Counted from the stretch's first letter, positions 1 to 64,000 are shown. The stretch is DNA of 64,000 nt from Chiloscyllium plagiosum (GCF_004010195.1 NC_057718.1:57522660-57586659); one strand, 5' to 3'. The notes: generated by a model not told the origin, from the letters alone. Numbers and translations are program-made.

Positions 1-360
1 TTGGAACGGCGAAGGATGATGGGTGACTTGATAGAGGTTTATAAGATTATCAGAGGAATAGATAGAGTAGACAGTCAGAGACTTTTTCCCCTGGTACAAC
101 AGAGTGTTACAAGGGGACATAACATTATGGTGAAGGGTGGAAGGTATAGGGGAGATGTCAGGGGTGGGTTCTTTACCCAGAGAGTGGTGTGGGCATGGAA
201 TGCGCTGCCTGTGGGAGTGGTAGAGTCAGAATCTTTGGTGACCTTTAAGCGGCAATTGGATAGGTACATGGATGGGTGCTTAAGCTAGGACAAATGTTCG
301 GCACAACATCGTGGGCCAAAGGGCTGTTCTGTGCTGTATTGTTCTATGTTCTATGTTCTA
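1..360 (+). mobile_element. CR1-clade LINE 3' end (ORF2 C-terminus, 3' UTR and GTTCTAT-repeat tail)
   Basis: ORF 1..288 (GDLIEVYKII...FFTQRVV.AWNALP...FKRQLDRYM) is the typical CR1 ORF2 C-terminus; the tail gttctatgttctatgttcta ends at 360. Confidence 0.92.
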
Positions 361-620
361 GATATGCAGAAGGAAAGGGTTGTGATGTGAGTAGGTTTTG
401 GGATGGTGCAAAATGAGGCTTGTACTCCAGGCAGAAGGGGGAAGTTGAGGTGAGATTTTTCGGCACAACATCGTGGGCCAAAGGGCTGTTCTGTGCTGTA
501 TTGTTCTATGTTCTATGTTCTAGATATGCAGAAGGAAAGGGTTGTGATGTGAGTAGGTTTTGGGATGGTGCAAAATGAGGCTTGTACTCCAGGCAGAAGG
601 GGGAAGTTGAGGTGAGATTT
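297..620. repeat. Perfect 162-bp tandem duplication (297-458 = 459-620)
   Basis: Direct comparison: ttcggcacaacatc...gaggtgagattt occurs twice back to back. Confidence 0.93.
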
Positions 621-1559
621 GAGAAGGGACAGCAGGCAGAAATATACGATCACCTCAGATGTTCTCAACAATCCTGCAATCCTGGATGCAATAGTCACAG
701 TAATAGCGAGCACCAAAGTCTTTGTCAGGATCAGCAAGATGCTTGTGTGCCTATAGCTTTTTGATTCTCTGCTACTTCAGGGACACCTTGTCCTGAAAGA
801 GAGAGGGAACAATGTGAGTAAATTTGTTATAACACCTGAGGTTCTCCAGGAATTGATATTCCTGCTCACTAACTCCTACTTCCTCTCAAGATGCACCTTG
901 CAAGCCTCCTGGTCCTCCTCTGGAAACATGGCATCTCTCCTTTTCTTTCAACCTTCATCATTGTTGCTTTCGATCATGGGAGAATTTTCTGCTGCCAGTT
1001 GCACCATTTGATGTACTTTTGCTATTAAAGAAATCTTCCAGAGACAATTATAATAGCTCTCTTTGCATAAGTTCAGCTATCCTTTAAGTGGCCCAGGCTA
1101 GTTGTGTGTTGTAAATTGGCACAGATTCTAGTCCTGGGTTCCAGACCTTTAAGACAGTTACATGACATCATAGCATGTGGCATTCTTGTATAAAGATACC
1201 AATCCTGTCTGCAATCACTCTCTCTGTTTAGAAAATCCATTGTAGTCTGTCAGTTATATGTATTTGTAATGTTCAGTAACTTCAGTAAGCATATAAACTC
1301 TACCATGTGTGTAAGTCTGTCATATCACAGCCTTATAAATTGTTAGTATTGTAAATAAACTTCAGACATCTGCCTCAAGAAGAATCTGACTATCAGGTAT
1401 ATGTTATGCAGAATAACACATAATAAACCTCAAAATGGCTTCGTTGAACATCATGTTAACCACACTTTACTGGACCTGCTGGGCTACATGCTGGAATAAT
1501 TTAGATGAGCAAGAGCACAAAGTGTGCACACCATGTAATTATGTGCTGTGATACCCATG

Positions 1560-3292
1560 CCAAGCTTCTATAAATATGTGAAAAAAAAATGTTTAGTAAA
1601 GACAAATACAGGTCCCTTACAGCCAGAAACTGGGGAAATTATAATGAGGAAACAAAGAAATGGCAGGAGAATTGAACACATACTTTGGTTCTATCTTCAT
1701 AAAAGAGGACACAAATCACCTACTGAAAATGTTAGGGAACCAATGGTCTAGTGAGAAGGAGGAATTGGATGAAATCAGTACTGATGAAAATAGTGCTAGG
1801 AAAATTACTGAGTTAAAGGCTGACAGATCACTGGGGCTGTAGAGTACGAAAGGAAGTAGTTCAGGAAATATTGGATGCACTGGTAGTCATCTTGCAAAAT
1901 TCTACAGACTTTGGAGTGGTTCCTACAGATAGGAGGGTGGCAAATGTTTAAAAAAGGAGGGAGAGAAAGATCAGAGGATTACAGACCAGCTCAATCTAAC
2001 ATCAGTACGTGAGAAAATACGAGAATCTATTGTAAAATAAGTGACAATAGAACCCTTATAAAGCATTAATTGGATTGGACAAAACGAGCATGGGTTTATG
2101 AAAGATAAATCATGCTTGAAAAATCTACACGAGTTTTTTAAAGATCTAGCTAGTAGTATGAATAAAGGAGGGCCTGTGGATGCTGTATACTTGGATTTCC
2201 AAAAGACTTTTGTTAAGATCCCACATAAGAGGTTAGTGGGCAAAATTAAAGCATTTTGTGAGAAGGGGTATATTAGCATGGATTGAGGATTACTTGGCAG
2301 ACAGAAAAACAAGTGTGGGAATAAATGGATGTTTTTCTAGATGGCAGGTAGTTAGTAATGCTGTACCACAGGGATTAGTGTTTGGGCCCAGCTATTTCAC
2401 AATATATATAAATGACCTGGATGAGAAAACCAAATGCAACATCTCAAAGTTGGCTGATGACACAAAACTAGGAAGGATTGTGAGTTGTGAGGAGGATGCT
2501 AGGAAGTTTTAAGGTGAGTGAGTGGGCAAGCACAAGGCGGATGCAATACAATGTAGCTAAATGTAAAAGTCATACATTTTGGTCTGAAAAACAGGATGAC
2601 AGAGAGTTATCTAATTGTGATATATTGAGAAAGATGGATGTATAAAAGGATCAGGGTGTCCTTGTATACTTGTCAATGAATGAAGACAAGTAGGTAGAGC
2701 AAGCAATTAGAAAAGCAAATAGTATATTGGCCTTCATTGCAAGAGGATTTGAGTTCAGAAGTAGGGATGTCTTATTATAGTTATACAGGGCTTTTGCAAG
2801 AACCGAGAGTGTTAGGTACAGTTTTGGTCTCCCTACTTAAGAGAGGATATACTTGCCATAGAGGGAGTGCAGCAAAGGTTCACTATACTAATACAAGGGA
2901 TGGCACGATGGTCTTCTGTGGAGAGATTGGTTTGACTGGACCTGCATTTATTAATGGATGAGAGACAATCTGATTATACGTATAAAATTCTAAGAGAGCT
3001 GAACAGACTAGATTCAGGGAGGATGTTTTCCTTGGTTGCGGAATCTAGAATAAAGAGTCAAGATGTCAGGTTTAGGAGGGCCATTTAGAACTGCGATGAG
3101 GAAACTTTCTTCATTGAATGGGCAGTGAAACTTTGATATTCTCTACAACAGAATGCTGTGGATTCCAAGTTACTCAAGTTGGAGAAAGTGTAAATATGGT
3201 GTTGAAATTGAGGATTCGCCATATTCATACTGAATGGTGAAGCTGGCTCAAAAGGCTGAATGTCCTTCTCCTGCTCCTAGTTTCTATGTTTG
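1560..3292 (+). mobile_element. Degenerate 5'-truncated CR1 LINE (RT region to 3' tail)
   Basis: Frameshifted RT fragments KSCLKNLHEFF, VDAVYLDFQKTF, VPQGLVFGP..FTIYINDL, KLADDTKLG; tail ctcctgctcctagtttctatgttt. Confidence 0.9.
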
Positions 3293-4714
3293 CAATCAAC
3301 TTTCTCACCAACACTTTTTTAAAAGTCAGTTCCTGTAATAAGTTCTCCAAGTTTCCTGAACAGAATCTGATGTAAGTTTCAGATGCAGATATCTAATGTT
3401 TTTGCAAAGTCATAGTTCATAGATTGAATTTAAATATAGGTTCAAACAGTCCAGGAGGCATTTTGATCAGGCATGTGCATGTTTATTTGGAGGTACTAAT
3501 GTTTCACATTTTGGATTTATTTGCTTTGTCACTGACAAATAGCACTTTTTCAACCACACCTTACTTTACATCTCACTCAAACATGGCTTATAAATTAGCT
3601 GGAGAAAATTAATCCTACTATGCTAACCTTTAACAGAACTAATCATTTGTGACGTGAGGATTTGTGGCATTTTACAAAGAATCATATGAAATGAAAGATC
3701 ATGGAAAGACCATAATGCTACTTGGAGCTGAGAGAAAGCTTTTTCTTTCAGATTATTGAAGCAAGAAACTCAGAGTGGAATTTTTCATCCTTTTGTTTAT
3801 CAAATTTTTGCTGATGAAAGAGTTCCCTTGATGTGAAAATGAGTCATCTCTTGGTCTTCCAAAAATACAAATGCTGACTGTTGTTTTTTTTAATGCAACA
3901 TAAATCTTATTTTCAAAATCTGATGTTTCTTGAAATTATTAATAATATATTTCTGAATTATTTTGGTTTTCCTTTCACAAATGGCATATTTATATTTAAG
4001 AACATTTACACTTTGATTCCATAACTGTACAAAAAAAATGTTTGAGGCAATTTAACTCTATCTGCCCTGAAGCAATTGGATAGAGAAGGAGCAAGGTCAT
4101 TTACGAACGCCCAACTTACTTACCTACAGGTGGAAATTTTAAACCTGCTCAATTGAGATTAGTGAAAATTACAATTGGGAGAGAAGTTAAACTGGCTTTT
4201 AATTCATTGACATTTGTTTTGACTAGTTTCACAAATCTCTTCCAACAATTATATATATGCTTTATTACACTTCTACAGTGCACCTTCTTTATGGTTCCTC
4301 TTCTTTTGTGCTGCCTCTAAATGTGATGTTGATGGGGAGAGTAAATGCAACGGCATGTAATGAAATACATTGATTCTTAGTGGAAGTTACATGGCACACT
4401 GCTCATGCTAACTTCTGTATAATATCATGAGATGATTCTGAAACTATGGAGGACACTTCAGCTCTGTACCATATTGCAACTTCTGGTTATGATGTGATAC
4501 CTCTCTGATCTGCTGAGGGGGATGTTAGGTGCCGGCGAAACATAATCTTGGCCACTACTTCAGAATGATAAATCCAATATCAATGCACTCGCTGAGCAAT
4601 CATGCCATGGATCCCTGGGGATTCCCTGCAGAATGTCACTTCCTCCATTCATTTTTCAGTTTTTAAATAAACCTTTGGGAGCCTGCACAGATTTGTTTGA
4701 GACATTCATGTGAC

Positions 4715-4890
4715 ATGAATGTCATTGGCACCAGTATTTATTGTCATCCCTAATTGTTTTTGAGCAGGTGATGATAAGTCACCTTCTTGAACAGTAGAAG
4801 TCCACATAGTTCAAGTCCTCCCTTATTAAATCAACGGTTTCAGATTTTGACCCAGCAACTTTAAACTAACAGTGATGTGGTTCCAAGCCT
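4715..4890 (-). mobile_element. LINE/SINE 3'-tail fragment (caattagggatg...aataaat family)
   Basis: Reverse complement resembles the tails at about 18255-18310 and 33505-33590. Confidence 0.5.
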
Positions 4891-6877
4891 ACTCCCTATA
4901 ATTTTAATCTTATTTATCAATGCATTCTTGGATCCCTCACACCTGGGCCTGCTGCCCTGCAACTTTTCAGTTGCTCCTGCTTTTCAATGACTATGTCATT
5001 GATGACAAGAAGAATGTGAATAGTTATTTATATTTTTTACTTACTGTATTTAACCTAATTACCTTTCTGGGACTGTGACTGGCAAATCAGTGCACTAAAA
5101 TTCCATGGGCTTCTCCATAGGACAAATAATTGCATGCAGAAGCCATAAGGAAGGAAACATTTTTTCTCTTTGTTTTAATATTTTTGGTGGGCTGCTAAAA
5201 TAAACATGTTACTTGTTGGAATCGGTTTTGATGGAACTAAGCATCCACTTCTGTTTTTCATTCACAAAAAATTTATAGAAGACACACTTTTGGCAGGCCT
5301 CATCTGTACAGAAAGATTGTTCTTCAAGGCACTCTTCAAGTTTTTATTGGCTTTAATTCTTGCTGGCCTATCATCTCCGAAGTGCCAAGGAAAGTGACCT
5401 GACCTGGATCTTATGATTACTTCAGTAGGAAATGTTTTTCATTTTAGGAAAATAACGCTTCTGCTGAACAAAACACAAAATTGGATAACTTGAGCACTGT
5501 GTGCCTTTCTCATTTTGTTGTTTTTGCAATGTTTTATGTTATTAAAAAATTGATAGGTAAAATCTCCCTGTTCTCTCAAATAAATGATTTCTGTTATCGT
5601 GCGAGAGTTAAAACCGAGCATCTTTACACAGCTTTGCACAATTTTCACTCTGTGGTCGCCGGTGTTGGCTGACTTAACTCTGTTCTATCGCCAGGTAACA
5701 TAATTTGCCAGGCACTAGTAGAAATGAATGTTTTCACGTGTGATGTTTAATATTTCACTCCATAAGTTACATGCAGAAACCAAAATATATAAATAAATGC
5801 TGACTTCTTAAATGAGCCAGGGCTCTATGTACACAGCAGGGTATTGCTGAATTGAAATTTCCTTTTCAGTTTAGTGGCTTCGGAGTCCTAATTTGTTAAA
5901 TGTGCAGACCAGATGAGTAGAGAACAATGCCTTTTCCAGATGTGACCATGTACTATTTTTTAAAACACAGGTGCTCCACCCCCCCCACCCAGAAAGCATG
6001 GAGTCCTGCCATTGAAATGAGATGTCCCCATGGGTCAAAAATGTGAGGTGGTTGCTAAATTCGCTGGTGATAATAATAATTTTGTCCCTAAGGGAAGGAC
6101 TTGCATGTGCCCAGCAGCAGCTGCTCTCCAGTGGAAGGAGGTATCCATAAAGGTCGAAATATGTAGAACATGTAACAGATAAACAATACCTGATGTCATG
6201 GAAACGCAAAGAAACAAAATCTTCATGACTCTAAGTAATCTTCACTGTTAAACTTTATGGTGGTCTACTGATTGTTTTTTTTTCAGGAAATGATCATCAA
6301 CAACTGACAGAGCTTCAAAATGCAACAGAACTTTTATCATGATACATAAAATTCCACCAAACTGCAAATGTCTACTTAATTACTTTGGAAGAAATAAAAA
6401 TCCATTTCTCTTAAATATTCAATATTTAGAAACTTCAAGAAAGTAATGATCGGCAGCATAGTGTTGTACGGGTTAAAACTTTTCACAGTGAACTTATTAT
6501 TGCTACATATAAGGAAGCTGCATGAGGTAAATAGGAAAAGATGTGTAATTGGATAATGTTACATAAAGATAATAGAGGGGTGGCTCCCGTGGAAAATTAA
6601 CACAAAAATGGACAAGTTGGCTATATGGCCTATTTCTGTCGTGTAAAATAAAATGGTATGTAATGTCTACCTTGGTTCTAAACAGCAAATAGAATATGTT
6701 TCAAAATTGGCCATGTTTTAAGGCAATTACAAGAGAGGAAGGCATAGGGAAATAGCAAGAATATCAGAGATAATATAAATGTACACAGCCCCAGAATGGC
6801 TTGTTACAAAGCAGCATTGGCAGATATCAGCTCCCAGGATAATTCGGCTGATGGCAGCCAGTGTTGGGTGTTCTCTA

Positions 6878-9800
6878 AAAGAAAAACAGAAGTTGCTGGA
6901 AAAGCTCAGTAGGTCTGGCAGCATCTGTGAAGAGAAATCGTGACCCTTCCTCAGAGCTGATGGTAGCCAGGAAAATGTGCAGAAGATGGGTTGGGGGGAG
7001 GGGTAAGGAGTAAATGATAAGTCGGGATAGAGCCAAAGAGAGAGAACTGTTAGACAGACAAAGGATAATGATCTGGCTAGGAGAGTGAATAGATATTAAT
7101 GGAGACTGTTATTGGCTAAAAATAGGGAGTGTTTATTGGCAGACTATGTGATAACAAGTCCTGGTATATATGGTAGGTAACTAGAACATAGGGGAGTTCA
7201 GGCCCTAAAATTATTGAACTTATATTGGGTCTGGAGGGCTTCAGGTCCCAAGTGGAAAATAAGGTGTTGTTCTTCCAGTTGCATTGAGCTTTGCTGGAGC
7301 ACTGCGGCAAACCTGACACAAAGATGTCGGCCAGGAAACAGGGTGGTATGTTAAAGTGGCAGGCACCTGGAAGCTCTGGGTCATTTTTGTAGGCAGAATG
7401 TAGATGTTCTGCAAAGCGGTCATCCAGTCTATGCTTTGTTTCCTCAATGTAGTGGAGACCAAATTGAGAGCAACAAATGCAATAGACTAGATTGTGTGAA
7501 GGGAAGTGCTGCTTCACCTGGAAGGTATGTTTGGGACCTTGGATACTGAGGAAGGAGGAGGTAAATGGGCAGGTTTTACACCTACGATGATAGCAGAGGA
7601 AGGTGCCGTTGGACTGTGGGGGGTGGTGTTGGGAGTGAAGGAAGAGTGGATTAGGTTGTCCTGGAGGGAATGGTCCCTGCAAACGGCGGACAAAGGAGGT
7701 GAGGGGAATATGTATCTGGTGGTGTCATCGAGCTGGAGGTGGGGCAAATGGCAACTAATGATCTTCTAGATGTGGTTGCTGGTGGGATGGTAGGTAAGGA
7801 TAACGGGAATCCTATCGCTGTTGTGGGAGGAAAGAGAGGGGTGATGGTGGAACTATGGGAGATGGGTCAGAATGGTTGAGAGCCCTATCGACAACGGTGC
7901 TGGGGAGTTCTCAGTTAAAGAAGAAGATGGGCGTTTCAGAGGCCCCCTTGTTGAAATTGGCCTCATGGCAACATATGTGATGGAGATGGAGGAACTGGGA
8001 GAATGGAATGGAATTTTTTCAGGAAGCAAGGTGTGAGGATGTATCGTCCAGGTAGCTGTGGGAGTTGGTGGATTTATAGTGGACATAAATGGCCAGTTTA
8101 TCCCCAGAAATGAAAATAGAGATGTTGAGGAAGGGAGGAGTCAGAGATGGACCAGATGGAAGTGAGGGTGAGGTGGAAATTGGAAGTGAAATCAATTAAA
8201 TTTTCCAATTCTGGATGGGAGAGGGAAACAGCACTGATGATATCATCAATATATTAGAGAAAGAGTTGTGGGTGGGGGCCAGAATAGCACTGCAACAATG
8301 AATGTTCCATGAAGAGACAGGCAGAACTGGGGCCCATGCACGGACCCATAACCACCCCTCTGACCTAGAGTTAAAAGAGAAGTTGTAAAATGTGAGGACA
8401 AGCTCGGCCAAGCAGAGGAGGGTGGTGGTGGGTGTAGAAGGTTTTGCTCGAGGCTTTAAGCTCCAGGAAGAAACGGAGAGCCCTGAGATCATCCTGGTGG
8501 GGAATGGATGTGTAAAGGGACTGCGTGTCCATGGTAAAGAGGAGGCAGCTGGAGCCTCAAACTGGAAATTCCGAGACTGGGGTAAAACGTCAGAGGAATC
8601 GTGGATGTAAGAGGACAAGGACAGGACCAGTTTTCTAAGACCAAGTCAAGGTAGGAAGAGATGAGTTCTATGGGGCAAGAGCAGGCAGAAACAATGGGTT
8701 TGGGAAGATGGTAGAAGTGAACTGTGTGGAACTGGGGGACTGTCAGCTTGGTGGCAGTTGGGAGATCGCCAGATGAAATGAGGTCAGTGACCATAATTGA
8801 TACAATGGCCTGATGTTTGACGGTGGGGTCATGGTCCAAGGGAAGACAGGAGGAGAGATGCTATGTGAGAACTGGCGCTCAGCTTCTGAAATGTAGAGGT
8901 CAGTACAACAGACTACAACAGTGCCATCCTTATTGGTAGGCTTAATAACAAAGTTAGAGTTGGATCTAAGTGCATGGAGTGCAGTCCGTTCTAGGGGAGA
9001 CAGGTTGGATTGGTGAGGGGGGCAGAGAAATTGAAGAGACCAATGTCAAGTCAACAGTTCTTAATGAAAAGATGGGGAGCAGGTAAAAGGCCAGGGAGAG
9101 GGATCCAGGTGGAGGGAGACTGTTGGAGCTGGGCAGAGGAGTCTGTGGGGCTTGTCCAAAAAAATGGGATGGAGGCAAAGACAATGAAAGAAGACTTGAC
9201 CATTATGTCATGCCCGAAGTATGCAGAGGGAAAAAACTGAGTACAGAACGTTCAGCATCGAAGAGCAGAAGGTTAGGAGGGATGGTGAATACCTGCAGGG
9301 GGTAGGGTTGAGGGAGGGGATGGAGAGGGGAGGAAGGTTCCAGAGGGCCATGGGTATCCCAGAGTTGTTGCATCTTGCGTGCCCGAAAAGAAAGGTTTCT
9401 GGTTAACGTGGCAAATGAGCCGGAGGATGAAGTGGAACTGGGCAGTGGTGCAACCCTGAGCCAGTGGGATGTGATGCAGCTGGAGAGTGATCAAATGTGT
9501 GCATGTGACACCCACATGGCACTGAGTGTGGATCTGAGAATATGGCAAGAGCAGCTGTCTGTGGAACAATGAACATCACGGAAATACCTGTGACCCTGAG
9601 TGGATTCAAAGCACGAGGGATGAAGCTTGAGTTGGAATCCATGTGGGGTGAGTCTGAGCCAGAGGCAGTCACGGAGGAATGTGATATGGCTGTGGAAATG
9701 TGTTTCAGCAAATACCTAGTCAAACACCAAGAGCGACAGGGAAATTAACGTTGGTGGACAAGAAGAAAGGTTGGAACAGAAATCCCATTGGAGAGAGGAG

Positions 9801-10190
9801 CAAAACTTTAAGGTGGGCATGCCTAGAAGAGATTTGGCAGTGAGTTAAATACTAAGTAAAAGCAAAAAGAACTGCAGATACTGTAAATCAGAAATAAAAA
9901 CAGAAGTTGCAGGAAAAGCTCATCAGGTCTGGCAGCATCTGTGATGAGAAATCAGAAGTAACGTCTCTGGTCTGGTGACCTTTCCCCAGAACTGATGGTA
10001 GTTAGGAAAATGTTGGTTTATAAGCAGAAGATAGAGTGGGGGAGGGTGATAGGTGGAAACAAAAGATGGGAATAGAGCCCAAAGAGAGAGAAGAACAGTT
10101 GGACAGACAAAGGAGTGGTTTATGATCTGGCTAGGAGAGTGAAAAGATGTTAACTGAAACTGTTAGTGGCTAATGGGTGTATTCATGGTA
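6878..10190 (-). mobile_element. Near-full-length, decayed Penelope-like retroelement (RT + GIY-YIG) with direct pseudo-LTRs at about 6878-7140 and 9860-10190
   Basis: Minus ORF 7116..7682 has the CxxC linker and GIY-YIG motif (CKTC...NLVYCICCSQFGLHYIEETKHRLDDRFAEHL); RT-like fragments at 8196-8839 (PIVSACSCP.ELISSYLD, SYIHDSSD, LAELVLTFYNFSFN); aaaaacagaagttgc.ggaaaagctca...ggtctggcagcatctgtga occurs at both ends in the same orientation. Confidence 0.88.
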
Positions 10191-13100
10191 AGGCAAACAG
10201 GAAGACAGAACGGATGAAATCTTACACAAGTGTGAAAAAGATTCTAATGATTGGTATATTTTGTCCACAGTATACACATTATTCCAGATGGCCCACTAAA
10301 GCGTATGGTACTAAACAAGAGATTGGAGAAGTATAAATGATCATGAAGTAACAAAAATAACCAGATGTTTTTTGGTAACAAATAGTGCACTACGTTGCAC
10401 CTCCTCAAGGTGGAACCTCATGCTCCTCTCTCTGTGGGGAGTCTGGTGGCAAGGGGCATTTAATCAGGTGGGAGGGTCGCAGGTAGGTACCTTACAATTT
10501 GCCTGCCTCCACCCTAATTAAATCCTTCCTGCACTTCCAGCTGAGGTTCATGAGCAGGTAATGAACGCCATTTAAGGTCCTCACATCACTGTTGCTGATA
10601 TTCACCCAGTGGTGGGTGAAGGGTATGTTCTCTGGGAAACAAGGCAAGCAATCTCTAGTTATTTGTTTGTGGGCTCCTTGGGGTGGATGTGTGGTGGGGA
10701 GAGGGCCGTTCAAAGGCATCTACCGCCTATTAAGTGACCAGGCATCAGAAACAAGGGATGGGTACCCAATGAGAACCAATTCTCTGCCCTTGCTGCTGAC
10801 ACCTCTACCCCCAACCTGAGCAACACCCAATGTGCCATCACTAACCTGTGTTTAGGTCCCTCCTTGATCTGAGGTCCAAGGATAGTGCAATACCAGCAAG
10901 CAGCCATGGACTCCTTGGTGTTGCCACTCAGTATAGAGGGGCTGTTGGCCTCTGATTGGTCATGCTTAATGTAATAGTCTTTCCAAAGAAATATGCAAAA
11001 GACAAATACAACTGTGGGCAATGGGACATCCACACCCTGGGTCCTGGATCTGGGCACAAGGCCCACTACTGGCCAGTTACATGCCTGACTGGTACACGAT
11101 GCAACATATCCTCACAGGAAGGGGCGGCGCAGGATCTCACTTGTTCTCTAGCCAATAGCAAAGATCCCTATTGCCAGTACAAGATTTGGTCCAGTTCTGT
11201 AATGGTTTAGATAAATGTACAAATAAATAAAATATTGAAATTTCAACAATTGAAAATGCATTAAATTACATTCGCGAACTACTAATACAGAAATTTACAT
11301 AAACTCCATGTTGGAATAGGAGCAAAATTATGAATTTATTTTGGCCTAAAAATAGTGTAGTTCAGTAGGAATGCAACAGGGTGTCTGGGCACTAAATTTG
11401 ATAACCCCTAGAAATGGACTTCGGGACAGTGATGCATGGTTAACCTGTGCCCAATGATTGTGAAGCAGACAGTAGGCAACGTTGTGCCACCTGATCATCT
11501 TAACAATTTCATTGACCTGCCATCACTAATTCTATTTCTGGATGCATTAGCAGGAGACCCAATATTGTGAGTGGCTAGCTCCACTTTAAGCAAGCACTGA
11601 TTAGTTGAAGGTAGTCGGCCATCTCAAAAAAGACGTTCATCATGGAAGGAACAAGTGCTGGCACAAAGTGACTCTGATTGAGGAAGCATTGAGGAATGAG
11701 CTGGACTCTAATGTTTTCATACACTGCATTGGAAGCCTGGAGGAGCTGCAAATAAGGAAAGATGACTTATTTCCACAGGGAATCAGGAGACAGTGGGAGT
11801 AGATAGCTTTGGCGGCCATTTATTAGTGCCCAAAGGACTTGAAAAAAGTGTCATGAGAAGTTCTCAGAAAAGCATTCAAGGTCAGTGAATGCATTTTACC
11901 AACTCCACTATTAACCACATCCCATCACTCAATTGCCAACAATCTCTTGCTCAACCTGACATTGGCTGTGTCTACTGCACCTGACACATACACAGTTAAT
12001 ACAACCCTTATTGCAACCATATCTCAAAATAGTGCACAATGTCAGCAAGTCAACCATGACAGCCACACAGATGCATTGGATGACACTCTTGAAACAAAGT
12101 ATTCTTTCTTGTAGAGTAAAGTTGAACATTATGAAAAACAGCAGGGGTTTCCTGGAGAGGAACACGTAAGCCTATATTTCCTCAACGATGTTGGTGCTTG
12201 TCGTTATCACAACAGACATCTGAGGAACACGGCCAGTGGCAGGGCTTATCTTCACTTAACTCCACATCCCTATTTTTCTTCATAATGGCCTCACTGATGC
12301 ATTGTGAAGGTTACAATGCCATCAGGGATGGATCTGTCAGGGCTGGCATTCAGTGTGTGGGAGATAGTCTGACTTGGATGGCCAAGTGCTCTTTCTCATA
12401 TTCCTCATGGAGCAAAAAAAAACACATTCTATGGCCCTTCCTCAAGGATTGTCCAGATTTTCTGTAAAATGTTGAAACCTGGGGCTTCAGTATTCATGTC
12501 AGTTTCAAGGGTGAAATTGGTGATGTTTGCACTCTACCAGGGCACGATTCATCAAACAGTGGGACTAGCATCAGATTTTAGGGTGTGGAAGTATATTTGA
12601 ATAGGTACTGCAATATTTCAGATGGGTTTTCATTGAAGTCCTGTGTCACTGGATATGATTCAGTAGCTGATAGCAGTGATCACCTTTAAGGAGGATGTTT
12701 CCCCAGACAACAGAGGGTCAATATGTGCAAGCATATGAACCCATATTCAGGCTATTCTGGGTAATCCAAGATGGAGGACAGGAAAAACTTGTGGCTGTAA
12801 GAACTATTCCTTTTTTGAGGTAGTTTGGGTGGTGGAGGTGATTTTTTCGAATTTCGGGAGCAGCAATTACTGTTTTATGAGCTGTTGCATTGTTTAAGAA
12901 CTTTGAGAGAAAAAAAGATCAAAACAATGGCACTTTTAAAAGGAGGAAGACGACAAAGCCAGAGACCATATGGTCAAAGAAAGAAACCCACACTGCTGTC
13001 TGACACAGCAGTGAATCTGCACAGTTACTGCCTTTGCTGTTTGAGTTCAAGTATCTCTGGATGTCAGAGTGTTTCTAAGAAAAATTAACAAACCGCAAAA

Positions 13101-15255
13101 TTCACAGCTGACCTTGGAGGAACCTGTGTGGGAGAGCTCACAGCATGGAGACCCTAAATACATAGTTTTTAAATGTAATACCTGTAGCTCTACAATACTG
13201 AGTAGAGTGGGTTCTTTTTTGATTTTCTGTTTTATTGAGATCTGTCCCTTGATTAAATTTTAAAAATATAAAACATTGGTACTCAGTTAGCCTGGAGCAG
13301 TGTTTTTTAGAGCAGTAAGACTGTGCTATTTTCTGGGTCTGTTAATGATGATTATGTCTGCAGTAAGCATCTTTGGTTGCGAATCCTATCAGATCACATG
13401 GATCGGTTGGAGCAGCAGTTAGAGGCAATAAGAAATTTACAGTAGCTAGGGGGTGAGATGGATGGCAATTATAGGAAGGGAGAAAAACCACAGATACTGT
13501 CAGGTAGATGGGTTACCTCCAAGAAAAGTAGGAAAGGGAAGCAGGTATTACAGGAGTTTCCTGTGGTTATCCCAATCCCAAACAAGTGTGCTGTTTTGGA
13601 AAATGTAGAGAATGATTGGCTCTTGGGAGAATGTAGCACGAACAGCCAGGTTTCTGGTACTGAGACTGGCTCTAATGTAATGTGGGTACATCAGGTTCTA
13701 AGCTATCGATTGTGACAGGGGACTTTAGTCAGAGACACAGACACACATTTCTGCAGCCAACAGTGAGAAATCAGAATGGTGTGTTGCCTCTCTGGTGCCA
13801 GGATCAAGGATATCTTGGAGATAATGCAGAATGTTCTTAAAGGGGAGTGGGACCAGCAAGAGGTCATTGTACACATTGGAATTAATGACATAGGAAGGGA
13901 AAAGGATGAAATATTGAAGGAAGAATATAGGAAGTTAGGCAGGAATTTAAAAAGGAGGCCCTCGAGGGTAGTAATATCTGGATTACCTAACCAGGGAGAA
14001 AATGATGGAAGAGATCAGTCTGAGACTGGTACAGTTGGGAAAATGAGTGAGTCAAAGAGGGCTAACAGGAACAAAGCAGAGAACGAGGTAGGAGTGATAA
14101 ATTAAACTGCTTTTATTTCAATGCAAGAGGCCTAACAGGGAAGGCAGATGAACTCAGGACATGGTTAGGAGCGTGGGATTGGGATATCATAGCAATTACA
14201 GAGACATGGATCAGGAATGGACAGAACTGGCAGCTTAATTTTTCTGGGTACAAATGCTACATGAAGGATAGGGTGGTGGGGGGTGGCGGAGTGGGCAAGA
14301 CAGGAGAGGGAGTGACATTTTTGAAAAGGGATAGCATTATTGCTGTACTTAGGGCGGATATTCCTGGAAATACATCCAGGAATTTATTTGGGTGGTCCTG
14401 AGTAGTATTGGATGGATTCCCGAATAGTCAGTGGGAAATTGAGAAACAAATTTGTAAGGAGATTTCAGTTATTTGTAAGAATAGTAGGGTGGTTTTGGTA
14501 GAGGATTTTAACTTTTCAAACATAGACTGGGACTGCCATAGTGTTAAGAGTTTGAATGGAGAGGAATTTCTTAAGTGTGTACAAGAACATTTTCTGATTC
14601 AGCAGATAGATTTACCTACTAGAGAAGGTGCAAAACTTAACCTATTCTTGGGAAATGAGGCAGGACAAGTGACTGAGGTGTCAGTGAGGGAGCACTTTGG
14701 GACCAGCAATCATAATTCTATTAGATTTAAAATAGTGATGGAAAAGGATAGACCGAATCTAAAAGTTGAAGTTCTAAATTGGAGGAAGGTGATATTAGGC
14801 GATATTATTTCAAAAACTGATTGGGGGCAGATGTTCGCAGGTAAAGGGACAGCTGGAAAATGGGAAGCCTTCAGAAATGAGATAACGAGAGTCCAGAGAC
14901 AATATATTACTGTTTGGGTGAAAGGCAAGGTTAGTAGGTGTAGGGAATGCTGGATGACTAGAGAAATTGAGGTTTTGGTTAAGAAAAAGAAGGGAGCATA
15001 TGTCAGGTCGAGACAGCAGAGATCGAGTGAATCCTTAGAGAGTATAAAGGCAGTAGGAGTATACTTAAGAGGGAATCAGGAAGGTAAAAAGGTGACATGT
15101 GATAGCTTTAGCAAATAGGGTTAAGGAGAATCCAAAGGGATTTTGTAAATACATTAAGGACAAAAGGGTAACTAGGGAGAGAATAGGGTCCCTCAAAGAT
15201 AAGCAGGGCAGTCTTTGTATGGAACCGTAGGAGATGGGGAGATACTAAACAAGTA

Positions 15256-15990
15256 GGAGAAAGTGAGGACTGCAGATGCTGGAGATCAGAGCTGAAAATG
15301 TGTTGCTGGAAAAGCACAGCAGGTCAGGCAGCATCCAAGGAGCAGGAGAATCGACATTTCGGGCATGAGCCCTTCTTCAGGAATGAGGAGAGTGTGCCAA
15401 GCAGGTTAAAATAAAAGGTAGGGAGGAGGGACTTNNNNNNNNNNNNNNNNNNNNNNNNNNNNNNNNNNNNNNNNNNNNNNNNNNNNNNNNNNNNNNNNNN
15501 NNNNNNNNNNNNNNNNNNNNNNNNNNNNNNNNNNNNNNNNNNNNNNNNNNNNNNNNNNNNNNNNNNNNNNNNNNNNNNNNNNNNNNNNNNNNNNNNNNNN
15601 NNNNNNNNNNNNNNNNNNNNNNNNNNNNNNNNNNNNNNNNNNNNNNNNNNNNNNNNNNNNNNNNNNNNNNNNNNNNNNNNNNNNNNNNNNNNNNNNNNNN
15701 NNNNNNNNNNNNNNNNNNNNNNNNNNNNNNNNNNNNNNNNNNNNNNNNNNNNGGGGGGGGGGAAATGAGGAAACTGGAGAAATCTGAGTTCATCCCTTGT
15801 GGTTGGAGGGTTCCTAGGCGGAAGATGAGGCGCTCTTCCTCCAGCCGTCGTGTTGTTATGGTCTGGCAATGGAGGAGTCCAAGGACCTGCATGTCCTTGG
15901 TGGAGTGGGAGGGGGAGTTGAAGTATTGAGCCACGGGGTGGTTGGGTTGGTTGGTCCGGGTGTCCCAGAGGTGTTCTCTGAAACGTTCCG
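15256..15990 (-). mobile_element. PLE 3' fragment (GIY-YIG C-terminus + pLTR with hammerhead motif) nested in CR1; contains the assembly gap
   Basis: Minus ORF VAQYFNSPSHSTKDMQVLGLLHCQTITTRRLEEERLIFRLGTLQPQGMN; flanked by caagta (15250-15255 / 15991-15996); CR1 resumes on both sides. Confidence 0.88.
15435..15752. other. Assembly gap (318 N)
   Basis: Run of n. Confidence 0.99.
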
Positions 15991-17969
15991 CAAGTATCTT
16001 GCATCAGTGTTTAATGTGCAGGAGGTCATGGAAAATATAGAATGTGGGGAAATAGATGGTGATATTTTGAAAAATGGCCATATTACAGAGGAAGAGGTGC
16101 TGGATGTCTTAAAGTGCATAAAGGTGGATAAATCCCCAGGACCTGATCAGGTGTACCCAATAACTCTGTGGGAAACTAGGGAAGTGATTGCTGGACACCT
16201 TGCTGAAATATTTATATCACTGATAGTCACATGTGAGGTGCCAGAAGACTGGAGGTTGGCTAACATGGTGCCACTTTTTCAGAAACGTGGTAAGGACAAG
16301 TCAGGGAACTGTAGACCAGTGAGCCTGACATTGGTGGTGGGCAAGTTGTTGGAGAGAATCCTGAGTGGCAGGATTTACATGTATTTGAAAAGGCAAGGAC
16401 TGATTAGGGTAGTTCACATGACTTTGTGCGTGGGAAATCATGTCACGCTAACTTAATTGAGTTTTTTGAAGAAGTAACAAAGAGGGCAGAACAATGGTCA
16501 TGATCTATATGGACTTCATTAAGGCATTTGACAGGTTCCTCATAGTAGCCTGGTTAGCAAGATTAGATCTCACAGAATACAGGGGGAACTAGCCATTTGG
16601 ATACAGAACTGGCTCAAAGGTAGAAGACAGAGGGTAGTGGTGGAGGGTTGTTTTTCAAACTGGAGGCCTGTGACCAGTGGAGTTCCACAAGGATTGGTGC
16701 TGGGTCCACTACTTTTCGTCATACTCTCAATGATTTGGATGTGAACACTGGAGGTATAGTTAGTAAGTTTGTACATGATACCAAAGGTATAGTGGCGTGA
16801 AGCAGGTTATCCAGATTACAACGGGATCTTGATCAGATGGGCCAATGGGCTGAGAAGTGGCAAATGGAGTTTTGGATAAATGTGAGGTGTTGCATTTTGA
16901 ACAGGCAAATCAGAGCAGGATTTACACACTTAGTGGTAAGGTCTTAGGGAGTATTGCTGAACAAAGAGACCTTGGAGTTCATAGTTCCTTGAAAGTAGAT
17001 TCGCAGGTAGATAGGATAGTGAAGAAGGTGTTTGGTATGCTTTCCTTTATTTGTCACAGCATTGAATATAGGAGTTGGGAGGTCATGTTGTAGTTGTACA
17101 GGACATTGGTTAGGCCACTTTTGGAGTATTGTATGCAATTCTGGTCTCCTTCCTATATGAAGAATGATGTGAAACTTGAAAGAGTTCAGAAAAGATTTAC
17201 AAGGATGTTGCTAGGGTTGGAGAGTTTGTGTTATGGGGAGAGGCTGAATAGGCTGGGGCTGTTTTCCCTGCAACATCAGAGGAGGCTGACAGGTGATATT
17301 ATAGAGGTTTCTAAAATCATGAGGGGCATGGATTGGGTAATAGTCAAAGTCTTTTCCTTGGGGTGGGGGAGTATGGAACTCGAGAGAATAAATTCAGGGT
17401 GAGAGGGGAAAAATTTGAAAGGGACTTACAGGGCAACTTTTTCACACAAAGTGTGGTATGTGTATGGAATGAGCTGCTAGAGGAAGTAGTGGAGCATAGC
17501 ACAATTACAACATTTAAAAGGCATCTGGATGGTTATATGACTAGGAAGGATTTAGAAGGATATGGGCCAAATGCTTGCAAAAAGGACTAGAATAGTTTAG
17601 GATATCTGGTCGGCATGGATGGGTTGGACCAAAGTGTATGTTTCCATGCTGGACATCTCTATGACTCAATGGCTCCATGTTGTGTTAATGTCAGAGCTGA
17701 GTTGAACAGCAGTACTCCATTGCTGGATAAAACCAGGGTGAAGGAAGTAGTGCAGACTGTTCCGCAAGTGGTTTTCACCTGTTCCTGTATGAGATTCAAT
17801 CTCATCTTCTCTTGAAAGTATTGCAGGTGGGTCATCAGATAGTTAGGAATGATGCCAAAGTAATTTGACATTGGTTTGTGGGTGAGCAGCTGACTGGACA
17901 TGAACTGGACATAAAGTTCTTCCTTAGCCTTCAGGTTGTTTAGGTGGATAATTCAAATGGCAGTCTTAG

Positions 17970-18315
17970 CAGTGATAATACCATGAGGCCATTGCCTCAG
18001 CGAAGGTATTATCAATAGACTATTAATCTGGAGATCTAGCTAATGTTTTGGATTTGAATTCTGCAATGACAGATGATGAAATTTGAATTCAATAAAATTC
18101 TGGAATTAAGTCTAATGATGACCATGACACCATTGTCAGGAAAAAAACATTTTGTACACTAATATCCTTTCGGAAAGGAAATTGCTGTCTTTACCTGGTC
18201 TGGCCTACATGTGACTCTAGGCCCACAGCAATGCCATTGAGTCTCAGTTGCCCTCTGGCAATTAGGATTGGTCAGTTAATGGTGGCCTAGCCAGCTATAA
18301 CTGTGAATAAATAAA
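17970..18315 (+). mobile_element. tRNA-derived SINE (head homologous to 29770-30057, LINE-type 3' tail) with a short inverted copy of its head at 17970-17998
   Basis: ggtattatca...ctattaatc...cctggtctggcctacatgtgactc...gccctctg matches the reverse complement of 29805-30040; continues into the gcaattagga tail. Confidence 0.65.
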
Positions 18316-19477
18316 GAATGATCACAGTCTCTCTTTGTTGAAATTGGCTTCCAGAAAGCATGGATCTTCCTCAAAGACTTGTAGTTCTTTATCTTGGAAA
18401 TCCAGGATCAAGTCTTCAACATACATTAAAGAGCTGTGAATTTGTGGGAGGAACATTACTATTATATATATTGAAAAGAGTCAGTGTGAGGACTTATCCA
18501 GATTAGTCATGCATTGGTTGGCTGATATGATCTCCAAGTACACATAGAAATGTTTGCTGCTGACCATAAAGTTGACTAATTGTAGGATTTTCACATAGCA
18601 GGTGATTTTGGTGATTTTCAGCAGCATGCCTCTGCACTATCCTGTGTCATTGGCATGGCAGAAGTCAACATCGACAGTCAGTGTCTTCATGTCCTTGTGG
18701 AAACTGGCCTCATCATGAAAAGTTAGTATCAGAACCTGCTCCGATCTGTTGCATCCTGTGTTTTGCATGGAAAGGTTTTGTGCACTTATTTTGTGTCGAA
18801 CATATACAGTTATTGGCAGGGCTCTGGGTGTATAGCTCAACAAAAAGACCTAGGGGTTAGAGTGCATAGTTTCTTGAAAGTAAAGCCGCAGTGGACAGGG
18901 TGATGTAGAGGGTGTTTGGCATGCTTGCTTCATTGGTCAGAACACTGGGTATAGGAGTTGGGACGTCATGGTTTGCCTGTATCGGACACTTGTAGAATAA
19001 AGCACAATTCTGGTCACCCATCTGTAGGAAGGATGTTGTTAAAATTGAAAGACAGCTGAAATGATTTACAAGGATGTTGCTGGGACTGGATTGAGCTATA
19101 GGGAGAGGCTGAATAGGCTGGGGCTATTTTCCTTGAAGCGTTGAAGCCTGAGGGGTGACCTCATAGAGGTTTATAAAATCATGAGGGGCATGAATAGGGT
19201 GAACAGCCGAAGTCTCCCCTGGGGTGGGGCAGTCCAAAACTGGAGGGCATAGGTTTAAGGTCAGGGAGGAAAGATTTAAAAATGGCCTAAAGGGTAACTT
19301 TTTCATCCATAGGGTGGTGCTTGGAATGAGCTGTTGTAGGAGGTTGTGGAGGCTGGTACAATTATAACACTTAAAAGGCATCTGGATGAGTATATGAATG
19401 GGAAGGGATTAGAGGGATATGGGCCAAATGCTGGCAAATGAGACTAGGTCAGATTGGGATGTCTGGTTGCTACAGAT

Positions 19478-19692
19478 CACCCTCACCTTAATCTCCTTCC
19501 GCCTATCGCATTTCCAACGTCCCTCCTCCCTACCTTTTATCTCAGCCCGCTTGGCACAATTTCCTCATTCCTGAAGAAGGGCTCATGCCCGAAACGTCGA
19601 TTCTCCTGCTCCTTGGATGCTGCCTGACCTGCGCTTTTCCAGCAATACATTTTTAGCTCTGATCTCCAGCATCTGCAGTCCTCACTTTCTCC
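19478..19692 (+). mobile_element. 215-bp PLE pLTR-derived insertion with 11-bp TSD
   Basis: TSD ttgctacagat at 19467-19477 and 19693-19703; body is the reverse complement of the 15256-15430 pLTR. Confidence 0.88.
19566..19603 (+). ncRNA. Minimal type I hammerhead ribozyme motif (intact core)
   Basis: CATTC CTGAAGA A GGGC TCAT GCCC GAAA CG TC|GATTC; palindromic ACGU helix III; predicted cleavage after 19598. Confidence 0.75.
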
Positions 19693-19889
19693 TTGCTACA
19701 GATGAGTCTGGTTCCATGCTGTGTGACTCTAAGACTCCATAAGGGCTTGAGATGTCTGTTTGTTCTTGTGCAGGCAAAATGGAGATGGTACAAGCATGCA
19801 CCTCTTATATCCCCTCCACCTTTCCCCAGCAGCGCAGCCTTGCATTCTCCTGTCCCCTTCAAACTCCCAAGAAGTGCAACCTGGTCAGA

Positions 19890-19984
19890 GTTGAAACTTT
19901 ATTGCTGGAACAGCACAGCAGGTCAGGCAGCATCCAGGGAACAGGAGATTCGACGTTTCGGGCACAGGCCCTTCTTCAGGAATC
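19890..19984 (-). mobile_element. Short PLE pLTR fragment
   Basis: ttgctggaacagcacagcaggtcaggcagcatcc..., same family as 15256-15390. Confidence 0.82.
19947..19984 (-). ncRNA. Minimal type I hammerhead ribozyme motif (intact core, perfect 5-bp helix I)
   Basis: Minus strand GATTC CTGAAGA A GGGC CTGT GCCC GAAA CG TC|GAATC. Confidence 0.8.
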
Positions 19985-22497
19985 AAACAAGATGAACAGC
20001 AAGAAAACTGCGATAAAAGTGAAACACTATTTCTCTATTTCACACTGACTCTGTGCAATTTCTAACCAGAGGTGAGTTTTGCATACTGTAAAACTACACA
20101 GAGGAGGCCCTTTGGCCCATCCAGTCTGAAATGACCTATCGACACTAATTCCACTTTCCAGCACTTGACCCATAGCCTTAAAATGTTATGACAATTAAAG
20201 TCCTTATCCACATTCTTTCTGCATATGATGAGATAACAGGCGTGCTTGACCCGGATGGTGTAAGGGTGTCAAAGAAGCTCAAACTGAAATCACTCAAGCT
20301 CAGACAGCTGCCATCATGCCTGACCATTGGAGGTTGTTAAAGAGTGTGCAGAGATTCCCAGTAATCCAGTCACCAGTCCTTCATCTGCTGTAAGGGAGTG
20401 GCAGTGGTTCCATGGAGCACACACCTCTCTCAGGAAGCAGTCACACTTTTGACATTCCACACTTTGCTGTTATCTGACAGTCAGGCAGCTGACCCAGACT
20501 GCTGTTACCTCTGCCAAGGCAGTGTGGTCTGCTGTCAGGCTTTATTAACCAAGAGCTGAGCGAAGACATCCACCAAGGCCATCTATAGATGTCCCCACTG
20601 ACAGTCAGCAGCCTTTCATCAGCTACTGGGGCAGCCACTAGTGTGGCGCTGATAGTGACATTAGGGTCAGGCAAACACAAATTGGGGACAGGCTGTGAGA
20701 GAATGGAGAAAGGTAATTAGATTATATTCAATATTGTTTAAAATACATATTTTGTGATTCCTCTAATGTTGCATTGTAGCCATTTCTGTGATGGTTCATA
20801 ATTGAGGGGAGTTAAGGTTATATTTACTGGTATTGTGATCAAATGAGTTCTTCACAGGCAGCTGTCCAGAAAGGGCCTGTCCAGGATATTGTTTCCCTTT
20901 CTCTTAGTTTGCTTCTTTCTCAACGACTGCTGGTGGCAGGAGCAGTGTCCTCGAGCAGATCACCACGTAACCTGCCATGCACTTTCTCAAGTACTTCAAT
21001 ATTCCTTCAGAGTAGCCCAGGCAGAGAAAGAACTGTATCAGCATTTGATTCTCTCATCGTGTTTGTACACTGTATGCACACTGCGCTTGCATGTCAGTGT
21101 GTTGTATCCTGGAGATATTAACCATATTGTCAGTTGTTAGCCTGTAGCACCTCACAGGCACTCTGGTTTACTGCATCATGGAGAACTCCGTGAGGATGGT
21201 AAATCAGTGTGCTCACTCCACCTGCTACTGTTTGCCAAGCGAGAAAGAATTGTCATTATTTTTCATCGGGTAATAGGTCTTTGGGAACTCTTTCAAACTG
21301 TTTTGCAAACACTTCTTATAAAACAATGAATAGCAACTCTACTGAGTTACCAAGTGTCTCCAGCGCCACCCTAGACAAAGTCAGACAGATAATGGTGTTA
21401 CCAATGTCACCTTCACATCCACTGACACAATTGTCCTTTTCCTGTTTTGACGTTACAGTCATGGCAACAGAATTCAATGAGGACATTGTTACTAAAGTAC
21501 AGGTATCTCATGCCTTGCTTCCCCTTGAGATTTACAAAGAAGCAACGCTCCCTGAATGCTCGGAGTAGATGTGACCTTCGGCAGAGAAAATCCCTCTCTT
21601 TCCTTTTTTTCCTTTTTCTAATAGCTTACTGTGATTTTTATGTTCCATTCTCCAAGTTAGGTTGAATTCTAAAAGAAATGCTGACTAGAGTATCCAGGTT
21701 TGAGAGCGACTGTTTTTTGTAGAAGCCTTGAAGTCGGCTTCATAAACACTTGCCAAGCCACTAACTGTAGATTTATGAAACATTATGCAATTCTAGCAAA
21801 CATTAAACACTAGTAGAATTGAAGCAACAGCCAGAAGAAATCAACTAGGAAATAACCAGTAAGCAGTTGATAATCTGAGGGACAATTCTGCTGGTGGAAT
21901 ATGTGTTCAGCTTTGTGAAGGTAAGAGAGGGCATTGGTTGAAACATTAATGCCCAAAATGGCAACCTGGAGTGAAATCAGCAATGTGCCCTGTCTAATGC
22001 CTGCCTGTTCTGTATGCTTTCAGAGCCTGCACCCTGATGCCCCTACCAATATGGCATCCAGCAATACCAGAGATGTGCATTTATCGATATGAGTGCCATT
22101 TTGGAGTAAATTTATTTTGTAATGACAATTCAAATGCTCTGCATTTCTAGCCTTATATTTCACTCTAAACAACAAACAGATGCAACAAGCAACAGATGTG
22201 TCCAAAAACACTAACATCATTGCAAAATATAGTGTTATTGTACATTTTTATATTTTAAACAAAGTGCTTTTTAATACCACTATGCTTATTCACAATTCTC
22301 TGTACTATTCCTAAAACTATGAAATACCTGTGATCCAATGAGTTTTCCACTGTGATCTTGTCAGTCTCTTGGGACCAAATGCCTCTTAAGGCTTTTGAGT
22401 CTGTGACAGGCATACAGGAATGTGGGAAGCTTGACCCGATACCTGGTACTACAGGAGCAGGTAGCTGAAGACAAGGACTAAACAGATCATATGAGTT

Positions 22498-22817
22498 TTA
22501 GATTAGATTAGATTCCCTACAGCGTGGAAACAGGCCCTTCGGCCCAACAAGTCCACACCAACCCTCCGAAGAGTAACCCACCCAGACCCATTTACCTCTG
22601 ACTAATGCATCTAACACTATGGGCAATTTAGCATGGTCAATTCACCTAACCTGCACATCTTTGGACTGTGGGAGGAAACCAGAGCACCCGGAGGAAACCC
22701 ACACAGACACTGGGAGAATGTGCAAACTCCACACAGACAGTCACCCAAGGCTGGAATCAAACCTGGGACTCTAGTGCTGTGAGGCAGCAGTGCTAACCAC
22801 TGAGCCACCATGCCGCC
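22498..22817 (-). mobile_element. HE1-like V-SINE (tRNA head, V-domain, CR1-type tail)
   Basis: Minus strand A box TGGCTCAGTGG, B box GGTTTGATTCC, V-domain GTGGAGTTTGCACATTCTCCC...GGGTTTCCTCCGGGTGCTC, tail (AATCT)n. Confidence 0.88.
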
Positions 22818-25559
22818 ATTGTTGCTAGGTAAGCTGATGGCACCACTAATATAAATTCCAGCCATATCACTTGTGCTGAATCCTGGAGTTTAGGCAATTG
22901 CTAAGTGATGGGCAGACTTGATGGATTTGATTCCATGATGACTTTGAGAAATTGTCTCCTGATTCCTTTGAAAAACAATTGATATTGTTCTTTCCAAACA
23001 TCCTCCAAGGCCTGAAGGCAATGGACCCATGGCTGCACTGACTAGTCTGGCAACTTTTCTATCAGTAGAGAGTTAATGCAGATGTTTTCAGATAATGTTG
23101 CAGTGTGCTGAATCCTTCTCAATTATTGGCAAGGAGGATGGTCTTATTCTTCACTGGGCTCTTGCCATCTGTCTCTGGTCTCTTAAGTGACTTTCAGCAC
23201 TTCCATGTGAATTTGAAACCCATCCAACTTTTTTTTTTAGAGCAATACGCCAGAGATCTGACTCTCTAGTTTCAGGATCCAGAAGCTAATTTCTGTGGAG
23301 CCTCCAAACCCCACTGTCAGGTCCAATTTTTACCTCTGACTCACCCAGCTTATCTTGGCTGCTCTGGTGAAATTGTAAAACCTTTTCTTGTAGTGCAAAG
23401 GACTCCAAAGATTCAAGGAAAAGTGATACTTGCTGCAACAGCAGACTCATTCTGCAATCCTTGATTCCACATAGCCTGTCCTTTCTTTTCCATCTCATTT
23501 CTTTGATCTAGTGCCATCTTTGCCACTTCAACTTCCACTGCTAATGTTTCACTACTCTCCTGAAAAAAAAATAGGAACTGCTTGTGTACCTGGTTCTGTG
23601 TTTGCTTCTGACTTTGACAACCCAGCCCCACACTCTATGGTTTTATTCTGCTGCATATTTTTCAGGACTTCAATGGGAAATCAATTCTCCAGTAAAGCTG
23701 AACCAGGAGCAGAGTCAACTGCAAATATTCTGACCAAATCTCAAAAGTACTTAAATATAACAAGCTGATCAATATTTTCCAAAATATCAGAACTGTTTCT
23801 CATGTCCTTTAGGAATCCACCACGTGCATATAAGTAACATAAAGAGGGTGTGGCCAAACTCTGAACACAATGACTGGGATTTTCCACTTTCAAGTTAAAG
23901 CATGGCAGTGATTGCCTTAGAGGTGCTGCATTCACCAAGGATTGTGTTGGATTTTTTTGGAGCAGTCATTTGTTGTTTTTGCTCGTTTTGTATGCCATCA
24001 AGGTCTACGGTGATTGGAACAGCAGGGGCTAGGGTGGGCATCTTTCACTTACAATAAGCCAGGAACTCTGTTACAAATAGTAGTTTTCACTCCTACCCTT
24101 CAACTCTTGTTCTGGCATAGACTTCAAGTAAATCTAGCAACTCAAGACTGGACATCCACGAGGCAGCAGAATTGTACTCCAACAAAATCTTTGATTCAAT
24201 TGCTTCCTGTAGGACTTGGTCACAATGCTTTTCAAAAACTTACTATTATCTTATAATGTTACATTGGGTTGAGCAGCTGAATTTATGTTTTCTGTGGCAG
24301 TTAATTCCGATATTCAAAATTTTAATGGAATCTTTTAGTAAGATTTTCATTTCCTGATGCTGACAGGTTGTAAAACATTATTGAGACCACACAGGTAATG
24401 TTGAATTCAGTTGCGGCACACATACTTATAAGATAGTTTATATCATTTAGGAATAAAGAAAAGCTCACTGAATTACGTTTAATACTAGCAAAAAGCCAAA
24501 GAAATCTGAAGCTCAATGTTTTTTAAATGATGGAGGGAATGAATGGTCAGGAGTGTCCTTTTAGTGGCATTCTGTCAAACGATGGAGAGGACTTGTGTGA
24601 AGAGAAGTTCACTTGAGAAAGCCTAGGGTTAAATCACTTTTTGAGACCAACTATTACTTTCCGCCAGTGGGAAGCAGTGCTAAATGGTGTAAACATGAAG
24701 AAAATCTGCAAAAAAGTGAAACCAACCAGTATGTGGATATGGATGTGGCCAATAGGGTAAATGGGAGTAGATTTTCATTCAATTGGGAATGCAGTAGTAA
24801 ATCTTTCGACCTGTGCTTCCATCATTCTCCGAAGCAATTTCACCTTAGCCCTGGTGAATAAGAGATGTAAATCTATGGTAAATATGTATAGCCTCCTGAC
24901 TAATAAAATATGTAAATATTTCATGCAATGGAATTGGGCTGGTAAATGGATTAAGACTAAATGAGAATATTACAACAGTTTTCATTGAAAGTTGATGTTG
25001 GAGAAACATTGCCCTGAACAGTTCCCCTTCTGGAATTCCTTTGGCTGTTATCTCCTTCCCACCTACTTCCTGCTCAATGGGAAGATCTGAGAATTGGCGA
25101 AATTTTAGTGGAAATGAGACCGACCTTGGGCCCTTTTTGGACATCCTTGTAACATGCTGAAACCCTCATGAATACTTAACATTTTAAATTAAGTGAATGG
25201 GCCAAGTTAAAAGAAAGCATAGGGCTAAATCTTACATTTTTTTGGCTAAGTGCAAGTCACGTCCCTTTACGTGGAGAGATTCTTGTTGTGATACTGAGCA
25301 AGTTTTCTCACCGTATCTTATCAAATTTACAAGAGTTGATGTTCCCACTTTTCTGGAGAATATCACATCTGATTTCCATGTCACCTTACTGCATGACATT
25401 TCTGGAGCAGTTTTCCACTCACTGGATATTTGCCCTTTCATCTGTACCATTTTTCAAAGCCCGCAGCATGCCAGCAGGAGAGCTGGTATTTGGCAACTGT
25501 CCTGTTTGGTTGTGGCTGTTATCTCCCACAAGCACCATCTCACAGACTTCTACGCCTTT

Positions 25560-25650
25560 ACACACACTGACACACATGCACATGTACACTCTCACAGACA
25601 CTCATACTCCTTGCATATGCACACACACATACACATACACACACACACAA
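25560..25650. repeat. Imperfect (CA)n microsatellite
   Basis: cacacactgacacacatgcac...acacacacac. Confidence 0.85.
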
Positions 25651-26021
25651 GTTTGTGGGGTGAATTTGTACTTGCAGAATTACGTTTATTTTGCTCAAAA
25701 ACTGCTTAAATCCATGTAAGATTCTGTAAATCCTTTTTTTAGATTTGAAGCAGTCTGAACATTGTGGCACAGACAGTCTCACACAGGACACCTCACAATG
25801 GCATCATCTGGACCAACATGGCACCTATTGTTAAAGTTCGCTTGAGAATGTAACTTTAAGAAAGTTCTGGAATTTACATATGAAAGAAGTGAAACCAATA
25901 TGGCCATTCTAAAAGATGAGAGATTTAACAAACAATCCAGGTCTTTTTCAATAATTTCAGTTACATCACACTGTAAACTTTTGCTATAAATTCTGTGTCC
26001 TACGATCTTATACTCCACAAC

Positions 26022-26056
26022 CACCTGATGAAGGAGCAGTGCTCCGAAAGCTAGTG
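26022..26056 (+). ncRNA. Minimal type I hammerhead ribozyme motif, second family
   Basis: CAC CTGATGA A GGAGC AGT GCTCC GAAA GC TA|GTG; palindromic AGCU helix III; predicted cleavage after 26053. Confidence 0.75.
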
Positions 26057-26584
26057 CTTCCAAATAAACCTGTTGGACTATAACTTGGTGTTGTGTGATT
26101 TTTAACTTTGTCCACCTCAGTCCAACACTGGCACCTCTAAATCATGATTCCTCAACATTGCATATTTTCCATGTTCCACATGATTAGAATGACACCAGGC
26201 CAGTGGCTTCCAGTATGACCATCAACCTGTTACTCTGAGCCCCAATAAGACCCTATCCTTCCTCGGTGCCATTCCCTGAACCTCCCATGATTCAGGCTTC
26301 TCCAGGTCCTTCCAGGTCATACACCTGCCCACGACTTCACCTCAACCCAATCATAGCCACCATTCCTCTTAGTAGAGAAGACTGATGGGTCGTGTAATTG
26401 GCTGGGTTGGATTTGTCCTACTTTTTATGTATAGGGCATGCATGGGCAGTTTTCCACATTGTCACGTTGATGCCTATAAAAGCTTGGCTTGGGGAGTGGC
26501 AAGTTCTGGAGCACAAGTCCTTAGTATTATTGCTGGAATATTGTCAGAGTCCATAATATCCAGAGTGTCCAACCATGCCCACCA

Positions 26585-28090
26585 CCAATGTCAGACCGGT
26601 GGTGCGCCTGACATCAGTGGTTCGCAAATTGTTGGACGGAATCCTGAGGGACAGGATTTACATGTGTTTGGAAAGGCAAGGACTGATTAGTGACAGTCAA
26701 CATGGCTTTGTGTGGGGGAAATCATGTCTCACTAACTTGATTGAGCTTTTTGAAGACATAACAAAAAGGATTGATGACAGCAGAGCAGGGGAAGTGATCT
26801 ACATGGAGCCATTCCTGATGAAGGGCTTTGGCCCGAAATGTCCATTTTCCTGCTCCTCAGATGCTGCCTGATCTGCTGTACTTTTCTAGCACCACTGTAA
26901 TCCTGACTGTGATCTACATGGACTTCAGCAAGGCGTTCGACAAAGTTCATCATGGTAGACTGGTTAGCAAGGTAGATCTCATGGAATACAGGGAGAACTA
27001 GCCATTTGGATACAGAACTGGCTTGAAGGTAGAAGACAGAGGGTGGTGGTGGAGGGTTATTTTTCAGACTGGAGGCCAGTGACCAGTGGAGTGCCATAAG
27101 GATTGGTGCTGGGTCCACTGCATTTCATCATTTATGTAAATAATTTGGATGTGAACAAAGAAGATATAGTTTGTAAGTTTGCAGATGACACCAAATTGGA
27201 GGTGACGTGGGCAACAAAGAAGGTTACCTCAGAGTACAATGGGATCTGATCAGATGGGCCAATGGGCTGAGGAGTGGCAGATGGAGTTTAATTCAGATAA
27301 TGTGAAGTGCTGCATTTTGGAAAGGCAAATCAAAGCAGAACTTAAACATTTAACAGTAGGGTCCTGGGGAGTGTTGCTAAACAAAGAGACCTTGGAATGC
27401 AGGTTCATAATCCCTTGAAAGTGGAGTCGCAGGTAGATAGGATAGTGAAGAAGGCGTTTGATATGCTTTCCTTTATTGGTGAGAGCATTGAGTATAGGAG
27501 TTGGGAGGTTGTGTTGTGGCTGTACAGGACTTTGGTTAGGCCACTTTTGGAATATTTACTGCAGTTCTTGTCTCCCTTCTATCAGAAGGATGTTGTGAAA
27601 CTTGGAAGGTTCAGAAAAGATTTACAAGGATGTTACCAGGGTTGGAGGATTTGAGCTACAGGGAGAGGCTGAATAAGGTGGGGCTGTTTTCCCTGGAGCA
27701 TTGGGTGCTGAGTGGTGACCTTATCGAGGTTTATAAAATCATTAGGGGCATGGATAGGATAAATAGACAAGGTCTTTTCCTTGGGGTGGGGGGAGTCCAG
27801 AGCTAGAGGGCATAGGTTTAATGTGAGAGGAGAAACATTTAAAGGGACCTAAGAGGCAATGGTTTTACGCAGAGTGTGGTGTGTGTATGGAATGAGCTGC
27901 CAGAGGAAGTGGTGGAGACTGGTACAATTACATTTAAAAGGTATCTGGATGGATGCATGAATAGGAAGGGTTTAGAGGGATATGGGCCAAGTGCTGGCAG
28001 GTGGGACTAGATTAATTTATGATATCTGGTCAGCATGGACGAGTTGGACTGAAGGGTCTGTTTCCATGCTGTGTGCCTCTATGACTCTAT
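26585..28090 (+). mobile_element. CR1 5'-truncated copy (RT to tail), nested in an older minus-strand LINE and itself interrupted at 26808-26908
   Basis: SQHGFVWGKSCLTNLIELF; tttgcagatgacacc (FADDT); YRTLVRPLLEY; tail ctctatgactctatg. Confidence 0.92.
26808..26908 (+). mobile_element. 101-bp hammerhead-headed PLE-derived insertion with 14-bp TSD
   Basis: TSD gtgatctacatgga at 26794-26807 and 26909-26922; insert starts gccattc CTGATGA AGGGC TTTG GCCC GAAA TGTC. Confidence 0.9.
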
Positions 28091-28172
28091 GTCTTGATAT
28101 CACATGGAGCAAATCAAATTGGCTGATGGCTGGTATCTGCAATGCTGGGGACCATTGGAGGAGGGCAAGATC

Positions 28173-28511
28173 GTAGAATCATAGAATCCTGACAGTGTGG
28201 AAGCAGGTCATTCAGCCCATTGAGTTCATACCAACACTGCAAAGAACTTCCAATCCATACCCATCCCCACTACCTTATTCTGCATCCCTGCATTTTCCAT
28301 GGTTAATCCACCTAGCCTGCACAACTTTAGATACTACAGAACAATTTAGCATTGTCAATCCACCTAAACTGCACATCTTTGGATTGTGGGAAGAAACCAG
28401 AGAAAATCTATACAGACTCAAGGAGAATGTGTAAACCCCAAACAGACAATCACCCGAAGATGGAATCAAACCTGGGTCCCTGGCACTGGGGTGCTAACCA
28501 CTGAGCTGCCC
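28173..28511 (-). mobile_element. HE1-like V-SINE
   Basis: Homologous to 22498-22817. Confidence 0.85.
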
Positions 28512-30057
28512 AATGTGGATTATTCCCTTGGTACTTTTGACTGAAGATTTCTATGAATGCTTCAAGCTTATCTTTTGCACTGATGTGTTGGACTCTCCTA
28601 TCATTCAGAATGGGATATTTGTGGACCCTCTTCTTCCAGTGAGTTGTTTGATTGTCCTCCACTATTTGTGACGATGTGGTGGGACTGCAGGGCTTAGATC
28701 TGGTCTGTTGGTTCTGGGATTGCTTAACTCTGCCTATCACTTGCTACTTATACTGTTTGGCACACAAGTGGCCCTGTTTGATAGCTCAACCACATTGACA
28801 CCTCACTTTTAGGTATGCCTGGTGTGGCTCCTGGCATGCCCTTCTGCAGTCTCCATTGAACCAGGATTGATCCCCTGGGTTAGTGGTATTGGATGAGTGG
28901 AGGATATGCCAGGCCATGAGGTTACAGATTGTATTGGAGTATAATTCTGCTGCTGTTGATGGCACACAGTACCTCATGGATGCTCAGTCTTGAGTTACTA
29001 GATCTGTTGGAAATCTATCCTGTTTGGCATGGTGATAGTGCCACAAAACACGTGGAGGGTATTCTCAATGTGAAGGTGGGACTTTGTGTTCACGAGAACT
29101 CTTACTGATACTGTCATGGACAGATGCATCTCCAGCTGGCAGATTGGTTAGAATGAGGTCAAATATGTTTTTCCCTCATGTTGGCTCACCACCTGCTGCT
29201 GACCCAGTCTAGCAGCAATGTCCTTTAGGATCTGACCAGTTCTGTTAGTAGTGTTGCTGCTGAGCCACTCTTTGTGATAGATGTTGGAATTCCCCAGAGT
29301 ACATTTTATGCCATTTCCATCCTCAATGCTTCTCTATAAGTGTTGTTCAAATGGAGGCATACTGGATCATCAGCTGTGGGACGGTAGTATTCAGCAGGAG
29401 GTTTTCCTTGCCCATAACTTGAATCCATGAGATTTCACAGCATCCAGAGTCAGTGTTGAGGACTCTGAGGACAACTCCCTCCTGACTGTATACCACAGTG
29501 CTGCCACCTCTGCTGGTTTGTCCTATTGTGTGGGATAGAACTTATCCAGGGATGGGGATTGTCTGGGACATTTCCATGAGTATGACTATTGTCAGGCTGT
29601 TGCTTGAGTTGCCTGTGAGACAGCTCTCCTAATTTTGCCACAATCCTCAGACGTTAGTAAAGACGACTTTTCAAGATTGACAGGGCTTTTTCTAAAACTG
29701 TCTTTTTCGGTGCCTAGGTAAATGCCAGGTGGTCCGCTTGGTTCCATTTATTTACTGAGACTTCATAGTGATTGTTACAACTGAGTGGTTTGCTAGGCTA
29801 TTTCAGAGGGCAGTTGAGAGTCAACCACATGCTGTGGGTGTGGAGTCACATGTAGGCCAAACCAGGTGAGAACAGCAGATTTCCTTCCCTGAAGGACATT
29901 AGTGAGTTAGATGGATTTTTCTGATAATTGACAATGGTTTCATGGTCACCATTAGACTCCATCTTCCATGGCAGGATTTGAACTTGGGTGCCCAGATCAT
30001 TACTGGGGTTTCTGGATTAATAGTGGAGTGATAATACCATTAGGTCACCATCTCCCC
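28512..30057 (-). mobile_element. 5' part of a non-LTR retrotransposon (APE endonuclease region) with a tRNA-like 5' head; continues at about 28090-28172 and 26360-26545
   Basis: EN N-terminal-like LTNV.GL.AKLGELSHRQLKQQPD at about 29560-29660; linker PGDQSWFNGDCRRACQE; A box at 30037-30047 and B box at 29974-29984. Confidence 0.7.
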
Positions 30058-31043
30058 TGGTTGTGTGACTGCACCAATTGTCACAGCAAGACATGGCTGC
30101 GCAAGGCAAAGAATAGCAGGGCAAAGCATGGCATGCATGCTGCTGGTATGTATTCTGATCCAAACTGTGAACTAGGTACCTTTCTCTGTGTGGTTCTAAA
30201 CACCTGGTTGTCAGTATGCCATGCTAGACCAGAATGACCTTGCAGGGCACACTGCCAGTGCACCGGTTGATACTAGAATTGTGGCAATGAAGTCAGTGGA
30301 GTACTAATGGCAGTGACTGAAAGGTACATGTAGCTGGTGGATTATGCTCTGCTCTGCAGTTTAATCATGGGTAAGATGGAGGGCATTTGGAGGGGACAAT
30401 GAGTTGACATGGTCAAGAAGTTGCTCAGGTTTCCACGCTGAGTTTCTCCAAGAATTTGTTTGGTAGGTTTAGTAAAATAGCAACAGGAATATGAATAGTT
30501 GGGCTCTTAAGACAATATAACAAACAATGAGTGTGAATTGGGTTTTCACCACTGCCTATTGAGAATCGCACCACACTACTTGAAAAAGGCATGAAAGATG
30601 CAGTGAGATGATCTCAATGTAGAGGTATCCTTTGCTGAATATTTTGATCGATTCTGTGCAATCGTCCATGTTGCTCAGACTCACGTAAGATTCTTCCCTG
30701 GATCTTTGATGCTGGCATCCCCCAAGAGTGGCTTGTCAGTTCCACTTCTCCAGTCTCTAGTGATTTTTCACTTTGTGCCAATACTGGCATATAAGCTCAC
30801 TGTGATTTGGCAATGCGTTGACCCTGATCCAGATACTCCAATTGGTCCAGTAGCAATGGACATTGAATGGGGTTCTGGTTCTTGTTTTGCTAGTTACACC
30901 AGCACAGCAGTACCAAGGATTCTGAGGGCTTACATGGCAAAGGTATTCAATTGCCAAACTACTACCATTTATAGCTATCAAATTTAGAAGTTTAGAAATT
31001 TTAGAAGTTGTACAATGACCCCATGATCATTGTTAACAGAAAG

Positions 31044-31617
31044 TTTATTATTAATAAAATAGCGAAACTTCAACTTGAAGTTGATTGAAGACAGTCAATA
31101 TATTAACCCTTACAGGAATGAATGTTAATGCAAGAATCAATTTAATTCAAAATTAGTCCTGTTTATGAAATTTTAATGATAAAGGCAAATGCTTTATTAT
31201 CATAATATTGTAATTTTATTTAGTGGTAGTAAAATTATTTCAAAGAGAAGAACACAATGGGTGGAAGGGGCCATTTCTGTGCTGTAGATCTCTATGACTC
31301 TGTGACAACAAATTAATATATGAACTACATTTTATTTGATTAGAAAACAACTTTGTACATCATGATATTAGGTAATTTTGGGCTGGATAGCAGACATTAT
31401 AGAACTTTATGTAGCTTTAAATATTAATTTGTAATGTATATTCATTTCAGTAAGTTATCTCTACACACAATATTGAAGGCACTTTGTACAAAAAGACAAA
31501 AAATACAAATGTGAAAGTTAAACTGAATCATAAAGCAAATTACGTAAACACACCAAAATGTTAATTGCTGTGGTAATCAATGCTTTACTTTGGCTATTCT
31601 TGTCAGTATTATATTAA
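31044..31617 (-). other. EFEMP1: Probable EFEMP1 3' UTR with candidate AATAAA signals at 31331-31336, 31215-31220, 31193-31198 and 31044-31049
   Basis: AT-rich segment after the stop codon; tttatt on the plus strand at the listed positions; which signal is used cannot be seen. Confidence 0.6.
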
Positions 31618-31779
31618 CTAAAATGAATAAGGTCCCACTACTATTGTCAACCGCAACACAGAGGAAGTCCGGTAGTTCATTACGGCATTGACTGTTAACA
31701 TCTCCAAATCCACGATGTACTCCTTTGGTCCTGTTAAAGGCTTCACTAAGACCAGCATTGCACTCACATTGCTTGTTTG
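31618..31779 (-). CDS. EFEMP1: Fibulin-3 terminal coding exon (human exon 12 equivalent)
   Basis: Acceptor ttcctgcag; [53 protein letters not shown]; absent from the ORF track in this frame. Confidence 0.96.
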
Positions 31780-32277
31780 CTGCAGGAATACAAAAATGGG
31801 AAATAAGCAAACAATAGAGATTATAAAAAAAACTTCACCTTTGAGGAAGCAGCATCTGAAATGGGAGCGTTAAATGGGGTAGAACATCTCTCCAGCTGGT
31901 TATCTTGTAAATCTCTGACTATGGGATTCTGCACTTCTATCTGCTCTTCCCCTTCCAGAGGCATTCCTGCAAGGTGGTGTATGGGGTGTGGAGGAGGGCT
32001 TTCTGGATAATCATTAGATATAACTCTAGGATTACCAATGGTATTTATGTGTGGAGCTGCAGCCATATGTCACATGAAGTGATGCAACTTAGTGAATACC
32101 ATTAAGTAGAAGTAAAATTACATTTGAATCCAAGGAGATTAATTTGCATTTGAATTAAGAGGAACCAGCCAGAAATCAGTTGTATCTTTTTTTTTTAAAC
32201 TCCCTCACTACCGTTAAACAGCAGTAGTGCTTATTTCTCCGCAGCAGCCATGTCATGTTCGACTCAGTGAAGAAAAC

Positions 32278-32635
32278 TTCATTCATATTCCACCATCAGG
32301 TAGAAAAGAAACACTCGAGTGGCCAGTGACAAGCAGTGCCCTTCTTTAGGGGCAATGCCTATGTGATCAAAACGTGAAGGGAGGCTAGTGAATAAATCAA
32401 AATAGAATTGGAGGGGGAAATAAAGCACTCCAGACATTGTGGCCCCCACCCTTCCCTGAAAGCCTAAAGGGTATTGGTAGACACCGCATGTTCCTTCTCC
32501 AGGGATACCTGGGCCCGAACGTAACCATAGAAGAGGGGCAGACAATCGGCCATAATGACCCCCTCCACGGCCTGTTGCCTGGACCTGTTTATGGCCATCC
32601 TGGCCAGGCCCAGGAGCAGACCCACGAGGAGGTAT
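32278..32635 (-). mobile_element. Tx1/L1-clade LINE 3' end
   Basis: Minus frame DCLPLFYGYVRAQVSLEKEHAVSTNTL...ECFISPSNSILI* followed by a short 3' UTR; family assignment from recalled similarity. Confidence 0.6.
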
Positions 32636-35015
32636 CAGTGGTATAATTTTGGATCACAGAAATCTGTGGCACATGCAACCTGTAAAATTTCGATTCAATG
32701 TCACTGTATTTCCAGCTTAATGGAAATATCAGAGATTGGCTACTCAACAGTCAACAGCGACAGAAGTACTGGCATGCAAATTATATCCCACCACTGCAGC
32801 GTACGACATACCATTACTTAACCAACGTTTTAATAAGCTATTACTGTCTGATAACAATGATGTAGAGGCCAGTGTCACCCGGGTTTCCCAGCCTAAGTGC
32901 CAACCTATTTAATGCAGTAAATGCTTTTTAGTATGCAAATCTAGAATTTCAACTACCTTTTAAAGTCAGAACTGTTGCATTATGTGCCTTACATTTGCTC
33001 CCATTCCATGAGTGATGCAAACACAAAGTTCAACCGAGTTAAGTATTAGTTTTGTGGGGCTTGGCGTAGAAAGGTTCCATCTCTGGGCTTCACATAAGTA
33101 CTCCTGGCCACCACTGCTTTGGATCCTTACCCTCAGCAATTGCTTATCCTTTGCTATGCTCTCCTTTTTGGCAGCTGGAGAGACCTAATATTGAGATACC
33201 TCAATCTAGTAAATGGCATCAAAATATCCAATTTATGCCCCAGACATTGCAGGGCCAATGTAAAAAAAGGTACACCTTCAAACTCCTCACTGCTTCTTGG
33301 CTCAGACATAATAGACTTCCCTAGTTTCTTGTTTAAATAAAAAAAATTAATCCTTATGGCCTCAATTTCCACACCGGTTGCCGTCATGTCTTTGGTGGGA
33401 GACTAACAGACCCTATGGGGAAATAGTTTGCTTGAAAGCCACATACAAACACATTTGAACAACTTCCCAGTAGGCTGATGGTTGTATGTAGACTACAGAG
33501 GCTTTTGTGATTCAACTAGGTGGCTCACCATCATCTTTTCAAAGGTCACTAGGAACAGGCAATGAATGTTGGCCCTGCCAACGATGCCCAATTTAAAAAG
33601 CCAATAACAATTAGTAATGCAGTTTCAATATAACATGGAAAATTGGTACAATCCCTGTGACAACTGAGGGCCAATGTATTCATTTTATATTGGCAAGAGT
33701 GAGGGCAGAACGTCCATTAGGTTACAGTGACGGGTGGTGAATTCTGGACCCAAATAAACTTAATGGAGGAAAAACCTGAGGGATTTATATGCCAGTATTT
33801 TAATTTGATACTTTTAAGACATACTTGGGCCAAAATGTATTCAAGAATTCTGGCAGACTCCCACTGTAGCACTGTGGAATAGGAATAAGGCAAAAGGCTA
33901 GAGACCCAGTTTCTGCCACATAAAGTACAGAAAGTATTCCAAGGCCATGGATATTGAGAACAGCCCGGGCCAGGGGTTTGCTTTGCTGATTTTACTCTTG
34001 CTTCTTAGAAGATACCAAGTCACTTCCACATGGTGGACTCAGAGGGTTTAGTTGTAGCAAGAGGCTTGCATTGCAAAGGAAAGGTTACAGCCTTATTGTT
34101 AATGAAATGCCAGCCTGAGACAGAGGGGCAAACAAGACCTTGGTGGGACTCGGGTTTGGCCCCTGCTTCCACTGGTATCAGAATTTCTGGTTGAGTAAAT
34201 GGACAGCAGAGTTGTACCTTTATGGCATGGATACCTCAGATTGACTGGTGTCCATGCTGGAGGGAACTGGTGGATGTGATGTGGGAGTAACCACTGAGCA
34301 AACAGGGGTGGGTGATGGTCTGAGCTAGATACGTAGATAAAATATAGACAAGGCAATTGTTACAGGTAACTATGTGAGTTCCAAGAGTAAGGGAGTGGCA
34401 TTGTTGTGAACTTAAAGTAGAAAGTTGTTAGATTCCGGCAGCAGATGGAAATTACACTATTTGTTTAGCCTTCTGAATGAAAATAAAGATAGCACTTTAG
34501 TACATTGTTTTTGATGGTAATTTGATTAGAAAAAAAAACACTCTGATTTTCAACAATTTCAATCAAACACCATGGAACTGAAAAAAACCTACTCTTCTGC
34601 CATGGTTTGCCCTAAATCTCGCAGGATGGTATTTCAGTGAATGGATCCTCGATGAGCCCCAAACCTGGGAGCTGGCACAGGGATGGACTCTGTTCTGGAT
34701 CCAAGGCTTTTACTGGGCCCCAGAGAGTACTGCTAAAGATACACTTGGTCAGATCAGGAGTACCTCTATGACATCCGGTGACTGTGTTGTGTGGAACCTC
34801 AAAGGAAAGTTGCATTTTTTTTACTAAATTTTAAAACTGTTCTCTCCAGAAAGGGAATGAGAGGAGAACAAATATTTTTTTTCTAGGGAGACACATACCC
34901 CCAATTTTCCACACTCCATCCTCTCTCCCTTCTTTAATCTAGGACCAGATAGTGATATGTTAACTTCTGGCATCAAAAAAAAAGTAGTTGATAGGGAAAT
35001 GTAAATATGACTCAC

Positions 35016-35208
35016 CCTCAGATAGAACTCGCCTTCATTTCCAGAGATGATCTGGAAGGTGTTGAATGTATTGGGGTAAACACTTGTTGCTTGAATTTGG
35101 AAGATATCAGAGGGGACAGATCTGTCTGATCGAACATTCATGTATTTATACACATAGGAATAAGGCTGGTCACGACAAGCTGCATTTGCTGCTGGGCAGA
35201 CACAGCGA
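35016..35208 (-). CDS. EFEMP1: Fibulin-3 exon (193 bp; fibulin C-terminal domain, first half; human exon 11 equivalent)
   Basis: ttcag / gtgagt; (N)[64 protein letters not shown]; phase 2 to phase 0. Confidence 0.97.
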
Positions 35209-35364
35209 CTGAATTTTAAAAAAGGAAGCAAAACAGACATCATTAAGCATCTTAATACTCAGCATATTCTGCAGTTTTCTAGGAATACTGCTATATGTCT
35301 AATTGTTACCTATTGTGGAATTGGGTTATGGTGCAGTATGTCTATACAAATTAAATCAAATATC

Positions 35365-36660
35365 TATAGTAAACCATAGTCCCATTTCTAAAATTCCTTC
35401 CCTCTCTAAAATCTTTGAACATATTGTCACTTACCAAATATATGCCCAGTTTTTCCCTAATTCTATGTTGGAATACATCCAATTAGGTTGCAGTACTGGA
35501 ACTACTGCTGTGAAATTCACAAACAAAAAACATTCTTTGTAACAGCGATCATGATAAACTGTCCCTTTTGTCCTTTTCAATTTTTCTGTACTTTTCAGCA
35601 CATACCACCCTGCTCCAGCACTGCTCCTCTTTGGTCTAGCTAGGTGGCCCTACTCTAGCCTGATTTCATTCTTATATTTAAAGGTTGCCAGAGAGCCCCT
35701 GAGAAGGTTTCTTCTAACCCTCTTATACTGTTAGTCCAGAAATGCACCGAGGATCTTGCCATTATTTCAGTTCTGACCTACACACAGATCCTTGATGGTC
35801 ATATCTGAAGATAAATCAGTTTCCACAGATAGGCCAATGGCACCAGCATGTCTTCAGACTTCACCATTAGCTGATTTGTCAGACAAACTGTCTGACATCT
35901 AATTTGGAAAAACAGAACTCTCATCTGTGTTATATTAAAGATACTGAAGTCATTGTCTTTGTTCACCACCACATAACTCTGCTCATTGCCCAGCATTAAT
36001 ACCCCTGGCAAGTTCTTTATTCTGAGGAAGTCCATTTGCAACTGGGTTGCTGTGCTTGACCCTGAGCTGAGTTTTGGATCACATAACTGCATGACGAAGA
36101 TCACCTACTTTCAGCACCACAATATCACTCTACTTGAATCCTGCCTCAGCTCACCTGCTGCTGAAACCCTCACCCATACCTTAATCATCTCAAGACTTGG
36201 TAATTGGATGCTTTGTTGGTTGTGACCTCACCTTCCACCTCGGAAATAGCATGCTTATCTAAAATCTGATATTGGTATTTAATTCCACTCCAAATCACAT
36301 TCACTGAGCCTTCACTGGCTCCCCATCGGACTATACCTCAATTTTAACACCTTATCCTTGTTATCGTTGCCCTTCATTACCTGTGTAGCCTTCTCCAGCT
36401 TGACAAGCTGGTTTAATCCTGGCTATCCCCATATCCTGATTTTAATTACAGCCCTGCTTCTGATTGTGTTCTGCAGTTTGATCCTAATCTCCAGAATTAC
36501 CCTCTGTAACCCTTGCTACTCCTCTTCTTTCAAGGTCTGCTGTTGAACAAGCTTTTGGTTATCTGCCAAGCTGCTTGCTTTCTCCCTCTGTGGCTTGGTG
36601 TAAAATATATCTTGATTTGGTGGTTTTCATTAAGTTCCTTGGGACATTTTTTTATGCTTA
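35365..36660 (+). mobile_element. Old L2-like LINE remnant
   Basis: Decayed RT-like PISKIPSLSKIFEHIV, STGT, AETLTHTLIISRL, and cactggctcccc. Confidence 0.6.
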
Positions 36661-37354
36661 TGTACCTTATGTATGTAAGTTGTCGCTGAAGAAAGCTATA
36701 TAGTTCTTCTAAGTGCCAAAAATACATGCTTCCCAATTTCACGAGACATAAAGGTACTCACTTATAAGTTGCATTTCATTGTATTTGCTGACAATAATTA
36801 GTACAGGTTAGCTCCCTTTCCTCAGTTCTGCTTCTGTTTAAGTCCAGCACCACTGGACCAGATCAAAGTTTGCTCCTTAGATGCTGCTTCTGCTGCTAAT
36901 GGAAGTGATTCTTTAGACTACATACAGTGACTGGGAATCTTTGCAAGGACTGATATTTCTAGCTGTAGTGTGAAGTAACTATACCCTTCTACAAATTGGT
37001 AACAGTGTAATCATGGTTCATTATTGATAGTGCTAAATTGGAATTAAGGAAAAGGAGAAGGGGAAAGTGGATGCTAATGAAGATGGTGAAATGGCTGATA
37101 ATGAAGTAAGATAGCATTGCAGGAGGGCAAATGGGTGGCCAGAGAAGAGGAAGATCGGGTTGTAATGAAGCCGCAAAGGAAAGGGAAAGGATGGCAATTA
37201 AATTTAAAGGGGAGGGAGGGATATGTGAAAGGGATGGAAGGAAACAGAAGTAGGGAGTGATCCATGGTAAGGAGAGTAAAAGAGGGTGAATCTGAAAGGG
37301 GGCATGGTTTGGGGTCTGAAGCCACAAATAGGGAACAAGGTACCAATGCTACCT

Positions 37355-37805
37355 GAGAGAGGGAAAACAGACTGTTTCCCAGAATGGCAGAACTGACAGA
37401 TGAAGAAAGACTGTATCGACTCGGCTTGTACTTACAGGAATTTAGAAGAACAAGGAGGGATCTCAGAGAAACATACTCAACCCTGATGGGACTAGACAGG
37501 CTAGATACGTGAAGAATGTTCCTGACGTTGTGAATGTCCAGAACTAGGGATCACTTAAAAAGAATTTCTTCACTCAGAGTTGTGAACCTGTGGAATTCTC
37601 TCCCACAGAAAGATGTTGAGATCAGTTCATTAGATATATTCAAGAGGGAGCTGGGCGTGGCCCTTGCAGCTAAAGGGATCAAGGGGTGTGGAAAGGAGGA
37701 GTGGGATACTGAAGTTTCATGATCAGCCATGATCATATTGAAAGGTGGTGCAGATTCAAAGGGCTGAATGATCTACTCATGCACCTGCTTCTATGTTTCT
37801 ATGTA
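37355..37805 (+). mobile_element. CR1 3' fragment with internal deletion
   Basis: RVVNLWNSLPQK...FKREL; tail cttctatgtttctatg. Confidence 0.82.
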
Positions 37806-38490
37806 ATCTCAGCATTAGCTTGGAATGGGCAGTAGAAGAGAGCCAGCTTGAAACGTGAAAGTAATCATTGTGAATAGCTTAGAGGGGAGAAAGGGCAAAT
37901 ATAAAGTGGGAACACTGGAGGAGAATCGGAGGTCCTGCTCAAATGGTGATCGACTAGACTGGATAATCTCCATGCAAACTGAATTAGGATAAATGAGGGA
38001 TTGTTGGCATCATTTTCAGGTCTCACTGATCTCTCAAAAACCTACCCATCAATTTATTCATGTTTATTAAATTAAGAATTTATTAATTGTGAAAGAAAGT
38101 GCTAAACATTAATCAGAATGTAATGTTCTTAGGTCAAATATTAAAATGCTTTTGGGGACCTCCTATAAACTCGGTAGAAAAACAAAATTATTTTATATAA
38201 TAGATATGATACTATATGCAGTTAGGAAAGTTGAAAATTGGTTGGGATTAGCTATGTCCATTTTGATTTAGATAAAATGTGCACTTCAAAAGAGTAAATG
38301 CTCACTTGAAGATATGTTTTGGGATGAAGTAATCATTATCACTTGTTTGTGACACTTACACTATTTCTAAGAAAGTTTATAACTCAACTGATTTTCAAAT
38401 GTTGGATGTTCACTTTCATCTTAATTTGTTTTTCTCTTGTATCATGAAATCAAGACAGTGTTAAGTGAGTTGAAATCTTTAAATACTCAC

Positions 38491-38614
38491 TTTTCAGACA
38501 TCTGATTGTAAGGCTCATGGCATGGATTTCGAGGATAACATCTATATCCACCATGATAGTTCCAACACTTCTCTTGTTCCAGACAAGCATTTTCTGTTTC
38601 ACATTCATTTATAT
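38491..38614 (-). CDS. EFEMP1: Fibulin-3 exon (124 bp; last EGF-like module; human exon 10 equivalent)
   Basis: aaatag / gtgagt; (D)[40 protein letters not shown](N); missed by the ORF track. Confidence 0.96.
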
Positions 38615-40633
38615 CTATTTAAGGGAAAAAGAAAATTGAAAACTGAAAGTCTCAGCCTGTGGTTGAATTTTTATTCCTGAATTCCAATAAATCCTTGAAA
38701 TGCTGTAGTGGCAGTGACCATGGGTCAATTGTGAGTTAGCAATTGTTGTAAAGATAATTACTGCAACAACTGAATATAATAAAGACAGGAGCACCCAATT
38801 TGGAAACTATGGAACTGATAGTGCTGATTTGTCAGCAAAAAAGAAAAGAATATTTCCTTCACATGTTTTCTCATGCTCTGGGCTATTCTTTACCAGTGAT
38901 CCATATGGCCTTCATAGCTTCACAATGACGCAACTCCAAAAAGATTGAAGTTCTGACACTTAAATCTTGCTCTATACTCAGTCCCTAGTAAGGATATAGG
39001 AAGGAGCGGGCCATTCAATCCATTGAGCATGGCTCATGGCTCATCAGCTGCCTCAATACCGCTGTACTGCATTATCTCCATGTCCCTTGTTGTGATTACA
39101 ATCCATTTCTGTCCTAAACAACCCTCAAAGATTGAGTTTTCGCAGCCCTCTAGAATTGAGAATTCCAAAGATTTATTACCTTCTAAGTGAATAAAATTCC
39201 TCCTTGTCTCAGTCTTAAATGCCCTACAATTTACCTGAGACTATATTCTCTGGTTCAAGACTCATCAGGCAGGGGAAATATCTTATCTATATCCAACCTG
39301 TCATGCCTTATAAAAACTTTGTAGGCATCAATGAGATCACCCCTTAATCTTTGAAACTGTTGAGAATACAGGGCCAATTTATTCAATCTCTCCTGATAAG
39401 ATAATCTGCTGATCCTGTGGCTTAGTCTGTTGTGTTCCCTCTATGGTATTATTTTCTCCTTCAGATAAAGAGATCAAAACCGTACAAAATGTTTTGGGTG
39501 CTTTCCGAATTGCTTGCTACACCTACATGCTAGCTTTTAGTGACTTGAGAAAAAGGACACCCAGGTCCATTTGGATATCAACGTTTCTCAGCTTTTCATT
39601 AGTTACGAAGTATGCTCTAATTTTTAATCTAAGTGGATAACTTCAGATACACTGTATTTCATATTATATTCCATCTGTGTATGCTTACCCATTCACACAG
39701 CCTATCCAAGTCCCATTGAAGTCTCCTTGCATCCCTCACACAATGCATGTTTCCACCTAGTTTCATCTCTTCAGCAAATTTGGAAATTATATTTATTCCT
39801 GTCAGTGACATCATTGACATAGAATGTTAACAGCTGTGGACCAAAGAATGATCCTTGTAGTACTCCACTAGTAACAGCCTGCCATTCTTAGAATGGCCCA
39901 TTTAAGCCTACACTGTTTTCTACCTGTTAACCAATTCTCAATCCATTCCTGTATATGACTCCAATCTTATGTGCCAAATTTGTTTACTAAACTTCAGTGC
40001 AGAACCTTATCAAATACCTGGAAATTAAAATACATTGCTGGTTCTCTATTATCTATATTGCAAATAATATCCTCAAAGAACTTCAGTAGGTTTTTCAAAC
40101 ATGATTTCTCTTTCATTAGTCTTTGTTGACTTTGCCAAAACATATCTTTTTTTTTGGTGTTCAGTTATCTCATTCTTTATCACCAATTCTAATATTTTTT
40201 CCAATACTAGTGTCAAAATAACAGGTCTGCAGTTCTCTATTTTCTCTCTTCCTCCATTCCTAAATAATGGAGTTACATTTTCTACATTCCAGTCTGCAGG
40301 AATCTTTCCATAATCTATAGAATTTTAAAAGATACCCATCAATACATCCATTATCTCTAAAGCCATCTTCTTAACCATACTTGGATGTGGCTCATCCAGT
40401 CCATGGACCTTCAATCCATTTTATATTTTGAGGAACACTTCTTTAATGATATTGATTTTATTTGACTACTCATTTTTAACAACAACTCTGATTCCTTGGT
40501 GTTTCTGGAAGGTTTACTGTATCTTTTTTCATGAAAACTGACATAAAGTACTTGCTTTGTTTCTCTGCCATTTATGTATTCTCCATTACAAATTCTCCTG
40601 CTTCCACTTGCAATGGACCCACATTTGTCTTTG

Positions 40634-40859
40634 GCAGAAGTGGGTACTGTAGATGCTGGAGATCAGAGTCAAGATTAAAGTGGCGCTGGAAAAGCACAGC
40701 AGATCAGGCAGCGTCTTAGGAGCAGGAAAATCGACGTTTCGGGCAAAAGCCCTTCATCAGGAATTCCTGATGAAAGGCTTTAGCCTGAAATGTCAATTTT
40801 CCTTCTCCTCAGATGCTGCCTGACCTGCTGTGCTTTTCCAGCACCACTCTAATCTTGAT
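40634..40859. mobile_element. 226-bp head-to-head inverted pLTR doublet with two hammerhead motifs and 15-bp TSD
   Basis: TSD ccacatttgtctttg at 40619-40633 and 40860-40874; arms about 40669-40760 and 40767-40858 centred on gaattc (40761-40766). Confidence 0.9.
40729..40766 (-). ncRNA. Minimal hammerhead motif (intact core), sense to EFEMP1 pre-mRNA
   Basis: Minus strand GAATTC CTGATGA A GGGC TTTT GCCC GAAA CG TC|GATT; predicted cleavage between 40733 and 40732. Confidence 0.75.
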
Positions 40860-41534
40860 CCACATTTGTCTTTGTTAATCTCTTTTCACATACCTAATGA
40901 AGCTTTTACAGTTCACCTTTGTTTCTCATTTTTGTCTTGCATTCATTTCCTCTTTTACCTTTATCAGTTTCTTAGTTATCCTTTGCAGGATTTTAAATTG
41001 CTCCCAATCTTCAGGCTTATTGATGTTTTTGGTTACCTAATAAGCCACTTCCTTTAATCCAGTGCTCCGTTGACTTATTTTCTTAGCCATTTGTTCAATG
41101 TTCCTGTTGCATGTCTTTTTAAAATTATAGATGCATATAGACATGTTACAGTCCATGTAATACTTACTTAAATATGAACTATTGTCTGTCTCTCAGCAAA
41201 TCTTTTAGTGTACTTTTCCAATCCACATAATCCACTTGCCTCTTTTAGATTCATGGTTTCCTTTGTTCAGATATTAAGAACCCCATTTCAGAATGAATTA
41301 TATCACTTGCAATATAAAATTTTATCATACTGTGTTCACTTTTTTCCCAAATGTTCCTTTCAGAAAGATTATCAATTAGCACTTTCTTATTACATATTTG
41401 ACATGATCTCATCTTTACTACTTTTCTTTATTGTAGAACACATGGAAAAGGATACTGCTTTAAACCAAGAAAACTGTGGAAGGAGATGTAGCAGTTTTAA
41501 TGCAATTACTGAACCCATTGTCTGTTATATTTAT

Positions 41535-41670
41535 GGTGTACTAAAGAAGGGTCACTGGGCCCAAAATAATAACTTTTCTCACCACAGATACTGTGATACC
41601 TGCTGAGTTTCTCCAGCAGTTTCTGTTTTTGTTTCAGATTTCCAGCATCCGCAGTTCTTTGTTTTATTTT
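41535..41670 (+). mobile_element. Decayed pLTR fragment (family of the 6878-10190 element) with degenerate hammerhead
   Basis: ctaaagaagggtcactgggcccaaaa...cctgctgagtttctccagcagtttctgtttttgtttcagatttccagcatccgcagttcttt. Confidence 0.7.
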
Positions 41671-44600
41671 ATTATATATTTACACTGTTGCCTTGCTCAA
41701 GCAGTGTGGGAGGATTGCTCATCAACACCATGCCTGTGTGTTTCAGGCAGTTTTGCTCAGAGATAGTCTGGTGTCTGAAATCAGGAATGGGTTAGGAATA
41801 ATCAGCATGACAACAACTCTGAGAGGCTGTTTATCTGCCCAGAAGTCAATGTGTGAACAATACAGGTGCAAAAGGACTCCAGACTCTAAAAGGACTGTAA
41901 CTCTCTCTCCTTGTGAAGAAGGAATGCAGAATTGGAAGATAGCTAGTTATTCTCACTCTTGATTTGCCCTTGAGCTGCCTCTAACTGGTGAAAAGCTGAA
42001 CGATTAGTATATCAACTGCCCTTTGCCTTCAGTAAAATACCTAAGAGACTTGGAAAGAAAAAGAGGTGAGATCAGAATGACTCAGAAGAAGCAAAAGGAC
42101 ACCACATTGAACCCTGTGGATTGGTGCAATTGAACCATGTTCTCTTTTTTGTTTTTCTCACCATCCGTAATACCAGAGCTTTTTTTTGTTTGTCGGTGTC
42201 CATGTGCCTCCATGTATAAGGATTTAGGAAGGATCAGAATTTAAGTTAAAGTGTTATAAGTTGATAAATTTTACTTTGTTTACCTGTGGTTAGATCTGAT
42301 TTATTTGTAATAAGTAGTAGTTTCTTGAATGATGTATTCGATGAATTGGCATTTGACAGCAAGTAAAATGAAAGATTTTGAATAATTTAATTAAAATCTT
42401 TCACTTTTGTGATCACTGCAGGCTTAGTGGAGCTTAAGTGTCATTATACTTTCCCAAGTTGGTCAGGACATATTACAAGATAACGTTAACATTTTGGATC
42501 ATTGATTTTCAGTACTGACTTGAAATCTTGACCCAACGAGGTGTTCTTCAAAGTGCTGTTCCAGAAACCATCCTCCACAGCAACATGATAGATTAGGTTT
42601 TGCCAGTCAATATGGAAATTAAAGTTGTCCTTTATTACTTCAAGTGATGCATATCACCATTTTCCCCTCAAACTTCAATGTTTATCAATCTGACAAGAAA
42701 GGCTGAGATCCAGGATTTTAATGATCCAACTTCATTTGACTTTCTTTACTCAGTTTCCTTCACAACAGCCATTCAGATTGAGAGACTGATTGACTTCTGT
42801 AGAAGAGCCTGACCCACAGGGCTAGGCTGAGGTGTCAATTGCAGAGATGGGTTCACTGACCACAGGAAGAAAAGCAGATCACTGCTGGTTAGTTTGGGAT
42901 GCTGGGAGTGGAGGTAGCATCCTTTGTGAGGCTGCGCTCAATTTTACAAATACAAATTACTGTTACATTAAACAAGAGCAAAATTCAGCAAATGCAAGAA
43001 CCCTGAATTATAAATGTATAGTACTCTAAAACACTCAGAGGACTGGCAGCTTATATGGAGCCTGAAACAAATATAGTATTTCTAGTTGATGATCTTTTAT
43101 TTTTATATGCTTTCTATGTACTAATTTCAACAATTTCAGTCCTTAGTTGTATGGGTCTTTACACTACTGAAAATATAGATGTGGAACACACAGATTGATG
43201 GCATGTGGTGTAATAATGTGTCAATGACCATTGTAATGACACTAGTTCATGATAAATATTACAGCATTGAACTAAGAACAGGAAAACATTAATTAAAAGT
43301 TACATACTAACACAGCCAACATCTGGAGAGAGAAAAACGAAAGAGTAGTTTGGAATCATTTCGACCATCAGAACTGAAATTAAAATGTGAACAAGACATG
43401 TTTTCAATCTTTCTTTCCCCTTAGTTCTCTTTCTGCATCTGATTTAGTTGAACAAACCCTCCTCATTCACCCTCTTCCTCCTTAAACTTTTTGATTCTGA
43501 AATTTTATTGTATAATGAGTCACACTGTTGGTTTGATTAGTCACCAATTCTCAGACCTCCCCACTGACCCCAACACACACACACACAGCAACTATCTGGA
43601 CAAAATGTTTCAAAATAAAATGTCTAACTAATGGGACAGATTGAGAATTTTTCACAATGCACTATCTGGCCCAATTAATATGTTTACAAATTATTTTTAA
43701 CAAATTCTTTGAAAATTTATTTCTATACTGTTGTACACGATAATGATTCTGAAAGGGTTAATATTGGAAACCACACACAATCTAATTTTGCCATGTTGCC
43801 TTGGGTGGGATGACAGAAAATCTTAGGACCTTATGAACTGCAGACTTATATTCAAAGTCTTAATAACAGTACCTAATGAACTAATGTAACTTGTGCTTTT
43901 CTGATATCATGCAATAAACTACATCCTGTTAAGACAACAGCATCTTCTTCTTCAGGCATAATTATGGTTGATCCTCAACAATAGAAACCAATCAGTTCTT
44001 TGGTCCCAGTCAAAGGAAAGAAGATTGGTGATCTCGTCCTCATACCTACAAATACCACACATATTATTTACAAATTAATCTGATGTGTATATATTTAATG
44101 CTATGAAAGAGATGTGATAATTGAAATAGGATGTAATATCAATACCTGAATGATAATCAGTAATAATTTTTTTTAGAAATCAAGAGAGACTTCTTTACTC
44201 AAACATCAATTAGAATGAAAAACTTGGTATTGCAAGGAGCAATTGAGGCAAATGTTATATATAGGAAGAAAAGAATAAAACATATTGCTAGTAGAATGAT
44301 TTGAAGTACAGTGGAATATAAACACAGGTATAGAATAGTTGAGCCAATATTGAGCATAGCTGCTGTAATTCTGATTAATTTGATTAAATAATTTTGTATG
44401 GCTTTGAAAAATTTAGCAATTTTGGCTGTTCAGCTTTGTGTTGATTACTCAGTGATAATTAGCAGCTTTTATTGCTGACCCAGTGAATACAATCACTTTT
44501 GAGATGTTAGTATTTTGTCAGTTGAACATTAGAATCTACCAGCCTGGTAAGTTAATGTGTAATAAATTATCAAAGCTGATGTTTGACATTTTTAAGGATT

Positions 44601-44743
44601 TATGGTGTCTTTGAGGTGCACTGCTTTGAGGCAATTATTAGAAGCAAGCTTAATGCAAGTCACAATTTTAGATTTTCAACATCCAAATATGATGTAGCTT
44701 TTCCAATATAAGAAAGAAGAAATTGTTGCTTGGGTTACCATAC

Positions 44744-44863
44744 CTTGGCACATCCTGGAACCCAGGAGTTTGTATCCTTCAGGACAGAGGCATGAGTATC
44801 GTCCTGGTTCATTTATACATTGGTACTGACACATGTAGCTCGAGTAGGCACATTCATCAACAT
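44744..44863 (-). CDS. EFEMP1: Fibulin-3 cbEGF exon (120 bp; human exon 9 equivalent)
   Basis: ggcag / gtatgg; (D)[39 protein letters not shown]; phase 1-1. Confidence 0.97.
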
Positions 44864-46000
44864 CTGCCATTATAAAAGATAATTTTATAACTTGTAAAAA
44901 AATCATACAATTTGCAGCATAAGTTAATATTTTCTTGCCAATGATGCCTGGACACAAATATTTGCAGAAAATGTCTTTGGAATTTATTGCATGTAATAAT
45001 TTACATGTAATAATTTATTATGTGTAAATTCTTCAAAATTTCTTGAAACATTGAGAAATACAGTGTGACCAGAATGAGAACTGAATTTATTCATACCAAA
45101 CTGGCATGGAATATATTCTGTATTTGGACATAGTGAGATCGTTACTATGTACCTAACTATAGTATACATCATCTGGCACTATGTAGTCTTGCAATGGATA
45201 ACCGAAGTAGAAAATTCCAACTTTCATCAATGACATCTTGGCATTTTAGTAAAGTTTAATCAAAGCAATGAAATATTTAATGAATAACAAAATCATTAAT
45301 GAACACAAACATGCTGAATTCTGCTAAGTTCCACTTGCAGATACAATGCTTGAGTGCTTATATGGTTACATGGTTATTTATGGATCTTTCCCATAGATGG
45401 CGCGTAAAATAACTGTAGTGTCCTTCAGATGCATTAAGTGAATTCGTTGAGCTGTTGGCAATATTGGAAATACAGTTGAATTTTAGTAGCTCTCCAGGGT
45501 TAGACTGGGAAGTCTGTTTACCTGCCAGTGCACCATTGTGTCACTGGAGGGAAAAATGGCAGATTACTCTCCTGCCAAAGCCCAATTGAGCTATTCATGT
45601 GACCAATTTAGGCCCTCCTTTCATTGTTGATAGCATTTTACAAGTGACTGGTGGACCCTCCACTGCATGGACAAATATCAGGTGATCTCTAGTGGGCTTC
45701 TGGCAGGCCCTAAATGGGATATCCTTTTTGACCCATAGAGGGACACCTCCATTGAAAAATAGTTGCACATGGTATCAATGCTTGAGAATCTTCCAAGTGA
45801 AGATTCTACCCAATGTCATTGTATATTTAGCGCCAAAATTGGACTCTATGTAATGCTAAATAGCACAAGCAATTTTGTTATTGATTATCAACATTATTAA
45901 ATGGCCAAAATGATAACATATTAACAAAACAGGAGAAAATAAAACTGTTGCACATTTGTTACAAATTATCCTAAATAATGAAAGAGCATTCACTAATTAC

Positions 46001-46120
46001 CTCTGCATGTAACTTTGTCAGGATTTAACTCATATCCTTGGTCACACTGGCAGATGAATGAACCGACGATATTAAAGCATTGGTGATCACACGGGGCACT
46101 TGTCTCACACTCATTAATAT
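46001..46120 (-). CDS. EFEMP1: Fibulin-3 cbEGF exon (120 bp; human exon 8 equivalent)
   Basis: cccctttag / gtaatt; (D)[39 protein letters not shown]; missed by the ORF track. Confidence 0.96.
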
Positions 46121-47839
46121 CTAAAGGGGAAATGGAAATATATTTAAAACATTAACTCTGTTTCTTTCTCCATAGTTGTTGTCAGACTTGCAGGGTTTCG
46201 CCAGCATTTTCTTTGTTTGTTTAATTCCTATCTGTCTAGGTGCTGTTCCAAAATATACCTTGCCTTACATTGAAGCCAAAATTGCTTCAGTATCATGTAA
46301 AATATACAACATATATCACAATGGTCTGAATTCTACCTTTACTGCTTCACCAGACATTTGCCGAAGAAACTGTTCTTTACTCACCCACCTCACACGTACA
46401 ACTGGGCAGGTCACGGCAGCCATCTTTAATAGTGATGTCCCTTTTCTCATTAGGAATATGCATACTATTTTTAAAGGCACATTTACACCGACTGACTTTC
46501 AGGCCTTTCATGGAATTCTTTCCTAGTACCTTTATATCCATCCAAGTATAATTTGATTAATATAATTTAAGAAGGCAGTGTAGTTATGAACATGGAGGGT
46601 ACTGAGTGGACGTTATACCCTCCTTTGATGGTGAGGCAGTGTGACTGATGGGGAGCTTTCCAGTGCAAATGTAATTTCAGATCAAGATGAAAGTCACTCT
46701 GGAAAAGCTTGACCTGGAAGTGGCACACCAACGTCAAACAATGCAGTTTACCCATTGAGTAGCATAGTTTCCTTGGATGGTAATGGACTACAGTGGCTTT
46801 CAGATCTGGATGAAGTTGCAACCATTGTACATTTTTTTATGGAGCCACTTGAAGTGACGAAGTATCCTAACAGAGAGGGAACACGATTTGTGGGAGTCAT
46901 GATAACCGTGCAGAGATTTTAAGCCAATGTTAACATGGACACTTTTATCTAATGTTCCCCTGAGACTTTTTTTTCTTCAAAGCAGTCAATACTTTACATA
47001 AACAGTAGACTTTCATTCCACTTGAGTAAGTTCTGACACTTTTTTGAATATTGCAGGAAATTATTACATTTTTCAAAGGATTGCTGACTGTTACATTTGG
47101 CACACAAAACCTCTCCACTTTAAATAGAGATTAGCATTCATAACAGTGTACATTCAGACTGGGATACCCTAAAGAGAAAGAAAGCCAAGTGTTAATTTAT
47201 CCAGTCTATTTATCCAGAACAGTCCACGAGGCACAGTAACAATCTCCAGATTCCCTCAGGTTCTGCCTGAAATATTGTTTCATTTATTTTGATTTTTCCT
47301 TAGTAGCACTGAATTGTCAGTTTAAGAAAACAGTTTTTATAGGTGTCCAATGAAAATATCTACTGTAAAGTACAGAATGCAATACAGTAATCAAGGTCAA
47401 ATCTGTGTTTACTCCTAAAGGAAAAAGCCAAAATCTAAAGATTGACTTGACATCCCTCAGCCAGAGGCAAGTAACAATAAAGCATCTGTTAAGAATGCTC
47501 TATGAAGAAGTTTGCTCTTTCCAAATTCTCTTCTGGACTCACTAAGGTTCAGTCTCATAAGCCCTGAGATTCATCCAGGACCTACCCAAATGGCCATGTT
47601 TCAGCTAAAAGTGTCGGCACTGGCCCAGATTTTCCTTGGTGCCTCACCTACTCCACCACTTGTGGAAATACGATGCAGACTCTGTCAATGTGATAACTGG
47701 AGTCCCTACTATGCATTTGGTAGAGTTAGGATGACAGAGTGGAAGCAGCTCCCAAGAAATTCTAGACCATTGATCCTTGGTGAACAACATGTTCACAGTG
47801 ATATGTCTGCCAAATTGTGCCCTGTTAGCACATGTGTAT

Positions 47840-48056
47840 AACAGATGGCACTGAACTGCAGTCAGGAGTGAGGAGTCGAGCTATTTTATTCCATTCTCAG
47901 GCCAGTGGTCCTGAGGCTAACTAAAAATGCCGTATTGTCATCCAGCATGAATTAACTGGAATCCAGATTTCTGATTGAACCCCTGGTATTCCAGATCTTT
48001 ATGGCTCAGTGCCATGACTGGCAATGCAATTACTCAGTAAGCCATCAGGGGAGCTA
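47840..48056 (-). mobile_element. Old tRNA-like SINE remnant (unclassified)
   Basis: Minus strand begins AGCTCCCCTGATGGCTTACTGAG, with B-box-like GGGTTCAATC. Confidence 0.4.
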
Positions 48057-48659
48057 ATTAGAAGTTCTTATTACATTACACTTTTAACATAAAGACAGCT
48101 TGTTTCATATGCCTACACGAGAATTTTTTTTTTTTTAAGTGGAATTACTGGAACACCAAGAATTACTATGACCTGTGGCTTTAGGCCAACCTGGCAAACA
48201 CAAGTAGGAAAGCATTTCCGTGGGGTATTGCTCACAGTGTAAGAAAGCAGTTCAAAATTACTCTGGTATAGTGACTGCCAGTTTCTAATGATGTCACTAT
48301 GGAGGTTGAAAGATTCCTTATTGTTGAAGTGACTGAATAAACGTTCAAAGAACAGAACTTCGCCCTAACTTTAGGTTACATGTGAATCAATAGACAGTGT
48401 ATTCCATTCAACGGTATAAATGGCTGTGTATCTTTACAGAGTGAAGGAGAGGGAGGACCTAGGAGAATTAAAATGAAATATTCTGTAAAACCTTAATTAT
48501 GTTTTTAAATGTAAGAGAGACACTTTTAAAATAATCTTACGGTAAATGAAAACAGACGGAAAAGCTTCCTTATACTAATACTGAAGTCACTGTAGGTGAT
48601 TCTTTTATAGTTTTCTGCACGGTATCCTGAAACTTTGAGTAGGAACAGTGGATGCTTAC

Positions 48660-48779
48660 CTCGACATGTGCGATTATTGCTTGCCAGCTGAAAACCTGTG
48701 TTGCACTGACAGTAATAGGAACCGGGTGTGTTGACACATCCATGATGGCAATAGGTGACTATGTTACATTCATCAATGT
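48660..48779 (-). CDS. EFEMP1: Fibulin-3 cbEGF exon (120 bp; human exon 7 equivalent)
   Basis: atgcag / gtaagc; (D)[39 protein letters not shown]. Confidence 0.97.
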
Positions 48780-50067
48780 CTGCATAATCATTGAAAAATA
48801 CATTACACAACTGCTCATATTTAAGAAAATCATTGCCAGACACCCAAAATGATTAATGCCAAGGGCCATTGCCCAATGATGTAATATTATCACAGTAAGG
48901 TTGCTTTTCTCCCCCTGTTTAAAGTCATATTTTATTGTTAACACTTGGATCCATTCTGTCTTTAGTAAGTTACCTACTAATCTTCAGCAGAACCCAAAAG
49001 CTGCAGTCTGGTAGCAATTTGAATTTGGTTATTTCCTTTTTCATTTCAAACTATATTAGTGCTGAACAAACACATTTATAACAGGGGTATTAGGCCATTG
49101 GATTAGTCAGCCCAGCAGCAGCCGTATTGCTAACTATAGATATGATAAAATCATTTTACCAGAGTTTTGAGATGAAATCAGTCACTTCCTCAAGCTATGT
49201 TGAAACTTTACATCAGCGTTTATCATTTAATGTTGACATGGCAATTTTCAGAATATGTAAGGCCAATATACACTGACTCACTTTATTGGTCGGCCTTTCT
49301 GTTATACTACAGTAATATCTGTGGTGCTTTTTTTTTAATGAACATAGGAACATGTAACTTAGGAGCCAAGTGCATTTTGCCATTCAATATTGTAATATAT
49401 TGTGGTCTCAATTCCATTTTCCTGCCTCCTCATCCAACCTGTCAAGTCTCCTCAGGACCTTTTAATGTCTTATTTATAATAGATATAAATCCAAATGTCC
49501 AACATTTCCTCATTTGTCTTAGGAATCAGTCAAGTGAACCATCTTGGGCTGCTTTTAATGTAGTTATCTCTTGATGTGATTTTGTAGTGGCTTGCTACAT
49601 TGAGAGATTTGCTTCCTTCAGTAGACAGTTATAAGTCAACCAAAATGGTATGGGACTAGGTTGGGCAATGTTGCAAAGTTATCTTAAGTAAAGGACAGCA
49701 GGGACATATCTGAATTTATTGTTACTAGCTTTTGATTTTAATATTTTCTAAAAATACCCAAATTGTCAAACAGGCATAGCAACATTAAGATATGAGGTTC
49801 TATTTTTGTATCCAGTTAGATTTGTGAGGATGAGAAGTTAAAATTTAACAATCTAAAATCTGATTCCAATCTACTTCCCCAATTCCTGGTTTAATTATGT
49901 GTGACAGAAGCAGTCCGCAGTTAGGTTGGCCGGCAATTTAAATTATTCAATATATAAGAAGTCTGTTGAGCTCGGACTTAACCTGTTTAAAGGTGTGACT
50001 GTGATCAGTTAGGTTTCAGAGACCTGGGGAAACCTCAGAGTGACAAATCAAGTTCATTAACAGCTTT

Positions 50068-50201
50068 GTAGGAGCAAATTACTGCAGATGCTGGAATCTA
50101 CACTGAACACAACAAATGCTGGAGATCACAGCAGGTCAGACAATATCCATGGAGACAGAGCAAGCTAATGTTTCCAGTTTAGATTACTTTTCATCAGAGC
50201 T
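50068..50201 (-). mobile_element. Older pLTR fragment with partly decayed hammerhead at 50163-50201
   Basis: Minus strand AGCT CTGATGA aaagtaatctaaactg GAAA CATT AGCT. Confidence 0.7.
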
Positions 50202-50802
50202 AACTCTAACCACCTGATTACTATCTGTGCCTCCCCTTCAACCTTCCCCTATGCAACTTCTCAACTCCTAGCGAGATCAACCATGAAGTATTGAATTGTG
50301 GACAATGCTCAATGAGCCGAACAGCTTGCTCCTGCTTGTGTTTCCGATATTCTTGAATTTGTATGTTTTCCGAGCCTCAGGAAACCTGACAGCTGAAAGG
50401 AGGTTAGGATTGCTGCATGTAAGTGATAAGTACTTCTTGCCACTACTTTTCGGCTGAGGAGGAGGTGTTCTTTTCCCTAGGACTCATCATCTTCAGTTAT
50501 TTCCCCCTGCCCTGCAACTATGATCCTCAGCTCACCAGAGGATCTCCATGATACATCAGTTTATTTCCTTCATGCCCTCCCCAGATCCCTTGCTATCTCC
50601 TCACTTTCTCCCCCAATCTTGCCTGCCCATCTGACCATGACCCTCGCTCCCTTAAACTTTGTGACTTTTCCAGTGATGCACCCACACCTTCCTTGATCTC
50701 TTACTCCCTTCTCTTAACTTCCTAGCATCTAACATACTACCAGCCACCCAACCTGACTAGCTGCAGCCAGAAAGTAGAATGTAAAAACTGTAATTATAGT
50801 TC

Positions 50803-51112
50803 ACAGAATCCCTACAGTGTGAAAGCAGGCCATTCAGCCCATCGAGTCTATACTAATCCTCCGAAGAGCATCCCACCCAGACCCAATCCCTATCCTATCC
50901 TTGTAACCCTGTATTTCCCTAACACTGAACACTATGGACAATTTAGCATGGCCAAACCACCTAACCTGTACATCTTTGGACTGTGGGAAGAAACCCACAG
51001 AGAAACAGGGAGAATGTGCAAACTTAACACCAATAGTCACCCAAAGGTGGAATCAAACCTGGTCCCTGCTGCTGTGAGGCAGCAGTACTCACGACTAAGC
51101 CACTGTGCCACC
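50803..51112 (-). mobile_element. HE1-like V-SINE
   Basis: Homologous to 22498-22817. Confidence 0.85.
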
Positions 51113-54100
51113 TGGTTCTTACCAAAGAATTTAATAGAAGGGAAATTTGTATTTCTGCAAAAGAAAACCTAGCTATGCTTTCCTTTAAGTTCAGAGCCAG
51201 TCTCTGTTCTCTAATAAAAATTCCAAATCTCCATGTGTAATAACGAAGGCGGTCAGCTGGTATGGAATAAAAGTATGTGAGATTGTAGTTTAAAGCTCCA
51301 GTGGAGTTATTTATAAACTGTTTGATTTATTAAGCATAATCTCCACTGAGCTTTACAGCACACTGTAGGTCAACTGTTATTCTATACATTCAAAATGCTC
51401 TGTCAAAGAGTAAGTGTTGAAATATGAGCTCAAAGAACTGGATAATTTAGTATTTGGAAAGTTGTACTCCTGGATAGATATCTGTTTTGCTTTTGTTGAT
51501 AACAACATTTCATCGGCAACATTTGTATGTCATTTGACATACGGAATATGTTGAATGCAATTCTTTTGATTTGAGCTAAGAAGTTAAATTCAGTCCATTT
51601 CCAGGAATCTAGATTGTCCTGATGATATAATGACAGCTACAACTTGGAAACACTGTATTGAAACATCAATACAATGCACAGCTACTGGTGTGGATAATAC
51701 TAATTCCATTAGGTTAACTTTATTGTAACAAAATTATTTGATCAATTGAATTTCATTTGATCCTAGGTATTAAATTTGATGATTACTTCCCATTCTACAT
51801 ATTGAAGGATTTAAAATACATACCTGCATGTATGTGCATTAAATTTACATTCTTGAAATAATTTACTTTCAATCAAAAGTTTACCCAAGTGAATTAAAGG
51901 ATATATTTAATTGAAATCTAATTTATATAAATGAACTGCATTGAAAAATTGGACAAGTACTGATAAATTGGTTATAATTCAGTTAAAGTTAGATTTCAGT
52001 AAGGATCTAAGCTGCAAATATTAGAATGTCATATATTAGAGTTGTAGTATAATGTAATGCCTTTTCACCTCTCAGTCTTTATTTGATTCCAGATAAACAG
52101 ATGCAGTTACATTTTCTTGTCTGTTACTTGCATCTGATTTAGATTTTCTCAATTTAGTTTCCAGCCGATAAAGGTTTTAAATCATTTTATGTATGAAATG
52201 GCATGAATTGGCAATCTTGCTTGCCTATTGACTATTGAAATTGACTGTTGCCACACCCCCCTCCCCCCAAATGGTCCAAAAATGCCTGAAACATTTCCAA
52301 TTGAATCAGGCCCTTTTCTAGGTGTATAGGATCTGTTAATACAGTGTTTTGCTACTTTTCTATGACCCCTCTGGGAAAGAGGGTTGTTCTGCTCAGTCTT
52401 CTAGACACAAATGGGGTTCACCTGTAGGCTGCACCAAGAGGGGAATTTGTTTTGATTGAAGGAGAGCCAGAAAAAGTAGGATCCTCCTCCTGACACCACA
52501 TCATTCCTTACATATGCTGATTGGTTCCCTCCTGCTATTCTCTCCCCTCAACACTTATCAAAACAGCCCTGTCAGTGAAATAGCTGAGAAGCTAGGAAGA
52601 TACTGGCAACTTGCTACAATTATTTAAATGAGTTCTGAGGATTATGTTTTAAGAATGATAAAAATCTTAAGAGCAAGAAGAACATTTCCAACAAAAGGAC
52701 TTTACTTTGTCCCACATTTTAGACCTGAATGTTAGTTAGTAAAGAGGGTAGTAAATTGAAAGTCCAGCTGCAACATCTTTACCACTCTATTCTTGCTGAA
52801 GTTCTTTTCACTATGATCTGGGAATGGTTTCAGTAACAGGAAAGTTAAGGAGAAGCCTATTTACAACATTCAAATTCAATTCTTGAGCCACACTTAGGAT
52901 CAGCTGCAGGTCTGGCCCTCAACTGAAAATAAAACTCAAAGCCGAGGGGATCGATCAGTATTTCTTAAAGAATAATTGCAGGCCGATATAAAAAGATTTT
53001 GAACTTTGTCACATCTCGCCCAATGCTAACTCTCTGTTACCTGCTTTTCCTTCATTGAAGCCTCATGTCCTACTTGTGTCAAAAGAGGATATATCAGTTT
53101 CTCCCCTCCCCCAAGCAGCCTATCAGTACTTGTTCAGTGATAATATTCTATATTTTGGAGAAATTAAAGGAATTTTTTTTTTGTAAAACCACTTAACCAC
53201 GTCAAACTATGAATTCCTAACATTATGTGTAAAATTGCCCATTAATTTATTTCCTAGGCTCCTGTCAAAACAAAAGCACTGAAGTCTGTGTCTCCAAGCA
53301 GATTTCTTACAAGCCTCTTGCCAATTTCTTTCAATGTACCTTTCATTACATGTACAGCCTTTTCCTGGCAACTGCATAACCCCTGATTCATCATAAGAAT
53401 TGCCATTGACAATATGCTTGATAAAATAGCACTCGATATTAGTTAGCAGAAAAGTTACTTAATGAACTTTTAGAAGTCTAGTTAATCAAATCCATGTTTA
53501 GATTAGATTTTGGTTGCAATGTGCCACATGGTTCAGGCAGATGTAACTGCTGGTATTTAAAGATAGGTGATAAATGAATTGCAAAATCTCAAAGTTTGAC
53601 TGGAGAAATAATTGACAGTTATAGATTGCTCTATGCAAACAATCATACGCACTTCTCTTAATTATTTACAGATTTACTTTTGGATATTTCATATGGTGAC
53701 AATTTACAATATAATGTAGGATGTTTCTCTATTACTTTAAGGGATCATTGCATTCCAATAGTAGCTATTTATAAATTTGGATTTGAAAGAAATCCTAAGG
53801 GTGAAGTTACCTTTGGTGGATGTGAAATCAGGCAGTGGTGAATGAGCCTCCCATTTTATGGAGACCAAGTCTTTGATCAGCTACTGCCAATATTATACCC
53901 TCTTTGAAGTTAAATTTTACCCCCTTGATCCTAGCAGAACATTTCTTGGCAAACTAGTAATGTGTATATTAGAGCTTGCCTACACTGACAATTTACTGTT
54001 AAAGTTTTGGAAAAAAAAACATGTATTTAATAAAAAAAACTTTTAAACTTGTTATTAGAAGTAATTTTCCAACTTTACAATTTGATTTGATTTTAATGAA

Positions 54101-54246
54101 TGAGCAGAAAATTATGTTATGCAATGTGTCCACACCACCTTCTAGGATGGATTACTCGTGAAATGACACAAAGTTAGGTTACTCGAGAAACTCATAAATC
54201 AAAGTAACAACAAAGTATGTTCCAAAAGTAGTTTTACTGTACTTAC

Positions 54247-54369
54247 CCAAACACTGATTTCCACGCTTTTGATAGCCTGGTTTGCAGCGACAAATGAATG
54301 ACCCTCTTGTGTTTACACAGATTAGTTCTGGCCCACAATTATGACTTCCTAATGCACATTCGTCAATAT
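54247..54369 (-). CDS. EFEMP1: Fibulin-3 cbEGF exon (123 bp; human exon 6 equivalent); most 5' exon found in the window
   Basis: gaaacag / gtaagt; (D)[40 protein letters not shown]. Confidence 0.97.
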
Positions 54370-54454
54370 CTGTTTCAATAAAGTGAAAAAAACCACAAAT
54401 GCTTGCATTTCTGTAATACTTTTTATGATCATCAGGCATCACGAAGTGTTTTAT

Positions 54455-54812
54455 ACTTAATTTAGCACTTTCAAAGTGTAGTCACTGTTGTAGGAAACAA
54501 CTTGAACACAATAACCCCCGACAGACAATAATGAATAATAACCAGATAAGCTGTTTTTGTCTAAATAAGTATTGGCCTGACAGTCCCCTCATCTCCCTTG
54601 AAGCAGTGCTATGGGTTATTTCATGTGCACCTGAGATGAATAGTCAGGCCCTCATTTTAATAGCTCATTCAAAAACCAGCATCTCCACAGTGCAGCATTC
54701 CCTCAGACTGGAGTGCCAGTCTTAATTTTTGTGCTCAAGTCCTGGAGTAAAACATGAACCCACAGTCTTCTGACTCAAAGGCAAGTGTGCGAACAATTGA
54801 GCATTGGCTGAG
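54455..54812 (-). mobile_element. SacSINE1-like DeuSINE
   Basis: Minus strand tRNA head GCTCAATTG...TGAGTCAGAAGACTGTGGGTTCATG, then Deu-domain-like CTGAGGGAATGCTGCACTGTGGAGATGCTGG. Confidence 0.72.
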
Positions 54813-55061
54813 AGCTGTGTTATGAATCATTTTGCCAAACAGTCTTGGGGTGTGGGTGGGTATCAAACCGACATGCAAGTGAGTCCCTGCTCTTTCATAG
54901 ACTTAGACTCCAACAAATGATGTTTCATATACTTGTGAAATGTTTCCTGACTTAATGTGACTGTCAGATGTGCAGCAGCACTGGCTGCACTGTACTGCTT
55001 CATGGCCATCATGGATCTTGTCTTCAGCATCAGTGGTGTTATAATTAGTCTGTATGAATCA

Positions 55062-55192
55062 GGGCAACACAGTGGCTCAGTGATTAGCACTGCTCCCTCA
55101 CAGCGCCAGAGACCCACCCTCTGATTCCACCCTCAGCCAACTGTCTGTGTAGAGTTTGCACATTCTCCCCATGTCTGCGGGGTTTCCTCTGA
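55062..55192 (+). mobile_element. HE1-like SINE 5' half
   Basis: gtggctcagtgattagcactgctccctcacagcgccaga...gagtttgcacattctcccc. Confidence 0.8.
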
Positions 55193-57136
55193 AAACTGAG
55201 ACTCATCACAAATAATAATCTTTTCTACTGATATAAATATGGGGTTAATATTTGAAGTCCTTAAAGCTTCCACCACCCTAATAGGGAATTCAATCAATCT
55301 GTGAACACTTATTGCTCTGTCTATCATCTCAGCAGGCCCTGTGTTGAGGAACAAAACTGAGCTGCTTTGGCAAGGGTGCATGACAGACTTGCCTTCTATA
55401 TGAAAGAACAGTTATTTGGTTGTCCTGGGGAGAAAACAAATCCCTTGAGATTATTTGGAAGGAGCTTGCTGCATCAAAGTTCAAAGCTGTCTGTTGTACT
55501 ATACTACTGACTATGGGCTTTCACAGCTTCATTACTGGCTTGCCTGCTCCAAAAATCCATCTCATCTGAGACAATTTGTGCCTGGGTCTATATATCTTTC
55601 TGTATCTTTAATCCTAGGATGACTTGCCATTTCTTTATATCGCCTGATTAATCTGTGTCCTTTTATGGTCTCTTAATAGCTCTTTTGCGGCCTTTGATCG
55701 TTGATCCTAATTACTCTTAATAAATTAGGCCCATTAAATTTGCATGTAATCATGCAGTTTTCTTTCATAAACTTCACTTAAATTATGAGTACACCCTGTA
55801 TATTAGATCTGTTATGTAGGGAGGAATTTTGTACCAGTGATGGTGAGTATGTTGGCCAATCGCATAGGGGGCAGTTACCCACCATGCTGTTATCTCATGG
55901 AGTTGAAGGTCTGGACCAATTATAACCTGTATTTGTACAGGCACCTGTTCCTGTAAGCCAGTGGCATCATTCTACCTGTCTTAGATGACATTCTTGAACT
56001 CACACTGTGGCATTATTGCATACATTCCAGACTAGACTGGCAGTATACATTTAACACAGTTGGATGACATGACGATATATGACACTCCATATACATATAA
56101 CAACTGCTGGTGGCAGCTAGTTGTTACTAAAAGATAAGAACAGCCTTGGCAGACGTGAAGATTTTTCAAACTCATCTCTAATCACTTAGGTGAGTTCAGA
56201 GCTGAGGCTCACAACCAACGAACTGAACCAAAGTGATCTGATCTGTTCTGAAGGGAAGTAACATCAGCTGAGAAGGAATATTAGTGGGCACTGTCTATCT
56301 GTTGATCCACCAATGAAAGCACAATCCCACCAGATTAACAATAAGCTTCAGTGCTAGACCACTGGGAGTTTTGCACATGGTGCAAGTTCCACTCTGGAAG
56401 AATTCCTCTGGAAAAGCAGAGTCGGAACTGCAAAAATAGCCCAATCTCTAAGCTGTTGGAGTTCTTTCCGCATCTGACATTAGTCAATTCCACCATTTTG
56501 CTTTGTAAGAAACAGCATCAAAGCCACTAAAAAAAACCAAGTGACATCATCTCAATTTCTATTTTGGCACGAGCCCCATAAAAGCCTACCATTTCTAAAG
56601 CAGCAAAAAGGGAGAGAAACCAACAACAAATAAAAAGCATAAATTACAATTCAGATTTTTTATATTTAAGGGTGCAGAATTTAAAGAGTGCAGAAATACA
56701 ACGAAATATGAAAAACAAACTCTGTAATGTGTGGCAATCCATTGAAATCCTGTCAAAGTTTCAGTTATTTCATTGATCAACAAATTGTTGATAAAGGAAT
56801 GGTAGGTAATCAAACAACTTATTAATTTGGAAACAACAAAGGCTGAAGAGTCAGTTCCTCAAGTATTTCTGATGGTGACTCCAAAAGAGCAAATTAAAGC
56901 CTGAGTTAAATTCGCAATACAGAGATTTGTATTCATGTCATACTGGCAACAATCAAATGAAACAATCAATCAGTTGAAATGCAGTTGTTGATGCAAAGGA
57001 ATGGAATGTGATTTCACTTAGTTCTAAAAGCCTTATGAAATTAGTCATTGCCTCTAAACTCATTAAACCCTAAAGAAAAATATTTCTAGATAAACACAGA
57101 ATATACCATCAATGAAGCTATTATTAAGGCCAATGG

Positions 57137-58123
57137 CATAGAGTCATAGAGATGAACAGCATGGAAATAGACCCTTCAGTCCAACCCATCCATGCCGACC
57201 AGATATCCCAACCCAATCTCGTCTCACATGCCAGCACCCAGCCCATACCCCTCCAAACCCTTCCTATTCATATATCCATTCAAATGCCTCTTAAATGTTG
57301 CAATTGTACCAGCCTCCACCACTTCCTCTGGCAGCTCATTCCATACACGTACCACCCTGTGTGTGAAGAAGTTGCCCCGTAGGTCTCTTATATCTTTCCC
57401 CTCTCACCTTAAACCTATGCCCTCTAGTTCTGGACTCCCTGACCCCAGGGAAAAGCCTTTGCATATTTGCCCTATCCATGCCCCTCATAATTTTGTAAAC
57501 TTCTATAAGGTCACCCCGCAGCCTCCGATGCTCCAGGGAAAACAGCCCCAGCCTGTTCAGCCTCTCCCTATAGCTCAACTCCTCCAACCCTGGCAACATC
57601 TTTGTAAATCTTTTCTGAACCCTTTCAAGTTTCACAACATCTTTCTGATAGGAAGGAGACCAGAATTGCACGCAGTATTCCAACAGTGGTCTAACCAATG
57701 TCCTGTATAGTTGCAACATGACCTCCCAACTCCTGTACTCAATACTCTGACCAATAAAGGAAAGCAAACCAAACGCCTTCTTCACTATCCTATCTACCTG
57801 CGACTACTTTCAAGGAGCTATGAACCTGCACGCCAAGGTCTCTTTGTTCAGCAACACTCCCTAGGACCTTACCATTAAGTGTATAAGTCCTGCTAAGATT
57901 TGCTTTCCCAAAATGCAGCACCTCACATTTATCAGAATTAAACTCCATCTGCCACTTCTCAGCCCATTGGCCCATCTGGTCCAGATCCTGTTGTAATCTG
58001 AGGTAACCCTCTTCGCTGTCCACTGCAAACTTTTGGTGTCATCTGCAAACTTACTAACTGTACCTCTTATGCTCGCATCCAAATCATTTATGTAAATGAC
58101 AAAAAGTAGAGGACCCAGCACTG
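57137..58123 (-). mobile_element. Relatively young CR1 3' fragment
   Basis: LGPLLFVIYINDL..SKFADDTK; 149-aa open C-terminal stretch at 57336..57785; tail ctctatgactctatg on the minus strand. Confidence 0.93.
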
Positions 58124-58417
58124 ACCTTCAGATCTTCAGCATCTTCAGATATCTGACTCTGTAATAACTATTGCAGCTGTCATTAACTTCTAATTATTGT
58201 ATGAGGTGCAGTTGTCTCATCCACTAAACCGTATCCACTTTTTGTGGCCTATGCAAGCTGTGATCTAGTAGAGATATTGGGTTAAAATGTGCTTCAATGT
58301 TCCCAGAGGAATCCATGTTTAAGCACAATGTTCCACAGTGGTGTCTGAAGATGAGCCAATCAAGGATCAATGTCAAGAATGTTTCCAAAGTTCCATCCAT
58401 GACACACAACGATGTCA

Positions 58418-58512
58418 GGAGACAGTGAGGTCTGCAGATACTGGAGATCAAACTTTTTGCTGGAAAAGCACAGCAGGTCAGGCAGCATCCGAGGAGCAGG
58501 AAAATCAACATT
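58418..58512 (-). mobile_element. Short pLTR fragment truncated inside the hammerhead
   Basis: ggagacagtgaggtctgcagat...gagcaggaaaatcaacatt. Confidence 0.78.
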
Positions 58513-58572
58513 AAAGACAATCTGTAGTTCCCAGTGGCAAGCAATGGGAATCTATTTTTAATACATTTAATA

Positions 58573-58881
58573 GGGGCGGCACATGGCTCAGTGGTTAGCA
58601 CTGCTGCCTCACAGCACCAGGGTCCTAGGTTCAATTCCATCCTCGGGTGACTGTGTGGAGTTTGCACATTCTCCCAGTGTCTACGTGAATTTCCTTCGGG
58701 TGCTCCGGTTTCGTCCCACAGTCCAAAGATGTGCAGGCCAGGTGAATTGACCATGCTAAATTGCCCATAGTGTTAGGTGCATTAGTCGGGGGGGGGGGTG
58801 GATTACTCTTCGGAGCATTGGTATGGACTTGTTGGGCCGAAGGGCCTGTTTCCACACTGTAGAGTATCTAATCTAATCTAA
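58573..58881 (+). mobile_element. HE1-like V-SINE, full length
   Basis: A box tggctcagtgg, B box ggttcaattcc, V-domain, tail (aatct)n. Confidence 0.9.
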
Positions 58882-59319
58882 CAAAAATATTAACATACTC
58901 ATTAAAACTTAGTCACCAGATTGAACTCAACCAGGGCACCATGGGGAACATATTTGGAATCTCTCAGTTTGCTACACACACACATGCATTAGGAACTTCA
59001 TCAATGCAGTGCTTAAATACACCAATGATATTGTGCCATTCACAGAGGGCCCTAAGAGCCAGGCAGCCAGACAGTCAGATTTGGTTCCATAGCTGGAATT
59101 GATAGCTCCTTGAGAACAGCCATCATCTTTCACTGAAAATAAATCCCAAAAGTGTTACTCACTTCTCAGGATCACCTGTGATTTATGCATTATCAGTCAC
59201 TCTGAGGTAGAACCACAAGGATGGCTCCTGGGTGACAGGTGATACCCTCCAAAAGAACTGGCTGATGATATCTCTTCAGATCCCACTGGAGAAGTCATAT
59301 AATGCTTCCCATGCCACAA

Positions 59320-59656
59320 GGAGAAAGTGAGGACTGCTGGAGATCTCAGAATCAAGATCTGTTGAACAGCTTCCTCATTTCCCCTCCCCCCACATTATTC
59401 CAGTCCCAATCCTTCAACCCAGCACCACCCTCTGGACCTGTCCATCACTCCCCCCTCTAACCTATCACCTTCTCCCTCACCTTCATCCACCTATTGCTTT
59501 CTCAGCTACCTTTCCCCAAACCCGATCCCCTCCCATTTATCTCTCAGCCCCGACCCACACGCCTCATTCCTGATGAAGGGCTTATGCCCGAAACTTCGAA
59601 TCTCCTGCTCCTTGGATGCTGCCAGACCTGCTGTGCTTTTCCAGCACAGACTCCAA
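59320..59656 (+). mobile_element. PLE pLTR insertion with inverted 5' piece, hammerhead motif (59565-59602, one helix III substitution) and 15-bp TSD
   Basis: TSD cttcccatgccacaa at 59305-59319 and 59657-59671; CATTC CTGATGA AGGGC TTAT GCCC GAAA CTTC GAAT. Confidence 0.88.
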
Positions 59657-59947
59657 CTTCCCATGCCACAACAAAAGCAACATCAAAACAAAACCATTGG
59701 ACTGCTGAAGGTGAGATTCTGCTTTCTAGTCTGCTCAGACAGAACACCATAGTGCTACACAGACCTCCAAGATCACTTGGTCTCCTGCACCATACGTAAC
59801 GGAGCACAAACAGCTCTGAGGCAGATGCTGGTGCGCTTTGTCCTCTCTGACCACAGCAGAAGCAAGGACACTGGAGGGTGGTCTAGATAGCTAAGCCCTT
59901 CCTGCCTATCCAATATAAAACCCAGAGCCAGAACGATGGGATGTGTA

Positions 59948-60498
59948 GACGAAAATGAGGACTGCAGATGTTGGAGATCAGAGTCAAAAAGTGTGGTGCT
60001 AGAAAAGCACAGCTGGTCAGGCAGCATCCAAGGAGTAGGAGAATCAACGTTTTGAGCATAAAATCTTCATCAGGAATGTGGAGTGGGCCCAAGGGGGCTG
60101 AGAGATAAATGAGAGGGAGGGTGAGGCTGGGGGGGTAGGTAGCTGAGAATGCAATAGGTGGATGATGGTGATAGGTTAGAATGGAGGATGGAGCAGATAG
60201 GTGGGAAGGAAGATGGACAGTTCAAGAGTGTGGTGCTGGGTTGGAGGGTTTGATCTGGGATAAGGTGGGGGGAGGGGAGATGGGGGAAACTGGTGAAATC
60301 GACATTGAGTCCCATATGGTTGGGGGGTCCAAGGCGGAAGATGAGATGTTTTCCTCCAGTCGTCGGGAAGCTAGGATTTGGTGGTGGAGGCGGCCTAGGA
60401 CTTGCATGTCCTTGGCGAAGTGGGAGGGTGAGTTGAAGTGATTGGCCACAGGGTAGTGGGGTTGTTTGGTGGGACATTCTCTGAAACGTTCCGCAAGT
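59948..60498 (-). mobile_element. PLE 3' fragment (GIY-YIG C-terminus + pLTR, degenerate hammerhead)
   Basis: VANHFNSPSHFAKDMQVLG; near-TSD tgggatgtgta (59937-59947) / tgggatatgta (60499-60509). Confidence 0.87.
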
Positions 60499-61608
60499 TG
60501 GGATATGTATCCAAGGCATATTCAGGCAGCCACTGAATGTTCTGCGAGACCTGGCTTCCTGTGCCAATCACCACCCTCTCCAAGGAGGAAGCCACGACAG
60601 AACCCTTGGCTTAGATGGGCTCCACAGTTCTTTGCTGAAGACAGTGTATAGCCGTAGGCACCTCAGCCAGATGTTCTCCTGCCATCCACAGTAGGTTTCT
60701 TCTGGTTGTATGTAGCAGCCTACCATTGGCACAGCCTTGTCTCCAGGTGCCCTCTCAGTGCCAGAGTCCTCCGCTATCACATTCTCCACCAATTGCTGTG
60801 ACATTATCAGTGATGTGTTCCCCAGATTGAGAATATAAGTCTAATCACTAATATATTGTCACCATGGAGGGATGATGTATCCTATGAATGTTCTTCTTCT
60901 TCAAATATGGTGTTCCAGCTTGTTGCAGACTCTGAGAAATATAAGAATTAGCTTTCTGTTACATATTATCCTATTTTCCATTACATGTACGTATCTTCTC
61001 TATGCCTACTTCTTGACACCAGGTTAGAAACAACTCTGTTTTGTTCTGTCGATACTTCAGCCTTGCTGCTCACAACTGAGTGTCCATCTTGCTGTGCAGC
61101 CAGTTCGACTGCTGCCTCCTTGTAAGCATGAATGTTTAGAGGACATGACACCCACCCTCGAGTACTCTCTGATGTTTCATGCTCTTTTGTCCTGCACGCA
61201 GATATAAAGATTGACCTTTAAAAGCACGCAGACCTACAGCAGCTAATATTACCTCACACAATGATCCGCAAGCATTCTCCTGACACCAGTACAACTGGCT
61301 GCAAGACATTCTTTCTACATATTCCGACTGACCTTAAAGCCTGGAACCCAAACATTCGCCTCCTATATCTTTCCATGTGAATTTTTACATTGCTTATTGC
61401 TGTATTGCGTGCCACTTTGCACACACATCCTTGCAGAGTGCGGCGAGGCATTGAGCTTTTTACGACATTGAACCCAGTTGTGCTTGTGGCCTTGGTGACT
61501 GCTCACTTCCACTGCGAGCTCCATCCAGGCTACCTTGGTCAGATGGGAGAGACTCCTGCTGTCATCTGTCTTTGAAATAAATTGTTTTGACGAATGTTAA
61601 TATGACAT

Positions 61609-61990
61609 TTATTTACTGTTGGAAACAAAACCATGTTTTTGTGCCACTGTCGTGAGCCAATGGAGGTTTAGGGCATGCTCATGTTTATTTCTTCTGGGGG
61701 CTGTAATGTCATCTTGGATACAGAGAAACCTTGGTAGATTCTTTATGATATGATCCATGTGATGTTTGAATATTATTTTGGCTGATCCAAATAATAGTCT
61801 GAGGAAATAAAATTTCACTGAATAGTGTTTCTGTGACTCCAGAGCAAGTTTACTAACCATAATCCATACTTGGCATTGAGCTTTAGAAATATACTTGGCT
61901 CCTGGGAAGCTCATCCAGTGTATAAATTTTGTACGGGCATCTCTTTGTTGTGATATGTAGCTGACTTGGATCAAAACATACATGTACGGT
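61609..61990 (-). mobile_element. Decayed Gypsy/Ty3-like RT fragment
   Basis: FLRLLFG...IFKHHMDHIIKNL...IQDDI...EHALNL resembles LTR-retrotransposon RT motifs (F.RLPFG, YxDD). Confidence 0.6.
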
Positions 61991-62009
61991 GCCACTTTTC
62001 TTCTAAACA

Positions 62010-62066
62010 AAATGGACGGGTTGGACCGAAGGGTCTGTTTCCATGCTGTACATCTCTATGACTCTA
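62010..62066 (+). mobile_element. Very short CR1 3' tail
   Basis: atggacgggttggaccgaagggtctgtttccatgctgtacatctctatgactcta. Confidence 0.8.
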
Positions 62067-62077
62067 ATAGAGTGTCA

Positions 62078-62299
62078 AAAGCTGAAGCTGCTGAAAAAGC
62101 TCAGCATGTCTGGCAGCATCTATGGAGAGAAATCAGAGTTAACATTTCAGGTCCAGCGACCCTTCCGTGAGTTCTGAGGAAGGATCACCAGATGTGAAAC
62201 ATTAACGCTGATTTCTCTTCACAGATGCTGCTAGACCCGCTGCGCTTTTCCAGCAATTTCTGATTTACAGCATCCATAGTTCTTTTGGCTTTTCTTTAG
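62078..62299. mobile_element. Second head-to-head inverted pLTR doublet (different family), degenerate hammerheads
   Basis: Near-TSD taatagagtgtca (62065-62077) / taatggagtgtca (62300-62312); arms inverted around about 62170. Confidence 0.78.
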
Positions 62300-62689
62300 T
62301 AATGGAGTGTCACAAGTCAGTATGATACGTGACTTTGTAGACAATGTTGCTTTATATTATGGAATCCAGTTCCAGGCTGGGTTTGCCTTCAATCTGGATA
62401 CTGCATTTACAAGGAAGGCCTAGCCTGGGTTGGTCATCAATCTTTCAGGTTGCTGATAAGATCAAACCTAGCTGGGCAAAGATTTTAATTTGTGTTAATA
62501 AATATTCAATTTAGCATAGAATGTATGTCGTCCATTTGCTTTACGGTATATTGCTTGGATGTAGTTAAAGGCTTAGGTTTTTCTGATAGTGTTCATATGA
62601 TGTGTCAATTCAACCACATGTACTGTCTGACTAGGCTATTGCCAGCTATAACATCGCAGTTAGCTCTTGAACTTAATTGACATTGTTGG

Positions 62690-62754
62690 TGTTGAGAGTG
62701 TGTTGCTGGAAAAGCACAGCAGGTCAGGCAGCATCCGAGGAGCAGGAAAATCGA
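62690..62754 (-). mobile_element. 65-bp pLTR fragment
   Basis: gagagtgtgttgctggaaaagcacagcaggtcaggcagcatccgaggagcaggaaaatcga. Confidence 0.8.
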
Positions 62755-63149
62755 ATTTAGCAGCATTTAATCCACTGCTAAACTACTTCACGACTTGCAG
62801 CTCACTGTCAGGGAATAGCCACTTTGACTCCCACACAATTAAGTATCTGTGGCTGCCTTTTTCACTGCTTAACCGCAGCTTCACTAGATTCTAACCATTG
62901 TAATGGACGATCAGAAGGAAAGAGGGGAAGGCAGCAGACACAGAAGTTAGCTTGATGCCATTCTGCCCTAACTCCACATTTGGTTTAGGAAATGCAAATG
63001 GATCTAGGCTGCACCTAAAATTCCTGCCCCCAAAAGGCACAAGTTCTGACTTACAGCCTATCCCAACCAAACTATTTTTTGTTGTCAGTCAATTTTTTTC
63101 TTCAAATACACAGTCTTATTTTGTATTTTTCTTATTTGGTACCGCATAG

Positions 63150-63990
63150 TCAAAACTCCAAGACTTAGGTCTGGCTCCGCCCTCTGTAACTGATTCCTCA
63201 GCTTCCTGGACCACTGCAATCAGTGAAGATAGACAACATCTCCTTCATGATAATCCTCAACACTGGCGCCCTGCAAGGATGTGTACTCAGTCCCTCACTG
63301 TACTTCCTGTACACTACGGCTGTGGCGCCAAATTTGCTGATGACACCGCATTGTAGGCTGGATATCAAACAATGATCAGTCAGAATACAGGGCTTGGTGT
63401 CATGGTGGAATAATAACAAACTTTCTCTCAATTTCAGCAAGACAAAAGAACTGATCATTGACTTCAGGAAGCAAGGGAGGGGACATGCCCCTATCTACAT
63501 CAATAGAGCTGAGGTGGATACGGTCGAAAGCCTCAAGTTCTGTGGAGTGCCAATAATCAACAATCTGTCCTGGGCCTCCCACGTCAGTGTGATGGTCAAG
63601 AAATCACAACAACCTTTCTTCCTCAGGAGGCTGAGGAAATTCGGCATGTCCATTTGGATCATCACCAACCTTTACAGATGCACCATAGAAAGCATTCTAT
63701 ATGGATGCATAATAACTTGGTTTGGCATCTGTTATGCCCAGGACTGTAAGAAACTACAGAGAATTGTGTACACAGTCCACACCATCAAGCAAGCCAACCT
63801 TCCATCCATGGACATTATCTATACTTCTTCAGCTGTGGAAAGGCTGCCAACATCATCAAAGACCCCTCCTACCCGGTAGTACTGTGTTCCAACCTTTTCC
63901 AGCAGGCAGAAGATACAGAAGCTTAAACACACATACCAACAGTCTCAAGAGCAGCTTCTTCCCCACTGTTATTAGACTGCTGAATAGAAC
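63150..63990 (+). mobile_element. Rex1/Babar-like LINE, RT C-terminal part
   Basis: TGA.QGCVLSP.LY, KFADDT, then LSLNFSKTKELIIDFRK...FLRRLRKFG...YRCTIESIL.GCI..WFG and SFFPTVIRLLN. Confidence 0.82.
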
Positions 63991-64000
63991 TTTCTAATTT

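Follow-up and report, generated by a model that had tools for sequence, protein, structure and literature searches.

Minimal hammerhead ribozymes (min-HHRs) in the terminal repeats (pLTRs) of metazoan Penelope-like elements (PLEs) were described in 2014 by Cervera and de la Pena (PMC4209133), with hosts including fish, coelacanth (about 4,000), Xenopus (about 9,000) and reptiles. Neptune PLEs are treated by Craig et al. 2021 (PMC8557442) and Arkhipova et al. 2013 (PMC3846280), a literature that includes a rotifer pLTR with a TATA and Inr-like pair. In the Poseidon element of Anolis (Frangieh et al. 2024, PMC11167929), both target strands are cut and extended, the RNA template is uncut and the hammerhead is protein-dependent. 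Non-LTR retrozymes (Cervera and de la Pena 2020, PMC7229834; Li et al. 2026, 10.64898/2026.07.22.740005) form a further group, for which 126,247 motifs are given in axolotl. In two reviews, the role of the PLE hammerhead is still termed unknown (PMC7761336, PMC8557442).

We analysed a 64,000-nucleotide window of the shark Chiloscyllium plagiosum (GCF_004010195.1 NC_057718.1:57522660-57586659), whose features are collected in Table 1. The hammerheads of the window are of the known kind, now extended to a shark lineage at very high density. It is highly probable that they are the pLTR hammerheads of a Neptune-type PLE (lineages A, C and D), joined by a family B hammerhead probably from a second PLE, and that the numerous short stubs are passengers. 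Several features were absent from the first-pass annotation: a full-length parent (6878-10173, minus strand), which lies outside its range, a hammerhead-deleted pLTR at 6878-7119(-), a truncated inverted arm at 62077-62166(-), and tail-only pieces at 58417-58512, 62693-62758 and 46136-46222.

Table 1. PLE-related features of the window (window coordinates; C3 is a hammerhead core base).
Feature	Coordinates	Strand	Details
Decayed full-length PLE, putatively Neptune-type, pLTR-ORF-pLTR	6878..10173	-	direct repeats and tblastn
3' pLTR, lineage C	6878..7119	-	two deletions
Broken ORF: RT, Cys linker, GIY-YIG endonuclease	7167..9820	-	tblastn to RT and GIY-YIG proteins
5' pLTR, lineage C	9892..10173	-	hammerhead 9952-9996, A6 and A14 changed
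5'-truncated PLE, lineage A	15253..16048	-	GIY-YIG C-terminus, 318-N gap, pLTR, hammerhead 15345-15387, long tail
Truncated pLTR, lineage A	19478..19692	+	intact hammerhead 19564-19606, long tail, 11-bp target duplication
Short copy, lineage A	19885..19984	-	begins 4 nt before C3; core intact; 5-bp helix I, short tail; no target duplication found
Family B hammerhead 26018-26060 with TATAAA 25985-25990	25985..26146	+	intact core, 5-bp helix II
Short copy, lineage A	26810..26908	+	begins 5 nt before C3; 14-bp target duplication; inserted into a LINE RT region
Head-to-head pair, lineage A	40634..40859	.	both arms begin 4 nt before C3 and share 2 nt centrally; one tail long, the other short; 15-bp target duplication; within a fibulin intron
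Decayed short copy, lineage C, three core changes	41534..41687	+	
Weak tail-only remnant, lineage C/D	46136..46222	+	E about 3e-5, low score
Lineage D copy	50071..50204	-	core intact, first helix II pair broken
Lineage A piece, long tail	58417..58512	-	begins inside GAAA, about 6 nt upstream of the cut site
Inverted tail, then truncated lineage A pLTR (59367-59646 +)	59320..59656	.	hammerhead 59563-59605; 15-bp target duplication
5'-truncated PLE, lineage A	59945..60539	-	GIY-YIG remnant, whole pLTR, long tail; hammerhead 60038-60080, G12 changed
Head-to-head pair, lineage C	62077..62301	.	plus arm begins at helix I (hammerhead 62167-62211), minus arm inside the core; weak 8-12 bp duplication
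Lineage A piece, short tail	62693..62758	-	begins near GAAA

Read site by site, all 13 hammerheads of the first-pass annotation were found where it had placed them, on the strands it had given. At the four sites it called intact (19566+, 19984-, 26022+ and 40766-), none of the 11 fixed core bases is lost, helix II is paired, and helix III is a palindrome with Watson-Crick pairing. Of the sites it listed with point decay, 60078 (G12), 9995 (A6, A14) and 41540 (G5, G12, U16.1) have a changed core; in the six others (15385, 26811, 40762+, 59565, 62169 and 50201) the core bases are complete and the changes lie in one of the helices II and III or at position 1.1. All 11 core bases are present in 10 of 13 correctly anchored copies, a mis-anchored row at 62165 being excluded. 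A strict scan (CUGANGA, helix II of at least 4 bp, GAAA, NNUH; helix I unused) returned 8 cores against a mean of 0.08 and a maximum of 1 in 300 order-3 Markov simulations, and adding the palindrome condition left 4 sites against 0.02 expected. A covariance model built from 14 sites recovers those 14 by construction, with no further match below E 0.1 in the window, a density of one motif per 4.6 kb. Rfam models gave no hammerhead match on these motifs, and scanning viral and metagenome contigs for the exact pattern gave 0 matches. The best Rfam matches were microRNA models, below threshold, on both head-to-head pairs. Non-CpG differences in lineage A fall at 0 of 80 core and 17 of 208 tail positions (p 0.004), a contrast we do not count as support because the core was the basis on which copies were chosen and part of the tail variation distinguishes subfamilies; likewise, the core identity across lineages (66/66) is by construction.

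The five loops named by the first-pass annotation are correct, and the helix II pairing it described holds in 31 of 32 pairs across eight family-A copies; in family B this helix has 5 bp. An extra A follows A9 in all rows, and helix II opens on G10.1-C11.1. In the alignment used for covariation, 89% of helix II cells are paired and 9 of 9 pairs show two-sided change, counts lowered by a family B row one position out of register and a truncated 62165 row. Four picked representatives of the lineages pair helix I at 14 of 16 positions (p 8e-5; strand-swapped control, 20/48), and the 10 intact-core copies do so at 31 of 40, which gives type I closure; in the lineage-A form seen most often, helix I contains a U.U mismatch and only 2 contiguous pairs. 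The loop-less, palindromic helix III claimed throughout is strict in 4 of 8 strict sites, the rest carrying mostly CpG changes. Type I closure, a missing loop III, the 15.2-16.2 palindrome, the extra base between 9 and 10.1 and G10.1-C11.1 are all shared with min-HHRs (PMC4209133), as are several families per genome, a prevalence of solo copies of truncated PLEs and close opposite-strand pairs. Helix II is 4-5 bp in the window versus 7-8 bp in the Schistosoma min-HHR of that report, whose consulted main text and supplements name no shark. In homodimer cofolding, the catalytic dimer was the top structure in 0 of 10 copies, and folding z-scores of single copies were unremarkable (-1.7 to +0.5).

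Three or more separate families had been proposed at first. Family B does stand apart, but A, C and D share a homologous tail of about 100 nt and are thus branches of one lineage. Family B (26022) has no second copy in the window, and the interval 23.0-26.8 kb contains no PLE protein remnant; a PLE parent for it is therefore assumed.

For lineages A and C, the proposed origin in PLE terminal repeats is directly visible: the motifs lie in a pLTR, 3' of an RT and GIY-YIG frame and on the same strand, with GIY-YIG remnants (at 15.8 and 60.4 kb) directly upstream of those at 15385 and 60078. In the parent, direct repeats at 10173-9892 and 7119-6878 align with 206 matches and 36 substitutions. Its 5' pLTR carries TATAAA at 10022-10017 and an initiator-like A at 9993; in its 3' pLTR, a 10-nt deletion takes the TATA box and a 21-nt deletion takes half the hammerhead, and both motifs on this one element are broken. 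The ORF, with 19-30 stops per frame, has RT followed by a C-terminal GIY-YIG domain in collinear tblastn alignment to 5 full-length proteins with RVT_1 and GIY-YIG; Pfam, run on the decayed window ORFs alone, recognised 0 of 5. The best named relatives are from shark, skate and ray; a weak search for longer protein relatives gave none, and a protein scan of viral contigs found none. In the CX2-5CxxC linker, CxxC and its flanks align, and the first Cys is changed in the window copy and intact in the relatives. The Neptune-type assignment, drawn from this motif and not from a tree, is putative; Nematis also has the motif (PMC8557442). Shared with Neptune PLEs (PMC8557442, PMC3846280) are RT, Cys linker and C-terminal GIY-YIG, direct and inverted pLTRs, an optional 30-40 bp tail, head-to-head palindromic junctions and solo pLTRs. 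Unlike those elements, the window is dominated by very short hammerhead-plus-tail units, and its target duplications reach 14-15 bp, versus 8-10 bp in the Neptune reports.

Most copies are pieces of 95-130 nt. Target duplications of 11, 14, 15 and 15 bp flank 4 of 14 intervals tested, plus one weak case, whereas only 0.3% of random window pairs show a duplication of at least 11 bp. Counted from C3, copies end at +77 to +98 or at +119 to +152 on the 3' side, two alternative ends 30-45 nt apart; the most frequent 3' junction of three related genomes corresponds to 19692-19693 (about 2,900-3,000 contigs per run). A joint in related genomes repeats a 35-nt tail, which resembles the 30-40 bp PLE tail (PMC8557442, PMC11167929). 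At the other end, 4 of 4 lineage-A copies that have the core and lack the upstream pLTR begin at -4 or -5 from C3, and among the listed 5' junctions that have unlike flanks, 19567 ranks first in two of the three runs (495 and 507 contigs). This is no general junction at the hammerhead: the inverted 5' pLTRs of three metagenome elements begin at about +1, -46 and -78 from C3. The high copy number first proposed is supported, and is very high, with about 10^5 matching contigs in related genomes, although contigs give no true copy number; it appears far above that of the min-HHR hosts in PMC4209133. After insertion the copies decay neutrally: G12, which lies in a CpG, is changed at 9-14% like its neighbour (9.3, 14.1 and 10.7% of depth versus 9.6, 13.9 and 11.0%).

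By analogy with published PLE biochemistry, the element protein would nick DNA and then begin reverse transcription from either of two internal sites, which lie about 80-100 or 120-140 nt 3' of the core, with RNA uncut by its ribozyme as the template; priming from both target strands would yield the head-to-head pairs. Two internal RT starts that define the tail are also seen in Anolis Poseidon, where the ORF begins in stem II and the RT starts lie inside it (PMC11167929). Unlike in Poseidon, some 170 nt separate C3 (9989) from the downstream start codon of the parent here (9820, aligned to residue 1 of a relative), and the 3' ends come before the ORF. With less assurance, the pLTR promoter may begin RNA at the first helix I base, and priming at the pLTR nearest the 5' end might run off after 95-130 nt, giving the common short unit. 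Inserted copies are most probably neutrally decaying passengers, and the ribozyme would act, if at all, in the RNA of the source element, as a dimer or with protein assistance.

What the window adds to the known kind is the position of the short-copy 5' ends, at an initiator-like base 4-5 nt before the core with a TATA box upstream; the consulted parts of PMC4209133 make no mention of a TATA or initiator position of the motif. Two window families and 7 of 20 distant PLE lineages have such a box, 30-42 nt upstream (background 2.6%). The canonical box is found in 0 of 4 lineage A copies with upstream pLTR. An initiator was found in 1 of 20 distant PLEs in a window fixed beforehand, and we rejected it as a general rule, since 6/20 was reached only with a post hoc window and an equal peak stood at +60. 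Deriving the 5' end from a splice acceptor, as in D. virilis (PMC4209133), was also rejected, since it fits lineage C (AG there) but not A. The short copies begin at what seems to be the firing point of the element's own promoter. We advance only tentatively, at less than even confidence, the joint reading that many Neptune-type PLEs start TATA-driven RNA at the hammerhead's first base and that run-off copying seeds the stubs.

A possible but doubtful alternative makes the fixed 5' end a processing or stalling point, either an endonuclease cut at ATT or an RT stall or template switch at the fold. The Anolis PLE endonuclease favours 5'-ATT-3' near the ORF-pLTR junction (PMC11167929) and ATT begins the lineage A copies, yet the lineage C arm at 62169 begins at the same point without it, and a stall would be expected on entry to the fold, not on exit. 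Five of 20 distant lineages are also TATA-like when the opposite strand is read, so that an AT-rich target might explain the motif; against this, TATAWA peaks in a single 10-nt bin, at -40 to -31 in 6 of 20.

That the 95-130 nt units are a true non-autonomous, SINE-like family, mobilised by the PLE and copied from short source loci, is unlikely, and the distinct non-autonomous system of the first-pass annotation is not supported in the form proposed. The fixed 5' end, the target duplications and a summed depth upstream of the hammerhead of only 4-20% of that over the core in related genomes would suit such a family. Yet copies of the same lineage reach 88 or 200 nt further, or as far as the endonuclease gene, so that the short units look like PLE RNA copies with a fixed 5' bound. 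Moreover, no tRNA-derived head was found in the short units, a unit beginning at -4 is without the upstream TATA region, the 3' ends alternate between both PLE sites, and part of the depth drop comes from subfamilies whose upstream sequence differs.

Non-LTR retrozymes resemble the shark copies in having type I hammerheads, PLE relatedness and high copy number, and one sampled chondrichthyan carries them (PMC7229834, 10.64898/2026.07.22.740005); they form head-to-tail tandem repeats that give circular RNA, whereas the copies here are dispersed, single or head-to-head, and are not tandem retrozymes. It is very improbable that the short copies arose from ribozyme-cut or circular RNA and act as ribozymes on host transcripts: although ten copies keep a complete core, 7 of these 10 with a self-complementary helix III (G-U allowed), 0 of 4 tandem arrays in the window hold a hammerhead, the two candidates for cleavage-defined 5' ends (58514 and 62758) have homology reaching +21 and +22, upstream of the cut at +28, no +28 junction is among the six listed per run for related genomes, the single intact sense-strand intronic copy is predicted to be locked in a -154 kcal/mol hairpin, and single min-HHRs were uncleaved in vitro (PMC4209133).

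Should the joint reading of a TATA-driven start at the hammerhead be true, the ribozyme would sit at the cap, and the C17 cut would take off only the first ~32 nt plus the cap; the reaction would serve to switch translation or stability rather than to process tandem precursors. RT primed 95-130 nt from the cap would run off, like retroviral strong-stop DNA. With the motif at the transcription start, the role of the PLE hammerhead would be directly testable by 5'-end sequencing, and the stubs would record both the origin point of the RNA and its uncut state at copying. For annotation, such stubs are a hazard, open to being mistaken for intronic ribozymes or microRNA hairpins. Sharks would hold some 10^4.4 to 10^6 stubs headed by a hammerhead, which may be the highest density of ribozyme motifs known for any vertebrate.

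All 13 hammerhead motifs listed by the first-pass annotation were found at its positions when we read the sites in the window. A strict descriptor requiring helix II and NNUH returned 8 cores in the window, where 300 simulations gave an expectation of 0.08, and all 11 fixed core bases were kept in 10 of 13 correctly anchored copies. Helix I, which played no part in finding the motifs, was paired at 31 of 40 positions. With one copy picked for each hammerhead-bearing sequence group (lineages A, C and D, and family B), pairing reached 14 of 16 positions, compared with 20 of 48 when strands were swapped between lineages; the copy used for lineage A has the best pairing of its group, and a U.U mismatch is present in the form of A that is most common. 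Between lineages, helix sequences show just 25-29% similarity. Two-sided change was seen in 9 of 9 pairs, and slid controls scored far lower, with the caveat that related sequences can beat shuffles. The motif is real, was shaped by structural selection in the source elements, and is of a known kind, correctly called at first pass. Hammerheads with a U3-A8 core variant, described previously (PMC4209133), lie beside relatives of Penelope-like elements (PLEs) at three metagenome loci (L041, L051 and L076).

The ascription of the motifs to PLEs held for lineages A and C, which are tied to an element with RT and GIY-YIG domains or to its remnants; for family B it is an assumption. The two-repeat element in the table has flanking terminal repeats (pLTRs) of ~240-280 bp each, 85% identical over aligned bases; its frame aligns collinearly with RT plus GIY-YIG proteins, and the start codon at 9820 corresponds to residue 1 of a relative. 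Its hammerheads, both broken, are the only two motifs sharing one element in the window. We infer that this element belongs to Neptune, because its Cys linker type indicates Neptune or Nematis (PMC8557442) and Neptune is the one of these reported in vertebrates (10.64898/2026.07.22.740005). A shark, a skate and a ray supplied the best named protein relatives, and the window resembles DNA of a cartilaginous fish. GIY-YIG remnants precede, on the same strand, the lineage A motifs at 15385 and 60078, and lineages A, C and D have a common tail. For family B, represented by 26022(+), we found no second copy in the window and no PLE protein match among 151 proteins and the metagenome frames; its parent is assumed to be a PLE from the motif's build. 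The tail (9891-9945(-) and equivalents) contains a stem, a candidate RT initiation signal, that almost all of the 17 copies aligned retain, largely through invariant bases.

PLE-derived intervals, with bounds as drawn here, occupy ~11% of the window. Its sole N gap (15435-15752, 318 bases) falls inside a PLE copy and follows a C run. LINE fragments are also present, as is an exact 162-bp tandem duplication at 297-620, either recent or an assembly artefact. Another dispersed repeat of ~300-400 bp (22489-22779, 28179-28488, 50801-51075 and 58648-58890), whose end resembles LINE tails, is presumably a SINE.

Principal features of the window
Feature	Position	Strand	Evidence
Two-pLTR element with broken RT and GIY-YIG frame	6878-10173	(-)	Protein alignment, repeat comparison
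Fibulin gene	31600-54400	(-)	Exon matches
Head-to-head pair, long arm and short arm, 2 nt common at junction	40634-40859
Inverted tail alone	59320-59656

Exact target duplications of 11-15 bp flank 4 of 14 intervals, with a weak duplication at one more. Counted from core base C3, 3' ends cluster at +77 to +98 and at +119 to +152, matching the optional tail known of PLEs and an Anolis PLE in which two start sites for RT were demonstrated (PMC11167929). The head-to-head pair and the inverted tail would reflect priming from both strands of a single cut; the Anolis PLE protein cuts and extends both strands (PMC11167929). Inverted PLE structures of this kind have been described (PMC3846280, PMC8557442). 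At one metagenome locus (L032:50-207), a 158-bp palindrome surrounds a hammerhead-like core immediately upstream of a PLE ORF.

All four lineage A copies that have the core and lack an upstream pLTR begin at -4 or -5, and 19567 is the top 5' junction among those listed in two of three sequencing runs (495 and 507 contigs). In 3 of 4 lineage A copies for which upstream sequence exists, the -4 base is the A of an initiator-like motif, as it also is in the 5' pLTR of lineage C. This pLTR carries TATAAA 29 nt upstream of the -4 base, and family B carries it 40 nt upstream of C3; canonical TATA is absent from lineage A copies with an upstream pLTR. Because copies start upstream of the cut site (C17, +28), their templates would be uncut, as seen in vitro for an Anolis PLE (PMC11167929).

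Outside the window, 516 metagenome loci have relatives of its PLE proteins, and we examined the best 80 of them. Hammerheads lay on the coding strand in 24 of the 80 (27 matches), with 2 matches on the other strand; one of these 29 had no upstream sequence and was left out, and the rest clustered into 20 lineages. TATAWA at -42 to -30, a range set in advance, occurred in 7 of 20 lineages (three of them related, at 51-69% protein identity) versus 2.6% elsewhere near the same motifs, and the initiator passed in just 1 of 20. These proportions suggest that the TATA-hammerhead link holds for a subset of lineages and that an initiator at the hammerhead is not general. Nor is the arrangement universal, as Penelope of D. 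virilis has a TATA-less promoter and a start further upstream (PMC2377424).

The fibulin gene, presumably Fibulin-3 or -4, has five calcium-binding EGF exons (54370, 48780, 46121, 44864 and 38615) and a Fibulin_C exon near 35.1 kb, and it ends with an exon near 31650. Its introns hold two sense-strand hammerhead copies; the inverted arm locks one of them into a hairpin, and helix II of the other is broken. Folding of the head-to-head pair at 40634-40859 gave a hairpin of 100 bp in intronic RNA (-154 kcal/mol, z -20), which might give rise to double-stranded RNA or editing; both head-to-head pairs give microRNA matches below threshold. In the branch-point zone of the 46121 exon, a short way upstream of its splice acceptor, sits a decayed antisense pLTR tail remnant (46136-46222(+)), a placement that may be due to chance or reuse. 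No hammerhead motif was found in tandem arrays of the window, and judged from sequence its hammerhead copies are most likely inert.

Contigs aligned to 19470-20070 numbered 116,580, 97,933 and 95,501 in three runs from related organisms, of which ~2,900-3,000 per run pass out of the element at 19692-19693 and continue into dissimilar flanking sequence. Summed contig depth is not a copy number; core depth over single-copy depth gives a rough upper bound of 0.76-1.9 million, and allowing 31-fold contig overlap gives a rough lower bound of 24,000-62,000. Other methods have counted about 9,000 minimal motifs for Xenopus (PMC4209133) and 126,247 canonical motifs for axolotl (PMC7229834), and a PLE expansion in whale shark introns has been published (10.1101/443036). 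Among the rows listed, G12 and its CpG neighbour are changed at similar rates (9-14%), so that copies decay neutrally once inserted. A literature search covering few subscription papers found neither shark PLE hammerheads nor the TATA-hammerhead spacing described. The host lineage is new for hammerheads of this kind, the motifs are very abundant in it, and a promoter at the hammerhead is a candidate reading.
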